A DNA stretch of 64,000 nt from Sphingomonadales bacterium (GCA_043760725.1 JAYUOS010000037.1:33551-97550), one strand, 5' to 3'; numbered from the stretch's first letter, positions 1 to 64,000 are shown. Numbers and translations: made by a program. The notes: a model not told the origin generated them from the letters alone.

Positions 1-663
1 TGCGACAATCCGGTCATCCTCGAAAAGTCCGATATCGACCCCACACCCTGCCCTCGAGACAATTGCTGGGAACGACTGATCGCGATTCTCGACCGCCGGT
101 GCGATGCCTATGTAATTCAGCTGGACTCAGACACCGTGACAACCGGAGCTATTCCCGAAGTTCTAGCTGCGATCGAAGCGAACCGCAGCTTTACGCTCGC
201 AGGTGGACTTGCGGAGGCGCAATGTGGGTTTCGATCGGTGCGCGAGATTGCGTCGATCTTTCATGCCGACGGCCCAATGACCGACCATGTGCAGGCCTAT
301 GCCGAAACCGCGATGGCTACGCTGCCTAACGCGGGCCATGTCCGCTATATTCGGGGTTGTGCCGGCTTTGCGGGTTTCGCACGCAGCGACGCGGGGCGTT
401 CGCTCGTATCCGAATTTTCTATTGCGATGGACGAATGTTTAGGCTCCGCTTGGCGGCAATGGGGCAGCGAGCAAGTTGCTTCCAATTTCGTCATTGCGAA
501 TGATCCCGACCCGTTGCAATTGCCGTATGACCGCTACGTCAACCATTGGGACGAACCCCTGCCTAGTGACCCAGGCTTTGTGCACTTCATCGGTACTTAC
601 CGGTTTCGTCGCGGAAATTACTTGCAGTGCACAAAAGCTGCGATTGCCGCGTTAAAAGGCTGA
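1..663 (+). CDS. glycosyltransferase-like protein (partial, 5' end outside window)
   Basis: Frame 1 is open from nt 1 into the listed 136..663 ORF. The translated CDAYVIQLDSDTV resembles the DxD segment of GT-A fold glycosyltransferases. The family assignment is weak. Confidence 0.4.
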   Translation, partial: CDNPVILEKSDIDPTPCPRDNCWERLIAILDRRCDAYVIQLDSDTVTTGAIPEVLAAIEANRSFTLAGGLAEAQCGFRSVREIASIFHADGPMTDHVQAYAETAMATLPNAGHVRYIRGCAGFAGFARSDAGRSLVSEFSIAMDECLGSAWRQWGSEQVASNFVIANDPDPLQLPYDRYVNHWDEPLPSDPGFVHFIGTYRFRRGNYLQCTKAAIAALKG

Positions 664-760
664 ACCACAAACAACCAAAGCCATATCGGCTATAGCCATT
701 GACCCCTGCACAGACTCCGTTTAATCGCTTGATTAAATCAATTACCAAGGAGTCTATTTC

Positions 761-1930
761 ATGGCCACAGCCTATATCGTCGATGCAGTTCGTACCGCAG
801 GCGGCAAGCGCGGCGGCAAACTTGCTGGCATTCACCCGGTCGACCTCGGTGCGGCGGTGTTCGACGCCATCGCCGACCGTAGCAATTTCGATACCAAAGC
901 GATCGACGATGTCATCACCGGTTGCGTGATGCAGGGCGGCCAGCAAACGATGGATATCGGCCGTAACGCCGTGCTTGCCTCGAAACTTCCCGATAGCATT
1001 CCCGCTGTAACGATCGACCGCCAGTGCGGATCATCACAACAGGCCATGATGTTTGCAGCGCAAGCGGTGATGTCTGGCACGCAGGACATTGTCCTTGCTA
1101 GCGGTATCGAAAGTATGACGCGCGTACCGATGGGGTCGACCGCTATGCTGTATATGAAAGAGGGCCTTGGCAATTACAAATCGCCGCGGCTTGAGGAAAA
1201 ATATCCCGGCATCATGTTCAGCCAGTTCGTTGGTGCCGAAATGATCGTCCAAAAATACGGCTTTACCAAAGCTGACCTTGATGCCTTTGCTTATGAAAGC
1301 CATCTGCGCGCCAAGGCCGCAACCGAAGCAGGCTATTTCAAGAATGAAATCGTGCCTGTTGAAATCGACACGCCCGAAGGCAAAATGATGCACGCGATTG
1401 ACGAAGGCATTCGTTTTGACGCAACGCTAGAGGGCATCGCCGCTGTAAAGTTGTTGCAAGAAGGTGGCGCTGTGACTGCCGCATCGGCCTCGCAAATCTG
1501 CGATGGCGCATCGGCGGTCCTTATTGTGTCCGAACAGGCATTGAAAGACCATGGCCTTACCCCGCGCGCGCGTATCCATCATATCTCGGTGACTGCTGGC
1601 GACCCCGTCATCATGTTGGAAGAGCCGCTGTTTGCGACTGAAAAGGCGCTAAAAAAAGCGGGGATGAGCATCAACGACATCGATGCCTATGAAGTCAACG
1701 AAGCGTTTGCACCGGTGCCACTGGCGTGGATGCAGTACTTGGGCGGATCGCATGATCGCCTGAACGTCCATGGCGGCGCGATTGCGCTTGGCCACCCACT
1801 CGGCGCTTCGGGCACCAAGTTGATGGCAACTTTGCTCGGTGTGCTTGATGCCAAGGGCGGAAAATACGGTCTGCAAACGATGTGCGAAGGCGGCGGTCAG
1901 GCCAACGTCACAATCATCGAACGCCTTTAA
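761..1930 (+). CDS. acetyl-CoA C-acyltransferase (thiolase)
   Basis: 389 aa with an AAGGAG RBS. Thiolase hallmarks are the active-site Cys region IDRQCGSSQQA and the C-terminal NVHGGAIALGHPLGASG and CEGGGQANV. Confidence 0.9.
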   Translation: MATAYIVDAVRTAGGKRGGKLAGIHPVDLGAAVFDAIADRSNFDTKAIDDVITGCVMQGGQQTMDIGRNAVLASKLPDSIPAVTIDRQCGSSQQAMMFAAQAVMSGTQDIVLASGIESMTRVPMGSTAMLYMKEGLGNYKSPRLEEKYPGIMFSQFVGAEMIVQKYGFTKADLDAFAYESHLRAKAATEAGYFKNEIVPVEIDTPEGKMMHAIDEGIRFDATLEGIAAVKLLQEGGAVTAASASQICDGASAVLIVSEQALKDHGLTPRARIHHISVTAGDPVIMLEEPLFATEKALKKAGMSINDIDAYEVNEAFAPVPLAWMQYLGGSHDRLNVHGGAIALGHPLGASGTKLMATLLGVLDAKGGKYGLQTMCEGGGQANVTIIERL

Positions 1931-1957
1931 TCTCCCTGCACAATCTAAGGAACTAAC

Positions 1958-2743
1958 ATGATTCTCGATTCCTCCGTTTCCGCCGTCATCACAGGCGGAG
2001 CATCGGGCCTAGGCGCAGCCACTGCCCGCGCGCTCGCCGCCAAGGGCGTCAAAGTTGCCATTTTCGATCTGCAAAAAGACAAGGGCGAAGCCGTCGCCGC
2101 AGAAATTGGTGGTGTTTTTTGCGAAGTAAACGTCACATCGGACGAAAGCGTTGCCGCTGGCTTTGAAAAGGCGCGCGCCGCCAATGGCCAAGAACGCATC
2201 CTCGTTAATTGCGCTGGCACTGGTGCAGCAATGAAAACCGCCAGCCGGTCGAAAACTGACGGCAGCATCAAGCATTATCCGGCGTCGGCATTTGATTGGC
2301 TGATCCAGATCAACCTGGTCGGCACATTCCGCTGCATCGCGATGTCGGCGGCGGGCATGATGACACTTGATCCGCAGAACGAAGACGGCGAGCGCGGCGC
2401 AATCGTTAACACAGCGTCGGTTGCCGGCGAAGACGGTCAAATGGGCCAGGTTGCTTATTCGGCATCAAAGGCTGGCGTGATCGGCATGACTTTGCCCATC
2501 GCCCGCGATTTGATGAGCGAAGGCATCCGCGTTAACACGATCTTGCCTGGCATTTTTGAAACTCCGTTGATGCTGGGCGCACCCCAAGCGGTCAAAGACG
2601 CGCTCGCGGCATCGGTGCCCTTCCCTAAACGTTTGGGCAAGCCAGAGGAATATGCAGGGTTGGCGCTGACCATGATCGAAAACAGCTATTTCAACGGCGA
2701 AGATGTTCGTCTTGACGGCGCGATCCGCATGGCTCCACGGTGA
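1958..2743 (+). CDS. short-chain dehydrogenase, 3-hydroxyacyl-CoA dehydrogenase type-2-like
   Basis: 261 aa with an AAGGA RBS. It has a Rossmann TGGASGLG motif at the N-terminus and the catalytic YSASKAG (YxxxK). Confidence 0.85.
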   Translation: MILDSSVSAVITGGASGLGAATARALAAKGVKVAIFDLQKDKGEAVAAEIGGVFCEVNVTSDESVAAGFEKARAANGQERILVNCAGTGAAMKTASRSKTDGSIKHYPASAFDWLIQINLVGTFRCIAMSAAGMMTLDPQNEDGERGAIVNTASVAGEDGQMGQVAYSASKAGVIGMTLPIARDLMSEGIRVNTILPGIFETPLMLGAPQAVKDALAASVPFPKRLGKPEEYAGLALTMIENSYFNGEDVRLDGAIRMAPR

Positions 2744-2752
2744 GTTATCTTA

Positions 2753-2878
2753 GCTCTCTCCCCTTCAGGGGAGAGGGTTGGGAGAGGGCGAGTAAGGGAA
2801 AGCCCCTCTTCCGCTGCGACTAAGCGCCAAACAGCGCAAAGTCTCACTGCCTCTCCCCTAAAGGGTTGAGGGATAGGA
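2753..2878. repeat. REP-like GC-rich palindromic intergenic element
   Basis: There is a perfect hairpin ctctcccc-ttca-ggggagag at 2756..2775. A second degenerate copy starts with the same octamer ctctcccc at 2851. Both sit in an otherwise unexplained 142-nt spacer between two co-oriented genes. Confidence 0.4.
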
Positions 2879-2885
2879 GGAACAT

Positions 2886-3758
2886 ATGAGCGAATTTACC
2901 CAGATTCTCTATGACGTCGAAGAAAACATCGCCACCATCACGCTCCACCGTCCGGACAAGATGAATGCATTCACGCATGTCATGATGAATGAGATGATCG
3001 CGGCGTTCGATGCGATTGACGCCGATGATAATGTCCGCGCCGTGATCGTTACCGGCCAAGGCGACCGCGCCTTTTGTGCCGGAGCCGACCTGACACCCGG
3101 CGAAGGCGGACGCGTTTTTGCCAGCGGCGAAACGGTTGACAGCCTTTCCGATGGCAATGTCCGCGATGGCGGCGGTCTGCTGACGCTGCGGATTTATGAA
3201 TGCAAAAAGCCAGTGATTGCCGCTGTGAACGGCGCGGCGGTTGGCATTGGCGTGACCATGCAACTCGCTATGGACATCCGCCTCGCCAGCGATACCGCCC
3301 GGTTTGGCTTTGTTTTTGCCCGGCGCGGGATTGTGCCAGAGGCTGCGTCCAGCTGGTTTCTCCCTCGCCTAGTCGGACCGCAACAGGCACTCGAATGGTG
3401 CTACACCGGCCGCGTTTTCGGCGCGGAGGAAGCGTTAAAAGGCGGCTTGATACGTTCCATCCATCCGGCGGGCGAATTGCTGACCGAGGCGCGCAAATTG
3501 GCGCGGGAGATTGCCGACAACACAGCACCTGTATCCATCGCGCTGACCCGCCATATGCTGTGGCGCAACTCGGCGATGCCACACCCCATGGATGCTCACA
3601 AAATAGACAGCCGCGCTATCTATCGCCGGTCGCGTTCGGGCGATGCGAAAGAGGGCATATCAAGCTTTCTGGAAAAGCGCTCACCGCATTATCCCGATAC
3701 CGTTTCAGCAGACATGCCAGATTTCTTTCCTTGGTGGGAAGAACAGGTATATAGCTGA
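2886..3758 (+). CDS. enoyl-CoA hydratase/isomerase family protein
   Basis: 290 aa with a GGAGGA RBS. The crotonase-fold signature is VIVTGQGDRAFCAGADL followed by KPVIAAVNGAAVGIG. Confidence 0.85.
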   Translation: MSEFTQILYDVEENIATITLHRPDKMNAFTHVMMNEMIAAFDAIDADDNVRAVIVTGQGDRAFCAGADLTPGEGGRVFASGETVDSLSDGNVRDGGGLLTLRIYECKKPVIAAVNGAAVGIGVTMQLAMDIRLASDTARFGFVFARRGIVPEAASSWFLPRLVGPQQALEWCYTGRVFGAEEALKGGLIRSIHPAGELLTEARKLAREIADNTAPVSIALTRHMLWRNSAMPHPMDAHKIDSRAIYRRSRSGDAKEGISSFLEKRSPHYPDTVSADMPDFFPWWEEQVYS

Positions 3759-3788
3759 TAGAGTACAATTCCCGGGGGGAGAAAAGCC

Positions 3789-4430
3789 GTGGCTACAAAC
3801 GGTCCTAAAATCGTCAGTGATGCCAGCGAACAAGGCGGCGCGCGTGAACAATTGCTGGAAGCCGCTAGCCAGATTATGCGCGACGGCGATACGATGGACT
3901 TGTCGTTGTCCGAGCTATCTTTGCGTGCCGGATTGAACAGTGCTTTGGTCAAATATTATTTCGGCAACAAAAACGGTCTGATGCACGCGTTGCTTGACCG
4001 TGACATGGGTAAGATTGTCAACGAGTTGAACGCACTGGTCGCAAAGGATATGCCGCCAGAGGAAAAATTGAAGCGGCATATTGGCGCAGCGATTAACACC
4101 TATTACGCCTATCCCTATCTCAACCGACTGCTGATGCGGCTGATCCGCGACAGTGCTCCGGTCGAGGCTAGTCGTATTGCTGAGCGCTATTTGCGTCCAA
4201 TCTCGCGCGCTTATGAGCAACTGATCGCCGATGGCGTAAAGGCGGGGAAGTTCCGCGATGTTGACCCTCAACTGTTTTATTTCACCGTCACCGGTGCGGC
4301 TGATCGGTTCTTCTCCGCGCGGCAAGTGCTGAAACATTGCTATGATCAAAACGACCTTAGCGTCGAAATGCGCGACGCCTATCGCGAACATAGCGTCGAG
4401 TTGATTATGCGCGGGTTGCTGACCGATTAG
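3789..4430 (+). CDS. TetR/AcrR family transcriptional regulator
   Basis: 213 aa with a GTG start 8 nt after GGGGGAG. The N-terminal HTH LSLSELSLRAGLNSALVKYYFGNKNGL is typical of TetR. Confidence 0.85.
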   Translation: MATNGPKIVSDASEQGGAREQLLEAASQIMRDGDTMDLSLSELSLRAGLNSALVKYYFGNKNGLMHALLDRDMGKIVNELNALVAKDMPPEEKLKRHIGAAINTYYAYPYLNRLLMRLIRDSAPVEASRIAERYLRPISRAYEQLIADGVKAGKFRDVDPQLFYFTVTGAADRFFSARQVLKHCYDQNDLSVEMRDAYREHSVELIMRGLLTD

Positions 4431-5614
4431 CCGAGTTGCCGCCGGATTTCGTCACCATCGGCATCAACCGATGGCGGATCGGCAAAATGGGATGCAGGCG
4501 TGGCCGAATATTTCACCGGGTGGCGCATAGAGCGATAGGCGTAACCCGCCTTAGCCTGCCGTTCTTCAAAGAAGTTCACAGCGGTCAGGTGCGGGTCGGT
4601 GAGCACGTCAGCCATCCGGTTATAGCGCATTGCGGGGATGCTGTTTTCCGCCAGCAAAATCAGCCATTCGTCAGTGCTATGCGATGCCATCAGCTCTTCA
4701 ATAATCGCGTAAAGATCGCCGGTATGTTTCGTGCGTTCTTCATAGGTTGAAAAACGGGGGTCTTCAAACACGCCGGGGCGGCCAGCGAGTTCAAAAAACC
4801 GTTCCCATTGTGCATCATTATAGGGGACGACTGCGATATAACCGTCGGCGGTTGGATAGGGCCTGCGTCGCGGGTTGATGGATCGGCTATAGCCCAATTT
4901 GCCCAGCGCGGGGATAAAGGTTTCGCCCCACATGTTCTCGACCATGTTGAACCATGTGAAGCATTCGAGCATCGGCACTTCCACAAATTGCCCGCCTGCG
5001 CCATTTTGCCGCGCTATGATTGCAGCCATCACGGCATTGGCCGCGAACAGCCCACTGACCTTGTCAGCAACTAAAGTCGGCGCATATTGAGGCCGTCCAC
5101 CGTCACGCATTTCCGATAAGGCAGCAAAGCCGGATGCGGCTTGAATCAAGTCATCGAAGGCCTGCAATTTCGCGTAGGGGCCGTCGGAGCCATAGCCCGC
5201 GCAATGGACGTAGATGATATCGGGGTTGACCACCTTTACCGCTTCATAATCAAGGCCCAGCCGCTTCATTCCCGCCATGCGGACATTGTGGATGAAGACA
5301 TCCGCGCCAGAGAGTAATGCTAGCAGCATTGTGCGATCCTGGGCATCCGCACCATTCAGATTAATGGCCTTTTTATTCCGGTTCAGCGACGCATAGATTG
5401 GACCGATATCCTTAGTAGGAGACGCCCCTGCCCGGCGCATCATGTCGCCGCCAGATGCGCTGGTCCCATTTTCGACCTTGATAACCTCCGCACCCAAATC
5501 GGCCAATTGTACGGTCGCAAACGGCCCCAAAACAACCGATGACATGTCGACAATTTTTACGCCTTTCAGCGGTCCCGTGCGTTCCCCGTCCCATTGCAAA
5601 TCTGGCCAAGCCAT
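4427..5614 (-). CDS. family III CoA-transferase (CaiB/BaiF-like)
   Basis: 395 aa with a GGGAGA RBS. The N-terminal GVKIVDMSSVVLGPFATVQLADLGAEVIKVE is typical of CoA-transferase family III. Confidence 0.85.
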   Translation of the reverse strand: MAWPDLQWDGERTGPLKGVKIVDMSSVVLGPFATVQLADLGAEVIKVENGTSASGGDMMRRAGASPTKDIGPIYASLNRNKKAINLNGADAQDRTMLLALLSGADVFIHNVRMAGMKRLGLDYEAVKVVNPDIIYVHCAGYGSDGPYAKLQAFDDLIQAASGFAALSEMRDGGRPQYAPTLVADKVSGLFAANAVMAAIIARQNGAGGQFVEVPMLECFTWFNMVENMWGETFIPALGKLGYSRSINPRRRPYPTADGYIAVVPYNDAQWERFFELAGRPGVFEDPRFSTYEERTKHTGDLYAIIEELMASHSTDEWLILLAENSIPAMRYNRMADVLTDPHLTAVNFFEERQAKAGYAYRSMRHPVKYSATPASHFADPPSVDADGDEIRRQLG

Positions 5615-5694
5615 CAGTCTTTTCTCCCAACACTCTGCGTCCTTTGCAGATACCCGCTTTTCAGCTATTGTCGAGCCGGGGGAATAGGAGATTT

Positions 5695-6129
5695 ATGATG
5701 CGAAACGTCTTTGTTACCCTAGGGGTGAGTGCCAATATCATGCTTACCGGTTGCTCAATGTCCGATACTAAGTCCACGCCAATTGCGTTAAGTGATGAGC
5801 AATCAAAATTGTTGGAAAAACAAATCGGCGGAAAAGTTGCAGGGGAACCTGTTAGCTGTATTTTCAACTCTCGATATTCCAACGTCATCCGCGTCAGCGA
5901 CGATCTTTTACTTTACAAGGTCTCCGGCAAGCTAGTCTATCAAAACCGGCTGAGATCGGCCTGCCGGGGCCTTGCCAGCGACCGCGACATCATGGTCACC
6001 GAACAATTCGGCAGCCAGCAATGCCGCGGCGACATTATCAAGCTCGTTGACCGCATCGGCGGCATCCCCGGCCCGTTCTGCGTTCTCGGCGACTTTGTCC
6101 CTTATCGCAAAGACCCTAAAGCACCGTAA
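5695..6129 (+). CDS. hypothetical lipoprotein
   Basis: An internal ATG at 5695 is preceded by AGGAG. The signal peptide has the lipobox MLTGC. I recognise no family. Confidence 0.6.
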   Translation: MMRNVFVTLGVSANIMLTGCSMSDTKSTPIALSDEQSKLLEKQIGGKVAGEPVSCIFNSRYSNVIRVSDDLLLYKVSGKLVYQNRLRSACRGLASDRDIMVTEQFGSQQCRGDIIKLVDRIGGIPGPFCVLGDFVPYRKDPKAP

Positions 6130-6640
6130 TCGTTACCGCACGACGGTTGATCGCCCAGGCTTGCTCGCTTGAACCCTCGGCAGCGGGGCGTTCTTTGCCG
6201 TGGCTGACGGTCTGAATGCGCGATGCGTCAACCCCCAATGACGCTAGGTAGTTTTTTGCAGCATTTGCGCGGCGCTCACCGAGTGCGAGGTTGTAGTCAC
6301 GCGTGCCGCGCTCGTCGCAATGGCCCTCAATCACGATCCGCTTGTTTGGATAGCGGGCAAGCCATTGCGCTTGTGACTGCAACGTCGCCTGATCGGCGGT
6401 ATCGACATTAAACCGGTCAGTGTCAAAAAAGATGCGGTCGCCGTCCATGCCGACAGCGGCAAGGAAATCTTCCTGACTGCCGGGCATGATTTGCCCTGCG
6501 CCGCCACTATTGTCCTGAGGCGTGCCATAATCGGTGTTGTCGGCTTGCGGCGGAATGTCGTTAATCTTTTTCTTACCGCAAGCGGCAAGTGCTGTGGTCG
6601 CCAGCAGCACCAAAGCGAGTGTTTTCATAGTCTTTTTCAT
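6116..6640 (-). CDS. pal: peptidoglycan-associated lipoprotein Pal (OmpA-like)
   Basis: Start set at MKKTMKTLALVLLATTALAACG (lipobox), preceded by GAAGGAG. It has the OmpA_C motifs EGHCDERGTRDYNLALGERRA and lies directly downstream of tolB. Confidence 0.85.
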   Translation of the reverse strand: MKKTMKTLALVLLATTALAACGKKKINDIPPQADNTDYGTPQDNSGGAGQIMPGSQEDFLAAVGMDGDRIFFDTDRFNVDTADQATLQSQAQWLARYPNKRIVIEGHCDERGTRDYNLALGERRANAAKNYLASLGVDASRIQTVSHGKERPAAEGSSEQAWAINRRAVTITVL

Positions 6641-6677
6641 CGTCTTCTCCTTCACTTCGCCCCGCGAAACATAACCC

Positions 6678-8036
6678 TTACGGCAGCACTGGTCCCCATG
6701 CAGGGTCCGATCCATCCACCGGCGTCGGCAGCTTGCGCTCATTCCGACCGGTTAGATCGACTTGCCAGATGCCTGTTTTACCACTGTTCTTCTCTGTGCG
6801 AAAGAACTGGATGACACGGCCATTGGGCGCCCATGTAGGGGCCTCATCCTGCCAGCTGTCGGTCAACATCCGTTCGCCCGATCCATCGGGGCTCATCACC
6901 CCAACGCGGAAATCGCCTGCAATGCGGGTGAACGCGATCAAGTCACCGCGCGGGCTCCATTCGGGCGTAGCATGGCGGCCAGCGCCAAAGCTGACCCGTT
7001 TTTGATTGCCGCCATCGGCAGACATTACATAAACCTGCTGGTTGCCGCCACGGTCGCTTTCAAACACAACCTGCTTGCCATCTGGCGAGAAGCTGCCGCC
7101 GACATCGATGCCGGGCGCTGTCGTCAGGCGTACTGGCGTGCCGCCCTCAACCGCAATTTTATAGACATCGGTATTGCCACCGACCGCCATCGAATACAGG
7201 ATCGTCTTTCCATCGGGCGACCAGCGCGGTGCGAATGTGGGGTTTTTCGACGCGGTAATCAGCCGCTGCCGCCCGCTATCAACATCATAAACATAGATAC
7301 GCGGATTTCCGTCCTGATAGCTTAGATACAAGATCGATTTGTAGTTGGGCGAAAAACGGGGCGTCAGCGCGGTGGCTTGGCCGTTGGTGATGAAGCGGTG
7401 GTTGGCACCATCCGAATCCATGATCGCCAGCCGTTTGACGCGTTTCCCCTTTGGCCCAGTCTCGGCAATATAGGCGATGCGGCTGTCAAAGAATGGCAGC
7501 TCGCCGGTCAGTTTCGAATAAATCGCATCGGCACATTTATGCGCCGCCCGCCGCCATTCGCGCGGTGGAACAACAAAGCCGAGCCGCGTCACTTCTTGCG
7601 TGGTGCCAAGGTCGTAAAGGTAGCAGCCAACAGTCAAATTGCCGTCAGCGCCCGCCTTAATAAAACCCTCAATCAGCTGATCCGCATTGCGACCCTGCCA
7701 ATAATCATATTGCGGCGCGGTAACCTCACCCAGCGAGATCGCGCGCAACCCCGATGGCCCAATGGGTTCAAACAGGCCCGATCCGCGAAGGTCCGAGGCG
7801 ATAACCTCGGCAATCTGCCGTGCCAATGCGCTAGTGTTACCGGCCGCTGTTTCCGCAGAGGTTGGTGAGACGAATGCGGGGACGGCGACCTTACGCACAT
7901 CAGCAACGTCAAAACGGACCACTTCGTCGACATCATCTCCGCCCGGTTGGGGGGCAGGTGCCGGAGCGGTTTGGGCAACGGCGGCACTGGCCACTACGCC
8001 AGATAATAACAGCGATATCAATATCTTGTGTAGCAT
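6678..8036 (-). CDS. tolB: Tol-Pal system beta-propeller protein TolB
   Basis: 452 aa with a signal peptide. It has repeated PxWSPDG / FSPDGK propeller motifs and sits between tolA and pal. Confidence 0.9.
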   Translation of the reverse strand: MLHKILISLLLSGVVASAAVAQTAPAPAPQPGGDDVDEVVRFDVADVRKVAVPAFVSPTSAETAAGNTSALARQIAEVIASDLRGSGLFEPIGPSGLRAISLGEVTAPQYDYWQGRNADQLIEGFIKAGADGNLTVGCYLYDLGTTQEVTRLGFVVPPREWRRAAHKCADAIYSKLTGELPFFDSRIAYIAETGPKGKRVKRLAIMDSDGANHRFITNGQATALTPRFSPNYKSILYLSYQDGNPRIYVYDVDSGRQRLITASKNPTFAPRWSPDGKTILYSMAVGGNTDVYKIAVEGGTPVRLTTAPGIDVGGSFSPDGKQVVFESDRGGNQQVYVMSADGGNQKRVSFGAGRHATPEWSPRGDLIAFTRIAGDFRVGVMSPDGSGERMLTDSWQDEAPTWAPNGRVIQFFRTEKNSGKTGIWQVDLTGRNERKLPTPVDGSDPAWGPVLP

Positions 8037-8045
8037 TACAAGCTC

Positions 8046-8870
8046 CTAATTGGGCTGAAACGACATACGATGGGTTTTCCAGCCATCATAGTCCTTGGCA
8101 TTGAGTTCGGTAAAGGGTGCAGCCTTGCGGATCGCGCCAGTGACGCAGCGTTCCATCGGTTGCGCCTGTGGGCGGTTGTTGTCAGTAATTCCGCGCTGAG
8201 ACACACCGGTGAGGCTACTAACACCGCCGCTGGTGGAAAGATTGATCGTCACGGTGGTGATAATCCGGTTCACATCGACGCCGCTTGGTGCGCACTGGCG
8301 AATGTAGCGCAGGATTTTGGGGCCGAGAATGGCATTTACTTCCTTAGAAATTTGCCCGGCGGTTTTGATCGATTCACCTTTTCCTATGCCTTCACCCTTT
8401 CCCTTTTGGGTCGCGTTTCCGGCGCCACCCCCGCCGATCCCACCCAGCTTTTTCTCCATCTCTTTTTCAAAGTCCGATTTACCGCCGCCACGACCCGTTC
8501 CGGTCTTCACTGTCTTTTGAACCGGCTTGGGTTGTGATTTTATTTTCGGCTTCACCAGTTCATCCGGCTTTGGTTGCGATTTTTGCACCGGTTGCAAAAT
8601 CGGTTCTGGATCGACCACCGTTTCGTCAATAGGAACCGGAATTTCTTCGATTTCCTCTAATACTGATGGCGCAGGATCGGGCGCAGCTGCCGCGCCCTCG
8701 GTCACAATCTCAACCGCGATGCCATCACCACTACCACCGCCGTCAGAGCCCATGGGAACCGCAGCTTTCCAAAGCCCGAACACCAGGAGTGCGAGCAAAA
8801 ACGCATGCCCGCCAACAGCGGTGCCTAGACCGACTTTTTCAGATTGGTCCATGGCAAAGGGATTACTCAT
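8046..8870 (-). CDS. tolA: cell envelope integrity protein TolA-like
   Basis: It has one N-terminal TM helix, a Pro/Lys/Glu-rich linker and a TonB_C-like C-terminus. The ATG at 8870 overlaps the tolR stop (ATGAGTAA). It lies between tolR and tolB. Confidence 0.65.
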   Translation of the reverse strand: MSNPFAMDQSEKVGLGTAVGGHAFLLALLVFGLWKAAVPMGSDGGGSGDGIAVEIVTEGAAAAPDPAPSVLEEIEEIPVPIDETVVDPEPILQPVQKSQPKPDELVKPKIKSQPKPVQKTVKTGTGRGGGKSDFEKEMEKKLGGIGGGGAGNATQKGKGEGIGKGESIKTAGQISKEVNAILGPKILRYIRQCAPSGVDVNRIITTVTINLSTSGGVSSLTGVSQRGITDNNRPQAQPMERCVTGAIRKAAPFTELNAKDYDGWKTHRMSFQPN

Positions 8871-9351
8871 CCGCAGCTGAACCGACACTGGCTGGATCTT
8901 GCGTCGCAGCACCCTGCGTGACCATATTCACCGAATTAAGGCCGGCGCGGTTCAATTCGCCCATCACCTTCATCATGCTGCCGTAATCGACATTGGTATC
9001 GCCGCGCAGCATGATTTTGCGGGGGTTATCGGGCGTCTGTTCTGCGGCAATCGCCTCCAGCTTGGCCGCAAGCTTACCGGGGCGAACTGCATCGCCATCG
9101 ATGAACACTTGCCCCTCTGTATCGACCGTAACGTCGAGTGGAGCCTCTGGCAGTTCAATCTGTTTGGCACGGCTTTTGGGCAAGTCTACCGGCACGCCAG
9201 ATACCAGCAAAGGCGCAGTAACCATGAAGATAATCAGCAGCACCAACATCACATCGACCAAGGGCGTAACGTTGATCTCCGCCATTGGCGCACGCCGGTT
9301 CCCGCGCCGCGAACGACGACCGCCAGAACTGGAGGGAAGGTTCATGGCCAT
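8863..9351 (-). CDS. tolR: biopolymer transporter TolR (ExbD family)
   Basis: 162 aa. The ExbD/TolR signature is INVTPLVDVMLVLLIIFMV. It lies after tolQ. Confidence 0.85.
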   Translation of the reverse strand: MAMNLPSSSGGRRSRRGNRRAPMAEINVTPLVDVMLVLLIIFMVTAPLLVSGVPVDLPKSRAKQIELPEAPLDVTVDTEGQVFIDGDAVRPGKLAAKLEAIAAEQTPDNPRKIMLRGDTNVDYGSMMKVMGELNRAGLNSVNMVTQGAATQDPASVGSAADE

Positions 9352-9356
9352 CCGCT

Positions 9357-10055
9357 CTAAGCCTCCCGCTCCAACTCGCGGCTCAACGTGCCATGGAAAC
9401 CATCGGCAAAACGGCCCAGCCGCGCCTCATATTGGTTTAGCCGGTGCGAAAAACGGTTATAGGCGATCACTGCGGGGATCGCGGCGAACAGGCCAATGGC
9501 AGTGGCAAACAGCGCCTCGGCAATGCCGGGGGCGACGACCGCAAGGCTGGTATTCTGCTCCAAGCCAATCGCCACAAAGCTGTTCATAATCCCCCAGACG
9601 GTGCCGAATAGGCCGACAAACGGCGCGACAGACCCTGTGGTCGCCAAAAAGTTCAACCGGTTGGCAAGCTTATCGCTTTCCGCCGCAATCGTTGCGTCCA
9701 TCGCCGTCGCCAGCCGTTCACGCGTTCCTGCACGGTCGATACTTTTGCCATTGGTCGAACGCCGCCATTCCGCAACCCCCGCCGCAAACACCCGCGCTAC
9801 GGGCAGCTCGATCTTGCCGCGTTCATTGTGAAAACCGTCAATGTCGCCCGACTTCCAGAAATCCGCTTCGAATTTCGTTGTTTCGTCATTAATCTTGCTG
9901 ATCCGGAACAGAAAGCTAACGATGATCGTCCACGACCAGATGCTCGCCAGCACCAGACCGATGATGACAAGCTTCACCACCCAGTCGGCATCCAGGAACA
10001 ATTGGACCACCGAAAGGCCGCCAGCCTGGCTCAAAATCAACAGGTCCATAGTCAT
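9357..10055 (-). CDS. tolQ: proton channel TolQ (MotA/TolQ/ExbB family)
   Basis: 232 aa with three TM segments and the conserved C-terminal [10 protein letters not shown] ... AIPAVIAYN. Confidence 0.85.
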
Positions 10056-10064
10056 CCTTGCTCT

Positions 10065-10520
10065 CTACGTGTCTGCGCCGTTATGAATCACCGAACGAAA
10101 CGCCGCAACCCATTCCGCCGGTTGGCGCGCTGGCCGACCATTGGGGGCAACAAACGCCGCCTTTACTTGGGCCGTTACCAGCGTTTCACCATCGCGGCTG
10201 ACTGTCTGATGAATATCGCAACTGGCACCGCGCACGGCAGTGACAATACTGGTCACCAGCAAAGCATCATCAAAATGCGCAGGCTTTCGGAATTTTATAT
10301 CCAATTCGATAACGGCATAAGCACCATTGCCCGCGTGATGCGCCCCGCGCTGATCAATCCCCATCCGCGCCAGCATGTCTGAGCGCGCCCGCTCCATAAA
10401 ATGCAGGTAGCGGGCGTGATAGACGACGCCGGAAAAATCGGTGTCTTCAAAATAGACCCGCACCGCGAACTGGTGGTTGGAGCCGTCGAAATGGCCTTGA
10501 TAGGGTTGCGGTCGAAGCAT
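10065..10520 (-). CDS. ybgC: tol-pal associated acyl-CoA thioesterase YbgC
   Basis: 151 aa. The 4HBT hot-dog fold start is VRVYFEDTDFSGVVYHARYLHFMERAR. It is the first gene of the tol cluster. Confidence 0.8.
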   Translation of the reverse strand: MLRPQPYQGHFDGSNHQFAVRVYFEDTDFSGVVYHARYLHFMERARSDMLARMGIDQRGAHHAGNGAYAVIELDIKFRKPAHFDDALLVTSIVTAVRGASCDIHQTVSRDGETLVTAQVKAAFVAPNGRPARQPAEWVAAFRSVIHNGADT

Positions 10521-10642
10521 TGGAATAGTGCTTAACCCCAGAAAACCGTTGCGGGAAGGGGCGTTGGCTGTCCTCTACTCGTTTCGTCGCACCAAGGAAT
10601 CGCACTGCCCCTAAAGCGATTCTCAATAGCGCTTGATTCGAA

Positions 10643-10678
10643 GTAACCCCAAGGTTACATGCGTAACCCTAAGGTTAC
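10643..10678. promoter_or_regulatory. two perfect 16-bp palindromes GTAACC-N4-GGTTAC (putative operator pair)
   Basis: The palindromes are at 10643..10658 (gtaaccccaaggttac) and 10663..10678 (gtaaccctaaggttac). Their centres are 20 bp apart. The second ends 17 nt before the ATG of the membrane-protein/XRE operon. Confidence 0.45.
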
Positions 10679-10695
10679 TTTGAGGGGAATAGAAA

Positions 10696-11139
10696 ATGGC
10701 ATCAGATGACATGGCTTTGGCCGAAAAACTGACAAAGCGCCGCGCGCGGGTTTGTATTATTTCTGGTATATTTTTCTTGGCCACGATGGCGAGCAGTCTG
10801 GGTGTTGATTTCCCGGACAGCCGTCCGCAGACCTTTAAGCTAGCGGCTTGGATTGTGTGGGCAGCGGCTTTGCTGTTTCTACTAGGTGCGGGAGGCGGAC
10901 TGTTGCGCGGCAAAAATGTGCGTTCTTTGATGAACGACGAAAGCACAATTGATAATCGCAGACGCGGTATGGTGGCGGGATTTTGGGCCACGGTATTATC
11001 GGCGTTCGCGCTCTATGTCATAACCTTTTATGAACCTATATCGGCTCGCGAAGTCATCAGGCTGCTGCTATCGGCGGCGGTTGGGGCGTCAATCATCCGC
11101 TTTGGGATATTGGAGCAGCGATCACTCGGTCATGGCTGA
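10696..11139 (+). CDS. hypothetical membrane protein (about 4 TM helices)
   Basis: 147 aa with a GGGGAA RBS and hydrophobic segments. The stop overlaps the start of the downstream HTH gene (ATGGCTGA). Confidence 0.6.
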   Translation: MASDDMALAEKLTKRRARVCIISGIFFLATMASSLGVDFPDSRPQTFKLAAWIVWAAALLFLLGAGGGLLRGKNVRSLMNDESTIDNRRRGMVAGFWATVLSAFALYVITFYEPISAREVIRLLLSAAVGASIIRFGILEQRSLGHG

Positions 11140-11338
11140 TAGACTGGAAAACCGCCTGCGCGAAGCACGCGCGGCAGCGGGCTGGACACAGGCGGAACTG
11201 GCGGAGCGCGTCGGGGTAAGTCGCAAGACAATCAACACCGTCGAAAATGGGGTGTTCGTGCCATCCACCGTACTTGCGCTAAAACTAGCGCAGGCGTTGG
11301 GGGTGCCGGTTGAGGGGCTATTTAGCTTGGTCGAATAA
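11132..11338 (+). CDS. XRE-family helix-turn-helix transcriptional regulator
   Basis: 68 aa starting at the internal ATG. The classic Cro/C1 HTH is [23 protein letters not shown]. Confidence 0.8.
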
Positions 11339-12346
11339 TCCGTCTTGCTCACCCGCAGGCGGATTAAGCCCCAGATGTTTCCACCCCGGCGGGTTCAGCG
11401 CCCGCCCGCGTGCCGTCCGCGCGATCAGGCCGAGTTGCAGCAGGAACGGTTCGACTACATCTTCGATGGTGTCACGCGGCTCGGAAAGTCCCGCTGCAAG
11501 CGCCTCGACGCCCACCGGCCCGCCGCGATAAATATCGGCAATCATCGTCAGATACCGCCTGTCCATCGCATCAAGCCCCAGATGATCAACCTCCAACCGG
11601 TTCAGCGCGCTATCGGCGATTTTGGCGGTGACAGTCGTTTCCCCCGCAACATTGGCAAAGTCACGCACGCGGCGCAGCAACCGCCCGGCAATGCGCGGCG
11701 TACCTCGCGCGCGCTTGGCAATCTCGCGCGCACCATCGGGCGCGATGCCCAGATCAAGCAGCCGTGCAGCGCGGGTGACGACCAGCTCCAGCTCATCATG
11801 CGTATAGAAATTCAGCCGCACCGGAATGCCAAAGCGGTCGCGCAAAGGCGTGGTCAACAACCCCGCCCGCGTGGTTGCGCCGACAAGCGTAAACGCGGGC
11901 AAATCAATCCGCACCGAGCGCGCCGACGGCCCTTCGCCGATCATGATATCGAGCGCGCGGTCCTCCATCGCGGGATACAGGATTTCTTCGACCACTGGAT
12001 TCAGCCGGTGGATTTCGTCGATAAACAGAACGTCGCCGTCCTCAAGATTGGTCAGCAACGCCGCCAGATCCCCCGACTTTGCGATGACAGGGCCAGAGGT
12101 TGAGCGAAAACCCACCCCCATCTCCTTAGCCACAATCTGCGCCAGCGTAGTCTTTCCAAGCCCGGGCGGGCCGAAAAACAATACATGGTCCAGCGCATCC
12201 CCACGAGACTTCGCCGCCTCAATAAACACCCGCAAATTCTCCCGCGCCGCCTGTTGCCCGATGAATTCGGACAGGGTTTTGGGGCGGAGGGCCGCGTCGA
12301 TGTCCTCAGGCTTGCGCATGGGGGTGAGGTGGGGGTTATCTGTCAT
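11318..12346 (-). CDS. ruvB: Holliday junction branch migration helicase RuvB
   Basis: 342 aa with Walker [10 protein letters not shown], Walker [10 protein letters not shown] and a sensor/winged-helix C-terminus. Confidence 0.95.
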
Positions 12347-12566
12347 TCAGCCCCACGACTTTCCACAGCTGGCCTTTTTCAACAACCTGACAATGATAAC
12401 AGGCGGAGTAGGAGTAATCGTCATTGTACCACTCATGCCTGCCGTGTTTGGCCACGCAATCAGGACCTTTCGGAGCCAGCCCAAGCGCATAAAATGGCGA
12501 GCGCTGTCGCAGCCATGTTCTACGCCTGTACGGCTGATCGGAAAATGGGCTGGCTTCTTTAGTCAC
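12336..12566 (-). CDS. hypothetical small Cys/His-containing protein
   Basis: 76 codons. The GTG start overlaps the upstream stop (GTGACTAA) and the stop overlaps the ruvB start by 11 nt. I recognise no family, so the coding status is uncertain. Confidence 0.35.
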
Positions 12567-12951
12567 GATACTCGATCACTTCTGCGCTGATTGCGACCCA
12601 GTCATGCTTGCGGTCCAAGTATACCGCGTATTGCGGTGTGGGAAAGTCCTTGTCTGCAAACGCACCGACGGGGATTGCGTAAAGCGCGCGATCGGGCAGT
12701 GCGTGATACCACAGCGTGCCTCCACAGACCGGGCAAAAATGGAAATCGGCCTTGTTGCCGCTATTGCCGGTATGCATATAAAGTTTATGCTCGCCGTTGA
12801 TCGTTACCGCATCCGCCGCAAATCGCGACTGCACCGCAAACGCCGAACCGCTCCGTTTCTGGCAGTCATAGCAATGGCAGACCGAAACGCGCACAGGTTC
12901 GCCGGAGCAGGTGGCGGACAGCTGGCCGCAGCGGCACGTGGGAATACGCAT
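12559..12951 (-). CDS. GFA-family (CENP-V/glutathione-dependent formaldehyde-activating-like) zinc protein
   Basis: The Cys pattern CRCG ... CHCYDCQKRSGSAF ... CPVCGGTLWY is typical of the GFA domain. The ATG at 12951 overlaps the ruvA stop (TGATG); a GTG at 12954 is also possible. Confidence 0.75.
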   Translation of the reverse strand: MRIPTCRCGQLSATCSGEPVRVSVCHCYDCQKRSGSAFAVQSRFAADAVTINGEHKLYMHTGNSGNKADFHFCPVCGGTLWYHALPDRALYAIPVGAFADKDFPTPQYAVYLDRKHDWVAISAEVIEYRD

Positions 12952-13559
12952 CACCGCGCGGCCCTCTTCAACGCCAGCCTGACCAGCGCATCCAATGTTG
13001 CATCCGTTCCCAATTCCTCAACCGCCTGCGCCACAGCACTCCCCGCCTCGCCGGGTTTGAAGCCAAGCCCGGTCAGAGCCGACACCGCGTCGCTCGCATG
13101 GCCGCCCGAACCGCCGCCAACCGCCGCCAGCCTTGCACCACCGCCAAGCCCCGCCAATGCGCCGACCTTATCCTTTAACTCATTCACAATCCGGCTCGCC
13201 AATTTTGGGCCGACGCCGTTGGCGCGCGCCACCATCGCGGCATCGCCGGTGCTTATCGCCATCGCCAAATCGGCGGACTCAATCGCCGACAGAATGGCAA
13301 GCCCAACCTTTCCGCCCACGCCCTGCACACCGGTTAACAAACGGAACCAGTCGCGCTCCTCTCGCGTGGCAAAGCCGATCAGACGCTGGTCGTTTTCCGA
13401 CACCTGCATTTCGGTGAACACCGTGGCGAAATCATCGGTCTTGCCGAGCGCTGCGAGCGTCCGCGCGCTTGCCTGCACCAGATAGCCGACGCCGCCCACG
13501 TCGATTACCAGATGGTCAACGCCCGTTTCGTCAATCCGGCCATAAAGCTTTGCAATCAT
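12951..13559 (-). CDS. ruvA: Holliday junction DNA helicase subunit RuvA
   Basis: The listed ORF starts on a TTG at 13565. I prefer the ATG at 13559, giving [10 protein letters not shown], which matches the canonical RuvA N-terminus. It has HhH motifs and a C-terminal domain III. Confidence 0.9.
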
Positions 13560-13602
13560 GTCCAACGACTAGCTTGGGTTGCCGCAATCGGCAAGCGAAA
13601 GA

Positions 13603-13617
13603 GAACATCGCGTGAAC
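13603..13617 (-). promoter_or_regulatory. putative alphaproteobacterial LexA (SOS) box GTTC-N7-GTTC upstream of ruvA
   Basis: The plus strand reads GAACatcgcgtGAAC, 44-58 nt upstream of the ruvA ATG. It matches the direct-repeat SOS box described for alphaproteobacteria. Confidence 0.4.
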
Positions 13618-13717
13618 GCAGCGAAATTAGCGCTTGGGTTAAGTCACGGACACAATCGTTCAGCGACCCGAAAGCGGTTGTAAGATATCAACCCTCCTTA
13701 TCGTTTTGGGGGCTATC

Positions 13718-14257
13718 ATGAAAGTTACACTTCTCGCATTCGTTTCGGCGGCAGTCGCTATGACCTTTGCCGCGCCATTACAGGCGCAAGAAATCTATGT
13801 CGGTGCCAGCAAGCATACGGTCGATACACCCTTTAGCTTGGAAACCGGTGAAGGCGGCGCAGACCTGCAGCTGGGCATCCGCAGCAAGCGGATCGAAGCC
13901 TTGCGCTTTCTGGGTAAGCCGCAGGCGCATTTGCACGGTCAGGTTAGCCTGAACGGCGATACCAGCTTTGTTGCAGCAGGATTAAGCTGGAAATTCGGCG
14001 ATAGGATTTATGTCCGCCCTGGCATCGGGCTCGCTCTGCACAATGACAGGATCAAAGATTTCCGTCTGTCCGACGGACGACGGCTCGATCTGGGTTCGCG
14101 GATATTGTTCGAACCCGAAATTTCGGTCGGCGCCAGGTTGTCGGACAAAATGGCCGCTGAGATCAGCTGGGTGCATATCAGCCATGCGACATTGTTGAGC
14201 AGCCAAAATCCGGGGATGGATTTTATCGGTGCGCGGCTGGTGTTGAAACTCGATTAG
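13718..14257 (+). CDS. acyloxyacyl hydrolase / lipid A 3-O-deacylase (PagL)-like outer membrane protein
   Basis: The ATG follows GGGGG. It has a signal peptide ending LQAQE and a small beta-barrel-like sequence ending SWVHISHATLLS...GMDFIGARLVLKLD (His/Ser region as in PagL). Confidence 0.6.
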   Translation: MKVTLLAFVSAAVAMTFAAPLQAQEIYVGASKHTVDTPFSLETGEGGADLQLGIRSKRIEALRFLGKPQAHLHGQVSLNGDTSFVAAGLSWKFGDRIYVRPGIGLALHNDRIKDFRLSDGRRLDLGSRILFEPEISVGARLSDKMAAEISWVHISHATLLSSQNPGMDFIGARLVLKLD

Positions 14258-14336
14258 CGGATAGAATCTGGGGGTTTCAACCCTGTGTCGGTGAGTGCCT
14301 AGCATTGACGCTAAGCACCCACCAGACAGCGAATAC

Positions 14337-16577
14337 CTAAAACTTAACGCTGGCTTCCAAGCCCCAGATGCGGGGTTCGTTGACGAAGCCAGTCAGGTTG
14401 TTGAAATCGATGGCACCAACCGCGGACACATCGTTGGTGATGTTGCGAACGAAACCGGCCACATCCCATTTCGGCGTACGATAGCCGAGGCGCAGGCCGC
14501 CTTCGAGCATCGAATCGTCGTTAAACTCCTTCGATGTATACAGGAAGAAGTTGACCTTTGACCGATAGGCCCAGTCGGTAAACGCATATACTTCGCCGCC
14601 CGCAACAGGGACGCCATAACCAGCAGTCCAGTTCAGCGACCATTTTGGCGCCTGTGGCAGCTGATTGCCATCGATCGAATAAATGCCGGGGCTTAATGGG
14701 CGAACCGGATCGGTCACTGTGCAACCACCACCGCAACCGGTGATGAAAGCCAGCGGATCATCAATCTTTGCGCTGTTATAGCTAAGCCCTGCGGTTAGCA
14801 CCATGCGGTCAACCGGGCGCGCCTCTAGCTCGGCCTCAAAGCCATAGCCTTTGACGTTATCGACATTGATCAGCTTCGCCGCGTTGCTTGTACCACCGAC
14901 GGCAGTCAATTGCGCGTTGTTCAGATCATATTTGAATGCCGACAGGTTGAAACGCAGCTTGTTAGACAGCTGCGTTTTGATGCCCGCCTCGTACGACATG
15001 ATCGTTTCGGATTTCGCGGTGCTGATGGCATCTTGCACTGTGGTGAAGACGAACAACGCGCGACCCTGAATCGATGGTGCGCGATAACCCTTTGCCACAC
15101 GGGCATAAAGGTTGACCGCATCCGATGCTTCATAGGCGGCGCTGATATCCCAGGTTAGGTTGTTGTCCTTAACCTTAGCAGTGCCAGTGCCGATCGCACC
15201 AAAGAAACCGGAGCGAGTGACGTCGAGGCGACGCTTATCGTTGTTGTAACGCACGCCAGCAGTCAGCGAGAGCTGCTCGGTCAACGGATAGGTCAGGCTG
15301 CCGAAGACGCCATAAGCCTTTGACTCTTGCTGCTGCCGCGCGGTCACATTGGGGATCAGGCCGGTTGGCGTGCCATAGTTAAACGACGCAATCGACAGGC
15401 TTTCGTCAAAATAGAACACGCCAGCCTGATAAGACAGGCCTTCATCATTGTTCGACGCGATCCGCATTTCGTGGGTGAACTGTTCCAATGCCGGGACATC
15501 GTCTTGCGAGTTGGCCGAAAACGGAATGAAGCCGGGGCCAGCAGGAACGCCGCCGTCAATGTCGCCACGGCTGCTATATTTGCCGTCCCAATAGGCTGTG
15601 ACCGACGTCAGCGTGACCGGACCCAAATCCCATTCGATTGTGCCGCCAAGGCTATAGAGCTTCAGATCCTGAAAGTTGATGCCGTCAGCGCGCACCTGAT
15701 CGCGGCGAAACTCTGACGTTGCGGTTGTCACGCCGCGCAGATCATTAGTTCCGGGGCGGAACAGGTTGGCGCGGAACACGCGGGCAGTGCCGCCGAAATC
15801 GCGATACTGGCCGGTCAGGCGCAGCTTAAACGTCTCGCTGGGCGCAAACTGCACTTGCAAGCGAGCGGCAACATCGGAGTAGCTTTCCAAATCTTTTTTA
15901 TCGGTCGCGGTGTCAATATTGTCGACCCAATCGCCACGGCCCTGCACCGAAACTGACGCACGCGCCGAAATGGTTTCAGTGATGTTGCCGCCAACAGCGC
16001 CTTCAACGCTGGCTGAACTGAAACGACCAATGCTTGCTTTAACGTAATTGGCACCGGCCTTGTCGGGACGGACGCTGTCAAACTTTACGATGCCGGCGGG
16101 CGTGTTGCGTCCAAACAACGTGCCTTGCGGCCCGCGCAACACTTCGACGCGTTCAACGTCAAAGATCGGGAAGCCTTTCAGGATCGGATTTTCCAAAACG
16201 ACATCGTCATACACCAGACTGACGGGTTGAGACGCATTCAAATCGAAATCGGTGTTGCCTAGACCGCGGATGTAAAAGCGTGGAAAGGTGCGACCGAACG
16301 AGCTTTCGATGTTCAGACTGGGCACGCGACCGGCCAAAGCGCGGATATCGCCGCCGCCAGAGTTTATCGCTTCAAGCTTATCGCCCGACACAACGTCGAC
16401 AGAAATTGGAATGTCCTGCAGATTTTCTTCGCGGCGCTGGGCGGTGACGACGATTTCGGTCAGGCCATTTTCTTCGGCGGCTTCGTCTTGTGCAACTGCG
16501 GGAGTCGCGGCGGCAAAAGCGATGGCCAATGTGGCGGTTGCGGTGGATGTGTGAAGGAGTTGACGGATAAGGCGCAT
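14337..16577 (-). CDS. TonB-dependent receptor
   Basis: 746 aa with a signal peptide, a plug start TEIVVTAQRREENLQDIP, a long beta-barrel and a terminal Phe (EASVKF). Confidence 0.9.
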   Translation of the reverse strand: MRLIRQLLHTSTATATLAIAFAAATPAVAQDEAAEENGLTEIVVTAQRREENLQDIPISVDVVSGDKLEAINSGGGDIRALAGRVPSLNIESSFGRTFPRFYIRGLGNTDFDLNASQPVSLVYDDVVLENPILKGFPIFDVERVEVLRGPQGTLFGRNTPAGIVKFDSVRPDKAGANYVKASIGRFSSASVEGAVGGNITETISARASVSVQGRGDWVDNIDTATDKKDLESYSDVAARLQVQFAPSETFKLRLTGQYRDFGGTARVFRANLFRPGTNDLRGVTTATSEFRRDQVRADGINFQDLKLYSLGGTIEWDLGPVTLTSVTAYWDGKYSSRGDIDGGVPAGPGFIPFSANSQDDVPALEQFTHEMRIASNNDEGLSYQAGVFYFDESLSIASFNYGTPTGLIPNVTARQQQESKAYGVFGSLTYPLTEQLSLTAGVRYNNDKRRLDVTRSGFFGAIGTGTAKVKDNNLTWDISAAYEASDAVNLYARVAKGYRAPSIQGRALFVFTTVQDAISTAKSETIMSYEAGIKTQLSNKLRFNLSAFKYDLNNAQLTAVGGTSNAAKLINVDNVKGYGFEAELEARPVDRMVLTAGLSYNSAKIDDPLAFITGCGGGCTVTDPVRPLSPGIYSIDGNQLPQAPKWSLNWTAGYGVPVAGGEVYAFTDWAYRSKVNFFLYTSKEFNDDSMLEGGLRLGYRTPKWDVAGFVRNITNDVSAVGAIDFNNLTGFVNEPRIWGLEASVKF

Positions 16578-16741
16578 ATGGACCTCCCTGATGGTCGATA
16601 ATGTTAAGGGGCACGGCTGTAGCCACCAATGTGCACCCCCGTAACTATCGGCAGAAATAGGTCAATAACGGGCTATACTTGGGTTGCGTTTTACAACAGG
16701 CCTGTGGCTTCGTGGTGACAGTTTAGGCCGAATAACAGAGG

Positions 16742-18130
16742 CTAAAAGCTCATTTCGTCATAAATGCGGCTCAAATCACCGCCCCAATCGCCGTGGTATT
16801 TGTCGAGCAACACTTCGGCAGGCGTTTTACCAGAAGCAACGACTTCCCGCAGGGGATCGAGAAAACCGCTTTCATTGTCGCCGCTGCTGTTCAGTCGATT
16901 GCGCGCCGTCAGGCCAGCCGAGGATATCTCCAAAATTCGGCCAGCAATATCGCGCAGTTTTCCACCGCCACCAATCGGCGCATCAAGGCCGAGTTTCGGG
17001 ACCGAAGACCGCAACGCTTCGCGTTCCTCCATCGTCCAGTGTTTGACCTCGTCCCACGCCGCGTCGAGCGCGTTTTGATCATACAATAGCCCAACCCAAA
17101 ACGCGGGCAGCGCGCAGATCTTGTTCCATGGACCGCCATCTGCGCCGCGCATTTCGAGGAAGCTTTTCAACCGCACCTCTGGGAAGGCGGTCGACATATG
17201 ATCTTCCCAATCGGTCAAGGTCGGCTTTTCACCGGGAAGCACCGACAGTTCCCCTTTCAGGAAATCGCGGAAATCGAGCCCCGATGCATCGATATATTGG
17301 CCGTCGCGATAGACGAAATACATTGGCACTTTCAGCATGTAATCTGCGTATTGTTCATATCCAAAGCCGTCGTCAAACACGAACGGCAGCATGCCCGTGC
17401 GCGCGGGATCGGTGTCTGACCAGATATGGCTGCGATAGGACAGGAAGCCATTCGGCTTGCCTTCAAGGAATGGCGAGTTCGCAAACAACGCGGTCGCAAG
17501 TGGTTGTAACGCGAGGCTGGTGCGGAATTTATGCGCCATGTCAGCTTCGGTGGAGTAATCCAGATTGACCTGAATCGTGCACGTGCGCAGCATCATGTCG
17601 AGGCCCATGCTGCCGACGCGCGGCATATGGCGCAGCATAATCTCGTACCGCCCCTTGGGCATAACCGGCAATTCTTCGCGGGTTTTGTCAGGCCAAAGGC
17701 CAAGGCCCAAAAACGCTTTGCCGGTCTTTTCCCCAATCGCCTTTACTTGTTTCAAATGGCGGCCGGTTTCAGCACAGGTTTGATGCAGATTTTCAAGTGG
17801 CGCACCAGACAGTTCAAGCTGTCCTGCAGGCTCTAGACTGATGTTACCATCCGGCCCTTTCATTGCGATCACGTTAGCACTGCCGTCGCGGGCCGTTTCT
17901 TCGATAGGCTCCCAACCAAATTCCTGCGTCGCCATCAACAGATCGCGGATGCCGCCGGGTTCGTCATAGGATGGCGCGTGATGGTCGCCGGTGCAATAGA
18001 CGAATTTCTCGTGCTCGGTGCCAATACGCCAGCGTTCTGCGGGCTTTTCGCCTTTGGCCATGACCGAAATCAGCTGCTGCCGGTTTTCAATCACAGGATC
18101 GTTGCGATTCGAAACTGTTTTTGTGCTCAT
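16742..18130 (-). CDS. gshA: glutamate--cysteine ligase, plant/alphaproteobacterial type (GCS2)
   Basis: 462 aa. The motifs RIGTEHEKF, TIQVNLD and FLEMRGADGGPW are typical of GCS2-type ligases. Confidence 0.85.
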   Translation of the reverse strand: MSTKTVSNRNDPVIENRQQLISVMAKGEKPAERWRIGTEHEKFVYCTGDHHAPSYDEPGGIRDLLMATQEFGWEPIEETARDGSANVIAMKGPDGNISLEPAGQLELSGAPLENLHQTCAETGRHLKQVKAIGEKTGKAFLGLGLWPDKTREELPVMPKGRYEIMLRHMPRVGSMGLDMMLRTCTIQVNLDYSTEADMAHKFRTSLALQPLATALFANSPFLEGKPNGFLSYRSHIWSDTDPARTGMLPFVFDDGFGYEQYADYMLKVPMYFVYRDGQYIDASGLDFRDFLKGELSVLPGEKPTLTDWEDHMSTAFPEVRLKSFLEMRGADGGPWNKICALPAFWVGLLYDQNALDAAWDEVKHWTMEEREALRSSVPKLGLDAPIGGGGKLRDIAGRILEISSAGLTARNRLNSSGDNESGFLDPLREVVASGKTPAEVLLDKYHGDWGGDLSRIYDEMSF

Positions 18131-18221
18131 TGCGGCGGTGTATAAACGGAATTAATGGTTGGCTAGCAATTTTAGCGCCCTAGGGTCAGGACGCTAATGC
18201 AATTGGGGCGGGGCGGCCCGA

Positions 18222-19301
18222 TCAATTGACCGTCACATTAAACGTCATGGCAAAGGATGTATTGGGCAGCATGTTCGTCCTAATGCCCGTTATGGTGTTT
18301 CCGGTGATGCTCATGCCGATCGGGTCGGTCTCATCCGCCCCAATGTTATTGTCATCCTCGGCGGTTGCTGCAGTTCCGCACGTTCCCCCAGACTGCATCG
18401 ATCCGGGGACATAAGTCATGTTGGTGGGTAAGATGTCACCCATGGAAACCGATGTGGCGGTGCCGCTGCCCGCATTATTGACAGTTATGCAATAACGCAC
18501 GGTCGCACTTGGAAGGGCTTTCGGGTTGCTTGCGCTAGTTCCGTCACTCAGCACAGTCGATATTTTGGTCGAGGTAATATTGGCCTGTGGGCGGCAAAAC
18601 GTAACATCGTGGAAATCGATCGCTTGGCGGGAGGGATTTGCCGGGGCGGAAGCCGCATTTCCATAAACCACAGTCACAGTGTCGACGGGCGCAGAAAAGG
18701 TAACCCAAATCCGGCCGTTCATCGACGTCACTGTCGAAGAGGCATTGCCGACGGCTACATTGCCAGTGATTGTGTACGATGGCGTAGCGTTATGTGTATT
18801 TAATGCTGGCGTTACAGGCGAGCCACCATAGCTACCGGTCACAACGATCCTGTCGGTAAAATTGCCCGAGCTGAAATCTATATCAAATAGGCTGAACTGT
18901 AATCCCGGAACAGCAGTCGGCAGCGTTATCACAGTCGTTACGGTTTGCGCATTGGTTGAAAAATCGATCCATTCCTGCAGCGTGAATTGCACAGGAGACA
19001 TGCCATAGGTGTCGATGTTCTGCCGGAAAGGCGCAGTCCCGCCATAGGCTGCATCGGTGACCCATGCACCACCCGTGGTCGAAATCGCATAGTTGATCGA
19101 CCCCAGATTAGCGACTGAATAGCTGTTGTTCAGCGTGCCGGCCACCCAGATGTTTGCCGGAGTATCCCAGTCAAAAACGGTTGTGCCGACTGGGCAGGTA
19201 AGCGTTGGCTGAGCGGCGAATGCCGGTGTCTGCATGGCCAGCGCCAAAGCAAAAAAAGCCGTGAGCGTTGCCAGCAAGGCGCGCAAAAGCCCGCGAAGCA
19301 T
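18222..19301 (-). CDS. secreted protein with C-terminal DUF11-type (conserved repeat) domain
   Basis: Start moved to MLRGLLRALLATLTAFFALALAMQTPAFA (signal peptide). The last ~98 aa are paralogous to the C-terminus of the next gene. Confidence 0.7.
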   Translation of the reverse strand: MLRGLLRALLATLTAFFALALAMQTPAFAAQPTLTCPVGTTVFDWDTPANIWVAGTLNNSYSVANLGSINYAISTTGGAWVTDAAYGGTAPFRQNIDTYGMSPVQFTLQEWIDFSTNAQTVTTVITLPTAVPGLQFSLFDIDFSSGNFTDRIVVTGSYGGSPVTPALNTHNATPSYTITGNVAVGNASSTVTSMNGRIWVTFSAPVDTVTVVYGNAASAPANPSRQAIDFHDVTFCRPQANITSTKISTVLSDGTSASNPKALPSATVRYCITVNNAGSGTATSVSMGDILPTNMTYVPGSMQSGGTCGTAATAEDDNNIGADETDPIGMSITGNTITGIRTNMLPNTSFAMTFNVTVN

Positions 19302-19521
19302 GCGCTGCGACGGCGCAAAGACGGCCAATCGGTTATTCACTGCGTTATACACAAGCCCGCATCTGCCAGAATTTCCTTTACAATTGCCCAATATCGCGAT
19401 GTGCCTCGCCTTTTCAGATGTAAAATCTGCCACACTTCTCGAAAAGCTGCATGTTGTCCGAGGTAAAGCGCGAATATCGACGCTGACCGTGTGTTGTCGA
19501 TGTCGCTGTTGGTTCGACCCG

Positions 19522-21177
19522 TCAATTCACCGTCGCATTGAATACCATCGCAAAGCTGCTTCCAGCCGCGAGAGAAGCCGTCAGGCCTGTTATTGTCGTG
19601 CCGCTTATCGAAATGCCAAAAGGATCGCTTTCGTCTGCGCCTGCGGCATTATCGTCTTCCGCTGTTGTTGCCGTGGCGCAGCTCGGTCCGGACCGCAGAC
19701 TGGCTGATGTGTACGTGACGAGCGCTGGGACATTATCGATAGCTACTACCGAAGTTGTCGTACCGGGACCAAGATTAGTGACCAAAATGCAGTAACGGAC
19801 GGTCGAGGCCGGGACAGCCTTTGGGTTGGCCACGCTTACCCCGTCGGCAGTAATACTGCTAGTCTTGGCAATGCTGAGCGTTGTGTTGCGGCTGTTGGTA
19901 TAGGTGCAGATGACGTTGGTCTCTCCCGCTGCGATCGTTAGGCCATTGGCAAGATTGCTGTCCGCAGCGCCGGTGCAGGCCAGCGTTGCGGAATAGATAC
20001 CAACATTGCCGCCAGCCAGCGTTTCGGCAAGTGTCAGCGTTTCACCGATAACCACCGGTGTTGGCGTCGCATCAGTATCAAGTTCGCCAGCAGTGCCTGC
20101 GTCCGAATTCAACGTATCGATAACGACCGCTGATCGGGACAGCGTGAGCGTTGCATCATCGCTGACTATTGCATTCGTCCATTGCTTGCGCAGCGTGACG
20201 CGGGAGTCGTTGTCTGTGATCGTATAGGTCGTCGTGGTCTGCGCAGCCAAGCCGCACGTGACGGTATGTCCGACCGTGTAGTTCGACCCGGTTCCAAGCG
20301 ACAACGCTATTGTCTCGCTAGGCTCCAATGCGTTATCATCGGCGATCGTGATACCAAGCGGAATGGCAGTGTTGTTGTAGGTGCCTGCCGGGACGGTCAC
20401 CGTAAAGCTAGCACCGCCGCCGGGTGTGTTATAATCAGTCCCCAGCGTCGCGGTGCCGCCAGTAACGGTTACATTGACGGTAAAAGGCGCCGTCACCAAC
20501 CCCGTAATTAATAGTGTCGGAATATTAGCGCCTGGCGCAGATTCTACACCGGTTCCGGTTGTGGCTGAAAGCTGGATAAACGGCCTTAACGTCATCTGGA
20601 TGCCGTCGAGGAAGTTCCCGAATGATCCGGTATCGGGGGTATTGAACTGCACGCGCTGCAAGCCCGATGCCCCGATATAGGTGGTGTTGCCGGTGTTCAC
20701 ATTCCATATCTGGTTTGCCGTCGTCGATGCTTGGGTCGCCAGCGTCTGCAACACAGTGCCGCTGCTATTTGCGACCTGAAACCGCGCAGTCTGCGTTGCA
20801 GCGCCGCCTGCACGCGCACGGTGGGCAAAGGTCCAGCCGATCGGCTCGCCGTTGATCAGGCAGATGTTCTGATACAATGTGCCGTTCACATTAGCGTTCA
20901 TCTCGGCAAAGACATTACCGTTAAAGGCAGGCACACCGTTAAAATTGCTGTCCCACAACTCGATTTCACCCGTGGTCGAATCCCATCCTACTACCGAGCC
21001 GTTGGTGATGATTTCATAATTCGGCGCGCCGGGCCCCAAGGGGTCGTTGAGTTCGAACGACGGGTTTTGTAGCGAGCGCAATTGCGCATAAGCAGGCGCA
21101 CAGCCGCAAAGCGCAACAGACGCTAGCAGTATCAAGCGCACAAAAGTGCCGAACCTGTTCAAAAACCCACTATCCAC
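19522..21177 (-). CDS. secreted multidomain protein (lectin-like N-domain, Calx-beta-like, DUF11-type C-terminal domain)
   Basis: The listed GTG at 21279 would overlap rsmE. Likelier starts are the GTG at 21177 or 21141, just before the hydrophobic RLILLASVALCGCAPAYA. The Calx-beta-like stretch is TGGTATLGTDYN...ADDNALEPSETIALSL. The C-terminal domain is shared with 18222..19301. Confidence 0.7.
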   Translation of the reverse strand: MDSGFLNRFGTFVRLILLASVALCGCAPAYAQLRSLQNPSFELNDPLGPGAPNYEIITNGSVVGWDSTTGEIELWDSNFNGVPAFNGNVFAEMNANVNGTLYQNICLINGEPIGWTFAHRARAGGAATQTARFQVANSSGTVLQTLATQASTTANQIWNVNTGNTTYIGASGLQRVQFNTPDTGSFGNFLDGIQMTLRPFIQLSATTGTGVESAPGANIPTLLITGLVTAPFTVNVTVTGGTATLGTDYNTPGGGASFTVTVPAGTYNNTAIPLGITIADDNALEPSETIALSLGTGSNYTVGHTVTCGLAAQTTTTYTITDNDSRVTLRKQWTNAIVSDDATLTLSRSAVVIDTLNSDAGTAGELDTDATPTPVVIGETLTLAETLAGGNVGIYSATLACTGAADSNLANGLTIAAGETNVICTYTNSRNTTLSIAKTSSITADGVSVANPKAVPASTVRYCILVTNLGPGTTTSVVAIDNVPALVTYTSASLRSGPSCATATTAEDDNAAGADESDPFGISISGTTITGLTASLAAGSSFAMVFNATVN

Positions 21178-21245
21178 GTGCGGAATGATAGAGTTATTTG
21201 GTTTACAATGCCTAAACTTTGGCCGGACCCAGCCTGCAAGCTTGC

Positions 21246-21983
21246 CTAAAGCGACCAGTCGCCTTGCGCTGCCATCCACACCGATAACGCCGCTACAGCC
21301 GCAGTATCGGCACGCAGGATGCGCGGGCCAAGCGATACTGCCTTGGCCAACGGATGGGCGCGGATTGCCGCATTTTCCTCATCGGCAAAGCCACCCTCTG
21401 GTCCGATCAGGATCGCTGCGGGACCAGACGTTGGCGCAAACGGCTCTCCCCCGCGCTCATCGCAGAAATACAACGTGCGATCCTGCGGCCAATCTTTCAG
21501 CAACGCCTCAAGCTTCACCAAAGGCGCGATTTCTGGCAAGGTGGTTCGCTCGCATTGCTCGGCTGCCTCAATCATTTGTGACCTCAGCCGGTCTTCTTTG
21601 ACCTTATCAACGACGCAGCGCCGGGTGAGGAGTGGCACAAAACGGGCAACGCCCAGTTCGCAAGCTTTCTCGGCGATCCAATCGAGCCGGTCCTTTTTAA
21701 TGAGCGCCTGACACAGCCACAGATCGGGCGAAGACGACCGGTCGCGCAACTTGCCAACGGCCGACAGCGCCAAATTACGCTTTCCTGTCGCCATCACCGT
21801 CGCCAGATATTCGCCGCTGCGATCATCAAAGACCTTAACAGATGCACCTTCCCTAAGGCGCATGACATTCAACAAATAATGCGCCTGCCCACCTTCAATG
21901 CGTATCTCCGCACCCTCGCTCAGAAGTTCATCAACGAACAACCGAGGGGTAGAATGCGGGGGCCAAGCGGGTGTTGCGGGCAT
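21246..21983 (-). CDS. rsmE: 16S rRNA (uracil1498-N3)-methyltransferase RsmE
   Basis: 245 aa. It has an RsmE-like PUA N-domain and the SPOUT C-terminus ILIGPEGGFADEE. Confidence 0.85.
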   Translation of the reverse strand: MPATPAWPPHSTPRLFVDELLSEGAEIRIEGGQAHYLLNVMRLREGASVKVFDDRSGEYLATVMATGKRNLALSAVGKLRDRSSSPDLWLCQALIKKDRLDWIAEKACELGVARFVPLLTRRCVVDKVKEDRLRSQMIEAAEQCERTTLPEIAPLVKLEALLKDWPQDRTLYFCDERGGEPFAPTSGPAAILIGPEGGFADEENAAIRAHPLAKAVSLGPRILRADTAAVAALSVWMAAQGDWSL

Positions 21984-21998
21984 TCTTCCATCTCCACG

Positions 21999-22088
21999 CC
22001 GTCATGCTGAACGTGCTTCAGCATCCATCGATCCGGCAAGGCCAGTTTATGCGGATAAATGGACCCTGAAACAAGTTCAGGGTGACGG
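21999..22088. repeat. 90-bp palindromic intergenic element (MITE/REP-like)
   Basis: The terminal inverted repeat is ccgtcatgctgaac / gttcagggtgacgg (12 of 14). Internal hairpins are gctgaa-cgtgc-ttcagc and ccctgaa-acaag-ttcaggg. The sequence type (translating as VTLNLFQGP) recurs in alphaproteobacterial genomes. Confidence 0.55.
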
Positions 22089-22117
22089 ATTGGTTTTTTT
22101 AAGCAAAAGCTATTTGC

Positions 22118-23026
22118 GTGCTAGCGTCCGAAACCGTCCCTGATACCGAAATGCAAGGCCTCGTCCGTTGGCTACCCGCCAGCCTGCGCCCCTTTGCTTT
22201 GCTTGCACGTTTTGACCGCCCGATTGGTTGGTGGCTGTTGTTCTGGCCCTGTGTCTTTGGCCTCACATTAGCCGGAGGCGCGTTCAGCCATTGGCATCTG
22301 ATCCTGTGGATGCTGCTCGGTGCTATCGCGATGCGCGGCGCGGGGTGCGTGTATAACGACATTGTCGACCGCGATCTGGACGCTAAGGTTGCGCGCACCG
22401 CAAGCAGGCCGCTGCCGAGCGGAGCAGTCAGCGTGAAAACGGCTTGGGCTTGGCTGCTGATATTGTGCGCCATCGGCCTCCTCGTCTTGCTCCAGTTAAA
22501 CTTTAACGCGCAGCTTTTGGCACTGGAAAGCCTAATCCTTGTCGCCGCCTACCCGTTTATGAAACGCATCACTTGGTGGCCGCAATTGTGGCTGGGGCTG
22601 GTGTTTAGCTGGGGGGCGCTTGTTGGGTGGATTGCCGTTGCACAGCACGCTCAACCCGCGATGTTCTGGCTGTATGGCGGGACGATATTCTGGGTGATCG
22701 GCTATGACACCATCTATGCGATGCAAGACCGCGAAGACGACGCGATGATCGGCATCCGCTCCAGTGCGCTGCGCATGGGTGAGCATATCCGTAGCGGCGT
22801 TGCTTTATGCTATGTGCTGGCGCTAATCGGCTGGGGCCTTGCAATTTGGAGCGTGCGACCGCAAGGCCAAGCGTTAATTGCACTCGCACCTGCCGCTTTC
22901 CACTTGGCTTTTCAGGCAGCGACCCTCAAAAAGGATGGCAGCAACGCGCTGGGTCATTTCCGGTCGAACAAGCTAACAGGAATGTTGGTGATGGCGGCCT
23001 GTCTGGTCGTTGGCACCGCCGCGTAA
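22118..23026 (+). CDS. ubiA: 4-hydroxybenzoate polyprenyltransferase
   Basis: 302 aa from the GTG at 22118; an alternative ATG lies at 22151. The motifs are LARFDRPIGWWLLFWP and NDIVDRDLDAKVARTASRPL. Confidence 0.85.
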   Translation: MLASETVPDTEMQGLVRWLPASLRPFALLARFDRPIGWWLLFWPCVFGLTLAGGAFSHWHLILWMLLGAIAMRGAGCVYNDIVDRDLDAKVARTASRPLPSGAVSVKTAWAWLLILCAIGLLVLLQLNFNAQLLALESLILVAAYPFMKRITWWPQLWLGLVFSWGALVGWIAVAQHAQPAMFWLYGGTIFWVIGYDTIYAMQDREDDAMIGIRSSALRMGEHIRSGVALCYVLALIGWGLAIWSVRPQGQALIALAPAAFHLAFQAATLKKDGSNALGHFRSNKLTGMLVMAACLVVGTAA

Positions 23027-23041
23027 ATAAAAGGAGAATCT

Positions 23042-24061
23042 ATGGGTAACCGTCGTCTGGGTAAAAGCGGGATTGTCGTGTCCGACATCTGCATGGGCAC
23101 AATGACCTTTGGCTCGCAAGCCGATGAAGCGGTCGCGCACCGCGTGATGGACATGAGCCTTGACGCCGGAATTAACTTTTTCGACACAGCGGAGGGCTAT
23201 CCCGTGCCACCCGACATCAAATGGGTTGGCCGAACTGAGGAAATCGTTGGTCGCTGGCTAAAAGGCAAAAACCGCGACGCGATTATCATCGCCACCAAAG
23301 TTTCCGGGCCAAGCCATGTGTGGTTCAAATCACCCTGCCGTGGCGGCATGACCTCGCTTGACCGGCGGCATATCACCACTGCGGTTGAGGATAGCCTGCG
23401 CCGTTTGCAAACCGATTATATCGACCTGTACCAAACGCATTGGCCCGACCATGGCACAGCGTATGAAGAAACGATGGAGGTTCTCGACGAGCTGGTCCGT
23501 GCAGGCAAAGTGCGGATTATCGGCTGTTCAAACGAGACCAGCTGGGGCTTGATGAAGTCGATTTCCGCGTCGGAGCGGCTGGGGGTCGCGCGTTATCAAA
23601 CTATCCAGAATAATTTCTCGATCAACAACCGGCGGTTTGAGGACGAGCTGGCGCAAGTATGCCGCGAAGAAGGCGTCAGCCTGATCCCCTATTCGCCTTT
23701 GGGCGGCGGTGTGCTCTCGGGCAAATATCAGGATGGTGCGCGGCCCGAAGGCGCTCGCTTCACCCGCTATCTTGATGATCCCGGTTCGCGGCAAGCCGTC
23801 ATGACACGCCGGTTTGCCGGACCACGCGCGCTGGAATCGACAGCACATATATTGGACATTGCCAAAGAAGCCGGCATGTCGCCAGTAACCCTCGCCACCG
23901 CATGGTCCAAACAACACGACTTCGTCGCCTCCACCATCGTCGGCGTCAGCACCGCCGAACAATGCGCCGAAATCTTTGCGGCGAACGATTTAGTGCTGTC
24001 AGACGAAGTGATGAAGGCGATCCACAAAGTGACCAAGGAAATACTGTATCCGATGGGGTGA
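23042..24061 (+). CDS. aldo/keto reductase
   Basis: 339 aa with an AAAGGAG RBS. The motifs GINFFDTAEGY, IATKV and IGCSNE are typical of the AKR family. Confidence 0.85.
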   Translation: MGNRRLGKSGIVVSDICMGTMTFGSQADEAVAHRVMDMSLDAGINFFDTAEGYPVPPDIKWVGRTEEIVGRWLKGKNRDAIIIATKVSGPSHVWFKSPCRGGMTSLDRRHITTAVEDSLRRLQTDYIDLYQTHWPDHGTAYEETMEVLDELVRAGKVRIIGCSNETSWGLMKSISASERLGVARYQTIQNNFSINNRRFEDELAQVCREEGVSLIPYSPLGGGVLSGKYQDGARPEGARFTRYLDDPGSRQAVMTRRFAGPRALESTAHILDIAKEAGMSPVTLATAWSKQHDFVASTIVGVSTAEQCAEIFAANDLVLSDEVMKAIHKVTKEILYPMG

Positions 24062-24064
24062 GGG

Positions 24065-27000
24065 TTACTCCGCCGCTAACAACTGCTCGGCCCCGCCAAG
24101 GTCAACGCTGACCAACCGCGAAACGCCTTGTTCGACCATGGTTACACCGAATAGCCGGTGCATGCGGCTCATCGTGACGGCGTTGTGGGTGACTATCAAA
24201 TAGCGCGTGTCGGTTTCGCGGGTCATCGCGTCGAGCAGGTCGCAGAAGCGTTCGATATTGGCGTCATCCAATGGTGCATCAACTTCGTCGAGGACGCAAA
24301 TCGGCGCTGGGTTGGTGAGGAACAGGCCGAAGATCAACGCAACTGCGGTCAACGCCTGCTCGCCGCCCGACAACAATGTCAGCGATTGCAGTTTTTTGCC
24401 AGGCGGTTGTGCGAAGATTTCCAACCCTGCCTCCAACGGATCGTCGCTGTCGATCAACGCCAGATGCGCTTGCCCGCCGTTAAACAACGTCGCAAACAAG
24501 CGGCGGAAATGCTGATCAACCGTTTCGAACGCCGCGAGCAAACGTGTGCGGCCTTCGCGGTTTAGGCTGCCGATGGAACCGCGCAGGCGGTTGATTGCAA
24601 GGGACAGCTCGTCACTCTCGGCCTGTCCTTTGGCAACCTGTTCTTCCAATTCGGTCAATTCGTCTGCTGCGATCAGATTGACCGGCCCGATCCGTTCGCG
24701 GTCCATTTGCAACCGTTCCAGCCGTGCGGATTCGGATGAAGCCTCGCCGATGTCGTCCTCATCGAACGCATGTTTTTCCGGCAGCAACGGCGGTGGGCAT
24801 TCAAAACGTTCCCCCGAAATCGCTGCCATTTCGCGGCGGCGAGCGTCTTGGTTCTCGGCGCGGGCGTCTGCCCCTGCGCGTTGTTCGCGGGCGGAGGAGA
24901 CTGCCTCTGCGGCGGCGGCTAGCTCGCCTTCGAGCGAGCGCAACGCGTCTTCACGTTGGCGTTCGGCCACTTGCAGCTCGGCGAGCTTGTCGGACAACGT
25001 CGCTTTGTCGTTTTCGAGCCGCGCCAGCTCCGCAGCCAATATGTCAGGTCGTCCGGCCATCGCCTCCAACTCGCCCGCGATTTCGACACGGCGTTTGTTC
25101 ATATCGGCGATGCGGCGCTCGGCCTCGCCAGATCGTTCTTGCCAGCCGCGAATTTCGGCCTGTGCCACAGCGCGACGTTCGCGTTGTTGGTTGGCAGCTT
25201 GATCGAGCGAGGCCAGATCGGCCTGCGCGCGCAAATGCAATTGCCGCGCCGCTTCGCTTTGTGAGCTAAGTTTTTCCACCAACAAGTCATGCACCGCGTT
25301 ATCGGGCAGCGCTGCACGTGCAGATTCGGCGGCGGTCAAATCGCAATGCGCTGCTTTGCTTTCGGCATCGGCTGCCGCCATCCTGTCGGCCAGCGCTTCG
25401 CTCGCATTGCGACGACGGTTGAGTGCATCCTCGGCACGGTCAGCATCGCGCAAAGCTTGACGCAATTCGGTTTCGGCGGATTGGGCGGTGGCTTGAGCAT
25501 TTCGCAGTGTTGATTGCGCAGCTGTGATGGCCTCGTTGATCTCTGATAAAGCCGATTCCTTGACGGACACATCAGCCTCCGCCTTTGGCAGCATCGCGTC
25601 GAGTGCCGCCAACCGGTTGGCGCGAACAAGCTGTTCAGCCGCAGTCGCTCCGTCATCCTCGGCGATAAAACCGTCCCATCGGCGGAGCTTGCCGTCGCGG
25701 GTGACGAGGCGTTCGCCAGGGCTGAGCGTGCGGTTGTCATCACGTTCGACAAAGATGGTCATCGCAAGGCGTGCGGCCAGTTCGGCGGGTGCCTCAACGA
25801 ACGCCGATAGCCCATCCGACCCGCCGCCGATGGAAAGCGCGCCACTCCACCGTCGCCCCTGTTCGCCACCAACAGCCGCATTCACATCCTCACCCAACGC
25901 GGCCGCCAACGCGCGTTCATAGCCCGGCGTAACTTTGATCCGGTCGATGGCTTTCGCTCCGTCGGATTGTGCCAAGGCGCGTTCCAATGCCGAGCGTTCC
26001 GAAACCAACGCCGCTGAGTCAGCCCTCGCCGCCGCCAGCGCACTGTGCGCTATATCGCGCTCTGCCAGCTTGCCCACGCGCTCGGCTTCAATCTCTTCGA
26101 TCTGCGCCGCCGCGTTGGTCAAACTGATTTCTAGGGTATCGACCTTGGCAGACGCCGCTTTGCGTTCAGCCTCCAATTCAGCCTCATCACCCAGCGCCGC
26201 CAATTCATCCGCCAGCCGCGCTGTGTCGCGCTCAGCCCGTTCCAGCCTTGACCGCGCATTGGCCAGCGCCGCGTTGGCCACACGCAATTCGGCCTCGGCC
26301 CGCGCTTGTTCCGCCATCGCTTTGGCAAGCGCCACTTCGCTTTCACGCGCCTGCCGCTCGCCATTGTCAACCGCACGGGTAAGGTCCGGGCGTTCGTCTT
26401 CGCGCGCTTTTATCTCGACAGCCAGCTTTGCACTTTCCGCCTGTAGCCGGGCGAGCGCATCGGCGGCATCATGCGTCAACTTGCCTTCACGCGCGTAATC
26501 ATAGGCGATGCGCGCAGCTTGCGCCGACAAGTCAGCTTGCCGTTGGATGATCTGGTTACGCTCGCCCTGCAATTGCGCCAGCCGCGTAGCAAGGTCGCCC
26601 GCCGCATCGCGCGCCGCCATCGCAACTGATCGCGCCTCCGCCAGGCCCTGCACCGCTGATTGTTGCTTGCCAGACAGTTCGCGTTGCTGCGCAGATGCCG
26701 CCTCGACTCGGGCGCCTGCCGCATCCGCTTCTGCCCGCGCCGCCTTTGCCGCCGCTGCTGCTTCGCTCCAGCGCCCGAAAATCAACCGTGCCTCAGCAAC
26801 GGTAATTTCGCTGGTCAGCTTTCGATAGCGTTCTGCCTGCCGCGCTTGTTTTTTCAACGCCGCCCCGCGTAATTCCATATCGCCAAGGATTGTCGCCAAC
26901 CGACCCAAATTGGTTTCCGCAGCGCGCAATTTTTGCTCGGCGTCTTTGCGGCGAACGTGAAGCCCGGAAATGCCAGCAGCCTCCTCCAACATCATCCGCC

Positions 27001-27487
27001 GCTCTTGTGGTTTGGCCGAGATGATTGAGCTGATCCGGCCCTGACTTACCAAGGCAGGCGAATGCGCGCCGGTAGCGGCGTCGGCAAAGATCAACGCGAT
27101 GTCTTTGGCACGCACATCGCGGCCATTGGCACGGTAAGCCGACCCTGCACCGCGCTCTATCCGGCGGACAACCTCCAACTCATGGTCGTCGTCATTGGCG
27201 ATTATGCCGGGAATGTTTTCCGCCGGATCATGTTCCGCTAGCAATGTCACCTCGGCAAAATCACGCGACGGGCGTTGCGCGGTTCCAGCGAAGATTACGT
27301 CCTCCATGCCAGAACCGCGCAGCGACTTTGCGCTGCCTTCGCCCATCACCCAGCGGATAGCCTCTAACAGGTTGGATTTACCGCAGCCATTGGGGCCGAC
27401 GATGCCCGTCAAACCGCGTTCGATGTGCAGTTCGGTCGGCTCGACAAAGCTTTTAAAGCCAGTCAGTTTGAGCCGCTTTATCCGCAT
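24065..27487 (-). CDS. smc: chromosome segregation protein SMC
   Basis: 1140 aa with Walker A GPNGCGKSN, long Ala/Glu/Arg coiled coils, a hinge, signature LSGGEQALTAVAL and Walker B CVLDEVDAPLD. Confidence 0.95.
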   Translation of the reverse strand: MRIKRLKLTGFKSFVEPTELHIERGLTGIVGPNGCGKSNLLEAIRWVMGEGSAKSLRGSGMEDVIFAGTAQRPSRDFAEVTLLAEHDPAENIPGIIANDDDHELEVVRRIERGAGSAYRANGRDVRAKDIALIFADAATGAHSPALVSQGRISSIISAKPQERRMMLEEAAGISGLHVRRKDAEQKLRAAETNLGRLATILGDMELRGAALKKQARQAERYRKLTSEITVAEARLIFGRWSEAAAAAKAARAEADAAGARVEAASAQQRELSGKQQSAVQGLAEARSVAMAARDAAGDLATRLAQLQGERNQIIQRQADLSAQAARIAYDYAREGKLTHDAADALARLQAESAKLAVEIKAREDERPDLTRAVDNGERQARESEVALAKAMAEQARAEAELRVANAALANARSRLERAERDTARLADELAALGDEAELEAERKAASAKVDTLEISLTNAAAQIEEIEAERVGKLAERDIAHSALAAARADSAALVSERSALERALAQSDGAKAIDRIKVTPGYERALAAALGEDVNAAVGGEQGRRWSGALSIGGGSDGLSAFVEAPAELAARLAMTIFVERDDNRTLSPGERLVTRDGKLRRWDGFIAEDDGATAAEQLVRANRLAALDAMLPKAEADVSVKESALSEINEAITAAQSTLRNAQATAQSAETELRQALRDADRAEDALNRRRNASEALADRMAAADAESKAAHCDLTAAESARAALPDNAVHDLLVEKLSSQSEAARQLHLRAQADLASLDQAANQQRERRAVAQAEIRGWQERSGEAERRIADMNKRRVEIAGELEAMAGRPDILAAELARLENDKATLSDKLAELQVAERQREDALRSLEGELAAAAEAVSSAREQRAGADARAENQDARRREMAAISGERFECPPPLLPEKHAFDEDDIGEASSESARLERLQMDRERIGPVNLIAADELTELEEQVAKGQAESDELSLAINRLRGSIGSLNREGRTRLLAAFETVDQHFRRLFATLFNGGQAHLALIDSDDPLEAGLEIFAQPPGKKLQSLTLLSGGEQALTAVALIFGLFLTNPAPICVLDEVDAPLDDANIERFCDLLDAMTRETDTRYLIVTHNAVTMSRMHRLFGVTMVEQGVSRLVSVDLGGAEQLLAAE

Positions 27488-27517
27488 GTAGGGTCCGCCA
27501 CGCTATGCCAGTTTGGC

Positions 27518-28261
27518 TTAGCGAGCGCCTGCTTCCTGCAACTTGCCTTTAACTGCGGGCCATGCGGTCACGTCGATCTTGTTGCCGTTCAGGTAGAATG
27601 TCGGCGTGCCCTGGATCGAGTATTTCTTGCCATATTCCGATGTGAGTTCGGCAAGCTTATCCATTTCTTTCTGGTCGGACAGGCAGGCTTTGGCCTGATC
27701 GCGCGAAACGCCGCGTTGGGCAAAGAAATCGATAATGCCGGCCGCTTCGCCAATCGCAAACGCACGGTCCGCACCCTTTAGCGACGACAATTTGGCATTC
27801 AACGCCGCATCGCCATCAACCTTTTTCAGGTTTTCGAACATCGTCGGCTGGAACACCATGAACTGTTCGGTCAACGGATATACCGCCTCATCCGCTCCGC
27901 AACGGGCGATACGGGCCGCAGTAAGGTCCATTTCGTCACGGACGAAATTGCGGAACTCGAACGAAACCTTGCCACTGTTGATATATTTTTCATGAAACTC
28001 GTCGCCTGATTGCGTCGCGAAATCAGCACACACATGGCAGGTCAGCGAACCAAATTCGATCAGCTTAATTTTTGCATCAGGGTTACCGATCAGATATCCG
28101 CCGTCAGCAGTTTTCTTGACCACTTCGAACCAGACTTTGCCAGCAGGCGCCGCAACAGCGGCTACCGGCCCCCCTGTCAAAGCGCCTTTTTCGTCGCTGC
28201 CGCCGCAGGAAGCGAGCGCAGCAACGGCTATTGAAACAAGGAATAGTTTGGAAATGCGCAT
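27518..28261 (-). CDS. DsbA-family thiol:disulfide oxidoreductase lipoprotein
   Basis: 247 aa with lipobox ALASCG and active site CHVC in GSLTCHVCADF. Confidence 0.8.
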   Translation of the reverse strand: MRISKLFLVSIAVAALASCGGSDEKGALTGGPVAAVAAPAGKVWFEVVKKTADGGYLIGNPDAKIKLIEFGSLTCHVCADFATQSGDEFHEKYINSGKVSFEFRNFVRDEMDLTAARIARCGADEAVYPLTEQFMVFQPTMFENLKKVDGDAALNAKLSSLKGADRAFAIGEAAGIIDFFAQRGVSRDQAKACLSDQKEMDKLAELTSEYGKKYSIQGTPTFYLNGNKIDVTAWPAVKGKLQEAGAR

Positions 28262-28287
28262 AATTCGTTCCTTTGGGACTTAGACTA

Positions 28288-28989
28288 TCATTGCGTTAAA
28301 AATGGTTTCAGTGAGGCGGCGTCGTACGCGGCCACCTGCTTGCCGTTGACCAGAAAACTGGGTGTGCCCTTCAGTCCAAGCGGGCCAGTTGCTTCGTTGG
28401 ACATCGCCAAAATTTGATCTAACGCTGCGCCATCGGTCACACAGGCTTTAGCTTTCGCCGCTGTAATCCCGCGTGCCTGCATAATTTTATCAAGGCCAAG
28501 CTCAATGTGCGCCGCAAGCATGAAGCCGATAAGGTCATTGTCCTGCAACTTGGCAACCGTGGCAGGCGTGATCTTACTATCGTCCATCCATTGCGCTTGC
28601 GTCGCCATCAAATGTCGGTGGTTTCCGAAAAACCGACCCTTGCCGCCGCAACGGGCCAGCATCGCAGCAGTCAAATCCAGCTCATCGCGAACAAGGTTCC
28701 GAATTTCAAAGCTAACCTTTCCGTTTGCCACATATTGGCTTTTCAGCACCGGCGCTTCTTTGGCTTCAAAGTCCCCGCAATGGCTGCATGTATAGCTGGC
28801 GTATTCGACCAGCTTGGTGGCTGCCGCAACGTTGCCGATTATGTGTCCGCCGACTGAAGAAACCGTGAAGGTCGATAGCCATGCAGGCTTGGCCGGAGCT
28901 GCTGCCAAAGCGGCGCTGCCGATCAGCACCAACGCGCCGGTCAATACCCCAACAAATTGTCGTGTGCGGAAAAGTCTGGAAATGTGCAT
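28288..28989 (-). CDS. DsbA-family thiol:disulfide oxidoreductase (paralogue)
   Basis: Start set at MHISRLF, before a signal peptide. The active site is CSHC in YTCSHCGDF. Its layout is collinear with the preceding gene. Confidence 0.75.
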   Translation of the reverse strand: MHISRLFRTRQFVGVLTGALVLIGSAALAAAPAKPAWLSTFTVSSVGGHIIGNVAAATKLVEYASYTCSHCGDFEAKEAPVLKSQYVANGKVSFEIRNLVRDELDLTAAMLARCGGKGRFFGNHRHLMATQAQWMDDSKITPATVAKLQDNDLIGFMLAAHIELGLDKIMQARGITAAKAKACVTDGAALDQILAMSNEATGPLGLKGTPSFLVNGKQVAAYDAASLKPFLTQ

Positions 28990-29022
28990 AAAACCCTCAA
29001 AATATGGCCGCAGCATTTGCAA

Positions 29023-29568
29023 TCAATCGCTGCTTTTGGCAAGGCTTTTTGCCAGCGAGTCAAGCACGGCTTGCAGCTCTGGATCACCGATTTCGCGCAG
29101 AGAATCGCCAAGGTCAAACGACACCGGCTTCAGCATCGGCGCCGCCTTGGCCACCGGACGCTCCGCCTTTTTTGGCACCTCGCCCTGACGTAATCGCACC
29201 CGCGCGACCGCAGAATAGCCGAAAAAGCGGTTCACTCGGTCAACAATTTCGGGGACCACATGTTGCATCATCGCGGCATGCGCACCTTCGACAACCAGCT
29301 CCAACGTGCCGTCCGATTTCTTCCCCGCCGGAAAACGGATCGATTCGGGTGTGGAGACATTGGCATAACGTGGGCCAACAATTTCATCCCAGCGACTGAC
29401 GATAGAGCTTTGTACAAAGCCAAAACGACGAAAGGCAGCGCGGCCGATCTCTGGCATCAGGTCAGAGACGGCGCGAGCCTCACCCCCGCGTGGCCGAACG
29501 TAGCTGCGCGGGGCTGCTTTTGGTGCGGCGACCTTTGGCTTTTTCGGGACGGGCTTGCCTTCTTCCAT
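29023..29568 (-). CDS. DUF721 / DciA-like protein
   Basis: The core AVSDLMPEIGRAAFRRFGF...IVSRWDEIVG...LELVVEGAHAAMMQH resembles DUF721. Its place between mutY and dsbA/smc is typical for alphaproteobacteria. The start is ambiguous (29568, 29652 or 29664). Confidence 0.6.
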   Translation of the reverse strand: MEEGKPVPKKPKVAAPKAAPRSYVRPRGGEARAVSDLMPEIGRAAFRRFGFVQSSIVSRWDEIVGPRYANVSTPESIRFPAGKKSDGTLELVVEGAHAAMMQHVVPEIVDRVNRFFGYSAVARVRLRQGEVPKKAERPVAKAAPMLKPVSFDLGDSLREIGDPELQAVLDSLAKSLAKSSD

Positions 29569-29589
29569 ATCGGCGGTATCGCACGAGCC

Positions 29590-30660
29590 GTGCCCGCCGT
29601 CGAATCTTACTCCCAAAAAACTGGGGATATCGCGCCTGCTTTGCTGAGCCATTATGCACAGCATGCGCGGGGGTTGCCTTGGCGGGTTAAGCTGGGAGCA
29701 GCTGCACCCGATCCTTACCGCGTCTGGCTATCCGAGATTATGCTCCAGCAGACGACGGTAGCAGCCGTCATTCCCTATTTTGATCGCTTCACCGCCCGCT
29801 GGCCGGATGTTCAATCGCTGGCCGCTACCGAAGACGCAGACCTGATGGCTGCCTGGGCAGGGCTTGGTTATTATGCCAGAGCGCGCAACTTGCTAGCCTG
29901 CGCACGCAAGGTCGCCGCCGATCATGATGGACGGTTCCCGCCGAACGAGGCTGAGTTGCGCAAACTGCCCGGCATTGGCGACTATACCGCCGCTGCCATA
30001 TCCGCGATTGCCTTTGACCGGCGGGCGGTGGTGGTCGATGCCAATGTCGAGCGGGTTGTGGCAAGGCTGTTTGCAATCACTACGCCGCTTCCCAAAGCAA
30101 GAGCCGATATCCGCATCGCCTGTGGCCAGATCACGCCCGCAACGCGCAGCGGAGACTTTGCGCAGGCGATGATGGATTTAGGCGCTACGATTTGCACGCC
30201 GCGCACTCCGGATTGCCCCGCCTGCCCGCTCGCCAATTACTGCCTAGCGCAACGGCTCGGTATCGCTGAAACCTTGCCCTTTAAACCTGCCAAAGCTATC
30301 AAACCAGCGCGTATCGGTACCGCCTATTGGATCGAAACCGACGGCCATGTTTGGCTGGTCAAGCGCCCGGGCAAAGGCATGCTCGGCGGCATGCGCGCAT
30401 TGCCCGACGACAATTGGGCAGCGCGTAAAGATGGCGACTCGATTCCTCCAATTGCCGCCAACTGGCGCACGCTCAACGAAGCAGTCCAGCATGTCTTCAC
30501 GCATTTCACTTTGACGCTGTCGGTTGCCCTTACGTCATCGCCCGTTCAGGTGGAACTGCTAGGTGACGGCGAGTATTGGCCGGTAAAATCATTGGACAGC
30601 GCCGGTCTGCCCACCCTATTCAGTAAAGCAGCACAGCTGGCCATCAACGCCAGACGGTAA
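29590..30660 (+). CDS. mutY: A/G-specific adenine glycosylase MutY
   Basis: The HhH-GPD region is LPGIGDYTAAAI, the 4Fe-4S loop is CTPRTPDCPACPLANYC, and the C-terminal domain is Nudix-like. The start is inferred at the GTG at 29590, about 16 aa before LLSHYAQHARGLPWR. The listed ORF from 29260 is too long. Confidence 0.8.
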   Translation: MPAVESYSQKTGDIAPALLSHYAQHARGLPWRVKLGAAAPDPYRVWLSEIMLQQTTVAAVIPYFDRFTARWPDVQSLAATEDADLMAAWAGLGYYARARNLLACARKVAADHDGRFPPNEAELRKLPGIGDYTAAAISAIAFDRRAVVVDANVERVVARLFAITTPLPKARADIRIACGQITPATRSGDFAQAMMDLGATICTPRTPDCPACPLANYCLAQRLGIAETLPFKPAKAIKPARIGTAYWIETDGHVWLVKRPGKGMLGGMRALPDDNWAARKDGDSIPPIAANWRTLNEAVQHVFTHFTLTLSVALTSSPVQVELLGDGEYWPVKSLDSAGLPTLFSKAAQLAINARR

Positions 30661-30677
30661 CTTCGGGAGAGATAAAG

Positions 30678-31961
30678 ATGAACACGCAAACTCAGGGCAT
30701 ATTGGCAACCAACCGCCGGAGCTTTTTATCGATGGCAGGTTTCGGTGCGCTGGCGTCGATGTTGCCGACCCCTGCGTGGAGTTTCCTCGCCCAAGAATAC
30801 CCCACACTGAAATCGCAGATCGAAGGCTATGTCGCAGCGAAAAAAGCGTCCGGTGTCGTTGCTGCCATCGGCCATGCCAATGAAGCGCCAGAATATGTCA
30901 CGGCAGGCACACTTGCCATCGGCAATGTGACACCTGTTGATCCCGACAGCCTGTTCCGTGTGTATTCGATGACCAAGCCGATTACCGGCATGGCAGCGAT
31001 GATCCTGATCGGCGAAGGCAAAATGAAGCTCGACCAGCCGATTGCCGATTTCTTGCCCGAGTTCAAAGAAATGCGGGTGCTGACCAGCCCCGATACCAGC
31101 ATGGACTCGGTGCCCGCCAAAAGCCAAATTACCGTCCGCCATTTACTAACCCACACAGCTGGGCTCGGCTATTCAATCGTCACCAAAGGGCCCTTGCTAA
31201 CGGCCTATCTGGAAAACGGCATCACCCCAGGGCAGATCAGCCGTATGCCGATACCTGGCGCTGCACCAAGCGCGCCCACACCCGATTTGAAAACTTTCGC
31301 CGAACGCCTTGCCAAGCAGCCATTGATCGCAGAGCCCGGCACAAAATGGAGCTATTCAATCAGCCTTGATCTGATGGGCCGCGTGATCGAAGTCGTAAGC
31401 GGCATGAGTTTCGACGCATTCCTGCAAACGCGCATCTTCACTCCATTGAAAATGAACAGCAGCTATTTCCAGGTGCCGCAAAGCGAAGTGAAACGCTTCA
31501 CGGACAATTATTTCGTCTTTAACGGCGCATTGCTCCCGATTGATCCGGCAGCCACCAGCATTTATCTGGATAAGCCGGCCTTTGCCTTTGGCGGTGCAGG
31601 GCTTGTTAGTTCGGCCAAGGACTATGACCGATTCCTATGGATGTTGCTCAACGGCGGCAATCTGGATGGCGCAGAGATCATGTCGCCCCAAACGGCGGCG
31701 CTTGGCATGTCGAACTTGCTGCCAGAAGGCGCGAGCCTCGATGGAACATGGGTCGCAGGACAGCATTTCGGAGCAGGCGGACGTGTGGGCGTTGGCGCCG
31801 CCGCAGGTTCATTCGGCTGGGGCGGCGCTGCGGGCACCATCGCCTTTGTCGATACCCGCCGCAAGATACGCGGAACTGGCATGATCCAATACATGCCCAG
31901 CAACGCGCACGGCTTCCACGATGATTTCGCCAAATGGGTTGTCGCCGATTTAGGGGCATAG
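30678..31961 (+). CDS. serine hydrolase (class C beta-lactamase/esterase family), Tat-signal-like
   Basis: 427 aa with a GGGAGA RBS. It has a Tat-like NRRSFLSMAGFGA and the SxxK active site YSMTKPITG. Confidence 0.8.
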   Translation: MNTQTQGILATNRRSFLSMAGFGALASMLPTPAWSFLAQEYPTLKSQIEGYVAAKKASGVVAAIGHANEAPEYVTAGTLAIGNVTPVDPDSLFRVYSMTKPITGMAAMILIGEGKMKLDQPIADFLPEFKEMRVLTSPDTSMDSVPAKSQITVRHLLTHTAGLGYSIVTKGPLLTAYLENGITPGQISRMPIPGAAPSAPTPDLKTFAERLAKQPLIAEPGTKWSYSISLDLMGRVIEVVSGMSFDAFLQTRIFTPLKMNSSYFQVPQSEVKRFTDNYFVFNGALLPIDPAATSIYLDKPAFAFGGAGLVSSAKDYDRFLWMLLNGGNLDGAEIMSPQTAALGMSNLLPEGASLDGTWVAGQHFGAGGRVGVGAAAGSFGWGGAAGTIAFVDTRRKIRGTGMIQYMPSNAHGFHDDFAKWVVADLGA

Positions 31962-31962
31962 G

Positions 31963-32832
31963 ATGAATCCTGGTTTTACAGGTTCCCCACTCGACCGCGC
32001 TGACCGGCTGCGCAACGATTTGGAGGCGTATACCGAAACGCTGAACGATTGGCGGGCGCGGGTATTGCGCCTTGATGGGCTTGATCCAGTGGTGGCGTCC
32101 GAAGGCGGCCTGCAATGGCACTCGATGGCCGAGGTTGACGTGTCAGTGGAACTGATCCTACTGGGTCTTGCTGACGGGAAGCCGCATTTTGTGCCGTTGG
32201 TTGAGGGTGCTGGAGGCATGCCCCGTTCACCTGCGATCTGGCGCGCCTTATCGATGCTGCCCGCCGAGGATGCCGCCATTTACGGTACCGCGCGCAGCTT
32301 GCTCGATTGGCACAATAACCACCGATATTGCGGCAAATGCGGCGGCACGACCAAAACATTCCGCGCAGGCTGGGGCCGGACCTGCACCGCGTGCAACAAA
32401 GAGCATTACCCGCGCACTGACCCTGTAGTCATCATGCTTGCAGAATATGAAGGCAAAGTTTTGCTGGGGCGGCAATCGGCATGGCCAGCGGGCAACTATT
32501 CCGCACTAGCCGGATTTTTGGAGCCCGGCGAAAGCATCGAAGAAGCTGTACGGCGGGAGATTTTGGAAGAATCCGGCGTTGAATGCGGCGCTGTCCGCTA
32601 TGTCACCAGCCAGCCTTGGCCCTTTGGCGGATCGCAGCTGATGATCGCATGCATCGCCGAAGCCATGGGCGATGCGATCACGCTGGACACTAACGAGTTG
32701 GAAGACGCGATGTGGGTGACCAAAGACGAAGCTCGCGCCGCATTTGCCGATGCGCCGGATAAACGCTTTGGTTCGCCGCCGCCCTTTGCGATTGCACACA
32801 CGTTATTACGGCACTGGGTGGATGAAGGCTGA
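31963..32832 (+). CDS. nudC: NAD(+) diphosphatase NudC
   Basis: 289 aa with zinc ribbon CGKCGGTT...CTAC and Nudix box GFLEPGESIEEAVRREILEESGV. Confidence 0.8.
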   Translation: MNPGFTGSPLDRADRLRNDLEAYTETLNDWRARVLRLDGLDPVVASEGGLQWHSMAEVDVSVELILLGLADGKPHFVPLVEGAGGMPRSPAIWRALSMLPAEDAAIYGTARSLLDWHNNHRYCGKCGGTTKTFRAGWGRTCTACNKEHYPRTDPVVIMLAEYEGKVLLGRQSAWPAGNYSALAGFLEPGESIEEAVRREILEESGVECGAVRYVTSQPWPFGGSQLMIACIAEAMGDAITLDTNELEDAMWVTKDEARAAFADAPDKRFGSPPPFAIAHTLLRHWVDEG

Positions 32833-32833
32833 A

Positions 32834-33493
32834 ATGCTACCACTGCGCATCGATATCGTCTCCGACGTCGTCTGCCCGTGGTGCATCATTGGCTATAAAC
32901 AAGTTGAAAAGGCGCTGACGTTATTGGAGCAGTCGGTCGAGGCCGAATTCCACTGGCACCCGTTTGAGCTGAACCCCGACATGCCGCCCGAAGGCGAAGA
33001 TGCCGCTGAGCATATTCAGCGGAAATATGGGCGGAGCGCAGAGCAAGGCAAAGCAGTGCGCACCCAAATCCACGATACCGCCGCGTCCTTGGGCTTTGAA
33101 TTTGGCGAAGGTGGTACACGGCGGGTGGTGAACACCTTTGCGGCACATAAGTTGCTGACCAAAGCGGGGGAGGTGCACAGCTGGCAGAAACAGACCGCGT
33201 TAAAACTCGCGCTGTTTGCGGCCTATTTTCAGACAGGGTTGGATGTCAGCGACGAAGCGGTGTTGCTGGATATTACCTCGAGCGTCGGCATTGATCGCGA
33301 CGAAGCGAAAGACTGGCTAGCCGACGAAAGCTTGGCGGGAGCAGTTCGCGGAGAACTAGCCTATTGGCGCAACGAAAACATCAGTGGCGTACCCGCAATT
33401 ATCTTCGACGGTGCCTTCATGGTCCCCGGCGCGCAAAGTGCAGAGACGTTCGCTGGGGTGATACAAAAGATCTTGGCGAAGCGTTCAGCCTAA
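32834..33493 (+). CDS. DsbA-family oxidoreductase (FrnE/HCCA-isomerase-like)
   Basis: The ATG at 32834 falls just after the nudC stop. The N-terminus is IDIVSDVVCPWCIIGY (CPWC). Confidence 0.8.
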   Translation: MLPLRIDIVSDVVCPWCIIGYKQVEKALTLLEQSVEAEFHWHPFELNPDMPPEGEDAAEHIQRKYGRSAEQGKAVRTQIHDTAASLGFEFGEGGTRRVVNTFAAHKLLTKAGEVHSWQKQTALKLALFAAYFQTGLDVSDEAVLLDITSSVGIDRDEAKDWLADESLAGAVRGELAYWRNENISGVPAIIFDGAFMVPGAQSAETFAGVIQKILAKRSA

Positions 33494-34243
33494 AGCCAAA
33501 GCCGCTGCATTGTTAATCATGTGCAACACGATCGTGACCCGCAACGATCCGGTCAGATGATAGATCACGCCGAATATTGCGCCCATCATCACCAATGGCG
33601 GCATCGCATATAAGTCCATATGCATCGCGCCAAATACCAACGCCGATACGGCAATTGCCGCCCAGGCTGGTAAACGTTTCGACAAGGCGTTTTGCAACAG
33701 TCCGCGGAACAGCGTCTCTTCCAACAACGGTGCAACCACAGCAATCGTGACAAACAGCAAAGCAGAGTTGAGCGCTGTGTCGGGGATCGCAGCAAACAGT
33801 CGTCGCAGTTCGGCCTGCACCTCTATGTCGGGCACGATATATGCACCATATGCCCAGTTAAAGGCCAGTCCCGCACCGATCAAAACAACCGCCATGCCGA
33901 CCGTATTAATCAACGATAACCTGCTCCACCGGTCGAGATGAACCGCCGCCAACCGGTCGCCTTTGCGCAGATAGAGCCACAACAAACCGAGCAAAAACAC
34001 CTCGGTAGTCACCAGCGCCCAGATCATCGGAACGGCAAACGCACTCAGGTCGAGCATGACAGCCATCGGCTCACGCGCGCCGCCATCCATGGCAATCGCG
34101 AACGCGAGAGCGGCAACGCCAGCGAGAACCTGAAGCAGCATGAACACCGCAATCCAGCCAATACTTGGCCAGATACTGGGGAAGAGTACCGCAGGCGCAG
34201 CCTCTGACGATGTGGGACGTTCTAAAATCGCAGTGTTGCTCAT
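33485..34243 (-). CDS. CPBP family intramembrane glutamic endopeptidase
   Basis: 252 aa, polytopic. It has the motifs EETLFRGLLQ, FGAMH and HMINN, and a GGAGGA RBS. Confidence 0.8.
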   Translation of the reverse strand: MSNTAILERPTSSEAAPAVLFPSIWPSIGWIAVFMLLQVLAGVAALAFAIAMDGGAREPMAVMLDLSAFAVPMIWALVTTEVFLLGLLWLYLRKGDRLAAVHLDRWSRLSLINTVGMAVVLIGAGLAFNWAYGAYIVPDIEVQAELRRLFAAIPDTALNSALLFVTIAVVAPLLEETLFRGLLQNALSKRLPAWAAIAVSALVFGAMHMDLYAMPPLVMMGAIFGVIYHLTGSLRVTIVLHMINNAAALALG

Positions 34244-34293
34244 GTTTCCTCCAATGACGATAGAGCCTTAGCTATTCACTAACGGCCACGCAA

Positions 34294-34698
34294 TCATACC
34301 AGACCGATGCGTAGCAATTCACTCACCATACGGGCGGGCATCGGATTGATGGCCTCAACCTCGCCAGCACCCAGGTCGAGGGGCGCATTGGCTTCCTCCA
34401 GATAGCGCCAGCCCTGGTGCGCGCGTTTAGGGATTGAACGGATCGGGATCAATTCGGGCCGTAGACGTATCCATGTCCGGCCCTCTCCGTTATCCATAAA
34501 GCCGATCAACGGGCTGCGACCGATCAGCGCATGTTTCAGGATCCAGTAAAGCGAACCGCCCTCCATCTCTGCATGGCGTTTGGGCAGATACCGCGTTGTC
34601 AGCCGCATTTCACCGAGCGCAGCATTAGCTTCCAAGCGCTGTCGCAGATGGGCGGAATTTTCAGCGCCAAAGGCGACGCGGGTCATACTGAGCGGCAT
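34294..34698 (-). CDS. DUF1489 family protein
   Basis: 134 aa. GGSLYWILKHALIGRSPL and HQGWRYLEEANAPLDL match my recollection of DUF1489. Confidence 0.65.
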   Translation of the reverse strand: MPLSMTRVAFGAENSAHLRQRLEANAALGEMRLTTRYLPKRHAEMEGGSLYWILKHALIGRSPLIGFMDNGEGRTWIRLRPELIPIRSIPKRAHQGWRYLEEANAPLDLGAGEVEAINPMPARMVSELLRIGLV

Positions 34699-34722
34699 GG
34701 GCAGAAAATGAACCTCAGAAGT

Positions 34723-36129
34723 TTAACCAACAAGACCGGAAAACACCGCAAGTCCAAGGAAGATCAGGAAGCCCATCGAATCGGTTATCATCGTTACAAA
34801 GATCGAACTGGAAACAGCCGGGTCCTGATCCAGCCGGTCGAGAAAGATCGGGATGGCGACGCCAGAAAGCCCCGCAATCACGATGTTGAACAAGATCGCC
34901 GATGCAATCACGCCGCCCAATTTGGGGTTACCAAACACCAGCCAAGCTCCCAGCCCGGCGATCACTGCCACTGTCGCGCCGATCAACATCGCTACGCGGA
35001 CTTCGCGCCAGATCGACCGAATGGTGTTCGATTGGGTCAGCTGATTCGTCGCAAGCGCCCGCACGGTCACCGCCAAAGTCTGCGTCCCTGCATTGCCGCC
35101 GATCGAGGCCACAATCGGCATTAGTATCGCCAGAGCGACCATTGCCTCAATCGCCGTGCTAAATTGCGCTATGATGAAACTGGCGACCATCGCGGTGCCC
35201 AGGTTGGCGATCAGCCAACGGACGCGCGCCTTATAACTATCCGAAATCGGCTCGTTAATATCGCCCTCGCCTGCGCCGGACAGCAGCAAGATATCCTCGC
35301 CCGATTCTTCTTGAATAATGTGGACGATATCATCGGCGGTAATCACGCCGACCAGCCGGCCGGCATCATCAACGACAGCCGCGGAGATCAAGGCGTATTT
35401 CTGAAAGCGGAGCGCAACCTCTTCCTGATCCATATCGACAGGGATCAACGTCTGGTTGCGCTGCATTACGTCCGACAGCGAAATGTCACGCGGCGTGCGC
35501 AATATCCAACTTAACCGACACGTGCCAATCGGCCGGTGTTGCGGATCGACGATGAAGATTTCCCAGAACTCTGTGGTCAGATCGGGGTTGTCGCGCAAGA
35601 AATCGATCAGCTGCCCAACGCTCATATGTTCAGGCGCCGCCACCAGCTCGCGCTGCATAATGCGCCCTGCGGTCTCGTCGGCGTAGGACAACGCGTCCTC
35701 AATCGCGGCGCGGTCTTCGGGGTCGAGTTCGGCCAGAACCGCTTGCTGTTCGTCCTCCTCTAAATCCTCGATAAAGGCAACAGCGTCGTCGGTGTCCATT
35801 TGACCGGCAAGGTCAGCGACCATCGCGGCGGGAAGGACGTCGAGCAAATCTTCGCGGACATAATCGTTGATTTCGGCAAGCACATCCGCGCTCATCAAAT
35901 CGCCGAGCGCACGGGCCAGATCACCACGATCCCCACGCGGGGTCAACTCGAACAGATCGGCAATGTCGGCGGCGTGCAGCGGTTGCGCCAGCTGATAGGC
36001 ATCTTCGCTGCGGTCTTCTTCGACCGCATTTAGCACGGACCGGACGAAATCCGGCATCAACCGGTCATCTTCGTCCAACGTCATGCGAGCGGCAAGTTCA
36101 GGGGCGATGGTATCGATGTCGCTGCTCAT
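34723..36129 (-). CDS. mgtE: magnesium transporter MgtE
   Basis: 468 aa with an acidic N-domain, a CBS pair and a 5-TM C-terminal domain containing GNAGTQT and ITDSMGF. Confidence 0.9.
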   Translation of the reverse strand: MSSDIDTIAPELAARMTLDEDDRLMPDFVRSVLNAVEEDRSEDAYQLAQPLHAADIADLFELTPRGDRGDLARALGDLMSADVLAEINDYVREDLLDVLPAAMVADLAGQMDTDDAVAFIEDLEEDEQQAVLAELDPEDRAAIEDALSYADETAGRIMQRELVAAPEHMSVGQLIDFLRDNPDLTTEFWEIFIVDPQHRPIGTCRLSWILRTPRDISLSDVMQRNQTLIPVDMDQEEVALRFQKYALISAAVVDDAGRLVGVITADDIVHIIQEESGEDILLLSGAGEGDINEPISDSYKARVRWLIANLGTAMVASFIIAQFSTAIEAMVALAILMPIVASIGGNAGTQTLAVTVRALATNQLTQSNTIRSIWREVRVAMLIGATVAVIAGLGAWLVFGNPKLGGVIASAILFNIVIAGLSGVAIPIFLDRLDQDPAVSSSIFVTMITDSMGFLIFLGLAVFSGLVG

Positions 36130-36271
36130 CGCACTTCCCCTATTTCGGCTGGCCCTTACGCCTGATATTCTGCTCGTCGCTCTCCTAGGCGATGGGCTGT
36201 AAAATGCAATTTGCTTTTTGGCTTACTGTGCCTAAGGAAAATCCAAACCGAACTTTGAAAGGAATCCCCCC

Positions 36272-36718
36272 ATGGCCGAAACGCTGACTTTGCACCTGAC
36301 CACCGGCGACGTTGTTATCAAGCTGCGCCCAGACCTTGCCCCCAATCATGTGGCGCGCATTGTCGAACTGGCTGGTGAAGGCTTTTACGATAACGTCAAA
36401 TTCCACCGCGTGATTGCCGGTTTCATGGCGCAGGGCGGATGCCCCGATGGCACCGGTATGGGCGGATCGAAAAAGCCTGATCTGGCGCAAGAATTTAACA
36501 GCGAACCGCATGTGCGCGGCGTGTGTTCAATGGCACGGTCGTCGAGCCCCAACAGCGCCAACAGCCAGTTCTTCATCTGCTTTGACGACGCCGGCTTTCT
36601 TGATCGCCAATACACCGCATGGGGCAATGTGATCGAAGGCATGGAAAACGTCGATGCGCTGCCAAAGGGTGAGCCACCGCGCGAGCCGGGCCGTATTACG
36701 GCGACCACAGTGGCTTAA
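36272..36718 (+). CDS. peptidylprolyl isomerase (cyclophilin type)
   Basis: 148 aa. The cyclophilin motifs are FHRVIAGFMAQGG and NSQFFIC. Confidence 0.9.
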   Translation: MAETLTLHLTTGDVVIKLRPDLAPNHVARIVELAGEGFYDNVKFHRVIAGFMAQGGCPDGTGMGGSKKPDLAQEFNSEPHVRGVCSMARSSSPNSANSQFFICFDDAGFLDRQYTAWGNVIEGMENVDALPKGEPPREPGRITATTVA

Positions 36719-36739
36719 AGACGCACGGTGTGATTAACG

Positions 36740-36830
36740 CCGTTAGCCCAGAGCCTGTCGAAGGGTGTCCCAAGGTTTAAGCCAAAGCTTTTGACCGAAA
36801 GACGTGCTTCGACAGGCTCAGCGCTAACGG
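36740..36830. repeat. palindromic intergenic element with 24-bp arms
   Basis: The left arm ccgttagcccagagcctgtcgaag (36740..36763) matches the reverse complement of cttcgacaggctcagcgctaacgg (36807..36830) at 22 of 24 positions. The agcctgtcgaag / cttcgacaggct core is a known recurrent alphaproteobacterial repeat type. Confidence 0.5.
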
Positions 36831-36855
36831 TTTTGGGGAGAGGGAATTCGGGCCA

Positions 36856-37410
36856 ATGGCAATCCTTAGCGACAAATGGATACGCCAACAGGCGCAAGAA
36901 AACGGGATGATCGAGCCATTCGTCGAGGCACAGCGCCGCGACGGGTGCATCAGTTACGGCTTGTCGTCTTATGGCTATGACGCCCGCGTCGCGCCCGAAT
37001 TTAAGATTTTCACCAATGTGAACAGCAGCGTCGTTGACCCCAAACAGTTCGATCCCGACAGCTTTGTTGATCGCGAAACCGATGTTTGCATAATCCCGCC
37101 CAACAGCTTTGCCCTTGCCCGCACCGTCGAGTATTTTCGCGTGCCACGCGATGTGCTGGTCATCTGCCTTGGCAAATCAACCTATGCGCGTTGCGGCATC
37201 ATCGTCAACGTCACTCCGCTTGAACCAGGCTGGGAAGGCCATGTGACGCTGGAGTTTTCCAACACCACGCCGCTGCCTGCCAAAATATACGCCAATGAAG
37301 GCGCGTGCCAATTCCTGTTCCTGCAAGGCAATGAGCCATGTGAAACCAGCTATGCCGACCGCGCAGGCAAATATATGGGGCAGCGCGGCGTTACGTTGCC
37401 TAAGCTATAA
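36856..37410 (+). CDS. dcd: dCTP deaminase
   Basis: 184 aa. MAILSDKWI...[12 protein letters not shown] and the length match Dcd. Confidence 0.9.
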
Positions 37411-37433
37411 ATCATAAACATCTGGAGAGAGCT

Positions 37434-38597
37434 ATGCCAACCGAATCGCGCGAATTTGATATCATCGTTTATGGTGCCACTGGCTACACTGGTCGATTGG
37501 TTGCAGAATATCTAAAAGACAAATCCGGCCTGAAATGGGCGATGGCGGGACGGTCTTTGGATAAGCTTCAGGAAGTGCGCGACCTGATTGGCGCCGCAGC
37601 CGATACGCAGTTGGTGGTTGCCGATGCGTCCGATCCGGCCACTCTGGATGCTATGGCAAAACGGACCAAAGTCGTGCTGACCACCGTTGGGCCATATCAG
37701 CTTTATGGCAATGAACTGGTCACCGCCTGCGTTGCCAACGGCACTGATTATACAGACCTTTGCGGTGAACCTGCATGGATGCGGCAGAAAATCGACGAAC
37801 ATCATGAAGCCGCCAAAGCATCGGGCGCGCGGATTTGTTTTTCCGCAGGCTTTGATTCGATCCCGTTCGATCTGGGCGTGTTGATGCTGCAGAACCATGC
37901 GGTCGCCACCAACGGCGCGCCTGCTCCGCGCGTAAAGGGCCGCGTTCGCGCCATGCAGGGCAAGTTTTCTGGTGGCACTGCGGCCAGCCTGAAAGCGACG
38001 ATGGCCTCGGCGGCGAAAGACCCCGCGATCATCGGCTATCTCACCAATCCGTTTTCGCTCGCAGGCGGTTTTCAAGGGCCCGATCAGCCGGCAGGGAACA
38101 AGCCTGAATATGACGAAAGCCTCGGCAGCTGGGCGACCAATTTCATCATGGCACCAATCAATACCAAAAATGTCCACCGCACAAACGCGTTGCTCGGCCA
38201 TCCCTTTGGCACCGACTTTGTCTATGACGAAATGATGCTGACCGGGCCCGGCGAAGCGGGCCAACAGGCGGCCGAATATGTCGCCAAAACCCCGATGATC
38301 GGCAACGCCGACGATCCCAAACCCGGCGAAGGCCCAACCAAAGAAGAACGCGACACTGGTTTTTACGATGTGCTGTTCGTCGGTGAATATCCCGACGGAC
38401 GGCGGGCGCTGTATTCCGTAAAAGGCGACCGCGATCCGGGCTATGGTTCAACGTCCAAGATGATTGCAGAGACAGCGATTGCGCTGACCGAAAATGCCGG
38501 GCCGGGTGGCGTCACCACACCGGGCGCGGCCTTGGGCGAGGCGCTCGTTTCGCGGTTGCAAGCCCACGCTGGGCTAACCTTTACCGTCGAAGGCTAG
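37434..38597 (+). CDS. saccharopine dehydrogenase-like NAD(P)-binding oxidoreductase
   Basis: 387 aa with a GGAGAGA RBS. It starts with the Rossmann motif IIVYGATGYTGRLVAEYL. Confidence 0.75.
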   Translation: MPTESREFDIIVYGATGYTGRLVAEYLKDKSGLKWAMAGRSLDKLQEVRDLIGAAADTQLVVADASDPATLDAMAKRTKVVLTTVGPYQLYGNELVTACVANGTDYTDLCGEPAWMRQKIDEHHEAAKASGARICFSAGFDSIPFDLGVLMLQNHAVATNGAPAPRVKGRVRAMQGKFSGGTAASLKATMASAAKDPAIIGYLTNPFSLAGGFQGPDQPAGNKPEYDESLGSWATNFIMAPINTKNVHRTNALLGHPFGTDFVYDEMMLTGPGEAGQQAAEYVAKTPMIGNADDPKPGEGPTKEERDTGFYDVLFVGEYPDGRRALYSVKGDRDPGYGSTSKMIAETAIALTENAGPGGVTTPGAALGEALVSRLQAHAGLTFTVEG

Positions 38598-38612
38598 GTT
38601 CAGCTGATCGCG

Positions 38613-38671
38613 CGCGCTGGTCAGGATAATCCGCACCAGCGCGACATGTCTGCGTTCACCGAGCGTTTTTT
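38613..38671 (+). terminator. possible composite terminator (9-bp GC hairpin, then weak hairpin plus T6)
   Basis: cgcgctggt (38613..38621) pairs with accagcgcg (38635..38643). It is followed by cgttc-acc-gagcg and then tttttt (38666..38671). The geometry is not canonical. Confidence 0.3.
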
Positions 38672-38870
38672 GACTTTTGGCTGTGGTGCGACCAGATATG
38701 CTGCTGGAGCAGGGAACGCGGCTGCCGAAGTTTTCATGGAGCGCAACCAAATTCGGTGATCGATGCGTGCGACTGGGCCGTTTACTGACCAAGCCCATGC
38801 TGTGGTGATGTTTGGCGGCAAACAGTTTTCCTTGCTTGCGGCCAACGTCAAGTAACGCAAGAGGAAACAC

Positions 38871-39785
38871 ATGACGAAAACGCTGACCCATCTTGAGCGG
38901 CTTGAGGCCGAGGCCATCCACATCATGCGCGAGGTTGTGTCAGAATCCGAAAAGCCGGTCATGCTCTATTCGGTCGGCAAGGACAGCGCTGTGATGCTGC
39001 ATCTGGCGCGCAAAGCGTTTTATCCCTCGCCCCCCCCTTTTCCGCTGCTCCATGTCGATACCACCTGGAAGTTTCAGGAAATGTACAAGCTGCGCGACCG
39101 CATGGCGACCGACAGCGGCATGGAGCTGCTCGTTTATCACAACCAAGAAGCGATGGACCGCGGTATTAATCCGTTCGACCACGGCCCGCTGCACACCGAT
39201 ATGTGGAAGACCGAAGGGTTGAAGCAGGCGCTCGACAAATATGGTTTTGACGCAGCCTTTGGCGGCGCGCGCCGCGACGAGGAAAAAAGCCGTGCGAAGG
39301 AACGCATCTTTTCATTCCGCACCGCCACACACGGCTGGGACCCAAAGAACCAGCGACCCGAATTGTGGAACCTGTATAATGCGCGCAAGGCCAAGGCGGA
39401 ATCTATCCGCATCTTCCCGATCTCGAACTGGACCGAGCTCGACATTTGGCAATATATCCATCTGAACGACATCCCGATCGTCCCGCTGTATTTCAGCGCC
39501 AAACGGCCAACCTATGTCCGCGACGGGCAGTTGTTCATGGCCGATGATATCGAGCGTTTGCAAAAGGTGATGGGAACGCTGCCCGAAATCACCGAGCGTT
39601 CAATCCGTTTCCGCACTTTGGGTTGCTCTCCATTGACCGGTGCGGTCGAGAGCGATGCGAAAACACTGCCACAAGTTATTCAGGAAATGCTGCTGGCCAC
39701 GACCAGCGAACGCCAAGGGCGCGTCATCGACAAGGATGGCGGGGATGCTAGCATGGAGAAGAAAAAGCAGGAGGGCTATTTCTGA
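38871..39785 (+). CDS. cysD: sulfate adenylyltransferase subunit 2 (CysD)
   Basis: 304 aa with an AGAGGA RBS and the PP-loop-like [12 protein letters not shown]. The stop overlaps the cysN start. Confidence 0.9.
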
Positions 39786-41710
39786 TGTCCGACGCTGATA
39801 CCATCTATAAAACCGATGCCCTGATCGCCGAGGACATCGACGCCTATCTGGACACGCATCAGCATAAAAGCCTGTTGCGTTTCATCACCTGTGGGTCGGT
39901 CGATGACGGCAAATCGACGCTGATCGGGCGGCTGCTGTATGACAGCAAAATGATCTTTGAAGATCAACTGGAGGCGTTGCAGGCAGACAGCAAACGCGTT
40001 GGTACGCAGGGGCAAGAGATTGACTTTGCCTTGCTTGTCGATGGCCTGGCTGCCGAGCGCGAACAAGGCATTACTATCGACGTTGCCTATCGCTTTTTCG
40101 CCACTGAAAAGCGCAAGTTCATCGTCGCCGATTGCCCGGGACATGAGCAATATACCCGCAACATGTTCACCGGCGCATCAACCGCCGATCTTGCGGTGAT
40201 GATGATCGACGCGCGCAAAGGTGTGTTGGTGCAGACGCGGCGGCATAGCTATTTGTGCAATTTGATCGGCATCAAAAACATCGTTCTTGCGGTCAACAAG
40301 ATGGATTTGATCGATTATGACGGGGCGAAGTACGATGCGATCGTCGCCGATTATGCAGCCTTTGCCGCCGAAATCGGGGTCAAAAATTTCGTCGCCATGC
40401 CGATATCAGGCTTCAAAGGCGACAACATCACGACGCTAAGCGAAAATACTCCGTGGTTTACAGGCAAGCCGTTGATCGAGCATCTGGAATCGGTCGAGAT
40501 CAAAAATGAAGCCGATCAAGCCAAGCCGTTCCGGCTTCCTGTGCAGTGGGTCAACCGGCCCAATCTCGACTTCCGGGGTTTTTCAGGGCTGATCTCCTCT
40601 GGGTCGATCAAGCCCGGTGACGCGGTGCGCGTGCTGCCTTCGGGCAAGACCACCACTGTGACCAAAATTGTGACATTGGACGGCGAATTGGATGAAGCTG
40701 TCGCGGGCCAATCGATCACCGTCTGTTTCGCCGATGAAGTCGATTGTTCACGTGGCAACGTAATCTCTGCTGCTGACAATCCCCCGCAAGTGTCTGACCA
40801 GTTTGAAGCAACCATTGTATGGATGGACAATGATGCACTGCATGTTGGCCGTTCTTATTGGTTGAAGCTTGGCGCCCAGACGGTTTCGGCCACCGTTCAG
40901 CAACCCAAATACACCGTCAACGTCAACGACCCTGTCGGCCTGGGGTCGCAACTGGCAGCCAAGACGCTGGAACTGAACGCCATTGGTGTTGTCGAATTGA
41001 CGACGGACAAGCCGATTGTGTTCGAACCCTATGCCGAGAGCCGAACCCTGGGCGGCTTCATCCTGATCGACAAGATTACCAACCGGACAGTTGGTGCAGG
41101 GATGCTGCATTTCAGCCTTCGCCGTGCGCAAAACGTTCATTGGCAAGCAACCGACATTGGCCGCGACGAACATGCAAGGCTGAAGAACCAAAAAGCCCGT
41201 GTATTGTGGTTCACTGGCCTGTCGGGATCAGGCAAATCGACAATCGCGAATGAGGTTGAAAAGTCGCTGAACCTTATGAACCGGCACACATTCTTGCTCG
41301 ATGGCGACAATGTGCGTCACGGCCTGAACAAGGATCTTGGCTTTACCGAAGCGGATCGGATCGAGAATATCCGCCGTGTTGGCGAAGTCGCAAAGTTGAT
41401 GGCCGACGCTGGGTTGATTGTTCTCACTGCGTTCATTTCACCATTCCGCGCCGAACGCGATATGGTGCGATCTATGCTGCCAGACGGTGAGTTTATCGAG
41501 ATATTCGTCGACACCCCGCTGGAAGTTGCCGAAGCACGCGATGTGAAGGGGCTCTACAAAAAGGCGCGGTCTGGGGCGCTCAAAAACTTCACCGGGATCG
41601 ACAGCCCGTATGAAACGCCGATCAATGCTGAAATCCGCGTGAACACCGTCGAGATGACACCCGCAGAGGCCGCCGAATACATCGTCCGCCAGATTATGCC
41701 GTTGAAATGA
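39785..41710 (+). CDS. cysNC: bifunctional sulfate adenylyltransferase subunit 1 / adenylylsulfate kinase (CysN-CysC fusion)
   Basis: 641 aa. The GTPase motifs are [17 protein letters not shown] and NKMD. The C-terminal APS kinase P-loop is [11 protein letters not shown]. Confidence 0.9.
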
Positions 41711-42441
41711 GTTTGACTATGGACGATCACGAACTCGCAAGCCATTTGGCGCAGGTTGCTGGAAAACTGCTGCTTGACGTGCAGGCCTCAGGCCTGCTGT
41801 CGGGAGATGCGCTTGGCAAAGCGGGCGACGAGACTGCAAACCAGTTTTTGTGCCACGCGATCCGCGACCGGCGCGCCGATGATGGTTTGTTGTCAGAGGA
41901 AGAAAAGGACAACCCCGAACGGCTTTCCAAATCGCGCGTCTGGATCATCGATCCGGTTGATGGCACCCGCGAATATGGTGAAGGGCGCACCGATTGGGCG
42001 GTGCATGTCGCGCTTGCCATCGATGGTCGGCCCGCGATTGGCGCGGTCGCGCTTCCCGGATTGGATGTTGTCCTGCGTACCGATCAGCCACAACCCTTGC
42101 CCGACGCGGCAGCCGTGCCGCGCATGGTCGTCAGCCGCACCCGGCCAGCCAAGGAAGCGCTATTTGTGGCCGAAAAAATCGGTGCCGAACTGATCCCGAT
42201 GGGGAGCGCTGGCGCGAAAGCGATGGCCATCGTGCGCGGTGAGGCCGATATCTATCTCCACACTGGAGGTCAGTTCGAATGGGATAGTTGCGCCCCCGCC
42301 GCAGTTGCGCTCGCACATGGCCTGCACGTCAGCCGCATCGACGGCACCGCGATGGTCTATAACCAAGCCAATGTGTACATGCCCGACCTGCTGATTTGTC
42401 GCCAAGAATGGGCGGACCGGATATTGATGATGTTGAATTGA
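41707..42441 (+). CDS. cysQ: 3'(2'),5'-bisphosphate nucleotidase CysQ
   Basis: 244 aa with an ATGA overlap with cysNC. The inositol monophosphatase family motifs are LSEEE and [12 protein letters not shown]. Confidence 0.8.
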
Positions 42442-42444
42442 AGC

Positions 42445-42478
42445 GCATAAGGGGAAGCATCGCGCCCTCCCCTTATGC
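42445..42478. terminator. hairpin between convergent genes (possible bidirectional terminator)
   Basis: gcataagggga (42445..42455) pairs with tccccttatgc (42468..42478) around a 12-nt loop. It lies between the cysQ stop (42441) and the stop of the giant minus-strand gene (42510). There is no clear T-tract. Confidence 0.45.
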
Positions 42479-42509
42479 AACTCCGTGCTAAAGGCGACTA
42501 TAACCCTGG

Positions 42510-45500
42510 TTATCTTGGTTGTGGATCACGAGGCTGCTTTGGCTTATCCCCTCCACCTCCACCTCCACCGCCAATACCGATGCCGATGTTAAATTTGAAC
42601 TTCGACTTCTTCTTTTTCTTTGGCGCGACTTTCTGATTGGAGAGGCAGAGCCAGCTGTTGGTTACAGTCACCGTCTTATTATTGGTGGGGAAATCCCCAG
42701 CTACGGGCATAGGCAGCGAATAGGTCGGTGCGTTCCAAGTAGCTATCGACCCTGGCGTGGCTGTGTCGCAATAGGTTTGGGCAGCTGCGGGCAGCGCCGG
42801 CTGAACCTCACTAAGCATACAATGTCCGCCGACCGGGACGAAACCACCTACATTAATAGTGCCGCTGGTAGTTGCAGTATTGATCGTCACCGAGCCGGTC
42901 AGCAATGCGCCAGATGACATAGTCCCGGTGCAATTACGGCTAATGACATAGGGCAGCGCAGGTAGCGGCGGAGCACCCGCCGGTCCCTCTACTTTCTTGA
43001 TTGCCGCGAGAAACCAAGGGTGATTCAAGACGCATTTCCATTTGTTGGTGACAGTCACCGTTTGGATGCCGGGCCCCATGTTGACGCTGGGCGACGAGTA
43101 GGTCGGGGCTTCCCAAATGGCGGTGTAGCTGGCGCCAGCGGTTGCTTGACAATGGCTTACAGCTGCGGCTGGAATAGCTGGTACAGTCTCGTTTACCACA
43201 CAATTAGCATTCTCGGGTGTAGTAAACATATCGCTGTTGCCGAAGGCGGCGTTGGATGAAGCCAAAGTCGTAATTGGCAAGCCCGGTGTCGAGGCAACCG
43301 GATTGCAGATCACGCCGATGTTAAAGATTGTCTGCGGGAACTGCGTCGGAATTGCAGGACCTTGTACATTCTTAATGACTTCCAATTGGTCAGTGGCATT
43401 GGGGTTATTGGGCACACAGCTCCAAATATTAATGACCCTCACGGTCTGCGGAGCAGCTGTGATCGTCAGGCTGACAGGAGGCCAAGTCTGCCAAGTGGCA
43501 GTCGTGTTTGCCGGACAAAATGCTGTCATTGCAGGGTCAACCGGCAACGGTTGCACTTCAGACAATGTGCAATTGGCACCAACAGGTGCAACAATGGGCC
43601 CGCCATTCGTTCCGCTGTGAGGATAGCTAGTGGTGATAGCCGCAGTGGAAACACTCGCTGCAGGCGTACACGTCGCGTTGATCGTAAAGGTCATGTTCGG
43701 CAATTGCGCGGTTGGACCTTGCACGATTTTGATCAAGTCGATTTGTCCGTTGTTGGACTTACAACTCCAAGTATTGGTAACCGTCACCGTCTGTCCGGCA
43801 CTGGTGATTGTCACGCTCGGCGGGGTCGAGCTGGTTTGTCCATTGTATGTATAGGTCGGAGCATCCCATTCCGGCGTTGTGCCTCCAGTGCAATAATTAG
43901 TAGCAAAGGGCGGAAATACAGTTGGGAAATTGGTGGTGTCTTCGGTGACTGTACACACCGCATTAAGTGGGGCAATAACCGAACCGTCCGCCGTGAGCCA
44001 GTTATAACCCGTTCCTGTGGTGAGAGTTAATGCCGTTGGTGTTGAATTAGGCGAGCAATTTGTATTCACGGTCCAATTTTCAGATGTCCATTGGTAAGTC
44101 GGTCCAGGCGGGATTTGGGTTTTGAAGATTTTTTTGACCGCCAAAGTTCCCGTGTTTGGTAGACAATGCCACGCATTGTTCACCGTCACAGTTTGAACGC
44201 CGTTGGTGATGGTTACGCTTGGCGGGGTCGATGTCGTCACGCCGTTCACAGTATAGGTAGGTGCATCCCATGCCGGTATTCCGCCACCATTTGCCGGAAG
44301 CGAGCAGTAGTTTTTGATTGCGTTCGAAAAGGCTATTGTCGGCGTCGGTTCCGTCACCGTGCAGTTGTCAGCTATGGGAGCCGTTACCATGCCGCTGCCG
44401 GTGATCACTGCATTGCCAGAAGCGGGCGTGTTGATTGTCACAGTTGAGGACGCCCCCGACGGCGTGCAATTGGTATTGATCGTCCAGATCGTCGCTGGCC
44501 ATTGAACAGCGGTTTGCAGGGTCGTGAAAGATTTGATCACCTCCAACTGGCCCGTTACAGGCACACATTTCCAAGAGTTGGTAATGGAAACTTGCGCACC
44601 GTTGGCACCAATCGGCACCTTACCATTGCTCGGCGCAATAAGCGGCGTATTCCATTCCGGCTTGTTTCCCGGACCACAGAACGTCTTTGCAGACGCTGGG
44701 AAGGCAGGCAATGGCGAGTTTTCTGTCACAGTGCAGCTTGCGTTTAGCTGCACAGGGAATGTGATGGTGCCAACCGCTAAACCGTTATTGACCGGTTGGG
44801 TCGCGCTACCGCCGGGAGTGCAGTTTGCGGTGACACTGAAATTCAGGTTCGTTAGGACAACGCTCCCTGCAGGGTTGCTGATCCGTTTTGTGACGGTCAA
44901 TATCGGCCCTTTTGTGCAACGATAGGTATTGGTGACAGTCACCTGATTACCTGTTGCGCTTAATGCCCCCAGAGTGATCGGCGCATTACTGCTAACCGCA
45001 ACATTTCCGACACCACCGCAACGCTGTGCCATCGCCGCCGGAATTGCGGGCATTGCGGTTTCTGCGACTTTGCAGGTTCCGCTCATCGGCACAGTATTTA
45101 CGGTGAAGTAGTTGCTGTATCCATTGGGGTTGGTCGTGTGCAGCGACGTGCTCGGGGAAGCCGTAGGGATGCCATAAGGCGTGCAACTAACTTCAAGCTT
45201 GAACTGGCCAAGCGCGGTGATACCTGCGCCTGTTTGGTCAATGACTTGTTTGCGCACCGAGATCGTCGTGACCGGGATGACGGGCACATTGTAATCGGTG
45301 CATTTGGGGTTGATGCCGCTGTTATTATACCAGCCGGGTCCAGCCTCTGCCCCTTGCGCCTCGACACAGGCCCGGTTGTTGACATCCTGTCCTTGCTTAA
45401 TTGCCGATCCGGGCAGCGTCAGATTCCAGATGCCACTGGCCCCAACGCCGAGATTTTTGATCCCGATCTGCCATTTGACGTTATGCGGAACAGGTGCAGT

Positions 45501-47981
45501 CCAGCACCAGCTTGACGCACAGCTACCAGAGGCGACCATGGTGTTTGAATAAGGCGCAGCAAAACCGTCTTTTACAACAAATCCAGGGGTTGCAGGGCCG
45601 GTGAGGGCACTTTGCGCGGTGTTCGTAGTCGTGATCGTATACGTAATCGGATTGGTATTGCCGAAATAGGTCCACGGACTTGAACCGCTCGGCAGCCCGC
45701 CAACCACGCCCGACTTGTTAATGTTTGCATCCCAGCATTTTGGCAACGCAGCCTCAACGGTCGCCCAATTTTTGTCCTGTGGCTTGGGGTTCGACCCGGC
45801 TCCCAGAGTGTAGTTACCCGATGGCGGCCAAGCGATGTTGCTGTTGAACGGATGGGTAACATCCATCAGCGCCAGATTTTCAAACAATGCCGGTTTGGTG
45901 GTGCAATATTTATCATTCAACGGCGGGCGTTTGATGACGATGCTAATCTTACAATCAATCGTTCCACCGCTGGGAAAGGCGATGTTGCTGCCCAGATTGA
46001 TCGTCGGTGATCCTTGCGCGGGTGATGATGTGTGGACAGCGGTGCCGTTGATAACGCCATTTGCACTTGGGCCGCCGCTCCACGATGCCTGACACTTCCA
46101 TGTCGAGGTAAATGGCAATGAAGTCGCATAATCGGGAATCGATATCCGCGCGACGTCGATTACCGTGCCGATGTTGCGCGCCGGACCAAGGTTAGTGAAT
46201 GATACACGATAGTCGAGCGGCACGCCAAATTCCACAACCGCCGGATTGTTTTTCAGAGTTTTTTTAACAAGGAATTCGCAGGCCGGTTGCGGTTCCATCT
46301 CAGTTATCGCTTTGGCTTGCTGCGTAAAGGTGGTGGTCTGCCCCGTTACTGTGATCGCGCCATAAGGCGACGCTTTATACGTCGCGCGCGCAATATTGAT
46401 GATCGGTTTTGGATTGGCATTCGGCACAGTTTCGCAGTCTGGCTCAGCATAGACGAACGTCGTATAAAATGTGATCTTCTCACCGGGCTGCATTTCGATT
46501 TTCTCGGTTGTGTCCCAAGCGTGATCGACCTCTCCGTAAAACGTGTAGCTGTGATCAGGGTCGGCTGAGATTCCAGGCGTAAAGTCGCTACAACCCGCAG
46601 AAATGGTGGTCTCCGAAGGTTCGCATACTGTATCAACATGGATGCGGGTAAAGGGCGGCGTGTTCACGCCTTCCTGCACCCAATCTTGAAGGTCATTCTT
46701 TGCAATGGTAATTTGCTGCGCGGGGATCGACGCATTTTCGATGACTATTTTATACGTCACCTTTGAGTTCCACGGCACAGGGTTGCTCGGATCGACCTGC
46801 TCTTTGGTCATTTTCAAATGGCCGGTCCCGCAATTGGGATCAACTTTTGTCTGACCGGTTTCTACTGCGGCATTGACCGCCGCTGTGTTGTTAGCAGGGT
46901 TCAGCTCTGTTTTTGCAGACGTCGCGTTGGCAAGGGTAAAGAAGGTTTCGTTACGAAGGCCATTAGCGTCTTTCACCTGGATGCAATTCAGTCCGCCAAG
47001 CTGTAATATTCTGACTTTGATGGTCAACGTCATGGTCGAACCAGACTGCAAATGGCCATTGCTGCCCGCTGGGTATTTCCAGTCAAAGAAATTGTGATAG
47101 CCCATTGTGCCGACCAGGGTTGGTGTGCCGCCGGTCAGGTTGATGTCGTTCGGATCAAGGCAATCATTAGGCGTCGAGCCAGATGCTGGCGTCACCGAAC
47201 AGTTCGCACTGACAAACTCTACGTTCAACGGAACGCTGTTGGGCAATAGTGAAAACCGGTCATGCAATACAAACCAGTTGCCGACATCAACATCGGCGGG
47301 GCCATTGTTTTTGACAGTGATAGTGTAGGTAATGTTTCCGTTACCAGTGGTCAGATTGACCGCGTTCGGTGATGCCATTTTGGTAACCGAAAGATCGGCA
47401 TTAATCGGCGTAGTTCCCAAAACCTCGGTGGTAACGTCGTCCTTTGCGTTATGCGTGGGCGAATTGCCCTCTGCTTTGTTGAGTTTCGTCCCAGACGAAG
47501 TGAATATGCCGGGCGCAAAACAGGTGACGGTCCGGCCAACGCCTAAAGTGATTTTGACAATTCCGTTGGTCGCAGTGCTGGCAAACGGAAATACACTGGC
47601 CCCTAAATCATCCCTGCAAAATATGGGGCCGGAGGGCGTGAATCCGAATGACGAAGGATTGCTTAGCTTTGTGTCAATGATGTCGACATCTTGCTGCGGC
47701 TGGCTCCAGGGATTGGTAACCGCAAATGTGTAATACACCGGTGTGTTCATCGGCACCGGGGTCGCCAACGTGCAATCCGCCGGTTTTGACAGCATCATCG
47801 GATTGCCAGCGCAGAAATTCTTTTTAAAGCTGAATTTCGGGCCAGCCGCTGTCGCCAGTGCTGTAATTCCGATAATCATAACAAGCGCAAGCACCGCCCA
47901 AAACCAACGCGGAATATTCCGTCCAGATTCTGGTTCTTTTGAACCACCAAAATTGGCGTCAGCTGCTGTATCGATGCTCAT
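42510..47981 (-). CDS. giant secreted/surface protein: N-terminal signal/anchor, DUF11-type Ig-like domains, seven tandem 4-Cys modules, Lys/Gly-rich tail
   Basis: The ORF has 1823 codons and a GGGGAG RBS. The N-terminus is RWFWAVLALVMIIGITALATAAG. The DUF11 hallmark is ADLSVTKMASPN...ITYTITVKNNGPADV. The Thr/Asn/Pro-rich composition is typical of adhesins. Confidence 0.85.
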   Translation of the reverse strand: MSIDTAADANFGGSKEPESGRNIPRWFWAVLALVMIIGITALATAAGPKFSFKKNFCAGNPMMLSKPADCTLATPVPMNTPVYYTFAVTNPWSQPQQDVDIIDTKLSNPSSFGFTPSGPIFCRDDLGASVFPFASTATNGIVKITLGVGRTVTCFAPGIFTSSGTKLNKAEGNSPTHNAKDDVTTEVLGTTPINADLSVTKMASPNAVNLTTGNGNITYTITVKNNGPADVDVGNWFVLHDRFSLLPNSVPLNVEFVSANCSVTPASGSTPNDCLDPNDINLTGGTPTLVGTMGYHNFFDWKYPAGSNGHLQSGSTMTLTIKVRILQLGGLNCIQVKDANGLRNETFFTLANATSAKTELNPANNTAAVNAAVETGQTKVDPNCGTGHLKMTKEQVDPSNPVPWNSKVTYKIVIENASIPAQQITIAKNDLQDWVQEGVNTPPFTRIHVDTVCEPSETTISAGCSDFTPGISADPDHSYTFYGEVDHAWDTTEKIEMQPGEKITFYTTFVYAEPDCETVPNANPKPIINIARATYKASPYGAITVTGQTTTFTQQAKAITEMEPQPACEFLVKKTLKNNPAVVEFGVPLDYRVSFTNLGPARNIGTVIDVARISIPDYATSLPFTSTWKCQASWSGGPSANGVINGTAVHTSSPAQGSPTINLGSNIAFPSGGTIDCKISIVIKRPPLNDKYCTTKPALFENLALMDVTHPFNSNIAWPPSGNYTLGAGSNPKPQDKNWATVEAALPKCWDANINKSGVVGGLPSGSSPWTYFGNTNPITYTITTTNTAQSALTGPATPGFVVKDGFAAPYSNTMVASGSCASSWCWTAPVPHNVKWQIGIKNLGVGASGIWNLTLPGSAIKQGQDVNNRACVEAQGAEAGPGWYNNSGINPKCTDYNVPVIPVTTISVRKQVIDQTGAGITALGQFKLEVSCTPYGIPTASPSTSLHTTNPNGYSNYFTVNTVPMSGTCKVAETAMPAIPAAMAQRCGGVGNVAVSSNAPITLGALSATGNQVTVTNTYRCTKGPILTVTKRISNPAGSVVLTNLNFSVTANCTPGGSATQPVNNGLAVGTITFPVQLNASCTVTENSPLPAFPASAKTFCGPGNKPEWNTPLIAPSNGKVPIGANGAQVSITNSWKCVPVTGQLEVIKSFTTLQTAVQWPATIWTINTNCTPSGASSTVTINTPASGNAVITGSGMVTAPIADNCTVTEPTPTIAFSNAIKNYCSLPANGGGIPAWDAPTYTVNGVTTSTPPSVTITNGVQTVTVNNAWHCLPNTGTLAVKKIFKTQIPPGPTYQWTSENWTVNTNCSPNSTPTALTLTTGTGYNWLTADGSVIAPLNAVCTVTEDTTNFPTVFPPFATNYCTGGTTPEWDAPTYTYNGQTSSTPPSVTITSAGQTVTVTNTWSCKSNNGQIDLIKIVQGPTAQLPNMTFTINATCTPAASVSTAAITTSYPHSGTNGGPIVAPVGANCTLSEVQPLPVDPAMTAFCPANTTATWQTWPPVSLTITAAPQTVRVINIWSCVPNNPNATDQLEVIKNVQGPAIPTQFPQTIFNIGVICNPVASTPGLPITTLASSNAAFGNSDMFTTPENANCVVNETVPAIPAAAVSHCQATAGASYTAIWEAPTYSSPSVNMGPGIQTVTVTNKWKCVLNHPWFLAAIKKVEGPAGAPPLPALPYVISRNCTGTMSSGALLTGSVTINTATTSGTINVGGFVPVGGHCMLSEVQPALPAAAQTYCDTATPGSIATWNAPTYSLPMPVAGDFPTNNKTVTVTNSWLCLSNQKVAPKKKKKSKFKFNIGIGIGGGGGGGGDKPKQPRDPQPR
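42645..45269 (-). repeat. seven tandem protein-level repeat modules (115-134 aa each) inside the giant gene
   Basis: The modules span residues ~905-1779. Each follows the pattern L.V.K ... NC(T/S)P ... C(T/K/V)V.E ... (F/Y/H/R)C ... VTV(T/N)N.W.C, so four Cys are conserved per module. The modules have diverged at the DNA level. Confidence 0.7.
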
Positions 47982-48208
47982 CGTCTGCTCCCCGTTTCCA
48001 TACCTTTGCGCAACGGGCGAAAGGCTGGTCTAGGGTTAGTCGTTCGGCATAGGGGAATGGTTCAATCGAACGCGAATTATTTTTTCGTTGCCCTAAACGC
48101 AACAGCACCGATCGCCTCGATTGCGCCATTAACTGACACATTCTGGGCAACCGGTGCTTGCGCTTCTGCGATGGTCGAGTTCGCAGAAGAGGGAGAAGGG
48201 TGCCGCTA

Positions 48209-48574
48209 CTAGGGCAGCGTGATCATTTCCGACGGAGCAGATTGCACACCGTCTTGGCGCAGGATCACATGATAGGTGCCGGGCGGAAGGTTGTTGACCG
48301 GAACAGACACAGTAGTGCCGGTGGTCGCCGCCATTTTTCCGCAATCTTTGCGCGTCGTGAAAATTTTGGTCTGCTTCAACGTGGTTGTTTCGCTGACCCA
48401 GATTTTTACGGTCCCCTCATCCTTCACGCACGTGGTGGTCACAATCAAGCTGTCGCCGGTGGCGGTTGTGATTTTAGACACAGAACTAATCGTCAACGTC
48501 CCGAGCGCCCATGCGGGGGTAGAAAGCGCTGCTATGGCCATTGCGGCCAAGGCGAATTTGGTCATGTTTTTCAC
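48209..48574 (-). CDS. small secreted protein (beta-rich, 2 Cys)
   Basis: The GTG at 48574 lies 8 nt after AGGAGA. The signal peptide is KNMTKFALAAMAIAALSTPAWA. The mature protein is ~97 aa, Thr/Val-rich, with LPPGTYHV. I recognise no family. Confidence 0.55.
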   Translation of the reverse strand: MKNMTKFALAAMAIAALSTPAWALGTLTISSVSKITTATGDSLIVTTTCVKDEGTVKIWVSETTTLKQTKIFTTRKDCGKMAATTGTTVSVPVNNLPPGTYHVILRQDGVQSAPSEMITLP

Positions 48575-48667
48575 GGAAATTTTCTCCTGCCTTTTTTGAA
48601 CTCTGACACAGTCGGACCGAGCGTCGAAAAGGTTCAAAATGCAGCGAGATCTTTTTTGAGTAGACGA

Positions 48668-49915
48668 CTATTTCTTTACAGGTGCACTGAGCCGGAACAA
48701 CCCATTACCGAATACAGCATCATGGCCCTTTGCGCCCAAGTCTTGCGCGCGGGCGGCGACTTGCTCCTTCATCGCAGCTGGATTGCGTCCGCCGTTGCAG
48801 GCGGGCATCCTTAATAGCGCTCCCGACACAACAGCGGTGGCAAAGCTTGTTCCCGATACCGCACGGCGGCCTCCCGGCGCTGCAGCGTTCAAGCCAACGC
48901 CAACACCCGCAACATCAATGCGGTCGCCTTGCGAGGCATAAGCATAGCCGTTTAGCTTTTCATCGACTGCAGTCACCGCAAGGCTTGATGGATGCGAGGC
49001 GGGAAAGAGCACTTTGCCGCTCGGTCCGCCATTGCCCGCCGCCGCCGATACGCAGACGCCGTTCTTGCGGATAGTATCGAGCGTGATGCCGAGCAACTTG
49101 TCCTGCGGCCCTCCGAAAGAAAGGTTCAGAACATCGGGCCGCAACCGCGATGCCTCGTTCATCGCTTTCGCCAGAAACGATGTGCGCGACAGCACATCGT
49201 CGGTTCCGCTACCACCAAACGCTGCAAGGCTGGTCAGCCTTGCACCCTGTGCCGTTCCCGGATAATTGCCTGTGCCAACGAGCAACGCGGCAATCGCTGT
49301 TCCGTGAACCGCAGGGCTTTTGTCGGTGCCAAAAAATTGCTGTGTTACGTTGGCTCCGGCAAGGTTGTCATGGGCGGTATCAACAACAGCATCAATCATC
49401 ACGATACTGCCAGTTACGCTGGGCTGTTTTTCCGGGATGACGTGCAGTTCGAAACGTTTCGGGCGGCTTTTGCCGAGTAACTGAAACTGATAATTCGGCT
49501 GCGCAAAGGCAATGCCCTTTTGCCGCTCCAGCCGCGCGGTGGCGGCGGTGACCGTGTCACCATATGCCAGAGACGCGACTACCATCGTCACGTTAGATTC
49601 GTCGAGCCATGCGCTATCGATGACGCTAACATTAGCTTTACGGGCGATCGACGCTGCATTTGCATCCTGACCATTGATGACAAAAATGACTTCATCCGAG
49701 ACATATTCGTCGATGGCAGCATCGCGCATTTCCAGCGGAGGGACCTCGGGTGTTTTCGGCTTTTTCTTACCACCCAGCTTAATCGATATGCCAATACCTG
49801 AGCCACCGGTATGGGGGCGATTGGGGCGCGGTTGCTGACTCTGGCCAGGTATCACTTGCCCGATCGCCGCTGATGCGAGCGATGCCAAAGCTAAGCCAGA
49901 GATCAGCCTCTTCAT
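48668..49915 (-). CDS. S8 family (subtilisin-like) serine peptidase with N-terminal propeptide
   Basis: 415 aa with a signal peptide. The catalytic triad contexts are VMIDAVVDTAHDNL (Asp), HGTAIAALLVG (His) and SGTSFATAVVSG (Ser), with oxyanion NLSFGG. Confidence 0.85.
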   Translation of the reverse strand: MKRLISGLALASLASAAIGQVIPGQSQQPRPNRPHTGGSGIGISIKLGGKKKPKTPEVPPLEMRDAAIDEYVSDEVIFVINGQDANAASIARKANVSVIDSAWLDESNVTMVVASLAYGDTVTAATARLERQKGIAFAQPNYQFQLLGKSRPKRFELHVIPEKQPSVTGSIVMIDAVVDTAHDNLAGANVTQQFFGTDKSPAVHGTAIAALLVGTGNYPGTAQGARLTSLAAFGGSGTDDVLSRTSFLAKAMNEASRLRPDVLNLSFGGPQDKLLGITLDTIRKNGVCVSAAAGNGGPSGKVLFPASHPSSLAVTAVDEKLNGYAYASQGDRIDVAGVGVGLNAAAPGGRRAVSGTSFATAVVSGALLRMPACNGGRNPAAMKEQVAARAQDLGAKGHDAVFGNGLFRLSAPVKK

Positions 49916-50601
49916 ACTGCCTTGTCAGCCGCCGCGATTAACGGCGACGTTTTCAGCCTTTCGATTTGTCGCTCTAGCGCCTCATCCTTTAGGTCGCTTG
50001 AAAGCGTGAGTGCGCCATCGCTCGGCCCGCCGACAATCTCTAGTCCCTCGTTCGCAAGCAGTTTCTCAAATTCTGCCCATGATACATCGGATGCCAGCTG
50101 CAATATGATACTGGCTTTTTGCGCAGCTTCGCCGCCGGGGCCAGAGGCAAGCTGAAACTCGACCTCGCCAAGCCGCTTTTCCAGCGACGCGATCTTTGAC
50201 GACCGTTGCGTATTCTCGCCGTTAAGGTTGGCAATCAATCCGGCCTGCGCGATAGCCGCGATGGCCAGCGACAAAGCGACCGCCGGATGCCAGCTTCGCG
50301 GGTTGAGGAATGCCAACATGGCCCCTAAACTCGCGCTAGGAGCAGACATCCCAGTAGGTGCTCGAGCCTCCGACAGCTTTGCCGCAACGCGTCCAACCCG
50401 CATAGCATCCCCTTGTCCCAAATCACGACCTCCGGTTTTAACGCCTTGCGCTAATCGGCCAATTTCGGCCAGCTCTTCACGCAACTCTGGGGATGTTGCA
50501 AGCGCCGCATCAACCAAAGCGCAAGCATCGGCATCCAACGTGCCGTTGACATAGAACGGCAGCAACAACGACACATTTTGAAAATCCGGATCTTGGGCCA
50601 T
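49912..50601 (-). CDS. anti-sigma-factor-like single-pass membrane protein
   Basis: Start taken at MAQDPDF. The N-terminus LLLPFYVNGTLDADACALVDAALATSPELREELAEI has anti-sigma domain layout but lacks the HxxxCxxC zinc motif. It has one TM helix (WHPAVALSLAIAAIAQAGLIANL). The stop overlaps the S8 start (ATGA). Confidence 0.55.
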   Translation of the reverse strand: MAQDPDFQNVSLLLPFYVNGTLDADACALVDAALATSPELREELAEIGRLAQGVKTGGRDLGQGDAMRVGRVAAKLSEARAPTGMSAPSASLGAMLAFLNPRSWHPAVALSLAIAAIAQAGLIANLNGENTQRSSKIASLEKRLGEVEFQLASGPGGEAAQKASIILQLASDVSWAEFEKLLANEGLEIVGGPSDGALTLSSDLKDEALERQIERLKTSPLIAAADKAV

Positions 50602-50692
50602 TTTGCGAGTCCATATTATGTTTCTGACTAGCGGCCACACTTCCGCGATATTTGAAAGTCGTTTGGCGCTTAGCTAAAGTTCATTATCGCAT

Positions 50693-53600
50693 TCAACCAT
50701 TCGGCCGATGACTCAATGCAACCTCGGTCATCCAAGTCAAAGCCGACCGGCTGGGCATAAAGAAATAGCCACCGGCCATTACAGTCACGAAATTTTGCAT
50801 CCCTGTCAGCTTGATCGGGCCAACAGGGGTCGGGATATTGAAGCTGCGTTCTGCTGGACAGCCGGTCAACGGATCGGGCGTGTCAGTACCAAAAATCGGG
50901 TCTGGTTCATGCGACAGCCCGTGAAAGTTGGCCGAGTTACACCAGACCTGTTGGACAAATTCAAACTGTCGTTCAAGATCGGCACACAGGCTGACAAACA
51001 ACAGGCCTTTCTCTGTGCCGCCGCCTGTTGCAGGCCGCGTGTAGGTGCGACCGCGACGGAGCAAGCGGTGGCGGTTGCTGATAATCTGTTCAGCGGGATC
51101 GCCCGGTTGTTTGCTATCGCGCGGATTGGTCCGGCGCATATGCGAGCCAAAGGGACACGCAAGCCCTTGCGGATCATCCATCCCGTACGTGAAATCATTC
51201 TCGGTTTCCGCTGCGCGGCAATACGCTTCGTCGGGGTCGCCCGGCAGCGGCGAAGCTGTATTCACCGGATTGCCGATCAGCGGGCGGCCATTGGGCCAAC
51301 GCCCCATCAGCTTGGCCTTGATCCAATCCTTGTCGGGATATTGGCCGATGACTTTGTAAATGTCGCGGTAGACCATCTGGTCTTCGCTTTCGACATTACC
51401 CATGATCTCGTCGGCTTTTCGCCTGACGAATTCGTCAAAGCCTTCGACGTCTTGTTGCAATTCGCGCACCACAACAAAGCTACCGTTGCGTCCAAAATCG
51501 CGCGGGGCATCGCTGATGGTTTTGTCACCGAAATCGGGGAAGCGGCTTAAGCCAACATCTGAAGATAGCGGGAGAGTCCGGCCAAGGTCAGCCTCGGCCG
51601 GCAACATCGGGCTAATCGGAAAATGGCCCTGCCCGTTTTTATAGCCCAGAATGAACTCACCGGGTTCAACAAGATCGCGGGCCGGAACGCCGCGTGTTTG
51701 CCGCCCGGTGCCGCGGATCACCGGCTGCGCAATGCCGTCGCGATAGCCGAAATGTTCGAATTCCGGCTTTGCGGAATCGGCTGGCGCGCAGTCGAGTTGG
51801 TTCAATATGCTACCGCCATAATTCTCAATCAAAGCGCGGTGGACTTGCGTCGCAAAACTCAGATCAGCGGGGCTTTCGGCATAGACAAACAGCACAGCCT
51901 GTGCGGCATCATCGTCCCAACGCCAGTTGGTGGAATCCGCCGTGCCGACATCGCCCAAATTGCGGCCTCGATTTGCCATGCCCATGCGGAATGCCGGGGG
52001 GAAGCCCGACAGCAAAGTTTCGTCCGCTGTATTGGGAGCCTCGAACTTAGCCATTCCAGCGGCGGAACAGCCCAAAAACACTGCCCGTCGTGCGGCGTGT
52101 TGAGCGTCGGCTTTGCCGAATATTTGTTCATCCGCTGTGTCCGACAAATCCACTGGATCGGGGACTTCCTCATAGATTGTCGCATCGCCGACCAAGGGTC
52201 GGTCGCCAAAGGTCAGCGTCATCGAATGGGCAAGGGCATAGCCTTCAATCTCTCCGTCGCGCCCATATACCGGCACAATCACGCCGCCCCCCATAAGGCC
52301 ACCGGTCGATGGCGCGTTCTTGGGAGCGCTTGCAATATCGAGTTTTTGCGTCGCGCCCCGTATCCAGCTGAGCCACTCGCCAAGCGCAGGGGTTGGCGGT
52401 AATTTGAGCGTCAGGCAGGTCGAAAACTGCAACCGCTTTAGCCCAGAAAACACAAGCGCTTGGACCTCATCGCTTTCGATCAGGTTGTCGACCCGGGGCA
52501 TTGACCCGAAACAGCGCAGCCATTCCGCCGCCTCGCTATTGGTGCGCGCGCGGGCGACACCGCTATGAATAAGGGCGTTTCCCCTAATCTGGTCAGTCGT
52601 CAGCGTCGGAAAGCGGCTATACCAGAATGGCACAATCTGTTGCCGCGTGCGGACCCAGCGTTTGAAATTCTCACCCTGCCCCGCCCCTTCAAAGATCAGG
52701 TATTTGGTCTCGGGAAAGCCTTTCCAATTGCTCCACACCGATGTTTGCCCCCAGCGCGCACGGGTGATGAAGTCCTCCAGATAGCTTTCCCAACTGCCAT
52801 CAAAATTGGAATAGAATGCAGTTTTGTTCGTGCCCGGGACGCGCCACCAACGGGCATAATGGATCGTGCCCATATTGATCACAAAGCCGGGGCGATAGTT
52901 GAAGGTGATAATGATCCGTATCGCCCAAAGCGCAAAGGCATGAGCGAAAGCGCGCAAGAAACCCGGCTTCATCTCGCCGACCGCAAGGATATGGTTTTGC
53001 GCATAGCCCGGCGCATCCTCCAACTGCCCGATCTTTGCGATATGATCGAGCGGTGCTTGGCCGGAGTCGATCCAGTCTTCTTTCTCGGCGCGGCGGATTG
53101 CAATGAAAAACGCAGCGGTGGCAAGGGCCAGAACGATTGCCGTCGCCAAGATGGCGCGCAGGCCGGTTCCTACAAATTGCCAACCAAAGCCGGGACTGGG
53201 ATCATAGACCCCGAACAGCCAGCCGAAAAACGCGAACAAAGCAACGACCGGGATTGTGAAAACCAACCCCTCCCGCGACCGCAGAAACGCCATAAATGAT
53301 CCCATCTTTGTCACCCGCCGGAAATCGGCAAGATTCAGAGCGGCACTATCTGGCAACAAACGAAACGCGTCGAACCCTGCGCTCGCGGCTTCGCGCATCA
53401 ACGTCCGCTGGCCGGATGTTGCGGTCAATGCAAGAATACGGTCCTGATTGAGTATCCGCCGCACATAGTTCAGAGCCAGCATTGCGTGGCTACCGCTTGT
53501 CGCTTCGTTACCCAGATAATCGGCCACGACGCGTTCAACAAAAGTCGCAAAGCGCGCCTGCTTTTCAATGGTGGCCACCGGGAACTCGCCTGTCCCGACA

Positions 53601-55339
53601 TAGTTCAGACCGTTGGCGCCCCATGGCTTGCCGTGCAGCTTGACAACATGCTCGGTCAGGAAATTGACAAAATCGGCACTATCGGCAAGGCCACATTGCG
53701 CAAACAACGGGCGTAGCAGCGCCTCGCAATTCAACGCCAGCTTCTTGATAGCGGACGCTTGATCGCCATCGACGCTCAATTCCCACACAAGGTCGACGCG
53801 CTTTTCCGATTCTATCGTCGCTAGCGACGAAAAATGGACGATACCCGTCGCATCCAACGCCGCTCGCATCTCAGGCCCAGCCGGATTACCGAGCTGCGCA
53901 ATATCTAAATCGATCTGTGCTTTGGGTATTTCCGCATTGACCGGTGCAACCAACAAAAACATCGTTTGCTGCGATGTTGCCGTATCAAACGTCATCACCC
54001 AATTGCGTGGAAACGGGCCAATCGACTGCATTCGTCCGGGTTGGCCCTTGGCAGGTTTCAACCCCGACTGGCGCAGTAGCAAACTCAACACATCGGCGAT
54101 CTGTTCAATCGCCAGATGCTTGCCTAGGCACCAATGGATGCCAGCGCCAAAGATCAGGTCGGGCTCGATCCAGTTGCCGTGTTCGTCGCGGCGGTCGGGC
54201 AGGAATGCCTTAGGCTTTGGCATCGCGCGCACATCACGCATCGCCGACATTGTGGAGACCATCAAAGTTGATCCGGCGGGAATGGTCTTCTGCTGCCCCT
54301 TGCCCAGATCAATGATAGTGTCTTTTGCGCAATAGCGCCACTGGCCGGGGGCAAGCGCTGGATTAAGGCGGCCAGCCTCTAGCAATATCCGCTTAAAATC
54401 TTCGCGCCCTGCTGCGCCCTTTTGTGCTGCCGCCACCGCCATGTCCCACGCCGCTGGGTGACGGCGCAGTTCTTCAAACATCTTGCCCGCGCCTAGGGTA
54501 TTAGTCGGCACAAACCCAGCGGCTAGACCGATCAGAACGGCACGGATATCGGCATCAGAAACTGGTTCACCGCCCTCTGCTTTGCGCGCAGCTTGCAAAG
54601 TCACCAGCCGACCCACTAAGGTCGATTGATCGTCAACTGCGCCCTTTGCCTGCGCTTGGCGGACACGGGCAATCGCGTGATCGACGACAAAGCGCAATCG
54701 TGCCGCACCGTTTTGTGAAACAGCCCGCACGCGTTCATCACCATAAGGATCACCAAACAGCCGCGCCGATACCGCCAGCGTCCAGTCGGCAAATTGCGAG
54801 GGATCATCGACCGAGAGCCCGAAATAACGCAGGCAAATTTCAGCCGCGACCCGCTTTAACAGATCGTCGATCACATCAATCCGGCCCTTGGAATTATCGA
54901 GCAACGCCTGCGCATAGGACTGGCTCAGCTCGCGGATCAGCTCCATGTCCGCCTCGGGCCGCAAAGCATGACGCACCAAAGCGTGCATCCGTGCATGATC
55001 TGGCCCATCCAGCCCCAGAACAAAGGTCGCGCCGCCCGCCAGCTCCTCCATCTCTGGCCCGAATGGCACAGTGAATTCATCGGGCCGCAGCAACACTTGG
55101 CGCACATCGGCATCGCGGGTGATGTGGTAAAATCCGGCCAGTTTGAACACCGGGAAATACCGCCGCGACACCGCATAAATCGGTTTCAACAGCGCTTGTG
55201 CAAAGGCCGATTTCGCCGCTGCAAATTTGCTCGGGTTGGCGATATTGGCAAAATCAAATGGCGGAAGCGTCGGGTCCTTTTTATCACGCTGATTGGCGAG
55301 CGTCCGGCTTACGGTTTCAAAATACTTGGCATTTGGCAT
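50693..55339 (-). CDS. cytochrome P450 / unassigned domains with TM hairpin / DyP-type peroxidase fusion protein
   Basis: The ORF has 1548 codons. The P450 part has ExxR in LLEAGRLNP and the heme loop FGAGIHWCLGKHLA (Cys404). TM helices lie at about residues 691-747. The DyP part has EHFGYRDGIAQP, GEFILGY, NGSFVVVREL, CPFGSHMRRTNPRD (His1400), LLRRGRTY and LERQFEFVQQVW. Confidence 0.85.
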   Translation of the reverse strand: MPNAKYFETVSRTLANQRDKKDPTLPPFDFANIANPSKFAAAKSAFAQALLKPIYAVSRRYFPVFKLAGFYHITRDADVRQVLLRPDEFTVPFGPEMEELAGGATFVLGLDGPDHARMHALVRHALRPEADMELIRELSQSYAQALLDNSKGRIDVIDDLLKRVAAEICLRYFGLSVDDPSQFADWTLAVSARLFGDPYGDERVRAVSQNGAARLRFVVDHAIARVRQAQAKGAVDDQSTLVGRLVTLQAARKAEGGEPVSDADIRAVLIGLAAGFVPTNTLGAGKMFEELRRHPAAWDMAVAAAQKGAAGREDFKRILLEAGRLNPALAPGQWRYCAKDTIIDLGKGQQKTIPAGSTLMVSTMSAMRDVRAMPKPKAFLPDRRDEHGNWIEPDLIFGAGIHWCLGKHLAIEQIADVLSLLLRQSGLKPAKGQPGRMQSIGPFPRNWVMTFDTATSQQTMFLLVAPVNAEIPKAQIDLDIAQLGNPAGPEMRAALDATGIVHFSSLATIESEKRVDLVWELSVDGDQASAIKKLALNCEALLRPLFAQCGLADSADFVNFLTEHVVKLHGKPWGANGLNYVGTGEFPVATIEKQARFATFVERVVADYLGNEATSGSHAMLALNYVRRILNQDRILALTATSGQRTLMREAASAGFDAFRLLPDSAALNLADFRRVTKMGSFMAFLRSREGLVFTIPVVALFAFFGWLFGVYDPSPGFGWQFVGTGLRAILATAIVLALATAAFFIAIRRAEKEDWIDSGQAPLDHIAKIGQLEDAPGYAQNHILAVGEMKPGFLRAFAHAFALWAIRIIITFNYRPGFVINMGTIHYARWWRVPGTNKTAFYSNFDGSWESYLEDFITRARWGQTSVWSNWKGFPETKYLIFEGAGQGENFKRWVRTRQQIVPFWYSRFPTLTTDQIRGNALIHSGVARARTNSEAAEWLRCFGSMPRVDNLIESDEVQALVFSGLKRLQFSTCLTLKLPPTPALGEWLSWIRGATQKLDIASAPKNAPSTGGLMGGGVIVPVYGRDGEIEGYALAHSMTLTFGDRPLVGDATIYEEVPDPVDLSDTADEQIFGKADAQHAARRAVFLGCSAAGMAKFEAPNTADETLLSGFPPAFRMGMANRGRNLGDVGTADSTNWRWDDDAAQAVLFVYAESPADLSFATQVHRALIENYGGSILNQLDCAPADSAKPEFEHFGYRDGIAQPVIRGTGRQTRGVPARDLVEPGEFILGYKNGQGHFPISPMLPAEADLGRTLPLSSDVGLSRFPDFGDKTISDAPRDFGRNGSFVVVRELQQDVEGFDEFVRRKADEIMGNVESEDQMVYRDIYKVIGQYPDKDWIKAKLMGRWPNGRPLIGNPVNTASPLPGDPDEAYCRAAETENDFTYGMDDPQGLACPFGSHMRRTNPRDSKQPGDPAEQIISNRHRLLRRGRTYTRPATGGGTEKGLLFVSLCADLERQFEFVQQVWCNSANFHGLSHEPDPIFGTDTPDPLTGCPAERSFNIPTPVGPIKLTGMQNFVTVMAGGYFFMPSRSALTWMTEVALSHRPNG

Positions 55340-55360
55340 TACGAGCTTTCAATTTTCATG

Positions 55361-57040
55361 TCAGTCGTTTCGAGCCATCGCTTGGTTCATTCCGTCCGCC
55401 AAAAACCTGTTCCAATGACTATTCATAAATGGAACCCAGTCGATGTAGTGCAGCCCAAATCGGGGGATTGACGCTTTAAGTTCGGCAACAGCATCCTTCG
55501 CCGACGCCCCCTGCCCGCTACGCACCAGAGCATTGATCTTCATCACATGTGAAAACCAATATGCGCCTCTACGTGTCAGCGAGAGGTCAGCCTGCTCTAG
55601 CGCATCATCAAACGCTCCGATCATCACATACGACACGGCCAGTTCGCCGCGAAAATAGAAAAGTTCTGCATCATTGGGGCTAAGCTGGATCGCATTTTTC
55701 AGCGTCGGAATCGCATCCTCAGGCGCATCGCGTAGGTAATAGCTGCCGCCCAATTGCGCGTGCGCCATAGCCAGGCTGGGATTAAGTTCGATGGCACGTT
55801 TCAACAAAGCTTCTGCACGTAGCGGTTGGCGCAACCATTTTTCAGCAATGCCCGCCAGCATGTGGCCGCGCGCATCGTCATAATCTGCGATGATCGCCTT
55901 TTGCGCCATTTGCCGGATCACGCGGATTTCTTCATCCGACCCGCGCTGCGCCCAAAGGTCCCATAACTTGGCCCAAGTCATCTGGATGATCGCCTCAGGC
56001 GAGTTCGGTTCGCGTTCCAGCGCCTCGGCTATATAGGCTTTCGCCTTTTCTGAATCCTCAGCAGTAAACCGGTTCAAATGCCAGCGCCCGCGCCAGATCA
56101 GTTCGCGGACATTGAGGTCGCTTTGCGGTTTGCCCAAAGCCCGGGATTGCTCCGCTTGGTCGACCTTCGCCCCTAAAGCGGTTGTCAGTCCAGTCAGCAA
56201 TTCACCGAAAGCATCAGGCGCATCTTGCGCGCTAAGGGCCAACTTGTTCGACCACAATGTGTTGCCTGTTTCGCAATCAACCAGCGACGCGGACAGCATG
56301 TTTGCGCCAACCTGACTCCTAACTCTGCCTTCAAGCAAATACCGCGCGCCAAGTAATTCGCCGGCAATCTTGGGATTAGTTTCTCGCACGGCAAAGCTGG
56401 AACTGCGCGATATGATCGGCAGCCAGCGCAACCGCGACAAACGGTCAATTAAATCCTCGCTGATGCCCTCTGCAACAAAATCCTGATCAGGATCGCCAGT
56501 CAGGTTTTCAAACGGCAACACCGCCATTGCGGGAAGCGCAGTAAACGCTTTGGCAATTTCGGCGTTGGCTGCGGTTTGCACCCTTTGCGTAACAGACTCT
56601 GTGTCGGACGTAGCCTCGCTCTTAGCCCGCTGCTCGCGCAGCCAATCCTCAAAGCCATCCTCGCCCGGGATATCCATCCCTTCTAGAAACTCCGCAGCGC
56701 CCGCGACATTCGGCCCACGCGCGTCCACTTGGATAGAGCTAAGGTCGATCCAGATACGCGCGTGGTCAGCGTTTAGAAGCGGCTGTCCGTCATGTTTCAG
56801 CAAGCCACGCAGGCTGGAGAGTTCACTGCGTAGGCTGGACTGCGCCTGATCCTGCCCGCGCGATCCCCATAGCTGGCTTTGCAACCAATTGCGTGTTCGC
56901 TCCCCTCCGTTCGCACTTGCAAGCATTGCAATCAATGCCTGCCCCTTGCGGCTTGAAATATCTATGCGGCGGCCATCCGGCGCATGCAGCCGGAACGGCC
57001 CATGCAACTGCAATGTAAAAAATGCCCGCCCTTGCGACAT
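55361..57040 (-). CDS. winged-helix (OmpR/SARP-type) transcriptional regulator with TolB-N-like and TPR domains
   Basis: The ATG at 57040 follows AGGGGG. The N-terminus is FTLQLHGPFRLHAPDGRRIDISSRKGQALIAMLA...SLRSELSSLR. The middle is AVLPFENLTGDPDQDFVAEGISEDLI. The C-terminus contains TPR-like repeats. Confidence 0.75.
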   Translation of the reverse strand: MSQGRAFFTLQLHGPFRLHAPDGRRIDISSRKGQALIAMLASANGGERTRNWLQSQLWGSRGQDQAQSSLRSELSSLRGLLKHDGQPLLNADHARIWIDLSSIQVDARGPNVAGAAEFLEGMDIPGEDGFEDWLREQRAKSEATSDTESVTQRVQTAANAEIAKAFTALPAMAVLPFENLTGDPDQDFVAEGISEDLIDRLSRLRWLPIISRSSSFAVRETNPKIAGELLGARYLLEGRVRSQVGANMLSASLVDCETGNTLWSNKLALSAQDAPDAFGELLTGLTTALGAKVDQAEQSRALGKPQSDLNVRELIWRGRWHLNRFTAEDSEKAKAYIAEALEREPNSPEAIIQMTWAKLWDLWAQRGSDEEIRVIRQMAQKAIIADYDDARGHMLAGIAEKWLRQPLRAEALLKRAIELNPSLAMAHAQLGGSYYLRDAPEDAIPTLKNAIQLSPNDAELFYFRGELAVSYVMIGAFDDALEQADLSLTRRGAYWFSHVMKINALVRSGQGASAKDAVAELKASIPRFGLHYIDWVPFMNSHWNRFLADGMNQAMARND

Positions 57041-57057
57041 GCGACCCCCTGTCCAGT

Positions 57058-57072
57058 TTACGCATAACGTAA
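57058..57072. promoter_or_regulatory. palindrome TTACG-N5-CGTAA in divergent control region
   Basis: ttacgcataacgtaa lies 18-32 nt upstream of the regulator ATG (57040). Confidence 0.3.
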
Positions 57073-57094
57073 GTTTCGCAATTTTCACGCGTTT

Positions 57095-57112
57095 TTTGAC
57101 GATCCTTTGACG
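57095..57112. promoter_or_regulatory. direct repeat TTTGACG-N4-TTTGACG (11-bp register)
   Basis: The copies are at 57095..57101 and 57106..57112, in the intergenic region between the divergent regulator gene and the methyltransferase-like/ECF sigma operon. This spacing is typical of sites bound by OmpR-type winged-helix proteins. Confidence 0.3.
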
Positions 57113-57176
57113 CCGCTTTGCCGCTCACTTGGCGCTCGCACCGTATCGCTCACTTATGAGGAAAAAAGGGACGCCG

Positions 57177-57983
57177 ATGCTGTACACCCGCTTTTACGAT
57201 CAGGTGCTGACCGAAATCGCCGCTGGCAAAGTAAGCGACGGCATCAACCTGCTGGTCGGCATGCTTGATACTGTCAATATCGGGCCGGGCTCGCTGGCTC
57301 AGGCAAAACGGGAGCTGCACGGACACAGCCTAGCCAGAATGCTGCTGGAAGATCCGTCGCTGGCCGATGCCGAGGCGAGACCCAATGCGATAATGGCTCG
57401 CATAGCAAGCATCGGTCGCACCACGAAAGGCGCCGATATCAGTTCCACCGGCCGCCGACTGTTTGAGGTTACCAGCGAGCTAACCGTTGCACGTGCGTTG
57501 CGGCAGCGGCGCCAAAGCTATGAACTGAAATTCGCCCGCGCCTCGCAGCTCGGCCAAAAAATATGTGTGTGCGTCAGCGGAGGGCACAAGGCCGCCGACC
57601 AGCTGAACAATGCCGATTTTTCAAAAGCGACCGTTATCGATACCGACGACCACAGGTGGACGGCGGCAAAGTCTAACCCGCGCTTTGATCTCATTCTTGC
57701 ACCCGATTTGTTCGACAGAAACAAGCCGTCTGCTCTTCCCCACATCCTGAAATCGATGGCGACCTGTTTGGGCAAAAGCGGCAGCATCATCATCGCCGCC
57801 CTTTCGCCAAATCATTTGGGTTCGGGCTGGCGCAGCGCCTGTCTGAACTGGGATCCACATTGCCATGACGAGGCGGCTTTAGCCTCCCTTGCAGCAGCCG
57901 CCGGGCTGACGGCGCGGACCTATCGGGATGAAACAGATTGCGTCGTTTGGGGTGAATTGGGGGCAAATACTCATGGAAACTAA
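57177..57983 (+). CDS. hypothetical protein, class I methyltransferase-like C-terminal half (degenerate motif I)
   Basis: The ATG at 57177 lies 6 nt after AAGGGA; the listed ORF starts at a TTG at 57129. FDLILAPDLF...LKSMATCLGKSGSIIIAA resembles post-motif-I regions of SAM methyltransferases, but the glycine-rich motif I is poor (ICVCVSGGH). Its end overlaps the sigma gene by 11 nt. Confidence 0.5.
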   Translation: MLYTRFYDQVLTEIAAGKVSDGINLLVGMLDTVNIGPGSLAQAKRELHGHSLARMLLEDPSLADAEARPNAIMARIASIGRTTKGADISSTGRRLFEVTSELTVARALRQRRQSYELKFARASQLGQKICVCVSGGHKAADQLNNADFSKATVIDTDDHRWTAAKSNPRFDLILAPDLFDRNKPSALPHILKSMATCLGKSGSIIIAALSPNHLGSGWRSACLNWDPHCHDEAALASLAAAAGLTARTYRDETDCVVWGELGANTHGN

Positions 57984-58527
57984 AGCAAAGCTAGCGGCAA
58001 TAGCGGGCGGCGACCGGACGGTTTTCGCCGCCTTGTTTAAAGAATATCTGCCGCGCTTTGTGCCCTATGCAACCGGGCTTTTGGCGGGCGATAAAGACGC
58101 CGCAGAAGACGTCGTCCACGACGCTTTTATGGCAATATGGCAGCAAGCCGGGCGCTTTAGCGGAACCGGCAGCGCCGAGGGATGGATGCGGCGGATTGTT
58201 CGCAACAAGGCAGTCGACTGGTGCCGCAAGCAGCGCGAAATACCTATGACAGTTGAGTTGCAGACCGAACATTCGGAGAAAGCCGGCGGCTCGAACCCGT
58301 TTGAAGCGGCAGTGCAATCAAATGCAGCACAGCAATTGCGCGGCGCGCTTTCGATATTGAGCGTAGAGCAGCGCGAAGCAGTGTGGCTGTGCTATTTTGA
58401 AGAGTGCTCGTTGAGCGAGATTGCCCAATTTGCGCAGTGCCCCGAGAATACTGTCAAAACTCGATTGTTTCACGCCCGCAAAATTCTGCGGAATTCGCAT
58501 ATTCTAAAAGCGTCCGCTGTCGCATAG
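57973..58527 (+). CDS. ECF-type RNA polymerase sigma-70 factor
   Basis: 184 aa from the ATG at 57973. Region 2 is DAAEDVVHDAFMAIWQQAGRF ... WMRRIVRNKAVDWCRK. Region 4 is LSEIAQFAQCPENTVKTRLFHARKIL. Confidence 0.85.
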   Translation: METKAKLAAIAGGDRTVFAALFKEYLPRFVPYATGLLAGDKDAAEDVVHDAFMAIWQQAGRFSGTGSAEGWMRRIVRNKAVDWCRKQREIPMTVELQTEHSEKAGGSNPFEAAVQSNAAQQLRGALSILSVEQREAVWLCYFEECSLSEIAQFAQCPENTVKTRLFHARKILRNSHILKASAVA

Positions 58528-58748
58528 GCAGGCCCCGGTTTTGACGCTCAAAAGCGTTCGGCGGGCCCACCTATTACTCTCACCTTGCGCGCGCCTTTTA
58601 CCAGTTGTGATATTGTTCGCATGACATTGATGATTTTAGCCCGGATATTGATGTCCGGAGCAAAATTTTCCGATCGTAATAATCTTTTCAGTCTAGGAGA
58701 TTGGCCTGTACCGCCTAAGTGTTTATATCCATTTGCTGGAGCAAAAAG

Positions 58749-60065
58749 ATGAAACTGGAAAATGATCCGCTAGCGGCATTCTGGATGCCATTCACTGCAA
58801 ACCGCGCGTTCAAGACGACGCCGCGTCAGCTCGTGTCGGCCAAGGACATGCATTACACCAGCGACGACGGCCGACAAATTCTGGATGGCACCGCCGGATT
58901 ATGGGCGGTAAACGCTGGCCATTGCCGTGCGCCGATTATCGCAGCGATCCAGAAGACTGCCGCTGAACTTGATTATGCTCCGCCGTTTCAGCTGGGCCAT
59001 CCACTGGCGTTCGAACTGGCCTCGCGCATTGCTGCAATTATGCCAGAGGGGCTGGACCGGATTTTCTTCACCAACTCGGGTTCGGAATCGGTCGATACCG
59101 CGCTGAAAATTGCCTTGGCTTATCAACGCGCCATCGGCCAAGGAACGCGTACCCGGCTGATCGGGCGCGAGCGCGGCTATAGCGGCGTCGGCTTTGGCGG
59201 GATTTCTGTCGGCGGTATCGTCAACAACCGTCGTCAGTTCGGGACGCTGCTGGCAGGCGTCGATCATCTGCCGCATACCCACAATATGGAGCATAATGCT
59301 TTCACAAAGGGGCGTCCTGAATGGGGTGGGCATCTGGCCGACAATCTGGAGGCGATCGTTGCGTTGCACGGGGCAGAGACTATTGCGGCGGTGATCGTCG
59401 AGCCGATGGCGGGTTCGACCGGCGTGCTGGTGCCGCCTATCGGCTATCTGGAAAAGCTGCGCGAGATCACGAAGAAACACGGCATCATTTTGATCTTTGA
59501 CGAGGTTATCACAGCCTTTGGCCGCGTTGGCGGAGCGACCGCATCGGGCACACTTGGCGTGACGCCCGACATCATTACGATGGCCAAAGGCCTGACCAAC
59601 GCCGCGGTCCCAATGGGCGCAGTCGCGGTCAGCCGCCATATCCATAACGGCGTGGTCGAAGGCGGGCCGGACGGGATCGAGCTGTTCCACGGCTACACCT
59701 ATTCGGGCCACCCGCTTGCCGCCGCCGCAGGATTGGCGACGCTTGATCTGTATAAGTCAGAGGGCATTTTCGAACACGCGACTTCGCTCCATAGTTACTG
59801 GCAAGAGGCAGTGCACAGCCTGAAGGGCAAGCGCCACGTCATCGATATCCGCAACATGGGCATCGTCGCCGCCATCGAACTTGCCGCGCACAAAGACGGC
59901 ATCGGCAAGCGCGGAATGGCGTTGTTCCACAAATGCTTCGACAACGGGCTGCTCGTGCGCGCCACTGGCGACATCATTGCGTTGTCCCCACCGCTGATAC
60001 TGGAGAAACCGCATATTGATGAGATTATCGGGCGGATTGGCGAGTTGGTGGAAACGGTGGAGTAA
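58749..60065 (+). CDS. class III (omega) aminotransferase, beta-alanine/pyruvate transaminase-like
   Basis: The ATG at 58749 follows GGAG. The motifs are FTNSGSESVDTALK and IFDEVITAFGRVG, and the PLP-lysine context is DIITMAKGLTN. Confidence 0.9.
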   Translation: MKLENDPLAAFWMPFTANRAFKTTPRQLVSAKDMHYTSDDGRQILDGTAGLWAVNAGHCRAPIIAAIQKTAAELDYAPPFQLGHPLAFELASRIAAIMPEGLDRIFFTNSGSESVDTALKIALAYQRAIGQGTRTRLIGRERGYSGVGFGGISVGGIVNNRRQFGTLLAGVDHLPHTHNMEHNAFTKGRPEWGGHLADNLEAIVALHGAETIAAVIVEPMAGSTGVLVPPIGYLEKLREITKKHGIILIFDEVITAFGRVGGATASGTLGVTPDIITMAKGLTNAAVPMGAVAVSRHIHNGVVEGGPDGIELFHGYTYSGHPLAAAAGLATLDLYKSEGIFEHATSLHSYWQEAVHSLKGKRHVIDIRNMGIVAAIELAAHKDGIGKRGMALFHKCFDNGLLVRATGDIIALSPPLILEKPHIDEIIGRIGELVETVE

Positions 60066-60088
60066 CATTGGAATGCCATTGTAAACGC

Positions 60089-60202
60089 TTAATTTTCGGT
60101 CGTGTGGCTTCGCTTGCTTCCTACACACATTCTGCCGTCCGCTCGCCGATCTGACTTTTGACACTTTTGACACGAAAACGGCTTTTTGGCGATTCTGTTC
60201 AT
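60089..60202 (-). CDS. possible 37-aa basic peptide downstream of SOS-box promoter (speculative)
   Basis: The ATG at 60202 lies 2-7 nt after AGGAAA. The peptide is MNRIAKKPFSCQKCQKSDRRADGRMCVGSKRSHTTEN and contains the 9-nt tandem repeat tgtcaaaag x2. It has no family, and it may instead be a non-coding transcript. Confidence 0.2.
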   Translation of the reverse strand: MNRIAKKPFSCQKCQKSDRRADGRMCVGSKRSHTTEN

Positions 60203-60242
60203 GTTTCCTATTCGGCTTTGGTTTAGCGATTCCACTTGCCCA

Positions 60243-60271
60243 ATAAGAACATAAATAGAACATAATGTCAA
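60243..60271 (-). promoter_or_regulatory. sigma-70-like promoter TTGACA-17-TCTTAT reading leftward
   Basis: The minus strand reads TTGACAttatgttctatttatgtTCTTAT. The -35 is perfect, the spacer is 17 nt and the -10 matches 4 of 6. It lies in an AT-rich orphan region. Confidence 0.4.
60247..60261 (-). promoter_or_regulatory. putative LexA (SOS) box GTTC-N7-GTTC overlapping the promoter spacer and -10
   Basis: The plus strand reads GAACataaataGAAC. It is part of an 11-bp tandem repeat AGAACATAAAT / AGAACATAATG. Its orientation relative to the downstream DNA is the same as for the box upstream of ruvA. Confidence 0.45.
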
Positions 60272-60655
60272 GAATTACTTCTCTTTCACCGCTCCGGTGA
60301 TGTCCGTTGGCGACAAGTTTGCTGCCGTTCGGCTGCTGCTGGAGGGCGCTCGATAGCTGCCTTACGTTCAGCGTACGTGGAATAGCTGCTTTCAGCAGTG
60401 TAGCTTGGTATCTCTCACAATTGCGCCTGAGTCGCTCGAGCTTATATTCAAGTATCGGACATTGTCGCTGGAAAAGGCAGGGGCCGGCCAATTTCTTGCT
60501 CATCTAAATCAAGCGAATCCGTGCGAAAAGGAGAAACTCTGTGCCATTTGATGATGTCATAGCATGGGCGGTTTCAAATTTGAAAACGTATCGTTAACTT
60601 TTGCGCAGCTATGATCTGTGGTATCCTTCAGCCCGTTCTGAAAGTGAGGCCTGCC

Positions 60656-61015
60656 ATGTCTTCCAAAACCAAGATAATCGCCTTTTCCGTTGCTGCACTT
60701 CTCGCGGTCGGCGGGGGCATATATGCCTTTATGCCAAGTGAACCGGAAATTGCTTCTGGCCCGGGGCAATTGATTGGCTCTGGCCAGACCGGCGTAAAGC
60801 CGGAAGTGACGGATTCACCAATCTCCGCAAGCGGACAGAGCACTGAAAAGGCTGGCAGTCAGGGAACCGCACCAGCCGCCGCACCGCAACCGGCTGCGCA
60901 GGCTCAGCCTGCCGTTCAAGCGCCAAAAAAGCTGACCAAACAACAGCTGATGCCGCCGCCTGCGACCGAAGATGAAAAGCTGCAAAAAGCCGCCGAGCAG
61001 GAAAGCAACTTTTGA
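60656..61015 (+). CDS. hypothetical membrane-anchored Pro/Ala/Gln-rich protein
   Basis: The ATG at 60656 follows GTGAGG. The N-terminal TM helix is IIAFSVAALLAVGGGIYAF, followed by a low-complexity PAAAPQPAAQAQPAVQAP tract. It is convergent with virB11, with an 8-nt gap. Confidence 0.5.
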   Translation: MSSKTKIIAFSVAALLAVGGGIYAFMPSEPEIASGPGQLIGSGQTGVKPEVTDSPISASGQSTEKAGSQGTAPAAAPQPAAQAQPAVQAPKKLTKQQLMPPPATEDEKLQKAAEQESNF

Positions 61016-61023
61016 CGCGTCCG

Positions 61024-62010
61024 TTACAGGACCAGTATCTCTTCGAAAAAGCGCCTGCCGGAATCGCGGCGTAGCTGGATCACGACGTCGATCATCGAGC
61101 GGGTATAGCTTAGCGTGTCCTCCCGCGAGAGGCCGAGGCCCGCTTGCAGGCACATCAGCGACAGCTGTTCCAATGCGCCTTGCGCGCTGCTTGCATGAAT
61201 CGAAGCATATGAGCCCGGATGGCCGGTGTTAATCGCGCGGATGAAGGTGATGACTTCCGGCCCGCGCAATTCGCCGACGATCAACCGGTCAGGCCGCATC
61301 CGCAAACTCGCCCGCATAAGATCGTCAGTCGTGACTTTGGCTTCACCCTGATTACCCGCAACAGCGACCAAGCCGATCGAATTGGGATGGGCAAAGCGCA
61401 GCTCGGGCGCATCCTCAATAATGACTAGGCGTTCGCTTTGCGGGATTTCTTTCAACAGTGCATTAAGCAGAGTCGTTTTCCCCGATGATGTCCCACCGGA
61501 AATCAGCACCGTCTTGCGATGGGCAACAACAAAATCGAGCAAGGCAGCCGTGTCGCCACCAGCGACCAGCCCTTTCATATGCTGCTTGTCATCAGCGCGG
61601 CAGGCGACGGGCGCAAGTCCGGTTTGCGCCAAAAACTGCCGAACATCAACATCATTGAGGACATGTTTTCGGAAAGCCACCGCAAAGCCGCTGCGCGTGG
61701 CAGGTGGCGCGATGATCTGCACCCTCACGCCGCCGGGCAAAGTTGCAGACAGCAGCGGTGTTTCACGGTTGATCCCTTGAAAACTGCTGCGCGCAATTTG
61801 GTGCGATAGGCGAGATAGCTGGCTATTGTCCAACTCTGGAACGTCATGACGCTCCATCGCCGAAGCTCCAGCCCTTTCAATCCAGATTTCGCCCGGGCGG
61901 TTGACGAGGATTTCGGTCACATCCTCGGCATCAAGCCAGGGACGCAGCGGCTCCAAATAGCTCTGCAGATAAATGGAACCAAATTCCCGGTTATCGGGCT
62001 CGACACTCAT
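61024..62010 (-). CDS. virB11: type IV secretion ATPase VirB11
   Basis: 328 aa with Walker A GGTSSGKTT, Walker B-like RLVIIEDAPEL and the His-box region TGHPGSYASIHA. It has an ATGA overlap with virB10. Confidence 0.9.
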   Translation of the reverse strand: MSVEPDNREFGSIYLQSYLEPLRPWLDAEDVTEILVNRPGEIWIERAGASAMERHDVPELDNSQLSRLSHQIARSSFQGINRETPLLSATLPGGVRVQIIAPPATRSGFAVAFRKHVLNDVDVRQFLAQTGLAPVACRADDKQHMKGLVAGGDTAALLDFVVAHRKTVLISGGTSSGKTTLLNALLKEIPQSERLVIIEDAPELRFAHPNSIGLVAVAGNQGEAKVTTDDLMRASLRMRPDRLIVGELRGPEVITFIRAINTGHPGSYASIHASSAQGALEQLSLMCLQAGLGLSREDTLSYTRSMIDVVIQLRRDSGRRFFEEILVL

Positions 62011-63131
62011 CGTGCTGATGCCGCGCCTACATCAGAAAAGTCGAGATCGCGGTTCAGGAAAATGCGGATCGCCGTCCCTTGCGCGACTTTGATGGTCGGC
62101 GGAATGTTTGCATCATTTTGCAGACCAGCACCAGCCGCGCTTGCTGCACCACCTGCGCCTCCTGCAATCACCACATTGCCGCTGCCAGCACTGATCGCCC
62201 GGCTGCCTGCATCAATAACCGACAGCAAAAGGGCAGCGCCAAAACGGCGCAAGAAATGACTGTCAACTTGGCCGGTGACACCAGCGCGGCCGAGCGAGTC
62301 TGTGCCAGGTGATGCCAGCGCAATGGTCACGCCATCAGGCCGGATCAATCGTTCCCAGATAATAAACGTCCGTTTTTGGCCGACAGTCAGATTGGACTGA
62401 TATTGTCCGACCAAACGACTACCTTTGGGAATCAAAATCTGGCTGCCATCAAAGCTGGTCACATTGCGGCTGACGACGGCGCGGACATGGCCTGGAAGAT
62501 CCGAATTGATCGCAGTTTCCAGCGTTCCGGCCAGAACCGTGCCTTCAGGAACTGTGAAAGACGCATTGCCAAGCCGTCCCGCACGTGCTGCATCGCGCTG
62601 TTCGCCCGCGATGGTTTGTGAAAGCCCCTGCGCATTAGTCTTTGCCATGTTTGGTGCGTTTGCAGCGCTTGCAGCTGCCGCATTGCGCGACAAGTCGACC
62701 GCAAGGACAGGCGATTGAAGGCGCGCCAGCAGGCGCGGATCGATCGGTTGCACGCTAACAATTCCAGCAGGCATTGCAGGATTTCCCGGCTGCATAGCAT
62801 TCTGAGCCTGGAGGAGCACCGGCGGCTGATCTGGCGGACGCACCGGGATAATATTCTGCCCATTTGCACCGCCGGGTGCGGCTGCGGTGCCGACTGCCGC
62901 TATCTGTCCGTTGGGTACGTATGCAGTATTTCGCTGCGCCGACAGCGAACTGAATGTGATAATTCCCAATAGCGCAATACCGCAAACCCCCGCCGCAAAA
63001 CCCGGCGTAAAGCCACTGGCGACTGTGATTTGCGGAGATGCCCGGCGATTGGCTTCTTCCAGCGCATCATTATCCATCGTCTGACGGGGATCCTGATCGG
63101 TTTTCTGCTCAGTCATAGTTTCGTTTCCCAT
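62007..63131 (-). CDS. virB10: type IV secretion protein VirB10 (TrbI family)
   Basis: 374 aa with an N-terminal TM helix, a Pro-rich region and a C-terminal TrbI-like barrel (GTVLAGTLETAINSDLPG ... IPKGSRLVGQY ... IPPTIKVAQG). Confidence 0.85.
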   Translation of the reverse strand: MGNETMTEQKTDQDPRQTMDNDALEEANRRASPQITVASGFTPGFAAGVCGIALLGIITFSSLSAQRNTAYVPNGQIAAVGTAAAPGGANGQNIIPVRPPDQPPVLLQAQNAMQPGNPAMPAGIVSVQPIDPRLLARLQSPVLAVDLSRNAAAASAANAPNMAKTNAQGLSQTIAGEQRDAARAGRLGNASFTVPEGTVLAGTLETAINSDLPGHVRAVVSRNVTSFDGSQILIPKGSRLVGQYQSNLTVGQKRTFIIWERLIRPDGVTIALASPGTDSLGRAGVTGQVDSHFLRRFGAALLLSVIDAGSRAISAGSGNVVIAGGAGGAASAAGAGLQNDANIPPTIKVAQGTAIRIFLNRDLDFSDVGAASAR

Positions 63132-63958
63132 CAGCCGCCCAATCCCAAAAAGCCGCGTTTCTTGCGTGGGCGCGGTTTTGGCGCATCGGGGCCGGGTTCG
63201 GCCGTGGCAAAGGCTTCGTTGTGCAGCCGGGTGACCAGCTTGCCATGGCGCAGCACGATCTGTGCCGAGACCCGGTCAATCATTACATATTGTCCACGCA
63301 AATTGCTGTTGACCAGATTTTCGTCTTCGGCGCCGCTCACGGCAAAAATGGCGGGCGTTTCCAGATTCTCGGCAAAGCGGATGAAGGTATAGCGGCCATC
63401 ATCAAAAATCTCTTCGGGCACCAGTTCCTTGCTGCCTTCAAACCGGTAGTTGCGGTTCCACATTTCTTGCGGGATTTGCGTGACAAGATTTTCGTCGGGC
63501 AGCGCGCTAATCAAGACAGGCGGGGGAGCAGGCAAACGGAAACGGAGCACATAGGTGATCTCATCGCGGTTCACCTTGGTGCCACTGCGGCTTGACAGCT
63601 CCAGATTATAGCGTCGCTTGTTGGTGATCAGCGCCATGTTGGTCAATGGGACAACGGCCATGGGCTTCAGGAACAGCAAGGTCGCATTGCCGTTCGGCGT
63701 CACCTGCCAGCCGCTGGAATCGCCAATTCCGACCGTTTCAATTTTCTCGTCCGGTTCAAATTCGATGGTCATCTGATAACCGGTATGGCCGGTCACCGAA
63801 TAAATCTGGTCGGGATCATAATCGATCACCCGAATGCGCGGGTCAGCCGGTTTGGCAAATACCTGCGGCGCCATCAAGTCGGTGCTGGACTGAGCGTTTG
63901 CAGCCGGAGCAACAAGGCACAAAGTCAGAAAAAGAAAAATGGTGCGAATCATGACCAT
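63131..63958 (-). CDS. virB9: type IV secretion protein VirB9 (CagX/TrbG family)
   Basis: 275 aa with a signal peptide. The motifs are DPRIRVIDYDPDQIYSV...IGDSSGWQV...LFLKP...TNMALITNKRRYNLEL. Confidence 0.8.
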   Translation of the reverse strand: MVMIRTIFLFLTLCLVAPAANAQSSTDLMAPQVFAKPADPRIRVIDYDPDQIYSVTGHTGYQMTIEFEPDEKIETVGIGDSSGWQVTPNGNATLLFLKPMAVVPLTNMALITNKRRYNLELSSRSGTKVNRDEITYVLRFRLPAPPPVLISALPDENLVTQIPQEMWNRNYRFEGSKELVPEEIFDDGRYTFIRFAENLETPAIFAVSGAEDENLVNSNLRGQYVMIDRVSAQIVLRHGKLVTRLHNEAFATAEPGPDAPKPRPRKKRGFLGLGG

Positions 63959-64000
63959 GACCTTGCTGGACGAAGAGGAGAAGCGAGTGCCGCTATTTTC
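63949..64000 (-). CDS. 3' end of an upstream gene, possibly virB8 (partial)
   Basis: A minus-strand frame is open from the window edge to a TGA at 63951..63949, overlapping the virB9 start (ATGGTCATGA). Only 16 codons are visible, so identity is guessed from the canonical virB8-virB9 order alone. Confidence 0.2.
   Translation of the reverse strand, partial: KIAALASPLRPARSWS

Follow-up and report, generated by a model that had tools for sequence, protein, structure and literature searches.

A putative ECF sigma factor circuit around a conserved P450-DyP fusion in a Sphingomonadales bacterium

Results

Organization and boundaries of the locus

The window, by which we mean the whole 64,000-nt stretch of Sphingomonadales DNA that was analysed, carries a 16-kb block of eight genes, six on the minus strand and two diverging from them on the plus strand. 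These genes and the elements associated with them are:

42445..42478, between the convergent cysQ-like and giant genes: GC-rich hairpin, GCATAAGGGGA...TCCCCTTATGC, read directly in the sequence
42510..47981, minus strand: giant repeat protein, 1823 aa, with three DUF5979 domains (Pfam)
48038..48064, minus strand: ECF-type motif TGAACC-N16-CGACT, its end 56 nt before the first codon of the giant gene
48209..48574, minus strand: small secreted protein, 121 aa, GTG start (longest ORF extends to 48637), signal peptide, weak DUF2141 match
48610..48636, minus strand: ECF-type motif of the small secreted gene, exact match
48668..49915, minus strand: secreted S8 subtilase, 415 aa (Peptidase_S8, 5.9e-17)
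49912..50601, minus strand: anti-sigma-like single-pass membrane protein (ORF extends to 50640; zf-HC2, E 1.6e-3)
50657..50683, minus strand: ECF-type motif of the anti-sigma/S8 pair, TGAACT variant, within the 91-nt gap
50693..55339, minus strand: P450-DyP fusion, 1548 aa (P450, E 6.5e-9; DyP TIGR01413, 1.7e-24)
55361..57040, minus strand: winged-helix/TPR regulator (ORF extends to 57088; TPR matches)
55363..55389, minus strand: ECF-type motif of the fusion gene, its end 23 nt before the fusion start codon, inside the regulator's last codons
57082..57123, plus strand: four direct repeats, TTTTCACG, TTTGACG, TTTGACG and TTTGCCG, spaced 12, 11 and 11 bp, in the divergent promoter region
57129..57983, plus strand: methyltransferase-like gene, first of the ECF operon (Methyltransf_23 at E 5.6e-4 only)
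57973..58527, plus strand: ECF sigma factor gene, overlapping the upstream gene by 11 nt (alternative ATG at 57928)

An ORF list for the window reproduced all eight genes where the first-pass annotation had placed them, along with the 21-, 91-, 93- and 227-nt gaps and the two overlaps (4 nt, ATGA, and 11 nt), which follow from the coordinates and the sequence. Profile searches against Pfam and NCBIfam likewise bore out its domain calls. The housekeeping flanks are as described, with CysD, CysNC, a CysQ-like protein and a class-III aminotransferase all confirmed, and the hairpin, which is likely a bidirectional terminator, is present and marks the boundary of the block. The ECF protein consists of regions r2 and r4 only (Sigma70_r2, 1.1e-14; r4_2, 2.9e-13; TIGR02937, 3.9e-26, 91.6 bits against a cut-off of 42.9), and an ECF-family HMM gives no second ECF in the window, in agreement with the earlier view that this is its sole sigma factor. 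The anti-sigma-like gene lies 7 kb from it on the opposite strand.

Putative ECF-type promoters precede four transcription units

The motif TGAAC-N17-CGACT has four exact matches in the 64-kb window, where 0.07 are expected, and none of 100 shuffles reached four. All four fall on the minus strand, that of the genes, and each ends 16-56 nt ahead of a start codon. The units that they directly precede, one motif for each, are the fusion gene, the anti-sigma/S8 pair, the small secreted gene and the giant gene. Scanning the 64 kb with a position weight matrix revealed no further sites. These motif matches suggest that the four minus-strand transcription units are preceded by putative ECF-type promoters. 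The arrangement before the giant gene recurs in related locus L002 and, with one mismatch, in L018, and the position before the anti-sigma/S8 pair is also occupied in L002, L003, L004, L007, L008, L009 and L027. Across related loci the two conserved elements persist, with a variable spacer and a variable position of the regulator stop codon; the fusion-proximal motif, lying in the 3' codons of the regulator, is partly under coding constraint.

Neither exact matching nor the position weight matrix scan found a TGAAC-N17-CGACT site upstream of the ECF operon. Most ECF sigmas autoregulate, and this lack contrasts with the usual pattern; a co-transcribed anti-sigma and an autoregulated promoter are typical of ECFs, not defining.

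Conservation of the module in related loci

The fusion has more than 550 genomic relatives, of which we inspected about 80 loci, nearly all from Alphaproteobacteria; the correlation counts for the motif, ECF, anti-sigma and S8 were drawn from 52-62 of these, over which the four features correlate almost perfectly. The ECF and anti-sigma-like genes are both present in 17 loci and both missing in 34, with one discordant case, and the anti-sigma and S8 genes occur together in 17 of 17. Upstream of the fusion, the motif is found in all 28 ECF/anti-sigma loci (25 exact, three with one mismatch), against no exact and one single-mismatch occurrence in 34 loci lacking ECF and anti-sigma. Over whole loci, 55 exact matches fall in 622 kb with an anti-sigma gene and four in 1013 kb scored as being without one, two of these four coming from L030 and L031, both of the ECF clade. 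Gene order holds even where the fusion is only about 46% identical, and the clustering of the block genes exceeds chance by both promoter and synteny statistics.

The first-pass annotation had proposed a unit under sigma/anti-sigma control, and the four motifs, the co-occurrence of ECF, anti-sigma and S8 and the tracking of the ECF by the fusion motif all speak for it. As a check it had named the co-occurrence of these genes, together with a DUF11-type giant protein, in other genomes. The ECF, anti-sigma and S8 do co-occur with the fusion's motif; homologues of the giant protein are restricted to six loci (the window, L001, L002, L016, L017 and L018). The regulator, in contrast, is the immediate upstream neighbour of the fusion in essentially all loci, even where identity falls to 32%, and in many lineages the two occur without ECF, anti-sigma or S8. 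As judged from these neighbourhoods, the SARP-type regulator and the fusion together make up the core that is universal across Alphaproteobacteria.

At its N-terminus the giant protein carries a membrane anchor or a signal. It also has Cys-containing repeats of DUF11-like and DUF5979 type, and its conserved C-terminal tail is of the form KKKKK..KFKxN-IGIGIGGGG. The small secreted protein is found in three loci (the window, L004 and L041), its orthologues in L004 and L041 being motif-preceded as well. In relatives, motif-preceded genes mostly encode signal-peptide, PEP-CTERM or membrane-anchored proteins. By their distribution, the giant protein is a lineage-specific ECF cargo and the small protein a variable one. 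Because the giant protein is limited to six loci, and in other genomes promoters of this type precede other secreted proteins, building a surface fibre, the function originally suggested for the unit, is not its conserved function.

The P450-DyP fusion

The fusion comprises a P450 domain (aa 1-450), an alpha+beta domain (aa 457-565), a helical region, a two-helix membrane hairpin (~aa 692-747), a highly conserved domain of unknown kind (~aa 757-950) and a C/D-type DyP peroxidase (~aa 955-1548). Among 17 sequences reaching down to 44% identity, C404 of the heme-thiolate loop FGAGIHWCLG and E321/R324 of the ExxR motif are invariant, and the I-helix reads AGF(V/I)PTNT, with an invariant Pro278 in place of the acid. 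The acid-alcohol pair (A/G)Gx(D/E)T, which serves O2 activation in P450s, is absent from the fusion's P450. The DyP part has a GYRDG motif with invariant D1201, an invariant H1400 and an invariant Arg cluster at 1423-1431, and two stretches of it match solved C/D-type DyPs over the whole fold in profile comparisons, with E down to 3.7e-59. Carrying the hallmarks of both families, the protein is predicted to hold two heme domains. Since it has two transmembrane helices, an even number, and no signal peptide, both heme domains should face the cytoplasm. The enzyme, which had been grouped with the envelope components, should thus act on the cytoplasmic side, anchored by its hairpin. The model of the middle region is of moderate confidence (pLDDT 64.6) and gave no significant structural match; the conserved domain, which has 1631 cluster representatives, matches nothing in Pfam or the PDB.

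A P450-less form of the protein starts at aa 457 of the fusion and is adjoined by a P450 gene, which lies immediately upstream in three of the four loci checked. These sequences indicate that the P450 and the ~1000-aa "long DyP" are a conserved pair, encoded as one protein or by adjacent genes; fusion in some lineages and adjacency in others imply that the two act together. The fusion is annotated just as "cytochrome P450", common as it is, and no paper in the literature searched describes such a P450-DyP fusion. No redox-partner gene was seen in an unsystematic look at the neighbourhoods examined, which, together with the Pro in place of the I-helix acid, makes peroxide or hydroperoxide the likely oxidant. 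We infer that the fusion most likely oxidises a membrane-associated substrate with one of these.

The anti-sigma-like protein and its S8 partner

The anti-sigma-like protein has N-terminal helices with a pattern like that of anti-sigma domains, LLPFYVNGTL...AL..S..LR, one transmembrane helix, and a periplasmic beta-alpha-beta-beta-alpha-beta domain that stops just past its last strand; its AF2 model has a helical N-terminus and a C-terminal domain with pLDDT of ~85. Its zf-HC2 match is below the gathering score, with 7 of 17 family members matching (best 1.7e-5), and RslA (3hug_B) aligns with the family profile at E 0.38. The HxxxCxxC zinc motif, found only in the zinc-binding subclass of class I anti-sigmas, is absent, the aligned positions reading A-L-A-T-S-P-E-L (family consensus AL..S..LR). 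Some family members are named RsiW by JGI. Family resemblance and co-occurrence together suggest that this membrane protein may be an anti-sigma that would hold the ECF.

The S8 subtilase has a signal peptide, a GIGISIKLGGKKKPK stretch and a fervidolysin-type prodomain, and its triad (D175, H204, S357) and oxyanion N295 are conserved in at least 34 of 40 aligned sequences. Its start and the stop of the anti-sigma gene share 4 nt, an overlap retained across the clade. The Sec signal and prodomain imply that the protease acts outside the cytoplasm; in Bradyrhizobiaceae loci a shorter S8 without signal peptide adjoins the regulator and fusion.

The periplasmic domain of the anti-sigma-like protein weakly resembles a subtilase propeptide, at a level that is not statistically significant: the top Foldseek hits are subtilisin propeptide 3cnq_P, 8c4x_B, 3whi_B and the PC1/3 prodomain, with E of at least 7e-3, and in hhalign the domain and the prodomain of the S8 itself align in register (P 0.0011, probability 20%). 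ACT domains are also among the hits, and the beta-alpha-beta-beta-alpha-beta fold is a common one. The first-pass annotation had left open whether the protease processes the anti-sigma or the fibre; the 4-nt overlap, the 17 of 17 co-occurrence and this weak propeptide-like fold tie it to the anti-sigma, with processing of the fibre weighed below as a rival.

The regulator and the divergent operon

The regulator consists of a SARP/OmpR-type winged helix, an LPF-rich middle region and C-terminal TPR repeats. A profile of 20 N-termini matches EmbR (2fez, 1.2e-5) and AfsR (8hvr, 3.8e-5), and no BTAD or Trans_reg_C match was obtained even at E up to 5. The LPF...G...L motif of the middle region resembles, we presume, a TolB-like domain. 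The four repeats at 57082-57123 point towards the methyltransferase-like/ECF operon. Chains of at least three such repeats with an exact 11-nt period were sought in 1.58 Mb, and 23 of 31 lie at a regulator start, which makes up ~2% of the sequence, including loci without an ECF. Direct repeats with an 11-bp period are the established architecture of SARP binding sites. By this analogy the repeats are a candidate operator of the SARP-type regulator, and the ECF operon probably sits under its control. The methyltransferase-like gene, which probably begins at the ATG at 57178, is present in most ECF loci and in five loci without an ECF; the glycine-rich SAM motif of its product looks degenerate.

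Discussion

A three-tier regulatory model for the block

We consider it reasonably likely, on balance, that a three-tier regulatory module explains the block. In the first tier, the regulator would bind the 11-bp-periodic repeats in the divergent promoter region and so control the methyltransferase-like/ECF operon. In the second, the single-pass anti-sigma-like protein would hold the ECF at the membrane, and the S8 subtilase, made along with it, either would degrade it, setting the sigma factor free by a cut of the site-1 type, or would itself be held by the propeptide-like domain. The third tier is supported at the level of sequence, by statistics and comparative genomics: the free ECF would read the four TGAACC-N16-CGACT promoters, with the P450-DyP enzyme, the anti-sigma/S8 pair (as feedback), the small secreted protein and the giant DUF5979 protein as its targets. 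The conserved output of such a circuit would be the fusion, a P450 joined to a ~1000-aa long DyP, anchored by its hairpin with the hemes facing the cytoplasm. As regards genome annotation, the giant "surface fibre" gene is an exchangeable cargo and not the purpose of the module. What is offered is a compact circuit in which a SARP-like regulator and an ECF/anti-sigma pair are linked to defined promoters of precisely predicted sequence.

Like sigmaE-RseA-DegS, sigmaW-RsiW-PrsW and sigmaV-RsiV, the system has a two-domain ECF and a putative single-pass anti-sigma with predicted cytoplasmic sigma-binding helices and an extracytoplasmic sensor. As in those systems, the anti-sigma gene itself would belong to the regulon, and the putative promoters have a GAAC-type -35 and a CG-rich -10. 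In contrast to them, the anti-sigma gene is 7 kb from the sigma gene, no autoregulatory site was found at the sigma operon, the zinc motif is absent, and the protease partner is an S8 subtilase. Known site-1 proteases are of the S1 (DegS), PrsW and S41 (Prc/CtpB) types or signal peptidase, and we found no paper in the literature searched that links site-1 cleavage of anti-sigmas to subtilisin-like proteases. The arrangement may represent a new route of ECF activation, through a subtilase. The anti-sigma periplasmic domain shares with subtilase propeptides (I9) its strand and helix order and its end after the last strand, a similarity below significance; the S8 here differs in also having its own prodomain. 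By analogy with SREBP signalling and its eukaryotic site-1 protease (SKI-1), a subtilase might initiate the freeing of a transcription factor tethered to the membrane.

Alternative explanations

The S8 might instead mature or trim the secreted cargo, giant or small, an explanation that we regard as rather unlikely. The protease is predicted to be secreted and catalytically intact, and the KKKKK..KFKxN-IGIGIGGGG tail of the giant protein is mirrored by a GIGIG..GKKKPK stretch after the signal peptide of many coupled S8s, which may point to a common location or to recognition of one by the other. However, the S8s of the giant-bearing loci L016-L018 lack the GIGIG stretch, and the protease accompanies the anti-sigma in every one of 17 loci, as against six loci for the giant and three for the small protein, with the overlap of the two genes retained across the clade.

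Less probable still is a RiPP-like cluster, in which the P450 cross-links a ribosomal peptide, the S8 removes its leader and the ECF only regulates. Weak NCBIfam matches connect the S8 to the PatA/PatG and QhpE leader peptidases (~1e-11) and the P450 to the RiPP P450 ApyO and to cyclodipeptide-synthase-associated P450s, and the signal-less Bradyrhizobiaceae S8 next to regulator and fusion would suit such a cluster. All of these RiPP-related scores nevertheless fall well short of the cut-offs set for the families, the search for a conserved gene of a short precursor found none (the small ORF encodes a 121-aa signal-peptide protein in three loci), and many loci have regulator and fusion without any S8. 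Moreover, the Sec signal and prodomain place the window's S8 outside the cytoplasm, on the other side of the membrane from the P450. The explanation that we disfavour most strongly, and hold to be very improbable, is that the genes are chance neighbours or share a loose envelope theme, with no common regulation and fortuitous motif matches. It would fit the differences in cargo from genome to genome and the distance between the ECF and anti-sigma-like genes, but not the shuffling result for the motif, the near-perfect correlation of motif, ECF, anti-sigma and S8, or the gene order kept to ~46% fusion identity.

Relation to known regulators and heme enzymes

New in this analysis are the conserved P450/long DyP pair, the 11-bp-period repeats at the regulator and, on weak evidence, the propeptide-like anti-sigma domain. 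With AfsR and EmbR the regulator shares the OmpR-type N-terminal winged helix, the TPR repeats in the C-terminal part (as in large SARPs) and the 11-bp repeats. These SARPs are from actinomycetes, whereas the present regulator is alphaproteobacterial, has no detected BTAD or NB-ARC and has the LPF...G...L middle; its proposed target is an ECF operon and not a biosynthetic promoter.

For the enzyme, the closest parallels in architecture are fungal Ppo/linoleate diol synthase and coral allene oxide synthase-lipoxygenase, which likewise fuse a peroxidase-type heme domain to a P450 whose I-helix lacks the usual acid, and whose P450 needs no reductase partner, as may be true of the present enzyme. 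In these fusions, the P450 rearranges a hydroperoxide formed by the first domain. Here, in contrast, the peroxidase belongs to the DyP superfamily and not to the animal-peroxidase/COX fold, the order is reversed, with the P450 first, two extra domains and a membrane hairpin are added, and the protein is bacterial. We offer one further, admittedly doubtful, joint reading. The P450 and long DyP would form a new class of self-sufficient, membrane-anchored, reductase-free multi-heme oxidase, in which one heme domain produces or consumes (hydro)peroxide for the other; as the end point of envelope signalling, it would act on a membrane lipid or a substrate of quinone type. The ECF, in turn, would be released by a subtilase acting on an anti-sigma whose sensor imitates the propeptide of that same protease, a bacterial counterpart of SREBP site-1 cleavage. 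The pair clearly invites enzymological study and might serve as a biocatalyst that needs no reductase; the fusion is widespread, at more than 550 genomic loci. Among C/D-type (class V) DyPs, DyP2 of Amycolatopsis (4g2c), AnaPX (5c2i) and 8re3 share with the fusion's DyP the whole fold, the GXXDG Asp, the proximal His and the Arg cluster. The latter differs from them in being preceded by ~500 aa of family-specific sequence (alpha+beta domain, helical region, TM hairpin and conserved domain) and in being always paired with a P450.

Organization of the module

The block is a real, coherent module, and every one of its components falls in a known superfamily. All eight genes described in the first-pass annotation were reproduced, at the same coordinates, by the ORF list:

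42510-47981, minus, giant protein (1823 aa, DUF11/DUF5979)
48209-48574, minus, small secreted protein (121 aa)
48668-49915, minus, S8 peptidase (secreted subtilase)
49912-50601, minus, anti-sigma-like protein
50693-55339, minus, P450-DyP fusion (1548 aa)
55361-57040, minus, winged-helix/TPR regulator
57129-57983, plus, methyltransferase-like protein
57973-58527, plus, ECF sigma factor

The sequence likewise shows the gaps of 21, 91, 93 and 227 nt, the ATGA at which the anti-sigma-like gene runs into the S8 gene, and the 11 nt shared by the methyltransferase-like and ECF genes. Pfam and NCBIfam agreed with the assignments of the P450 domain (C404 inside FGAGIHWCLG) and DyP domain (GYRDG and H1400) of the fusion, the S8 peptidase, to which a fervidolysin-type prodomain is attached, the ECF factor (regions 2 and 4) and the TPR repeats of the regulator, and they place three DUF5979 domains in the giant protein. 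The anti-sigma-like and methyltransferase calls each drew a match, to zf-HC2 in the former case, but a weak one (E 1.6e-3 and 5.6e-4, respectively). The flanks encode CysD, CysNC, a CysQ-like protein and a class-III aminotransferase, as previously read, the hairpin at 42445-42478 is present, and the ECF-family HMM gives no second ECF in the window. Neither a generic sigma-70 promoter scan nor a terminator scan rose above chance.

We suggest that the module is best described as a cascade, in which a SARP-like regulator would act on an ECF/anti-sigma pair to which a subtilase is coupled. The predicted outputs are a conserved, uncharacterised P450-DyP enzyme and variable secreted proteins. Both the P450/DyP pair and the subtilase-coupled anti-sigma factor merit experiments.

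A shared ECF-type promoter motif

The motif TGAACC-N16-CGACT was first noticed before three genes while reading the intergenic regions. A pattern search returned exactly four matches in the 64-kb window, where 0.07 are expected, and none of 100 shuffles reached four. Each lies on the minus strand and ends 16-56 nt ahead of a transcription-unit start:

55363-55389, minus, motif of the fusion gene
50657-50683, minus, motif of the anti-sigma/S8 pair
48610-48636, minus, motif of the small secreted protein gene
48038-48064, minus, motif of the giant gene

A position weight matrix scan added no further site in the window, and the methyltransferase-like/ECF operon has no upstream motif by exact pattern, with one mismatch, or by position weight matrix. 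Going by these motif matches, the local ECF regulon is predicted to comprise the fusion gene, the anti-sigma/S8 pair and a secreted cargo that varies.

Among related loci, those bearing the anti-sigma gene hold 55 exact matches in 622 kb, and the remaining loci hold four in 1013 kb, two of them in ECF-clade loci. Within 150 nt upstream of the fusion gene, the motif is exact in 25 of the 28 loci with ECF and anti-sigma genes and has one mismatch in the other three; in loci without ECF and anti-sigma genes the corresponding counts are 0/34 and 1/34. The fusion-proximal motif overlaps the final codons of the regulator gene, and several features argue that it is selected at the DNA level: the regulator C-terminus reads ...G(L/M)N......D(stop) in ECF-positive loci and ...GL(R/A)... 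in ECF-negative relatives, the motif spacer differs from locus to locus, and in several loci the regulator stop codon falls inside the spacer with both conserved elements retained. Extra motif copies in relatives precede mostly genes for signal-peptide, PEP-CTERM or membrane-anchored proteins. The giant gene is one of them, both in L002 and in L018, where the motif has one mismatch (here and below, L-numbers denote related loci, most of them found through homologues of the fusion protein).

Conservation across related loci

More than 550 genomic relatives of the fusion protein were found. The nearest genome locus to the window, in a Sphingorhabdus MAG, encodes a fusion protein with 89% identity, in keeping with the window's origin in a sphingomonad. 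We compared 80 of these loci, nearly all from Alphaproteobacteria, by tblastn, all-against-all ORF clustering and six-frame HMM searches. The regulator gene lies directly 5' of the fusion gene in essentially all loci with upstream DNA, down to 32% identity, and this adjacency reaches Bradyrhizobium, Rhodopseudomonas, Mesorhizobium and Rhodovibrionaceae. Only one Sphingomonadales clade, with fusion proteins at least ~46% identical, has the ECF, anti-sigma-like and S8 genes; among its members is a cultivable relative with the full module, Qipengyuania sp. DGS2-2 (L021). In the 52 loci with both flanks available, ECF and anti-sigma genes are found together in 17, neither is found in 34, and in one the ECF gene is accompanied by a degraded anti-sigma gene; the anti-sigma gene and a high-scoring S8 gene go together in 17 of 17 loci. 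This co-occurrence and the shared motif support the sigma/anti-sigma control of the block that had been proposed from the window.

The first-pass annotation had also put forward a comparison of P450-DyP neighbourhoods across genomes, and its working hypothesis was a unit that builds or remodels a cell-surface fibre. The ECF, anti-sigma and S8 genes do co-occur with the fusion in the Sphingomonadales clade, but homologues of the giant protein are limited to six loci; the fibre reading would apply to this lineage and not beyond it. The small secreted protein has homologues in three of the loci compared. A hidden conserved fibre among the large neighbours in distant loci was rejected, as those proteins, which include YadA-head repeats, a HAMP histidine kinase and an adenylate cyclase-NTPase, are mutually unrelated.

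The methyltransferase-like gene, whose glycine-rich SAM motif looks degenerate, is also present near the regulator-fusion pair in loci without an ECF gene (L024, L030, L032, L056, L060), so its link may be with the enzyme or regulator and not with the sigma factor.

The regulator and its 11-bp repeats

The N-terminal profile of the regulator matches the winged helices of SARPs (EmbR, E 1.2e-5; AfsR, E 3.8e-5), which bind direct repeats of 11-bp period at target promoters. No BTAD domain was detected in the regulator, and we therefore do not file it as a canonical SARP. Sequence reading of the divergent region between the regulator and methyltransferase-like genes identified a repeat array:

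57082-57123, four direct repeats (TTTTCACG, TTTGACG, TTTGACG, TTTGCCG) spaced by 12, 11 and 11 bp

The same kind of array is present in related loci. When chains were defined as at least three [C/G/A]ACG cores at exact 11-nt spacing, a scan of 1.58 Mb gave 31, of which 23 fall within -300 to +200 nt of a regulator start; the strand of these is always opposite to that of the regulator, distant ECF-less loci included. From the SARP-type winged helix and the 11-bp-periodic repeats in the divergent region, we infer that the regulator would control the ECF operon through the direct repeats, and perhaps act on its own gene as well.

In Bradyrhizobiaceae and relatives, a shorter S8 gene, whose product has neither signal peptide nor prodomain, lies divergently upstream of the regulator (L033, L035, L039, L040, L042, L054, L075, L077, L082), and the 11-bp-periodic repeats point toward it. 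Here S8 is put to a different use, probably in the cytoplasm, with the same regulator-fusion core. Two regulator homologues from distant loci have other N-termini in place of the winged helix, one TIR-like by eye (LSYNREDQATARLFAEAF...) and the other adenylate/guanylate cyclase-like by eye (...LDVVGYSRM...). In L059, a cyclase-AAA-TPR gene is located just 5' of the regulator.

A possible docking of the subtilase on the anti-sigma-like protein

The anti-sigma-like family shares an N-terminal pattern, LLPFYVNGTL...AL..S..LR, that fits the helices of an anti-sigma domain without zinc ligands. Seven of 17 members match zf-HC2 at E <=0.01 (best 1.7e-5), some carry the JGI label RsiW, and the only PDB anti-sigma match for the family is RslA (E 0.38). 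An AF2 model computed from 32 sequences gathered by homologue search (mean pLDDT 65) consists of N-terminal helices, a membrane helix and a C-terminal beta-alpha-beta-beta-alpha-beta domain, the last of which is confident (pLDDT ~85). Its best Foldseek match is the subtilisin propeptide 3cnq_P (E 6.9e-3, target TM-score 0.65; not significant), and the other top matches, none significant, are 8c4x_B (PAM protease), pro-subtilisin E, the PC1/3 prodomain and EpiP; ACT-type domains are also among the matches. In hhalign, the periplasmic domain aligns in register with the prodomain of S8 itself (P 0.0011, probability 20%). The anti-sigma-like protein stops right after its last strand, much as a cleaved subtilase propeptide ends after its final strand; its C-terminal tail reads ...SPLIAAADKAV. 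S8 combines a signal peptide with an intact D175/H204/S357 triad. We suggest, with low to moderate confidence, that S8 could dock on the periplasmic domain of the anti-sigma-like protein and then either remove it or be held by it. A literature search returned no paper that connects site-1 cleavage of anti-sigma factors with a subtilisin-like protease, and P450, peroxidase, subtilisin and sphingomonads all go unmentioned in the main text of the ECF reclassification paper.

The P450-DyP enzyme

The fusion is composed of the following regions:

aa 1-450, P450 domain
aa 457-565, alpha+beta domain, confidently modelled
next, helical region
~aa 692-747, two transmembrane helices
~aa 757-950 (window 52490-53071, minus), very highly conserved region
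last, complete C/D-type DyP domain (PDB profile E down to 3.7e-59)

Because the fusion lacks a signal peptide and its membrane helices are even in number, the two heme domains are expected on the cytoplasmic side. Heme ligands and catalytic residues are invariant in both. The P450 I-helix reads AGF(V/I)PTNT, with proline at the usual acid position, and neither a reductase nor a ferredoxin gene turned up in the neighbourhoods examined, although without a dedicated search. Given these two features, the chemistry is most likely driven by peroxide or a hydroperoxide and located at the membrane, and the fungal Ppo enzymes would offer an analogue. A literature search for a P450-DyP fusion found nothing relevant.

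The AF2 model of the middle region (aa 440-1010; pLDDT 64.6) had no Foldseek match in the PDB at E <=1e-3, with only generic ferredoxin-like similarity, and isolated middle segments gave nothing in Pfam even at E up to 5. An internal duplication, relating the alpha+beta domain at aa 457-565, aa 775-900 or the DyP lobes, is unsupported, as hhalign P was at least 0.16 for all pairs. No part of the protein is more conserved than the stretch at aa 757-950, in which N782, H783 and H827 are invariant, Trp and Tyr are numerous and the motif FDGSWESYLEDF occurs; neither Pfam nor the PDB offers a match for it. With invariant His, Trp and Tyr residues at this density, the stretch might hold a third cofactor or a radical-transfer site.

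When aa 757-955 were searched against 1.84 billion cluster representatives, the 1631 matches fell into two size classes, of ~1450-1650 aa and ~940-1100 aa. Residue 2 of the shorter class aligns with residue 457 of the window protein, and a separate P450 gene is found immediately upstream of the shorter form in three of the four loci looked up, once with a 4-nt overlap. Because a P450 adjoins the P450-less form, P450 and "long DyP" are predicted to work as a conserved pair, fused in some cases and encoded side by side in others. Metagenome contigs L085, L086, L088 and L089 carry the P450-less "long DyP" (~960-1010 aa) and, directly upstream, separate P450 genes (~400-460 aa); no SARP-like regulator was called within the scant DNA flanking the "long DyP" genes, and in L085 a Polyketide_cyc2 (START-like lipid-binding) gene comes just before the P450.

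The giant protein and its neighbours

The C-terminal tail of the giant protein (window 42510-42620; also L002, L016, L017 and L018) has a lysine run, KFKxN, IGIGIGGGG and a basic Pro-rich end. A mirror-image GIGIG(L/I)S..GKKKPK follows the signal peptide in many anti-sigma-coupled S8 proteases (N-terminus at window 49760-49830; L004, L005, L007, L009, L041). The two stretches, which are not always in the same genome, may be an envelope-anchoring or recognition element.

A protein with PKD and autotransporter beta-domains is encoded between the S8 and giant DUF11/DUF5979 genes in L017 (18977-20890) and L018 (17517-19364), and may be an outer-membrane partner of the giant protein in those genomes. 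The same PKD/autotransporter protein occurs in L010 (20436-22640), where the giant gene is absent.

Follow-up and report, generated by a model that had tools for sequence, protein, structure and literature searches.

Few natural proteins combine two different heme enzymes, and those that have been studied, the Ppo enzymes and AOS-LOX, revealed substrate channelling and new signalling lipids. An open reading frame (ORF) in the genome of a Sphingomonadales bacterium raises the question of what a cytochrome P450 and a DyP-type peroxidase might achieve when they are built into one polypeptide, and which other proteins might share in their work. We addressed this question by an analysis of the 64,000-nucleotide stretch of DNA that carries the ORF, hereafter the window, and of homologous loci in other bacteria.

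A gene for two heme enzymes

The ORF (50693..55339, minus strand) encodes, without interruption, a protein of 1548 aa that comprises a P450 domain, a middle module with a transmembrane (TM) hairpin and a class V DyP domain, as judged from HMM matches, orthologues and an independent assembly. An earlier note on this DNA had described a single 1548-aa ORF with two complete heme-enzyme domains; the description is borne out, the domain borders are right, and all the motifs quoted in it, including Cys404, His1400, ExxR and GxxDG, were found at the residues and codons given. The identical 1548-aa protein is present in a separate assembly from SRR23617284, and at least 120 homologue clusters, nearly all of them full-length and 41–89% identical to the query, were found, mostly in Alphaproteobacteria, with 566 confirmed loci in the species-representative genome set. 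Across 115–193 homologues, the motifs for heme ligation and catalysis vary little or not at all. Although the gene is broken into two ORFs in a few MAG loci (L016, L033) and genuine split versions occur in other lineages, there is practically no chance that a frame error in assembly or annotation merged two separate genes here, because the SRR23617284 assembly holds the identical protein and at least 120 clusters of largely full-length orthologues exist; the junction regions between the fusion domains are, moreover, conserved and modelled as folded, and several orthologues come from complete genomes, for example of Rhodopseudomonas (5.99 Mb) and Qipengyuania (2.89 Mb). By these comparisons, the fusion is a real, widely conserved bacterial gene.

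Its domain architecture assigns the protein to DyP subclass V4, which was described as a combination of P450, TM regions and DyP, and as unexplored, by the Sugano group (Biochem Biophys Rep 2022; PMC9719856). Members of this subclass show the same architecture, the conserved distal Asp and Arg and the proximal His, and are bacterial; we see no difference in kind. The earlier claim that no P450-DyP fusion has been characterised holds for biochemistry, since no such characterisation was found in the searchable literature, in which only PMC9719856 was relevant, but the architecture as such had already been recorded there. That paper proposes a Ppo-type analogy for V4, treats the middle of the protein as 'some transmembrane regions' and leaves the topology open. 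What is new here, and missing from PMC9719856, is the folded and conserved module of ~500 aa, the pairing of P450 and module-DyP in fused or split form, and the upstream TPR signalling partner.

The N-terminal domain (residues 1–455; 53975..55339, minus strand) is recognised as a P450 by the Pfam profile PF00067, whose gathering score of 22.8 is exceeded both by the full-length protein (35.5 bits) and by the domain on its own (40.4 bits). The best sequence matches are bacterial class I P450s, namely EryK/CYP113A1 (residues 59–411, E = 6e-16) and the cyclodipeptide-synthase (CDPS)-associated family TIGR04538 (residues 69–423), the latter with 48.9 bits, far under the family cutoff of 500; together, the two alignments cover the whole P450 fold. 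The Cys loop, ExxR and meander are common to these enzymes and the fusion P450. Cys404 (codon 54128..54130, minus strand), the predicted heme-thiolate ligand, is shared by 192 of the 193 P450 domains of the family, the one exception being a gap, and lies in a loop, F397-G-A-G-I-H-W-C404-L-G406, that fits FxxGxxxCxG (typically FGxGxHxCxG in bacteria). The ExxR motif consists of E321 (190/193) and R324 (191/193), and the meander, P..F..dR, is conserved across homologues. Two features set the family apart from class I P450s: the domain is joined to, or paired with, a module-DyP unit, and the I-helix reads G-F-[IV]-P-T-N in place of A-G-x-[DE]-T-[TS].

This non-canonical I-helix segment, G271–T281 (GLAAGFVPTNT; 54497..54529, minus strand), was aligned with that of EryK, AGFVPT (A274-G-F-V277-P278-T279) matching AGHITT, so that Val277 takes the place of the acid and Pro278 that of the conserved Thr. 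Among the 193 family P450 domains, Pro278 is found in 185, Thr279 in 187 and Asn280 in 143, and the acid-alcohol pair, (A/G)Gx(D/E)T(T/S), is absent from the I-helix of the fusion P450. Such a pair is typical of O2-activating monooxygenase P450s, and membership in the P450 family does not need it; a Pro at or beside the corresponding position is known from the CYP152 peroxygenases (Arg-Pro) and from CYP134A1. Literature searches for a precedent of the I-helix Pro returned PMC9719856 as the only relevant paper. The I-helix is compatible with a hydroperoxide relay, agreement that falls short of a demonstration, and peroxide-driven chemistry cannot be general to the wider family, because some of the P450s encoded by separate genes in related loci (L068, L089) have a canonical Asp-Thr I-helix. 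The regions near the active site, PFGPEM and LFGDP, are strongly conserved, which suggests that the fusion P450 serves one conserved substrate.

The C-terminal domain (residues 955–1548 and the stop codon; 50693..52477, minus strand) was matched by Dyp_perox_C (PF20628) with 31–35 bits against a gathering score of 20, by TIGR01413 over residues 1143–1533 with 86.7 bits, under the cutoff of 100.5, and by DrDyP (8RE3) with E = 7e-43. Foldseek aligned it with DrDyP at a TM-score of 0.70–0.71 (0.70 when normalised to DrDyP; probability 1.00) and with other class V DyPs at 0.61–0.68, and two ferredoxin-like domains make up the fold, which is shared with DrDyP (PDB 8RE2/8RE3), DyP2 (4G2C), AnaPX (5C2I) and fungal DyPs (TM-score 0.61–0.71); the closest solved relatives are all of class V. 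The GxxDG motif, G1198-Y-R-D1201-G1202 (51734..51748, minus strand), with the predicted distal catalytic residue Asp1201, is part of a block, EHFG.rDGisQP, conserved in 115 sequences, in which residues D747 and G748 of alignment A3 do not vary. His1400 (codon 51140..51142, minus strand; CPFGSHMRRTNPRD), the predicted proximal heme ligand, is invariant and aligned with the DrDyP motif, and R1428 and R1429 (LLRRGR) are likewise both invariant, one of the two being the predicted distal Arg. The GxxDG, proximal-His and RRG distal-Arg motifs and the RQFE region all align with DrDyP and class V (C/D-type) DyPs, and we assign the domain, on its alignments and model, to class V with an intact set of catalytic residues. 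In contrast to DrDyP and other class V DyPs, which are soluble, stand-alone proteins of ~440–490 aa, it makes up the last third of a protein anchored in the membrane, always follows on the conserved module and has an insertion at residues ~1000–1100. What DyPs catalyse under physiological conditions is itself uncertain, because DrDyP, the closest solved structure, is inactive at neutral pH (PMC10820274).

Like the fusion, the fungal Ppo enzymes/linoleate diol synthases and the coral allene oxide synthase-lipoxygenase carry two oxygen- or peroxide-handling metal centres on one polypeptide, and their P450-type domain acts without a redox partner on the hydroperoxide supplied by the other domain; the absence of a canonical acid-alcohol pair from the fusion P450 adds to this likeness. 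However, the peroxidase part of those enzymes has an animal-peroxidase/COX-like or catalase-like fold, unrelated to the DyP of the fusion, the order of their domains is reversed, and they have neither a membrane hairpin nor an extra module. No An_peroxidase match, as expected for a Ppo-type COX-like dioxygenase, was found in the fusion protein. The resemblance would be confined to a possible working principle, with the fusion standing outside both families.

The middle module and the split forms

The ~500 residues between the heme domains had been described in the earlier note as including two predicted TM helices. The helices hold up, as a hairpin, but the remainder is predicted to be a confidently folded, conserved α+β module and not a mere linker. 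Its N-terminal half (residues 455–690; 53270..53977, minus strand) is modelled by AF2 as an α+β domain followed by a helical region, with pLDDT mostly >90 and near-invariant H502, S505, E520 and D524. The hairpin (residues ~690–751; 53087..53272, minus strand), with a short, Lys/Arg-poor loop, corresponds to Kyte-Doolittle windows at residues 690–713 and 721–751 and to helices H235–258 and H264–298 of the AF2 model. The C-terminal half (residues 755–955; 52475..53077, minus strand), modelled as a β-α-β-β α+β domain, is the most conserved stretch of the whole protein (IHYARWW...FYSNFDGSWESYLEDF). The module was modelled with a pLDDT of 85 and a pTM of 0.83, and module and DyP were predicted as one assembly (pTM 0.77 over 1,094 residues). 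Exactly two hydrophobic windows were found in 181 of 255 family members, the flanks of the hairpin are richer in Lys and Arg than its loop, and a signal peptide is absent; the most likely location of both heme domains, judged by hydropathy and charge only, is the cytoplasmic side, as the earlier note had proposed.

The conservation of the module is at least as strong as that of the P450, with ~45 near-invariant positions, many of them polar or aromatic, in roughly 250 sequences, P450-less ones included. Counted with and without a fused P450, proteins that carry the module make up 1,675 representative clusters, and a DyP-like C-terminus was present in every one of these that was checked for domains. 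Sequence searches of Pfam, NCBIfam and PDB gave no match to it, and Foldseek against PDB yielded only weak matches, headed by TsrL (7CWW; E = 4.6e-4, TM < 0.2), on which a literature search found nothing, and followed by small dimeric α+β-barrel (Dabb-type) proteins. By its model, the fold class is α+β, ferredoxin-like, with no informative homologue among the PDB matches. We also considered a duplicated or degenerate DyP or P450 as the origin of the module and rejected it: when the module halves were compared by hhalign with each other, with the DyP halves and with the P450, local probabilities stayed <1%, and no kinship to DyP or P450 is detectable at the level of sequence profiles.

In all four of the P450-less relatives examined, a separate P450 gene is adjacent to the module-DyP gene, abutting or overlapping it in two. 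One such neighbour, a 476-aa protein encoded upstream of a P450-less relative (L006), has no Pfam match and faint PDB matches to P450s, and it is colinear with the P450 profile of the fusion family, a degenerate Cys loop included; it is probably a highly divergent P450-like partner. Because the P450-less relatives have a separate P450 gene adjoining, we call P450 and module-DyP, on the gene arrangement in these four, obligate partners, either fused or encoded by adjacent genes.

A TPR signalling partner and other neighbours

The earlier note missed the split variants and, with them, a signalling partner, the context that is most informative on function. The partner gene (55361..57088, minus strand) ends 21 nt (stop codon) upstream of the start codon of the fusion gene, and in 68 of 82 loci it immediately precedes that gene in the same orientation, at a median distance of 37.5 nt. 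According to Pfam and a profile search of PDB, the product would consist of a SARP-like winged-helix N-terminus, an LpoB/FlgO/TolB_N-like middle and C-terminal TPRs, of which the TPRs are Pfam matches. The PDB matches of its profile are EmbR (5e-3), AfsR (7e-3) and 5T11 (2.7e-4), and the N-terminus is best termed SARP-like, at weak E-values of ~5e-3. The partner is without a TM segment. In Mesorhizobium and Nitratireductor, its N-terminal output domain is swapped for Guanylate_cyc and a Crp gene lies immediately downstream; the LpoB/TolB_N-like and TPR part is retained while the output alternates between wHTH and cyclase. The same logic of an output domain followed by an LpoB/TolB_N-like region and TPRs is seen in alphaproteobacterial cyclase/TPR proteins and in CadC/SARP-like wHTH-TPR proteins, from which the partner is set apart by belonging to an orthologous group of its own that goes with the P450-DyP gene.

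Further neighbours, all of them accessory genes, belong to the Sphingomonadales loci. A zf-HC2 anti-sigma-like protein with one TM helix, at 118–139 (49912..50640, minus strand; PF13490 18.8 bits, under the gathering score; weak match to NF052375), is specific to Sphingomonadales and occurs in 18 loci. Its gene is overlapped by 4 nt by the start of a gene for a predicted secreted S8 subtilase (48668..49915, minus strand; PF00082, fervidolysin pro-domain, signal-peptide-like N-terminus; 27 loci). A divergent gene (57928..58527, plus strand; 15 loci) encodes an ECF sigma factor, matched by Sigma70_r2, Sigma70_r4_2, Sigma70_ECF and TIGR02937 (91.6 bits; cutoff 42.9). The recurrent neighbours include no gene for a ferredoxin or a reductase, which is weak evidence for independence from such proteins, because bacterial P450s commonly use unlinked redox partners. 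Promoter and terminator scans of the cluster gave nothing over shuffled background. An anti-phage defence system was considered as well and rejected, PADLOC having returned no match beyond generic S8 similarity.

Proposed function and alternatives

The reading that we prefer, tentatively and with rather less than even confidence, is that of a cytoplasm-facing, membrane-anchored oxidative enzyme that would act on a lipophilic or peroxide substrate and be coupled to dedicated signalling. The hairpin would hold both heme domains and the module at the cytoplasmic face, against the inner membrane, where a single conserved lipophilic substrate, such as an unsaturated or peroxidised lipid, might be oxidised at the membrane surface in a coupled, peroxide-linked reaction of the two hemes, with a P450 that is probably independent of a dedicated redox partner. 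The fusion gene would be co-transcribed with that of the cytoplasmic TPR partner, which may sense the substrate, the product or the enzyme itself and thereby control expression, either by direct DNA binding or through a cyclic nucleotide read by the neighbouring Crp regulator; in Sphingomonadales, this unit would adjoin the ECF sigma factor, the anti-sigma factor and the S8 protease. For the chemistry we counted Pro278 in place of the I-helix Thr, the lack of a redox-partner neighbour, the conserved P450 regions and the membrane anchor. The TPR partner could also be an ordinary substrate-responsive regulator, which we counted against this reading.

A bolder proposal, possible and in our judgement somewhat unlikely, is that fusion and TPR partner together make up a hitherto unrecognised signalling system close to the membrane, in which an oxidised-lipid (oxylipin-type) messenger, or the sensing of peroxide or redox state, would act on transcription or on cAMP/cGMP-Crp, and in which the module would provide a third site. 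Such a site might serve the binding of substrate or cofactor, or the docking of the partner. The obligate pairing, the conserved third module and a partner with interchangeable outputs turn a curiosity into a testable system. Since family members are found in model or cultivable bacteria, among them Rhodopseudomonas palustris, Bradyrhizobium, Mesorhizobium, Novosphingobium and Qipengyuania, study in tractable hosts could uncover a new bacterial oxidative or signalling pathway, and it could show what a class V DyP does physiologically, an issue for DyPs generally.

Peroxide detoxification, in which both hemes would clear H2O2, or else organic and lipid hydroperoxides, from the surface of the cytoplasmic membrane without making a specific product, is an unlikely alternative that nonetheless finds support in the intact DyP catalytic set and the lack of a nearby redox-partner gene, and that was proposed in PMC9719856. 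Induction would proceed via the TPR regulator and, in Sphingomonadales, also via the pair of ECF sigma and zinc-finger anti-sigma factors, the genes of which adjoin the unit in 15–18 loci. Zinc-finger anti-sigma factors are often redox-responsive; however, the ECF module is confined to one lineage, and for this task dedicated catalases and peroxiredoxins are already available at low cost. Scavenging would, in addition, leave unexplained the obligate pairing with a P450, fused or split, the large conserved module with its invariant polar residues and the cyclase/Crp variant of the output.

We likewise regard as improbable that the fusion mainly senses peroxide, O2, NO or redox state as a heme-based sensor, not a metabolic enzyme, and relays its state by protein contact to the TPR partner and thence to DNA binding or cAMP/cGMP. 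The tight linkage of the two genes (68/82 loci) speaks for such a relay, as does a partner that, being without TM segment, would reside in the cytoplasm alongside the heme domains and that retains its LpoB/TolB_N-like and TPR regions, typical protein-interaction domains, while its output switches between wHTH and cyclase, the latter type accompanied by a Crp gene. Two different heme enzymes and a third module would, however, be extravagant for a sensor, and with the distal Asp and Arg, ExxR and the P450 segments around the active site all fully conserved, catalytic turnover is a better fit than ligand sensing alone.

Still less likely, and in our view very improbable, is a role in the tailoring of a secreted natural product, protein or peptide. 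Aromatic residues, either in a peptide or in the giant surface protein encoded nearby, would then be oxidised or cross-linked by P450 and DyP, and the S8 subtilase would be the protease responsible for maturation. The idea draws on the weak similarity of the S8 protease, present in 27 loci, to PatA/PatG-type and QhpE-type maturation proteases, on the cyclodipeptide-synthase-associated TIGR04538 as the best NCBIfam match of the P450, far under its cutoff, and on a 1823-aa DUF5979 surface protein encoded downstream in the window and in locus L008. Yet protease and giant protein are lineage-specific, whereas the enzyme and its TPR partner are widespread; a cytoplasmic location is predicted for the heme domains, in contrast to the exported protease and giant protein; and no precursor-peptide, cyclodipeptide-synthase, NRPS or PKS gene recurs among the neighbours. 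The fusion gene has one further accessory neighbour in Sphingomonadales: a gene for a 284-aa protein (57129..57983, plus strand), weakly methyltransferase-like (Methyltransf_23, 20.1 bits, under the gathering score), lies upstream of the ECF sigma gene and overlaps it, and homologues hold the same position in ~14 Sphingomonadales loci.

The fusion gene and its two heme domains

The gene at 50693..55339 (-) is a single ORF of 1548 codons without interruption, and its product matches the Pfam profiles of both a cytochrome P450 (PF00067; 35.5 bits, gathering score 22.8) and Dyp_perox_C, the DyP C-terminal domain (PF20628; 31.1 bits versus a gathering score of 20), with slightly higher scores when the domains are cut out singly. 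The Pfam P450 match is limited to residues 259-433; the P450 fold is complete, since the alignment to NCBIfam TIGR04538 spans residues 69-423 and that to EryK, a P450 of solved structure, residues 59-411 (E = 6e-16). The last 595 residues match 8RE3, the solved Deinococcus radiodurans DyP (E = 7e-43), followed by other class V DyPs, the former C/D-type, and the AlphaFold2 model has TM-scores of 0.70 to DrDyP and 0.61-0.68 to other class V DyPs. Both predicted catalytic centres are intact: in an alignment of 115 sequences, the P450 Cys loop (Cys404, codon 54128-54130), ExxR (E321/R324) and meander are invariant or near-invariant, as are the DyP GxxDG motif (G1198..D1201-G1202), the proximal-His motif CPFxxHxRRxNPRD (His1400, codon 51140-51142), LLRRGR and the RQFE region. 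The earlier note had read two heme-enzyme domains in one ORF and proposed an HMM check; ORF, profiles, solved relatives and superposition bear it out, and the motifs and codon positions it quoted are all correct. Two DyP segments, ~1204-1233 and ~1405-1428 (residues 750-779 and 951-974 of the module-DyP model), are well conserved, yet have pLDDT of 30-45; one lies directly past GxxDG and the other past the proximal His, and in the model they may represent heme-pocket loops ordered only upon heme or substrate binding.

An assembly artefact behind the ORF is a negligible prospect, given that the identical 1548-aa protein, with the same neighbours, was found in an independent assembly from the public run SRR23617284, and that a search of 5.8 billion proteins yielded, among the matches listed, at least 120 clusters (41-89% identity, mostly 97-100% coverage and ~1470-1600 aa), with complete genomes of Rhodopseudomonas and Qipengyuania among the listed carriers of orthologues. 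The closest genome among the matches listed is a Sphingorhabdus MAG (89% identity). These proteins are currently named "cytochrome P450" (NCBI) and "Dyp-type peroxidase family" or "cytochrome P450/deferrochelatase/peroxidase EfeB" (JGI). The fusion protein, a genuine hemoprotein of three modules with a wide distribution, belongs to DyP subclass V4. The family is large, occurs in tractable bacteria and is without assigned function; the genomic context described here offers concrete experiments.

The P450-DyP fusion is already on record. The 2022 survey "Unexpected diversity of dye-decolorizing peroxidases" (Biochem Biophys Rep; PMC9719856), which recognises three DyP classes (P, I and V), describes the architecture of P450, TM regions and DyP as subclass V4 and offers for it H2O2 scavenging or, by analogy with the Ppo enzymes, a two-step product. 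The observation in the earlier note is confirmed and its interpretation partly supported: the Ppo-type idea that it put forward was already in print, and its statement that it knew of no characterised fusion of this kind stands, our literature search having found, beyond this survey, no paper on a P450-DyP fusion and no characterisation of one.

A conserved third module between P450 and DyP

Conservation in the entire protein peaks between the heme domains, at ~815-930 (RPGF..NMGTIHYARWW...FYSNFDGSWESYLEDF...WSNW.GFP). Residues 455-960 returned neither a Pfam match nor a PDB sequence match and are modelled confidently (mean pLDDT 84.9, pTM 0.83) as an α+β domain with a helical region, two long hairpin helices and a second, β-α-β-β α+β domain. 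Foldseek of the module gave no informative solved relative, its weak matches being TsrL and some small dimeric α+β-barrel proteins, and in profile-profile comparison the module was related neither to the DyP halves nor to the P450. When 1.84 billion representatives were searched exhaustively, the module was recovered in 1,675 clusters (403 of these at E <= 1e-30), in three architectures. One, of ~1430-1550 aa, has a P450 at the N-terminus; in another, of ~940-1100 aa, the module begins at residue 3-40; the third comprises longer variants in which the P450 is also present. Every module protein checked for domains carries a DyP-like C-terminus. Several proteins of 1,600-1,985 aa (P0189, P0220, P0252, P0135 and others) have several hundred added residues between P450 and module.

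Among 241-257 diverse sequences, ~55 of them P450-less, ~45 module positions are at least 93% conserved, including H502, S505, E520, D524, E774, N782, H783, K791, R796, H827, W831, N845, S849, W850, Y853, E855, D856, W869, K893, R897, W906, R919, N921 and W940, and the module therefore bears the signature of a functional site rather than of a spacer. The model of module plus DyP (1,094 residues, pTM 0.77) suggests that the two form a single assembly. The ~500 residues between the heme domains, in which the earlier note predicted two transmembrane helices, are a folded, conserved module rather than a linker, and the two helices are confirmed as strongly hydrophobic segments at residues 690-713 and 721-751.

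Counting non-overlapping 19-residue hydropathy windows, picked greedily in the hairpin region, we found exactly two in 181 of 255 family members. A frequent "third" window at ~785-808 is borderline (1.6-1.9) and corresponds to a helix within the module's C-terminal half, whose fold is modelled with confidence; this window probably accounts for the varying number of transmembrane regions that left sidedness unclear in PMC9719856. Lys/Arg residues average 2.2 and 3.0 in the flanks and 1.3 in the loop (3/1/3 for flank, loop and flank of the window protein), and the fusion protein has no signal peptide. Because of the two windows, the Lys/Arg-richer flanks and the missing signal peptide, the best inference from sequence is an in-out-in hairpin that would leave the module, like the two hemes, on the cytoplasmic side. 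About 20 family members have 4-12 hydrophobic windows in this region, and polytopic membrane insertion may take the place of the simple hairpin in some lineages.

Partner genes and possible chemistry

At all four loci of P450-less module-DyP genes with a retrievable neighbourhood, a separate P450 gene is adjacent: a 465-aa P450 ends 10 nt ahead of the module-DyP start (L088), a 398-aa P450 overlaps the module-DyP gene by 4 nt (L089), a 434-aa P450 is convergent to it (L090), and a 476-aa protein without Pfam match, a probable divergent P450, is colinear with the family P450 profile and has a degenerate Cys loop, APRRCFG (L006). Split pairs also occur at L068 and L080. P450 and module-DyP therefore behave as obligate partners in a wider system of two proteins, which the window gene encodes in fused form. 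The L090 region 11486-17174, with its P450, module-DyP, cyclase-TPR and Crp regulator genes, also holds an FAD amine-oxidase-like gene, whose product might supply H2O2, and a gene for an animal-type heme peroxidase (An_peroxidase).

We searched the retrieved loci, translated into six-frame ORFs, with HMMs built from the family and from the window neighbours. In 68 of 82 non-redundant loci, the enzyme gene is directly preceded on its own strand (median gap 37.5 nt) by a homologue of the TPR gene that lies in the window at 55361-57088 (-), with its stop 21 nt before the fusion ATG; the exceptions are mostly missing upstream sequence or ORF-calling artefacts. The TPR protein has no hydrophobic segment. 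Its non-TPR part, searched as a 20-sequence profile, gave weak matches to the SARP-type winged-helix of EmbR (E = 5e-3) and AfsR (7e-3) at positions 5-84 and to the LpoB/FlgO/TolB_N-like fold (5T11, E = 2.7e-4) at positions 163-289; a weak NCBIfam match to the CadC sensor region was also found. In Mesorhizobium, Nitratireductor and Halioglobus, the LpoB-like and TPR body instead carries an N-terminal class III nucleotidyl cyclase (PF00211, gathering score 21.9: 26.7, 32.1 and, below threshold, 20.8 bits, respectively), and in nine of ten cyclase-type loci, all except Halioglobus L083, the enzyme gene is followed directly downstream by one for a Crp-family regulator (cNMP_binding + HTH_Crp_2). 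Cyclase/AAA_16/TPR proteins occur in three of the four retrieved split-type loci (L006, L088, L090), with Crp in L006 and L090. A conserved sensor body whose output domain can be exchanged is the hallmark of signal-transduction proteins; the TPR partner therefore reads as one, encoded beside the enzyme, dedicated to it and variable in its output.

The Cys loop of the fusion P450 is of the ordinary bacterial type, and its I-helix (G271-L-A-A-G-F-V-P-T-N-T) is atypical: because AGFVPT aligns with AGHITT of EryK, Val/Ile occupies the acid position and Pro278 that of the conserved Thr. Pro278, Thr279 and Asn280 are found in 185, 187 and 143 of 193 family P450 domains, respectively. Loss of the acid-alcohol pair is typical of P450s without canonical O2 activation, such as peroxygenases and hydroperoxide-converting P450s, and by analogy the fusion P450, too, would be non-canonical, although the separate P450s of split loci L068 and L089 show the canonical GS[IV]DTT. 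Ferredoxin or reductase genes are not among the recurrent neighbours of the enzyme gene in the retrieved loci. Strongly conserved regions near the active site suggest one conserved P450 substrate.

We tentatively propose that a substrate associated with the membrane undergoes coupled oxidation, controlled by the partner: the fusion protein would act at the membrane, facing the cytoplasm, on a lipophilic substrate through peroxide-linked chemistry requiring no redox partner, and the TPR partner would sense substrate, product or enzyme state. Plain peroxide scavenging, one of the two proposals in PMC9719856, is unlikely; that the fusion protein serves as a heme-based sensor complex is likewise doubtful, and peptide or protein tailoring is very improbable.

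Lineage-specific neighbours

In Sphingomonadales, the window included, the core pair is flanked by genes for a zf-HC2 anti-sigma-like membrane protein (49912-50640) and, overlapping it by 4 nt, a secreted S8 subtilase (48668-49915), while two genes divergent from the pair encode a protein of 284 aa (57129-57983) and an ECF sigma factor (57928-58527); of these additions, Rhodopseudomonas and Bradyrhizobium have only the S8 gene, divergent. PADLOC matched no defence model, and promoter and terminator scans of the cluster gave nothing informative. The Novosphingobium MAG samp_4454_semibin_259 holds two full paralogous copies of the cluster (contigs L012 and L017), both with the ECF sigma, 284-aa protein, TPR partner, P450-module-DyP, anti-sigma-like and S8 genes. 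In Sphingomonas sp. GB1N7 and RT2P30, the TPR partner gene has a further, divergent neighbour just upstream, a stand-alone DyP paralogue (L036 5360-7054 (-), 564 aa, and L040 5370-6776 (-), 468 aa, respectively). Near the core pair of Vineibacter terrae (L004), a caspase-like Peptidase_C14 gene (5954-6823 (-)) and an eCIS_core gene (4811-5392 (-)) replace the S8 protease.

Downstream of the S8 gene, at a distance of ~690 nt, 42510-47981 (-) encodes a protein of 1823 aa that begins with a membrane anchor or signal-like segment, contains three DUF5979 repeats and looks like a surface/adhesin-type protein; a 1947-aa homologue is placed likewise in the Sphingorhabdus MAG (L008) and in no other locus. 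Outside the cluster lie a class III aminotransferase gene (58719-60065 (+)), a T2SSE-type secretion/pilus ATPase gene (61024-62010 (-)) and, overlapping the former, a 248-aa ORF without Pfam match (59757-60503 (-)), which is probably a shadow ORF.
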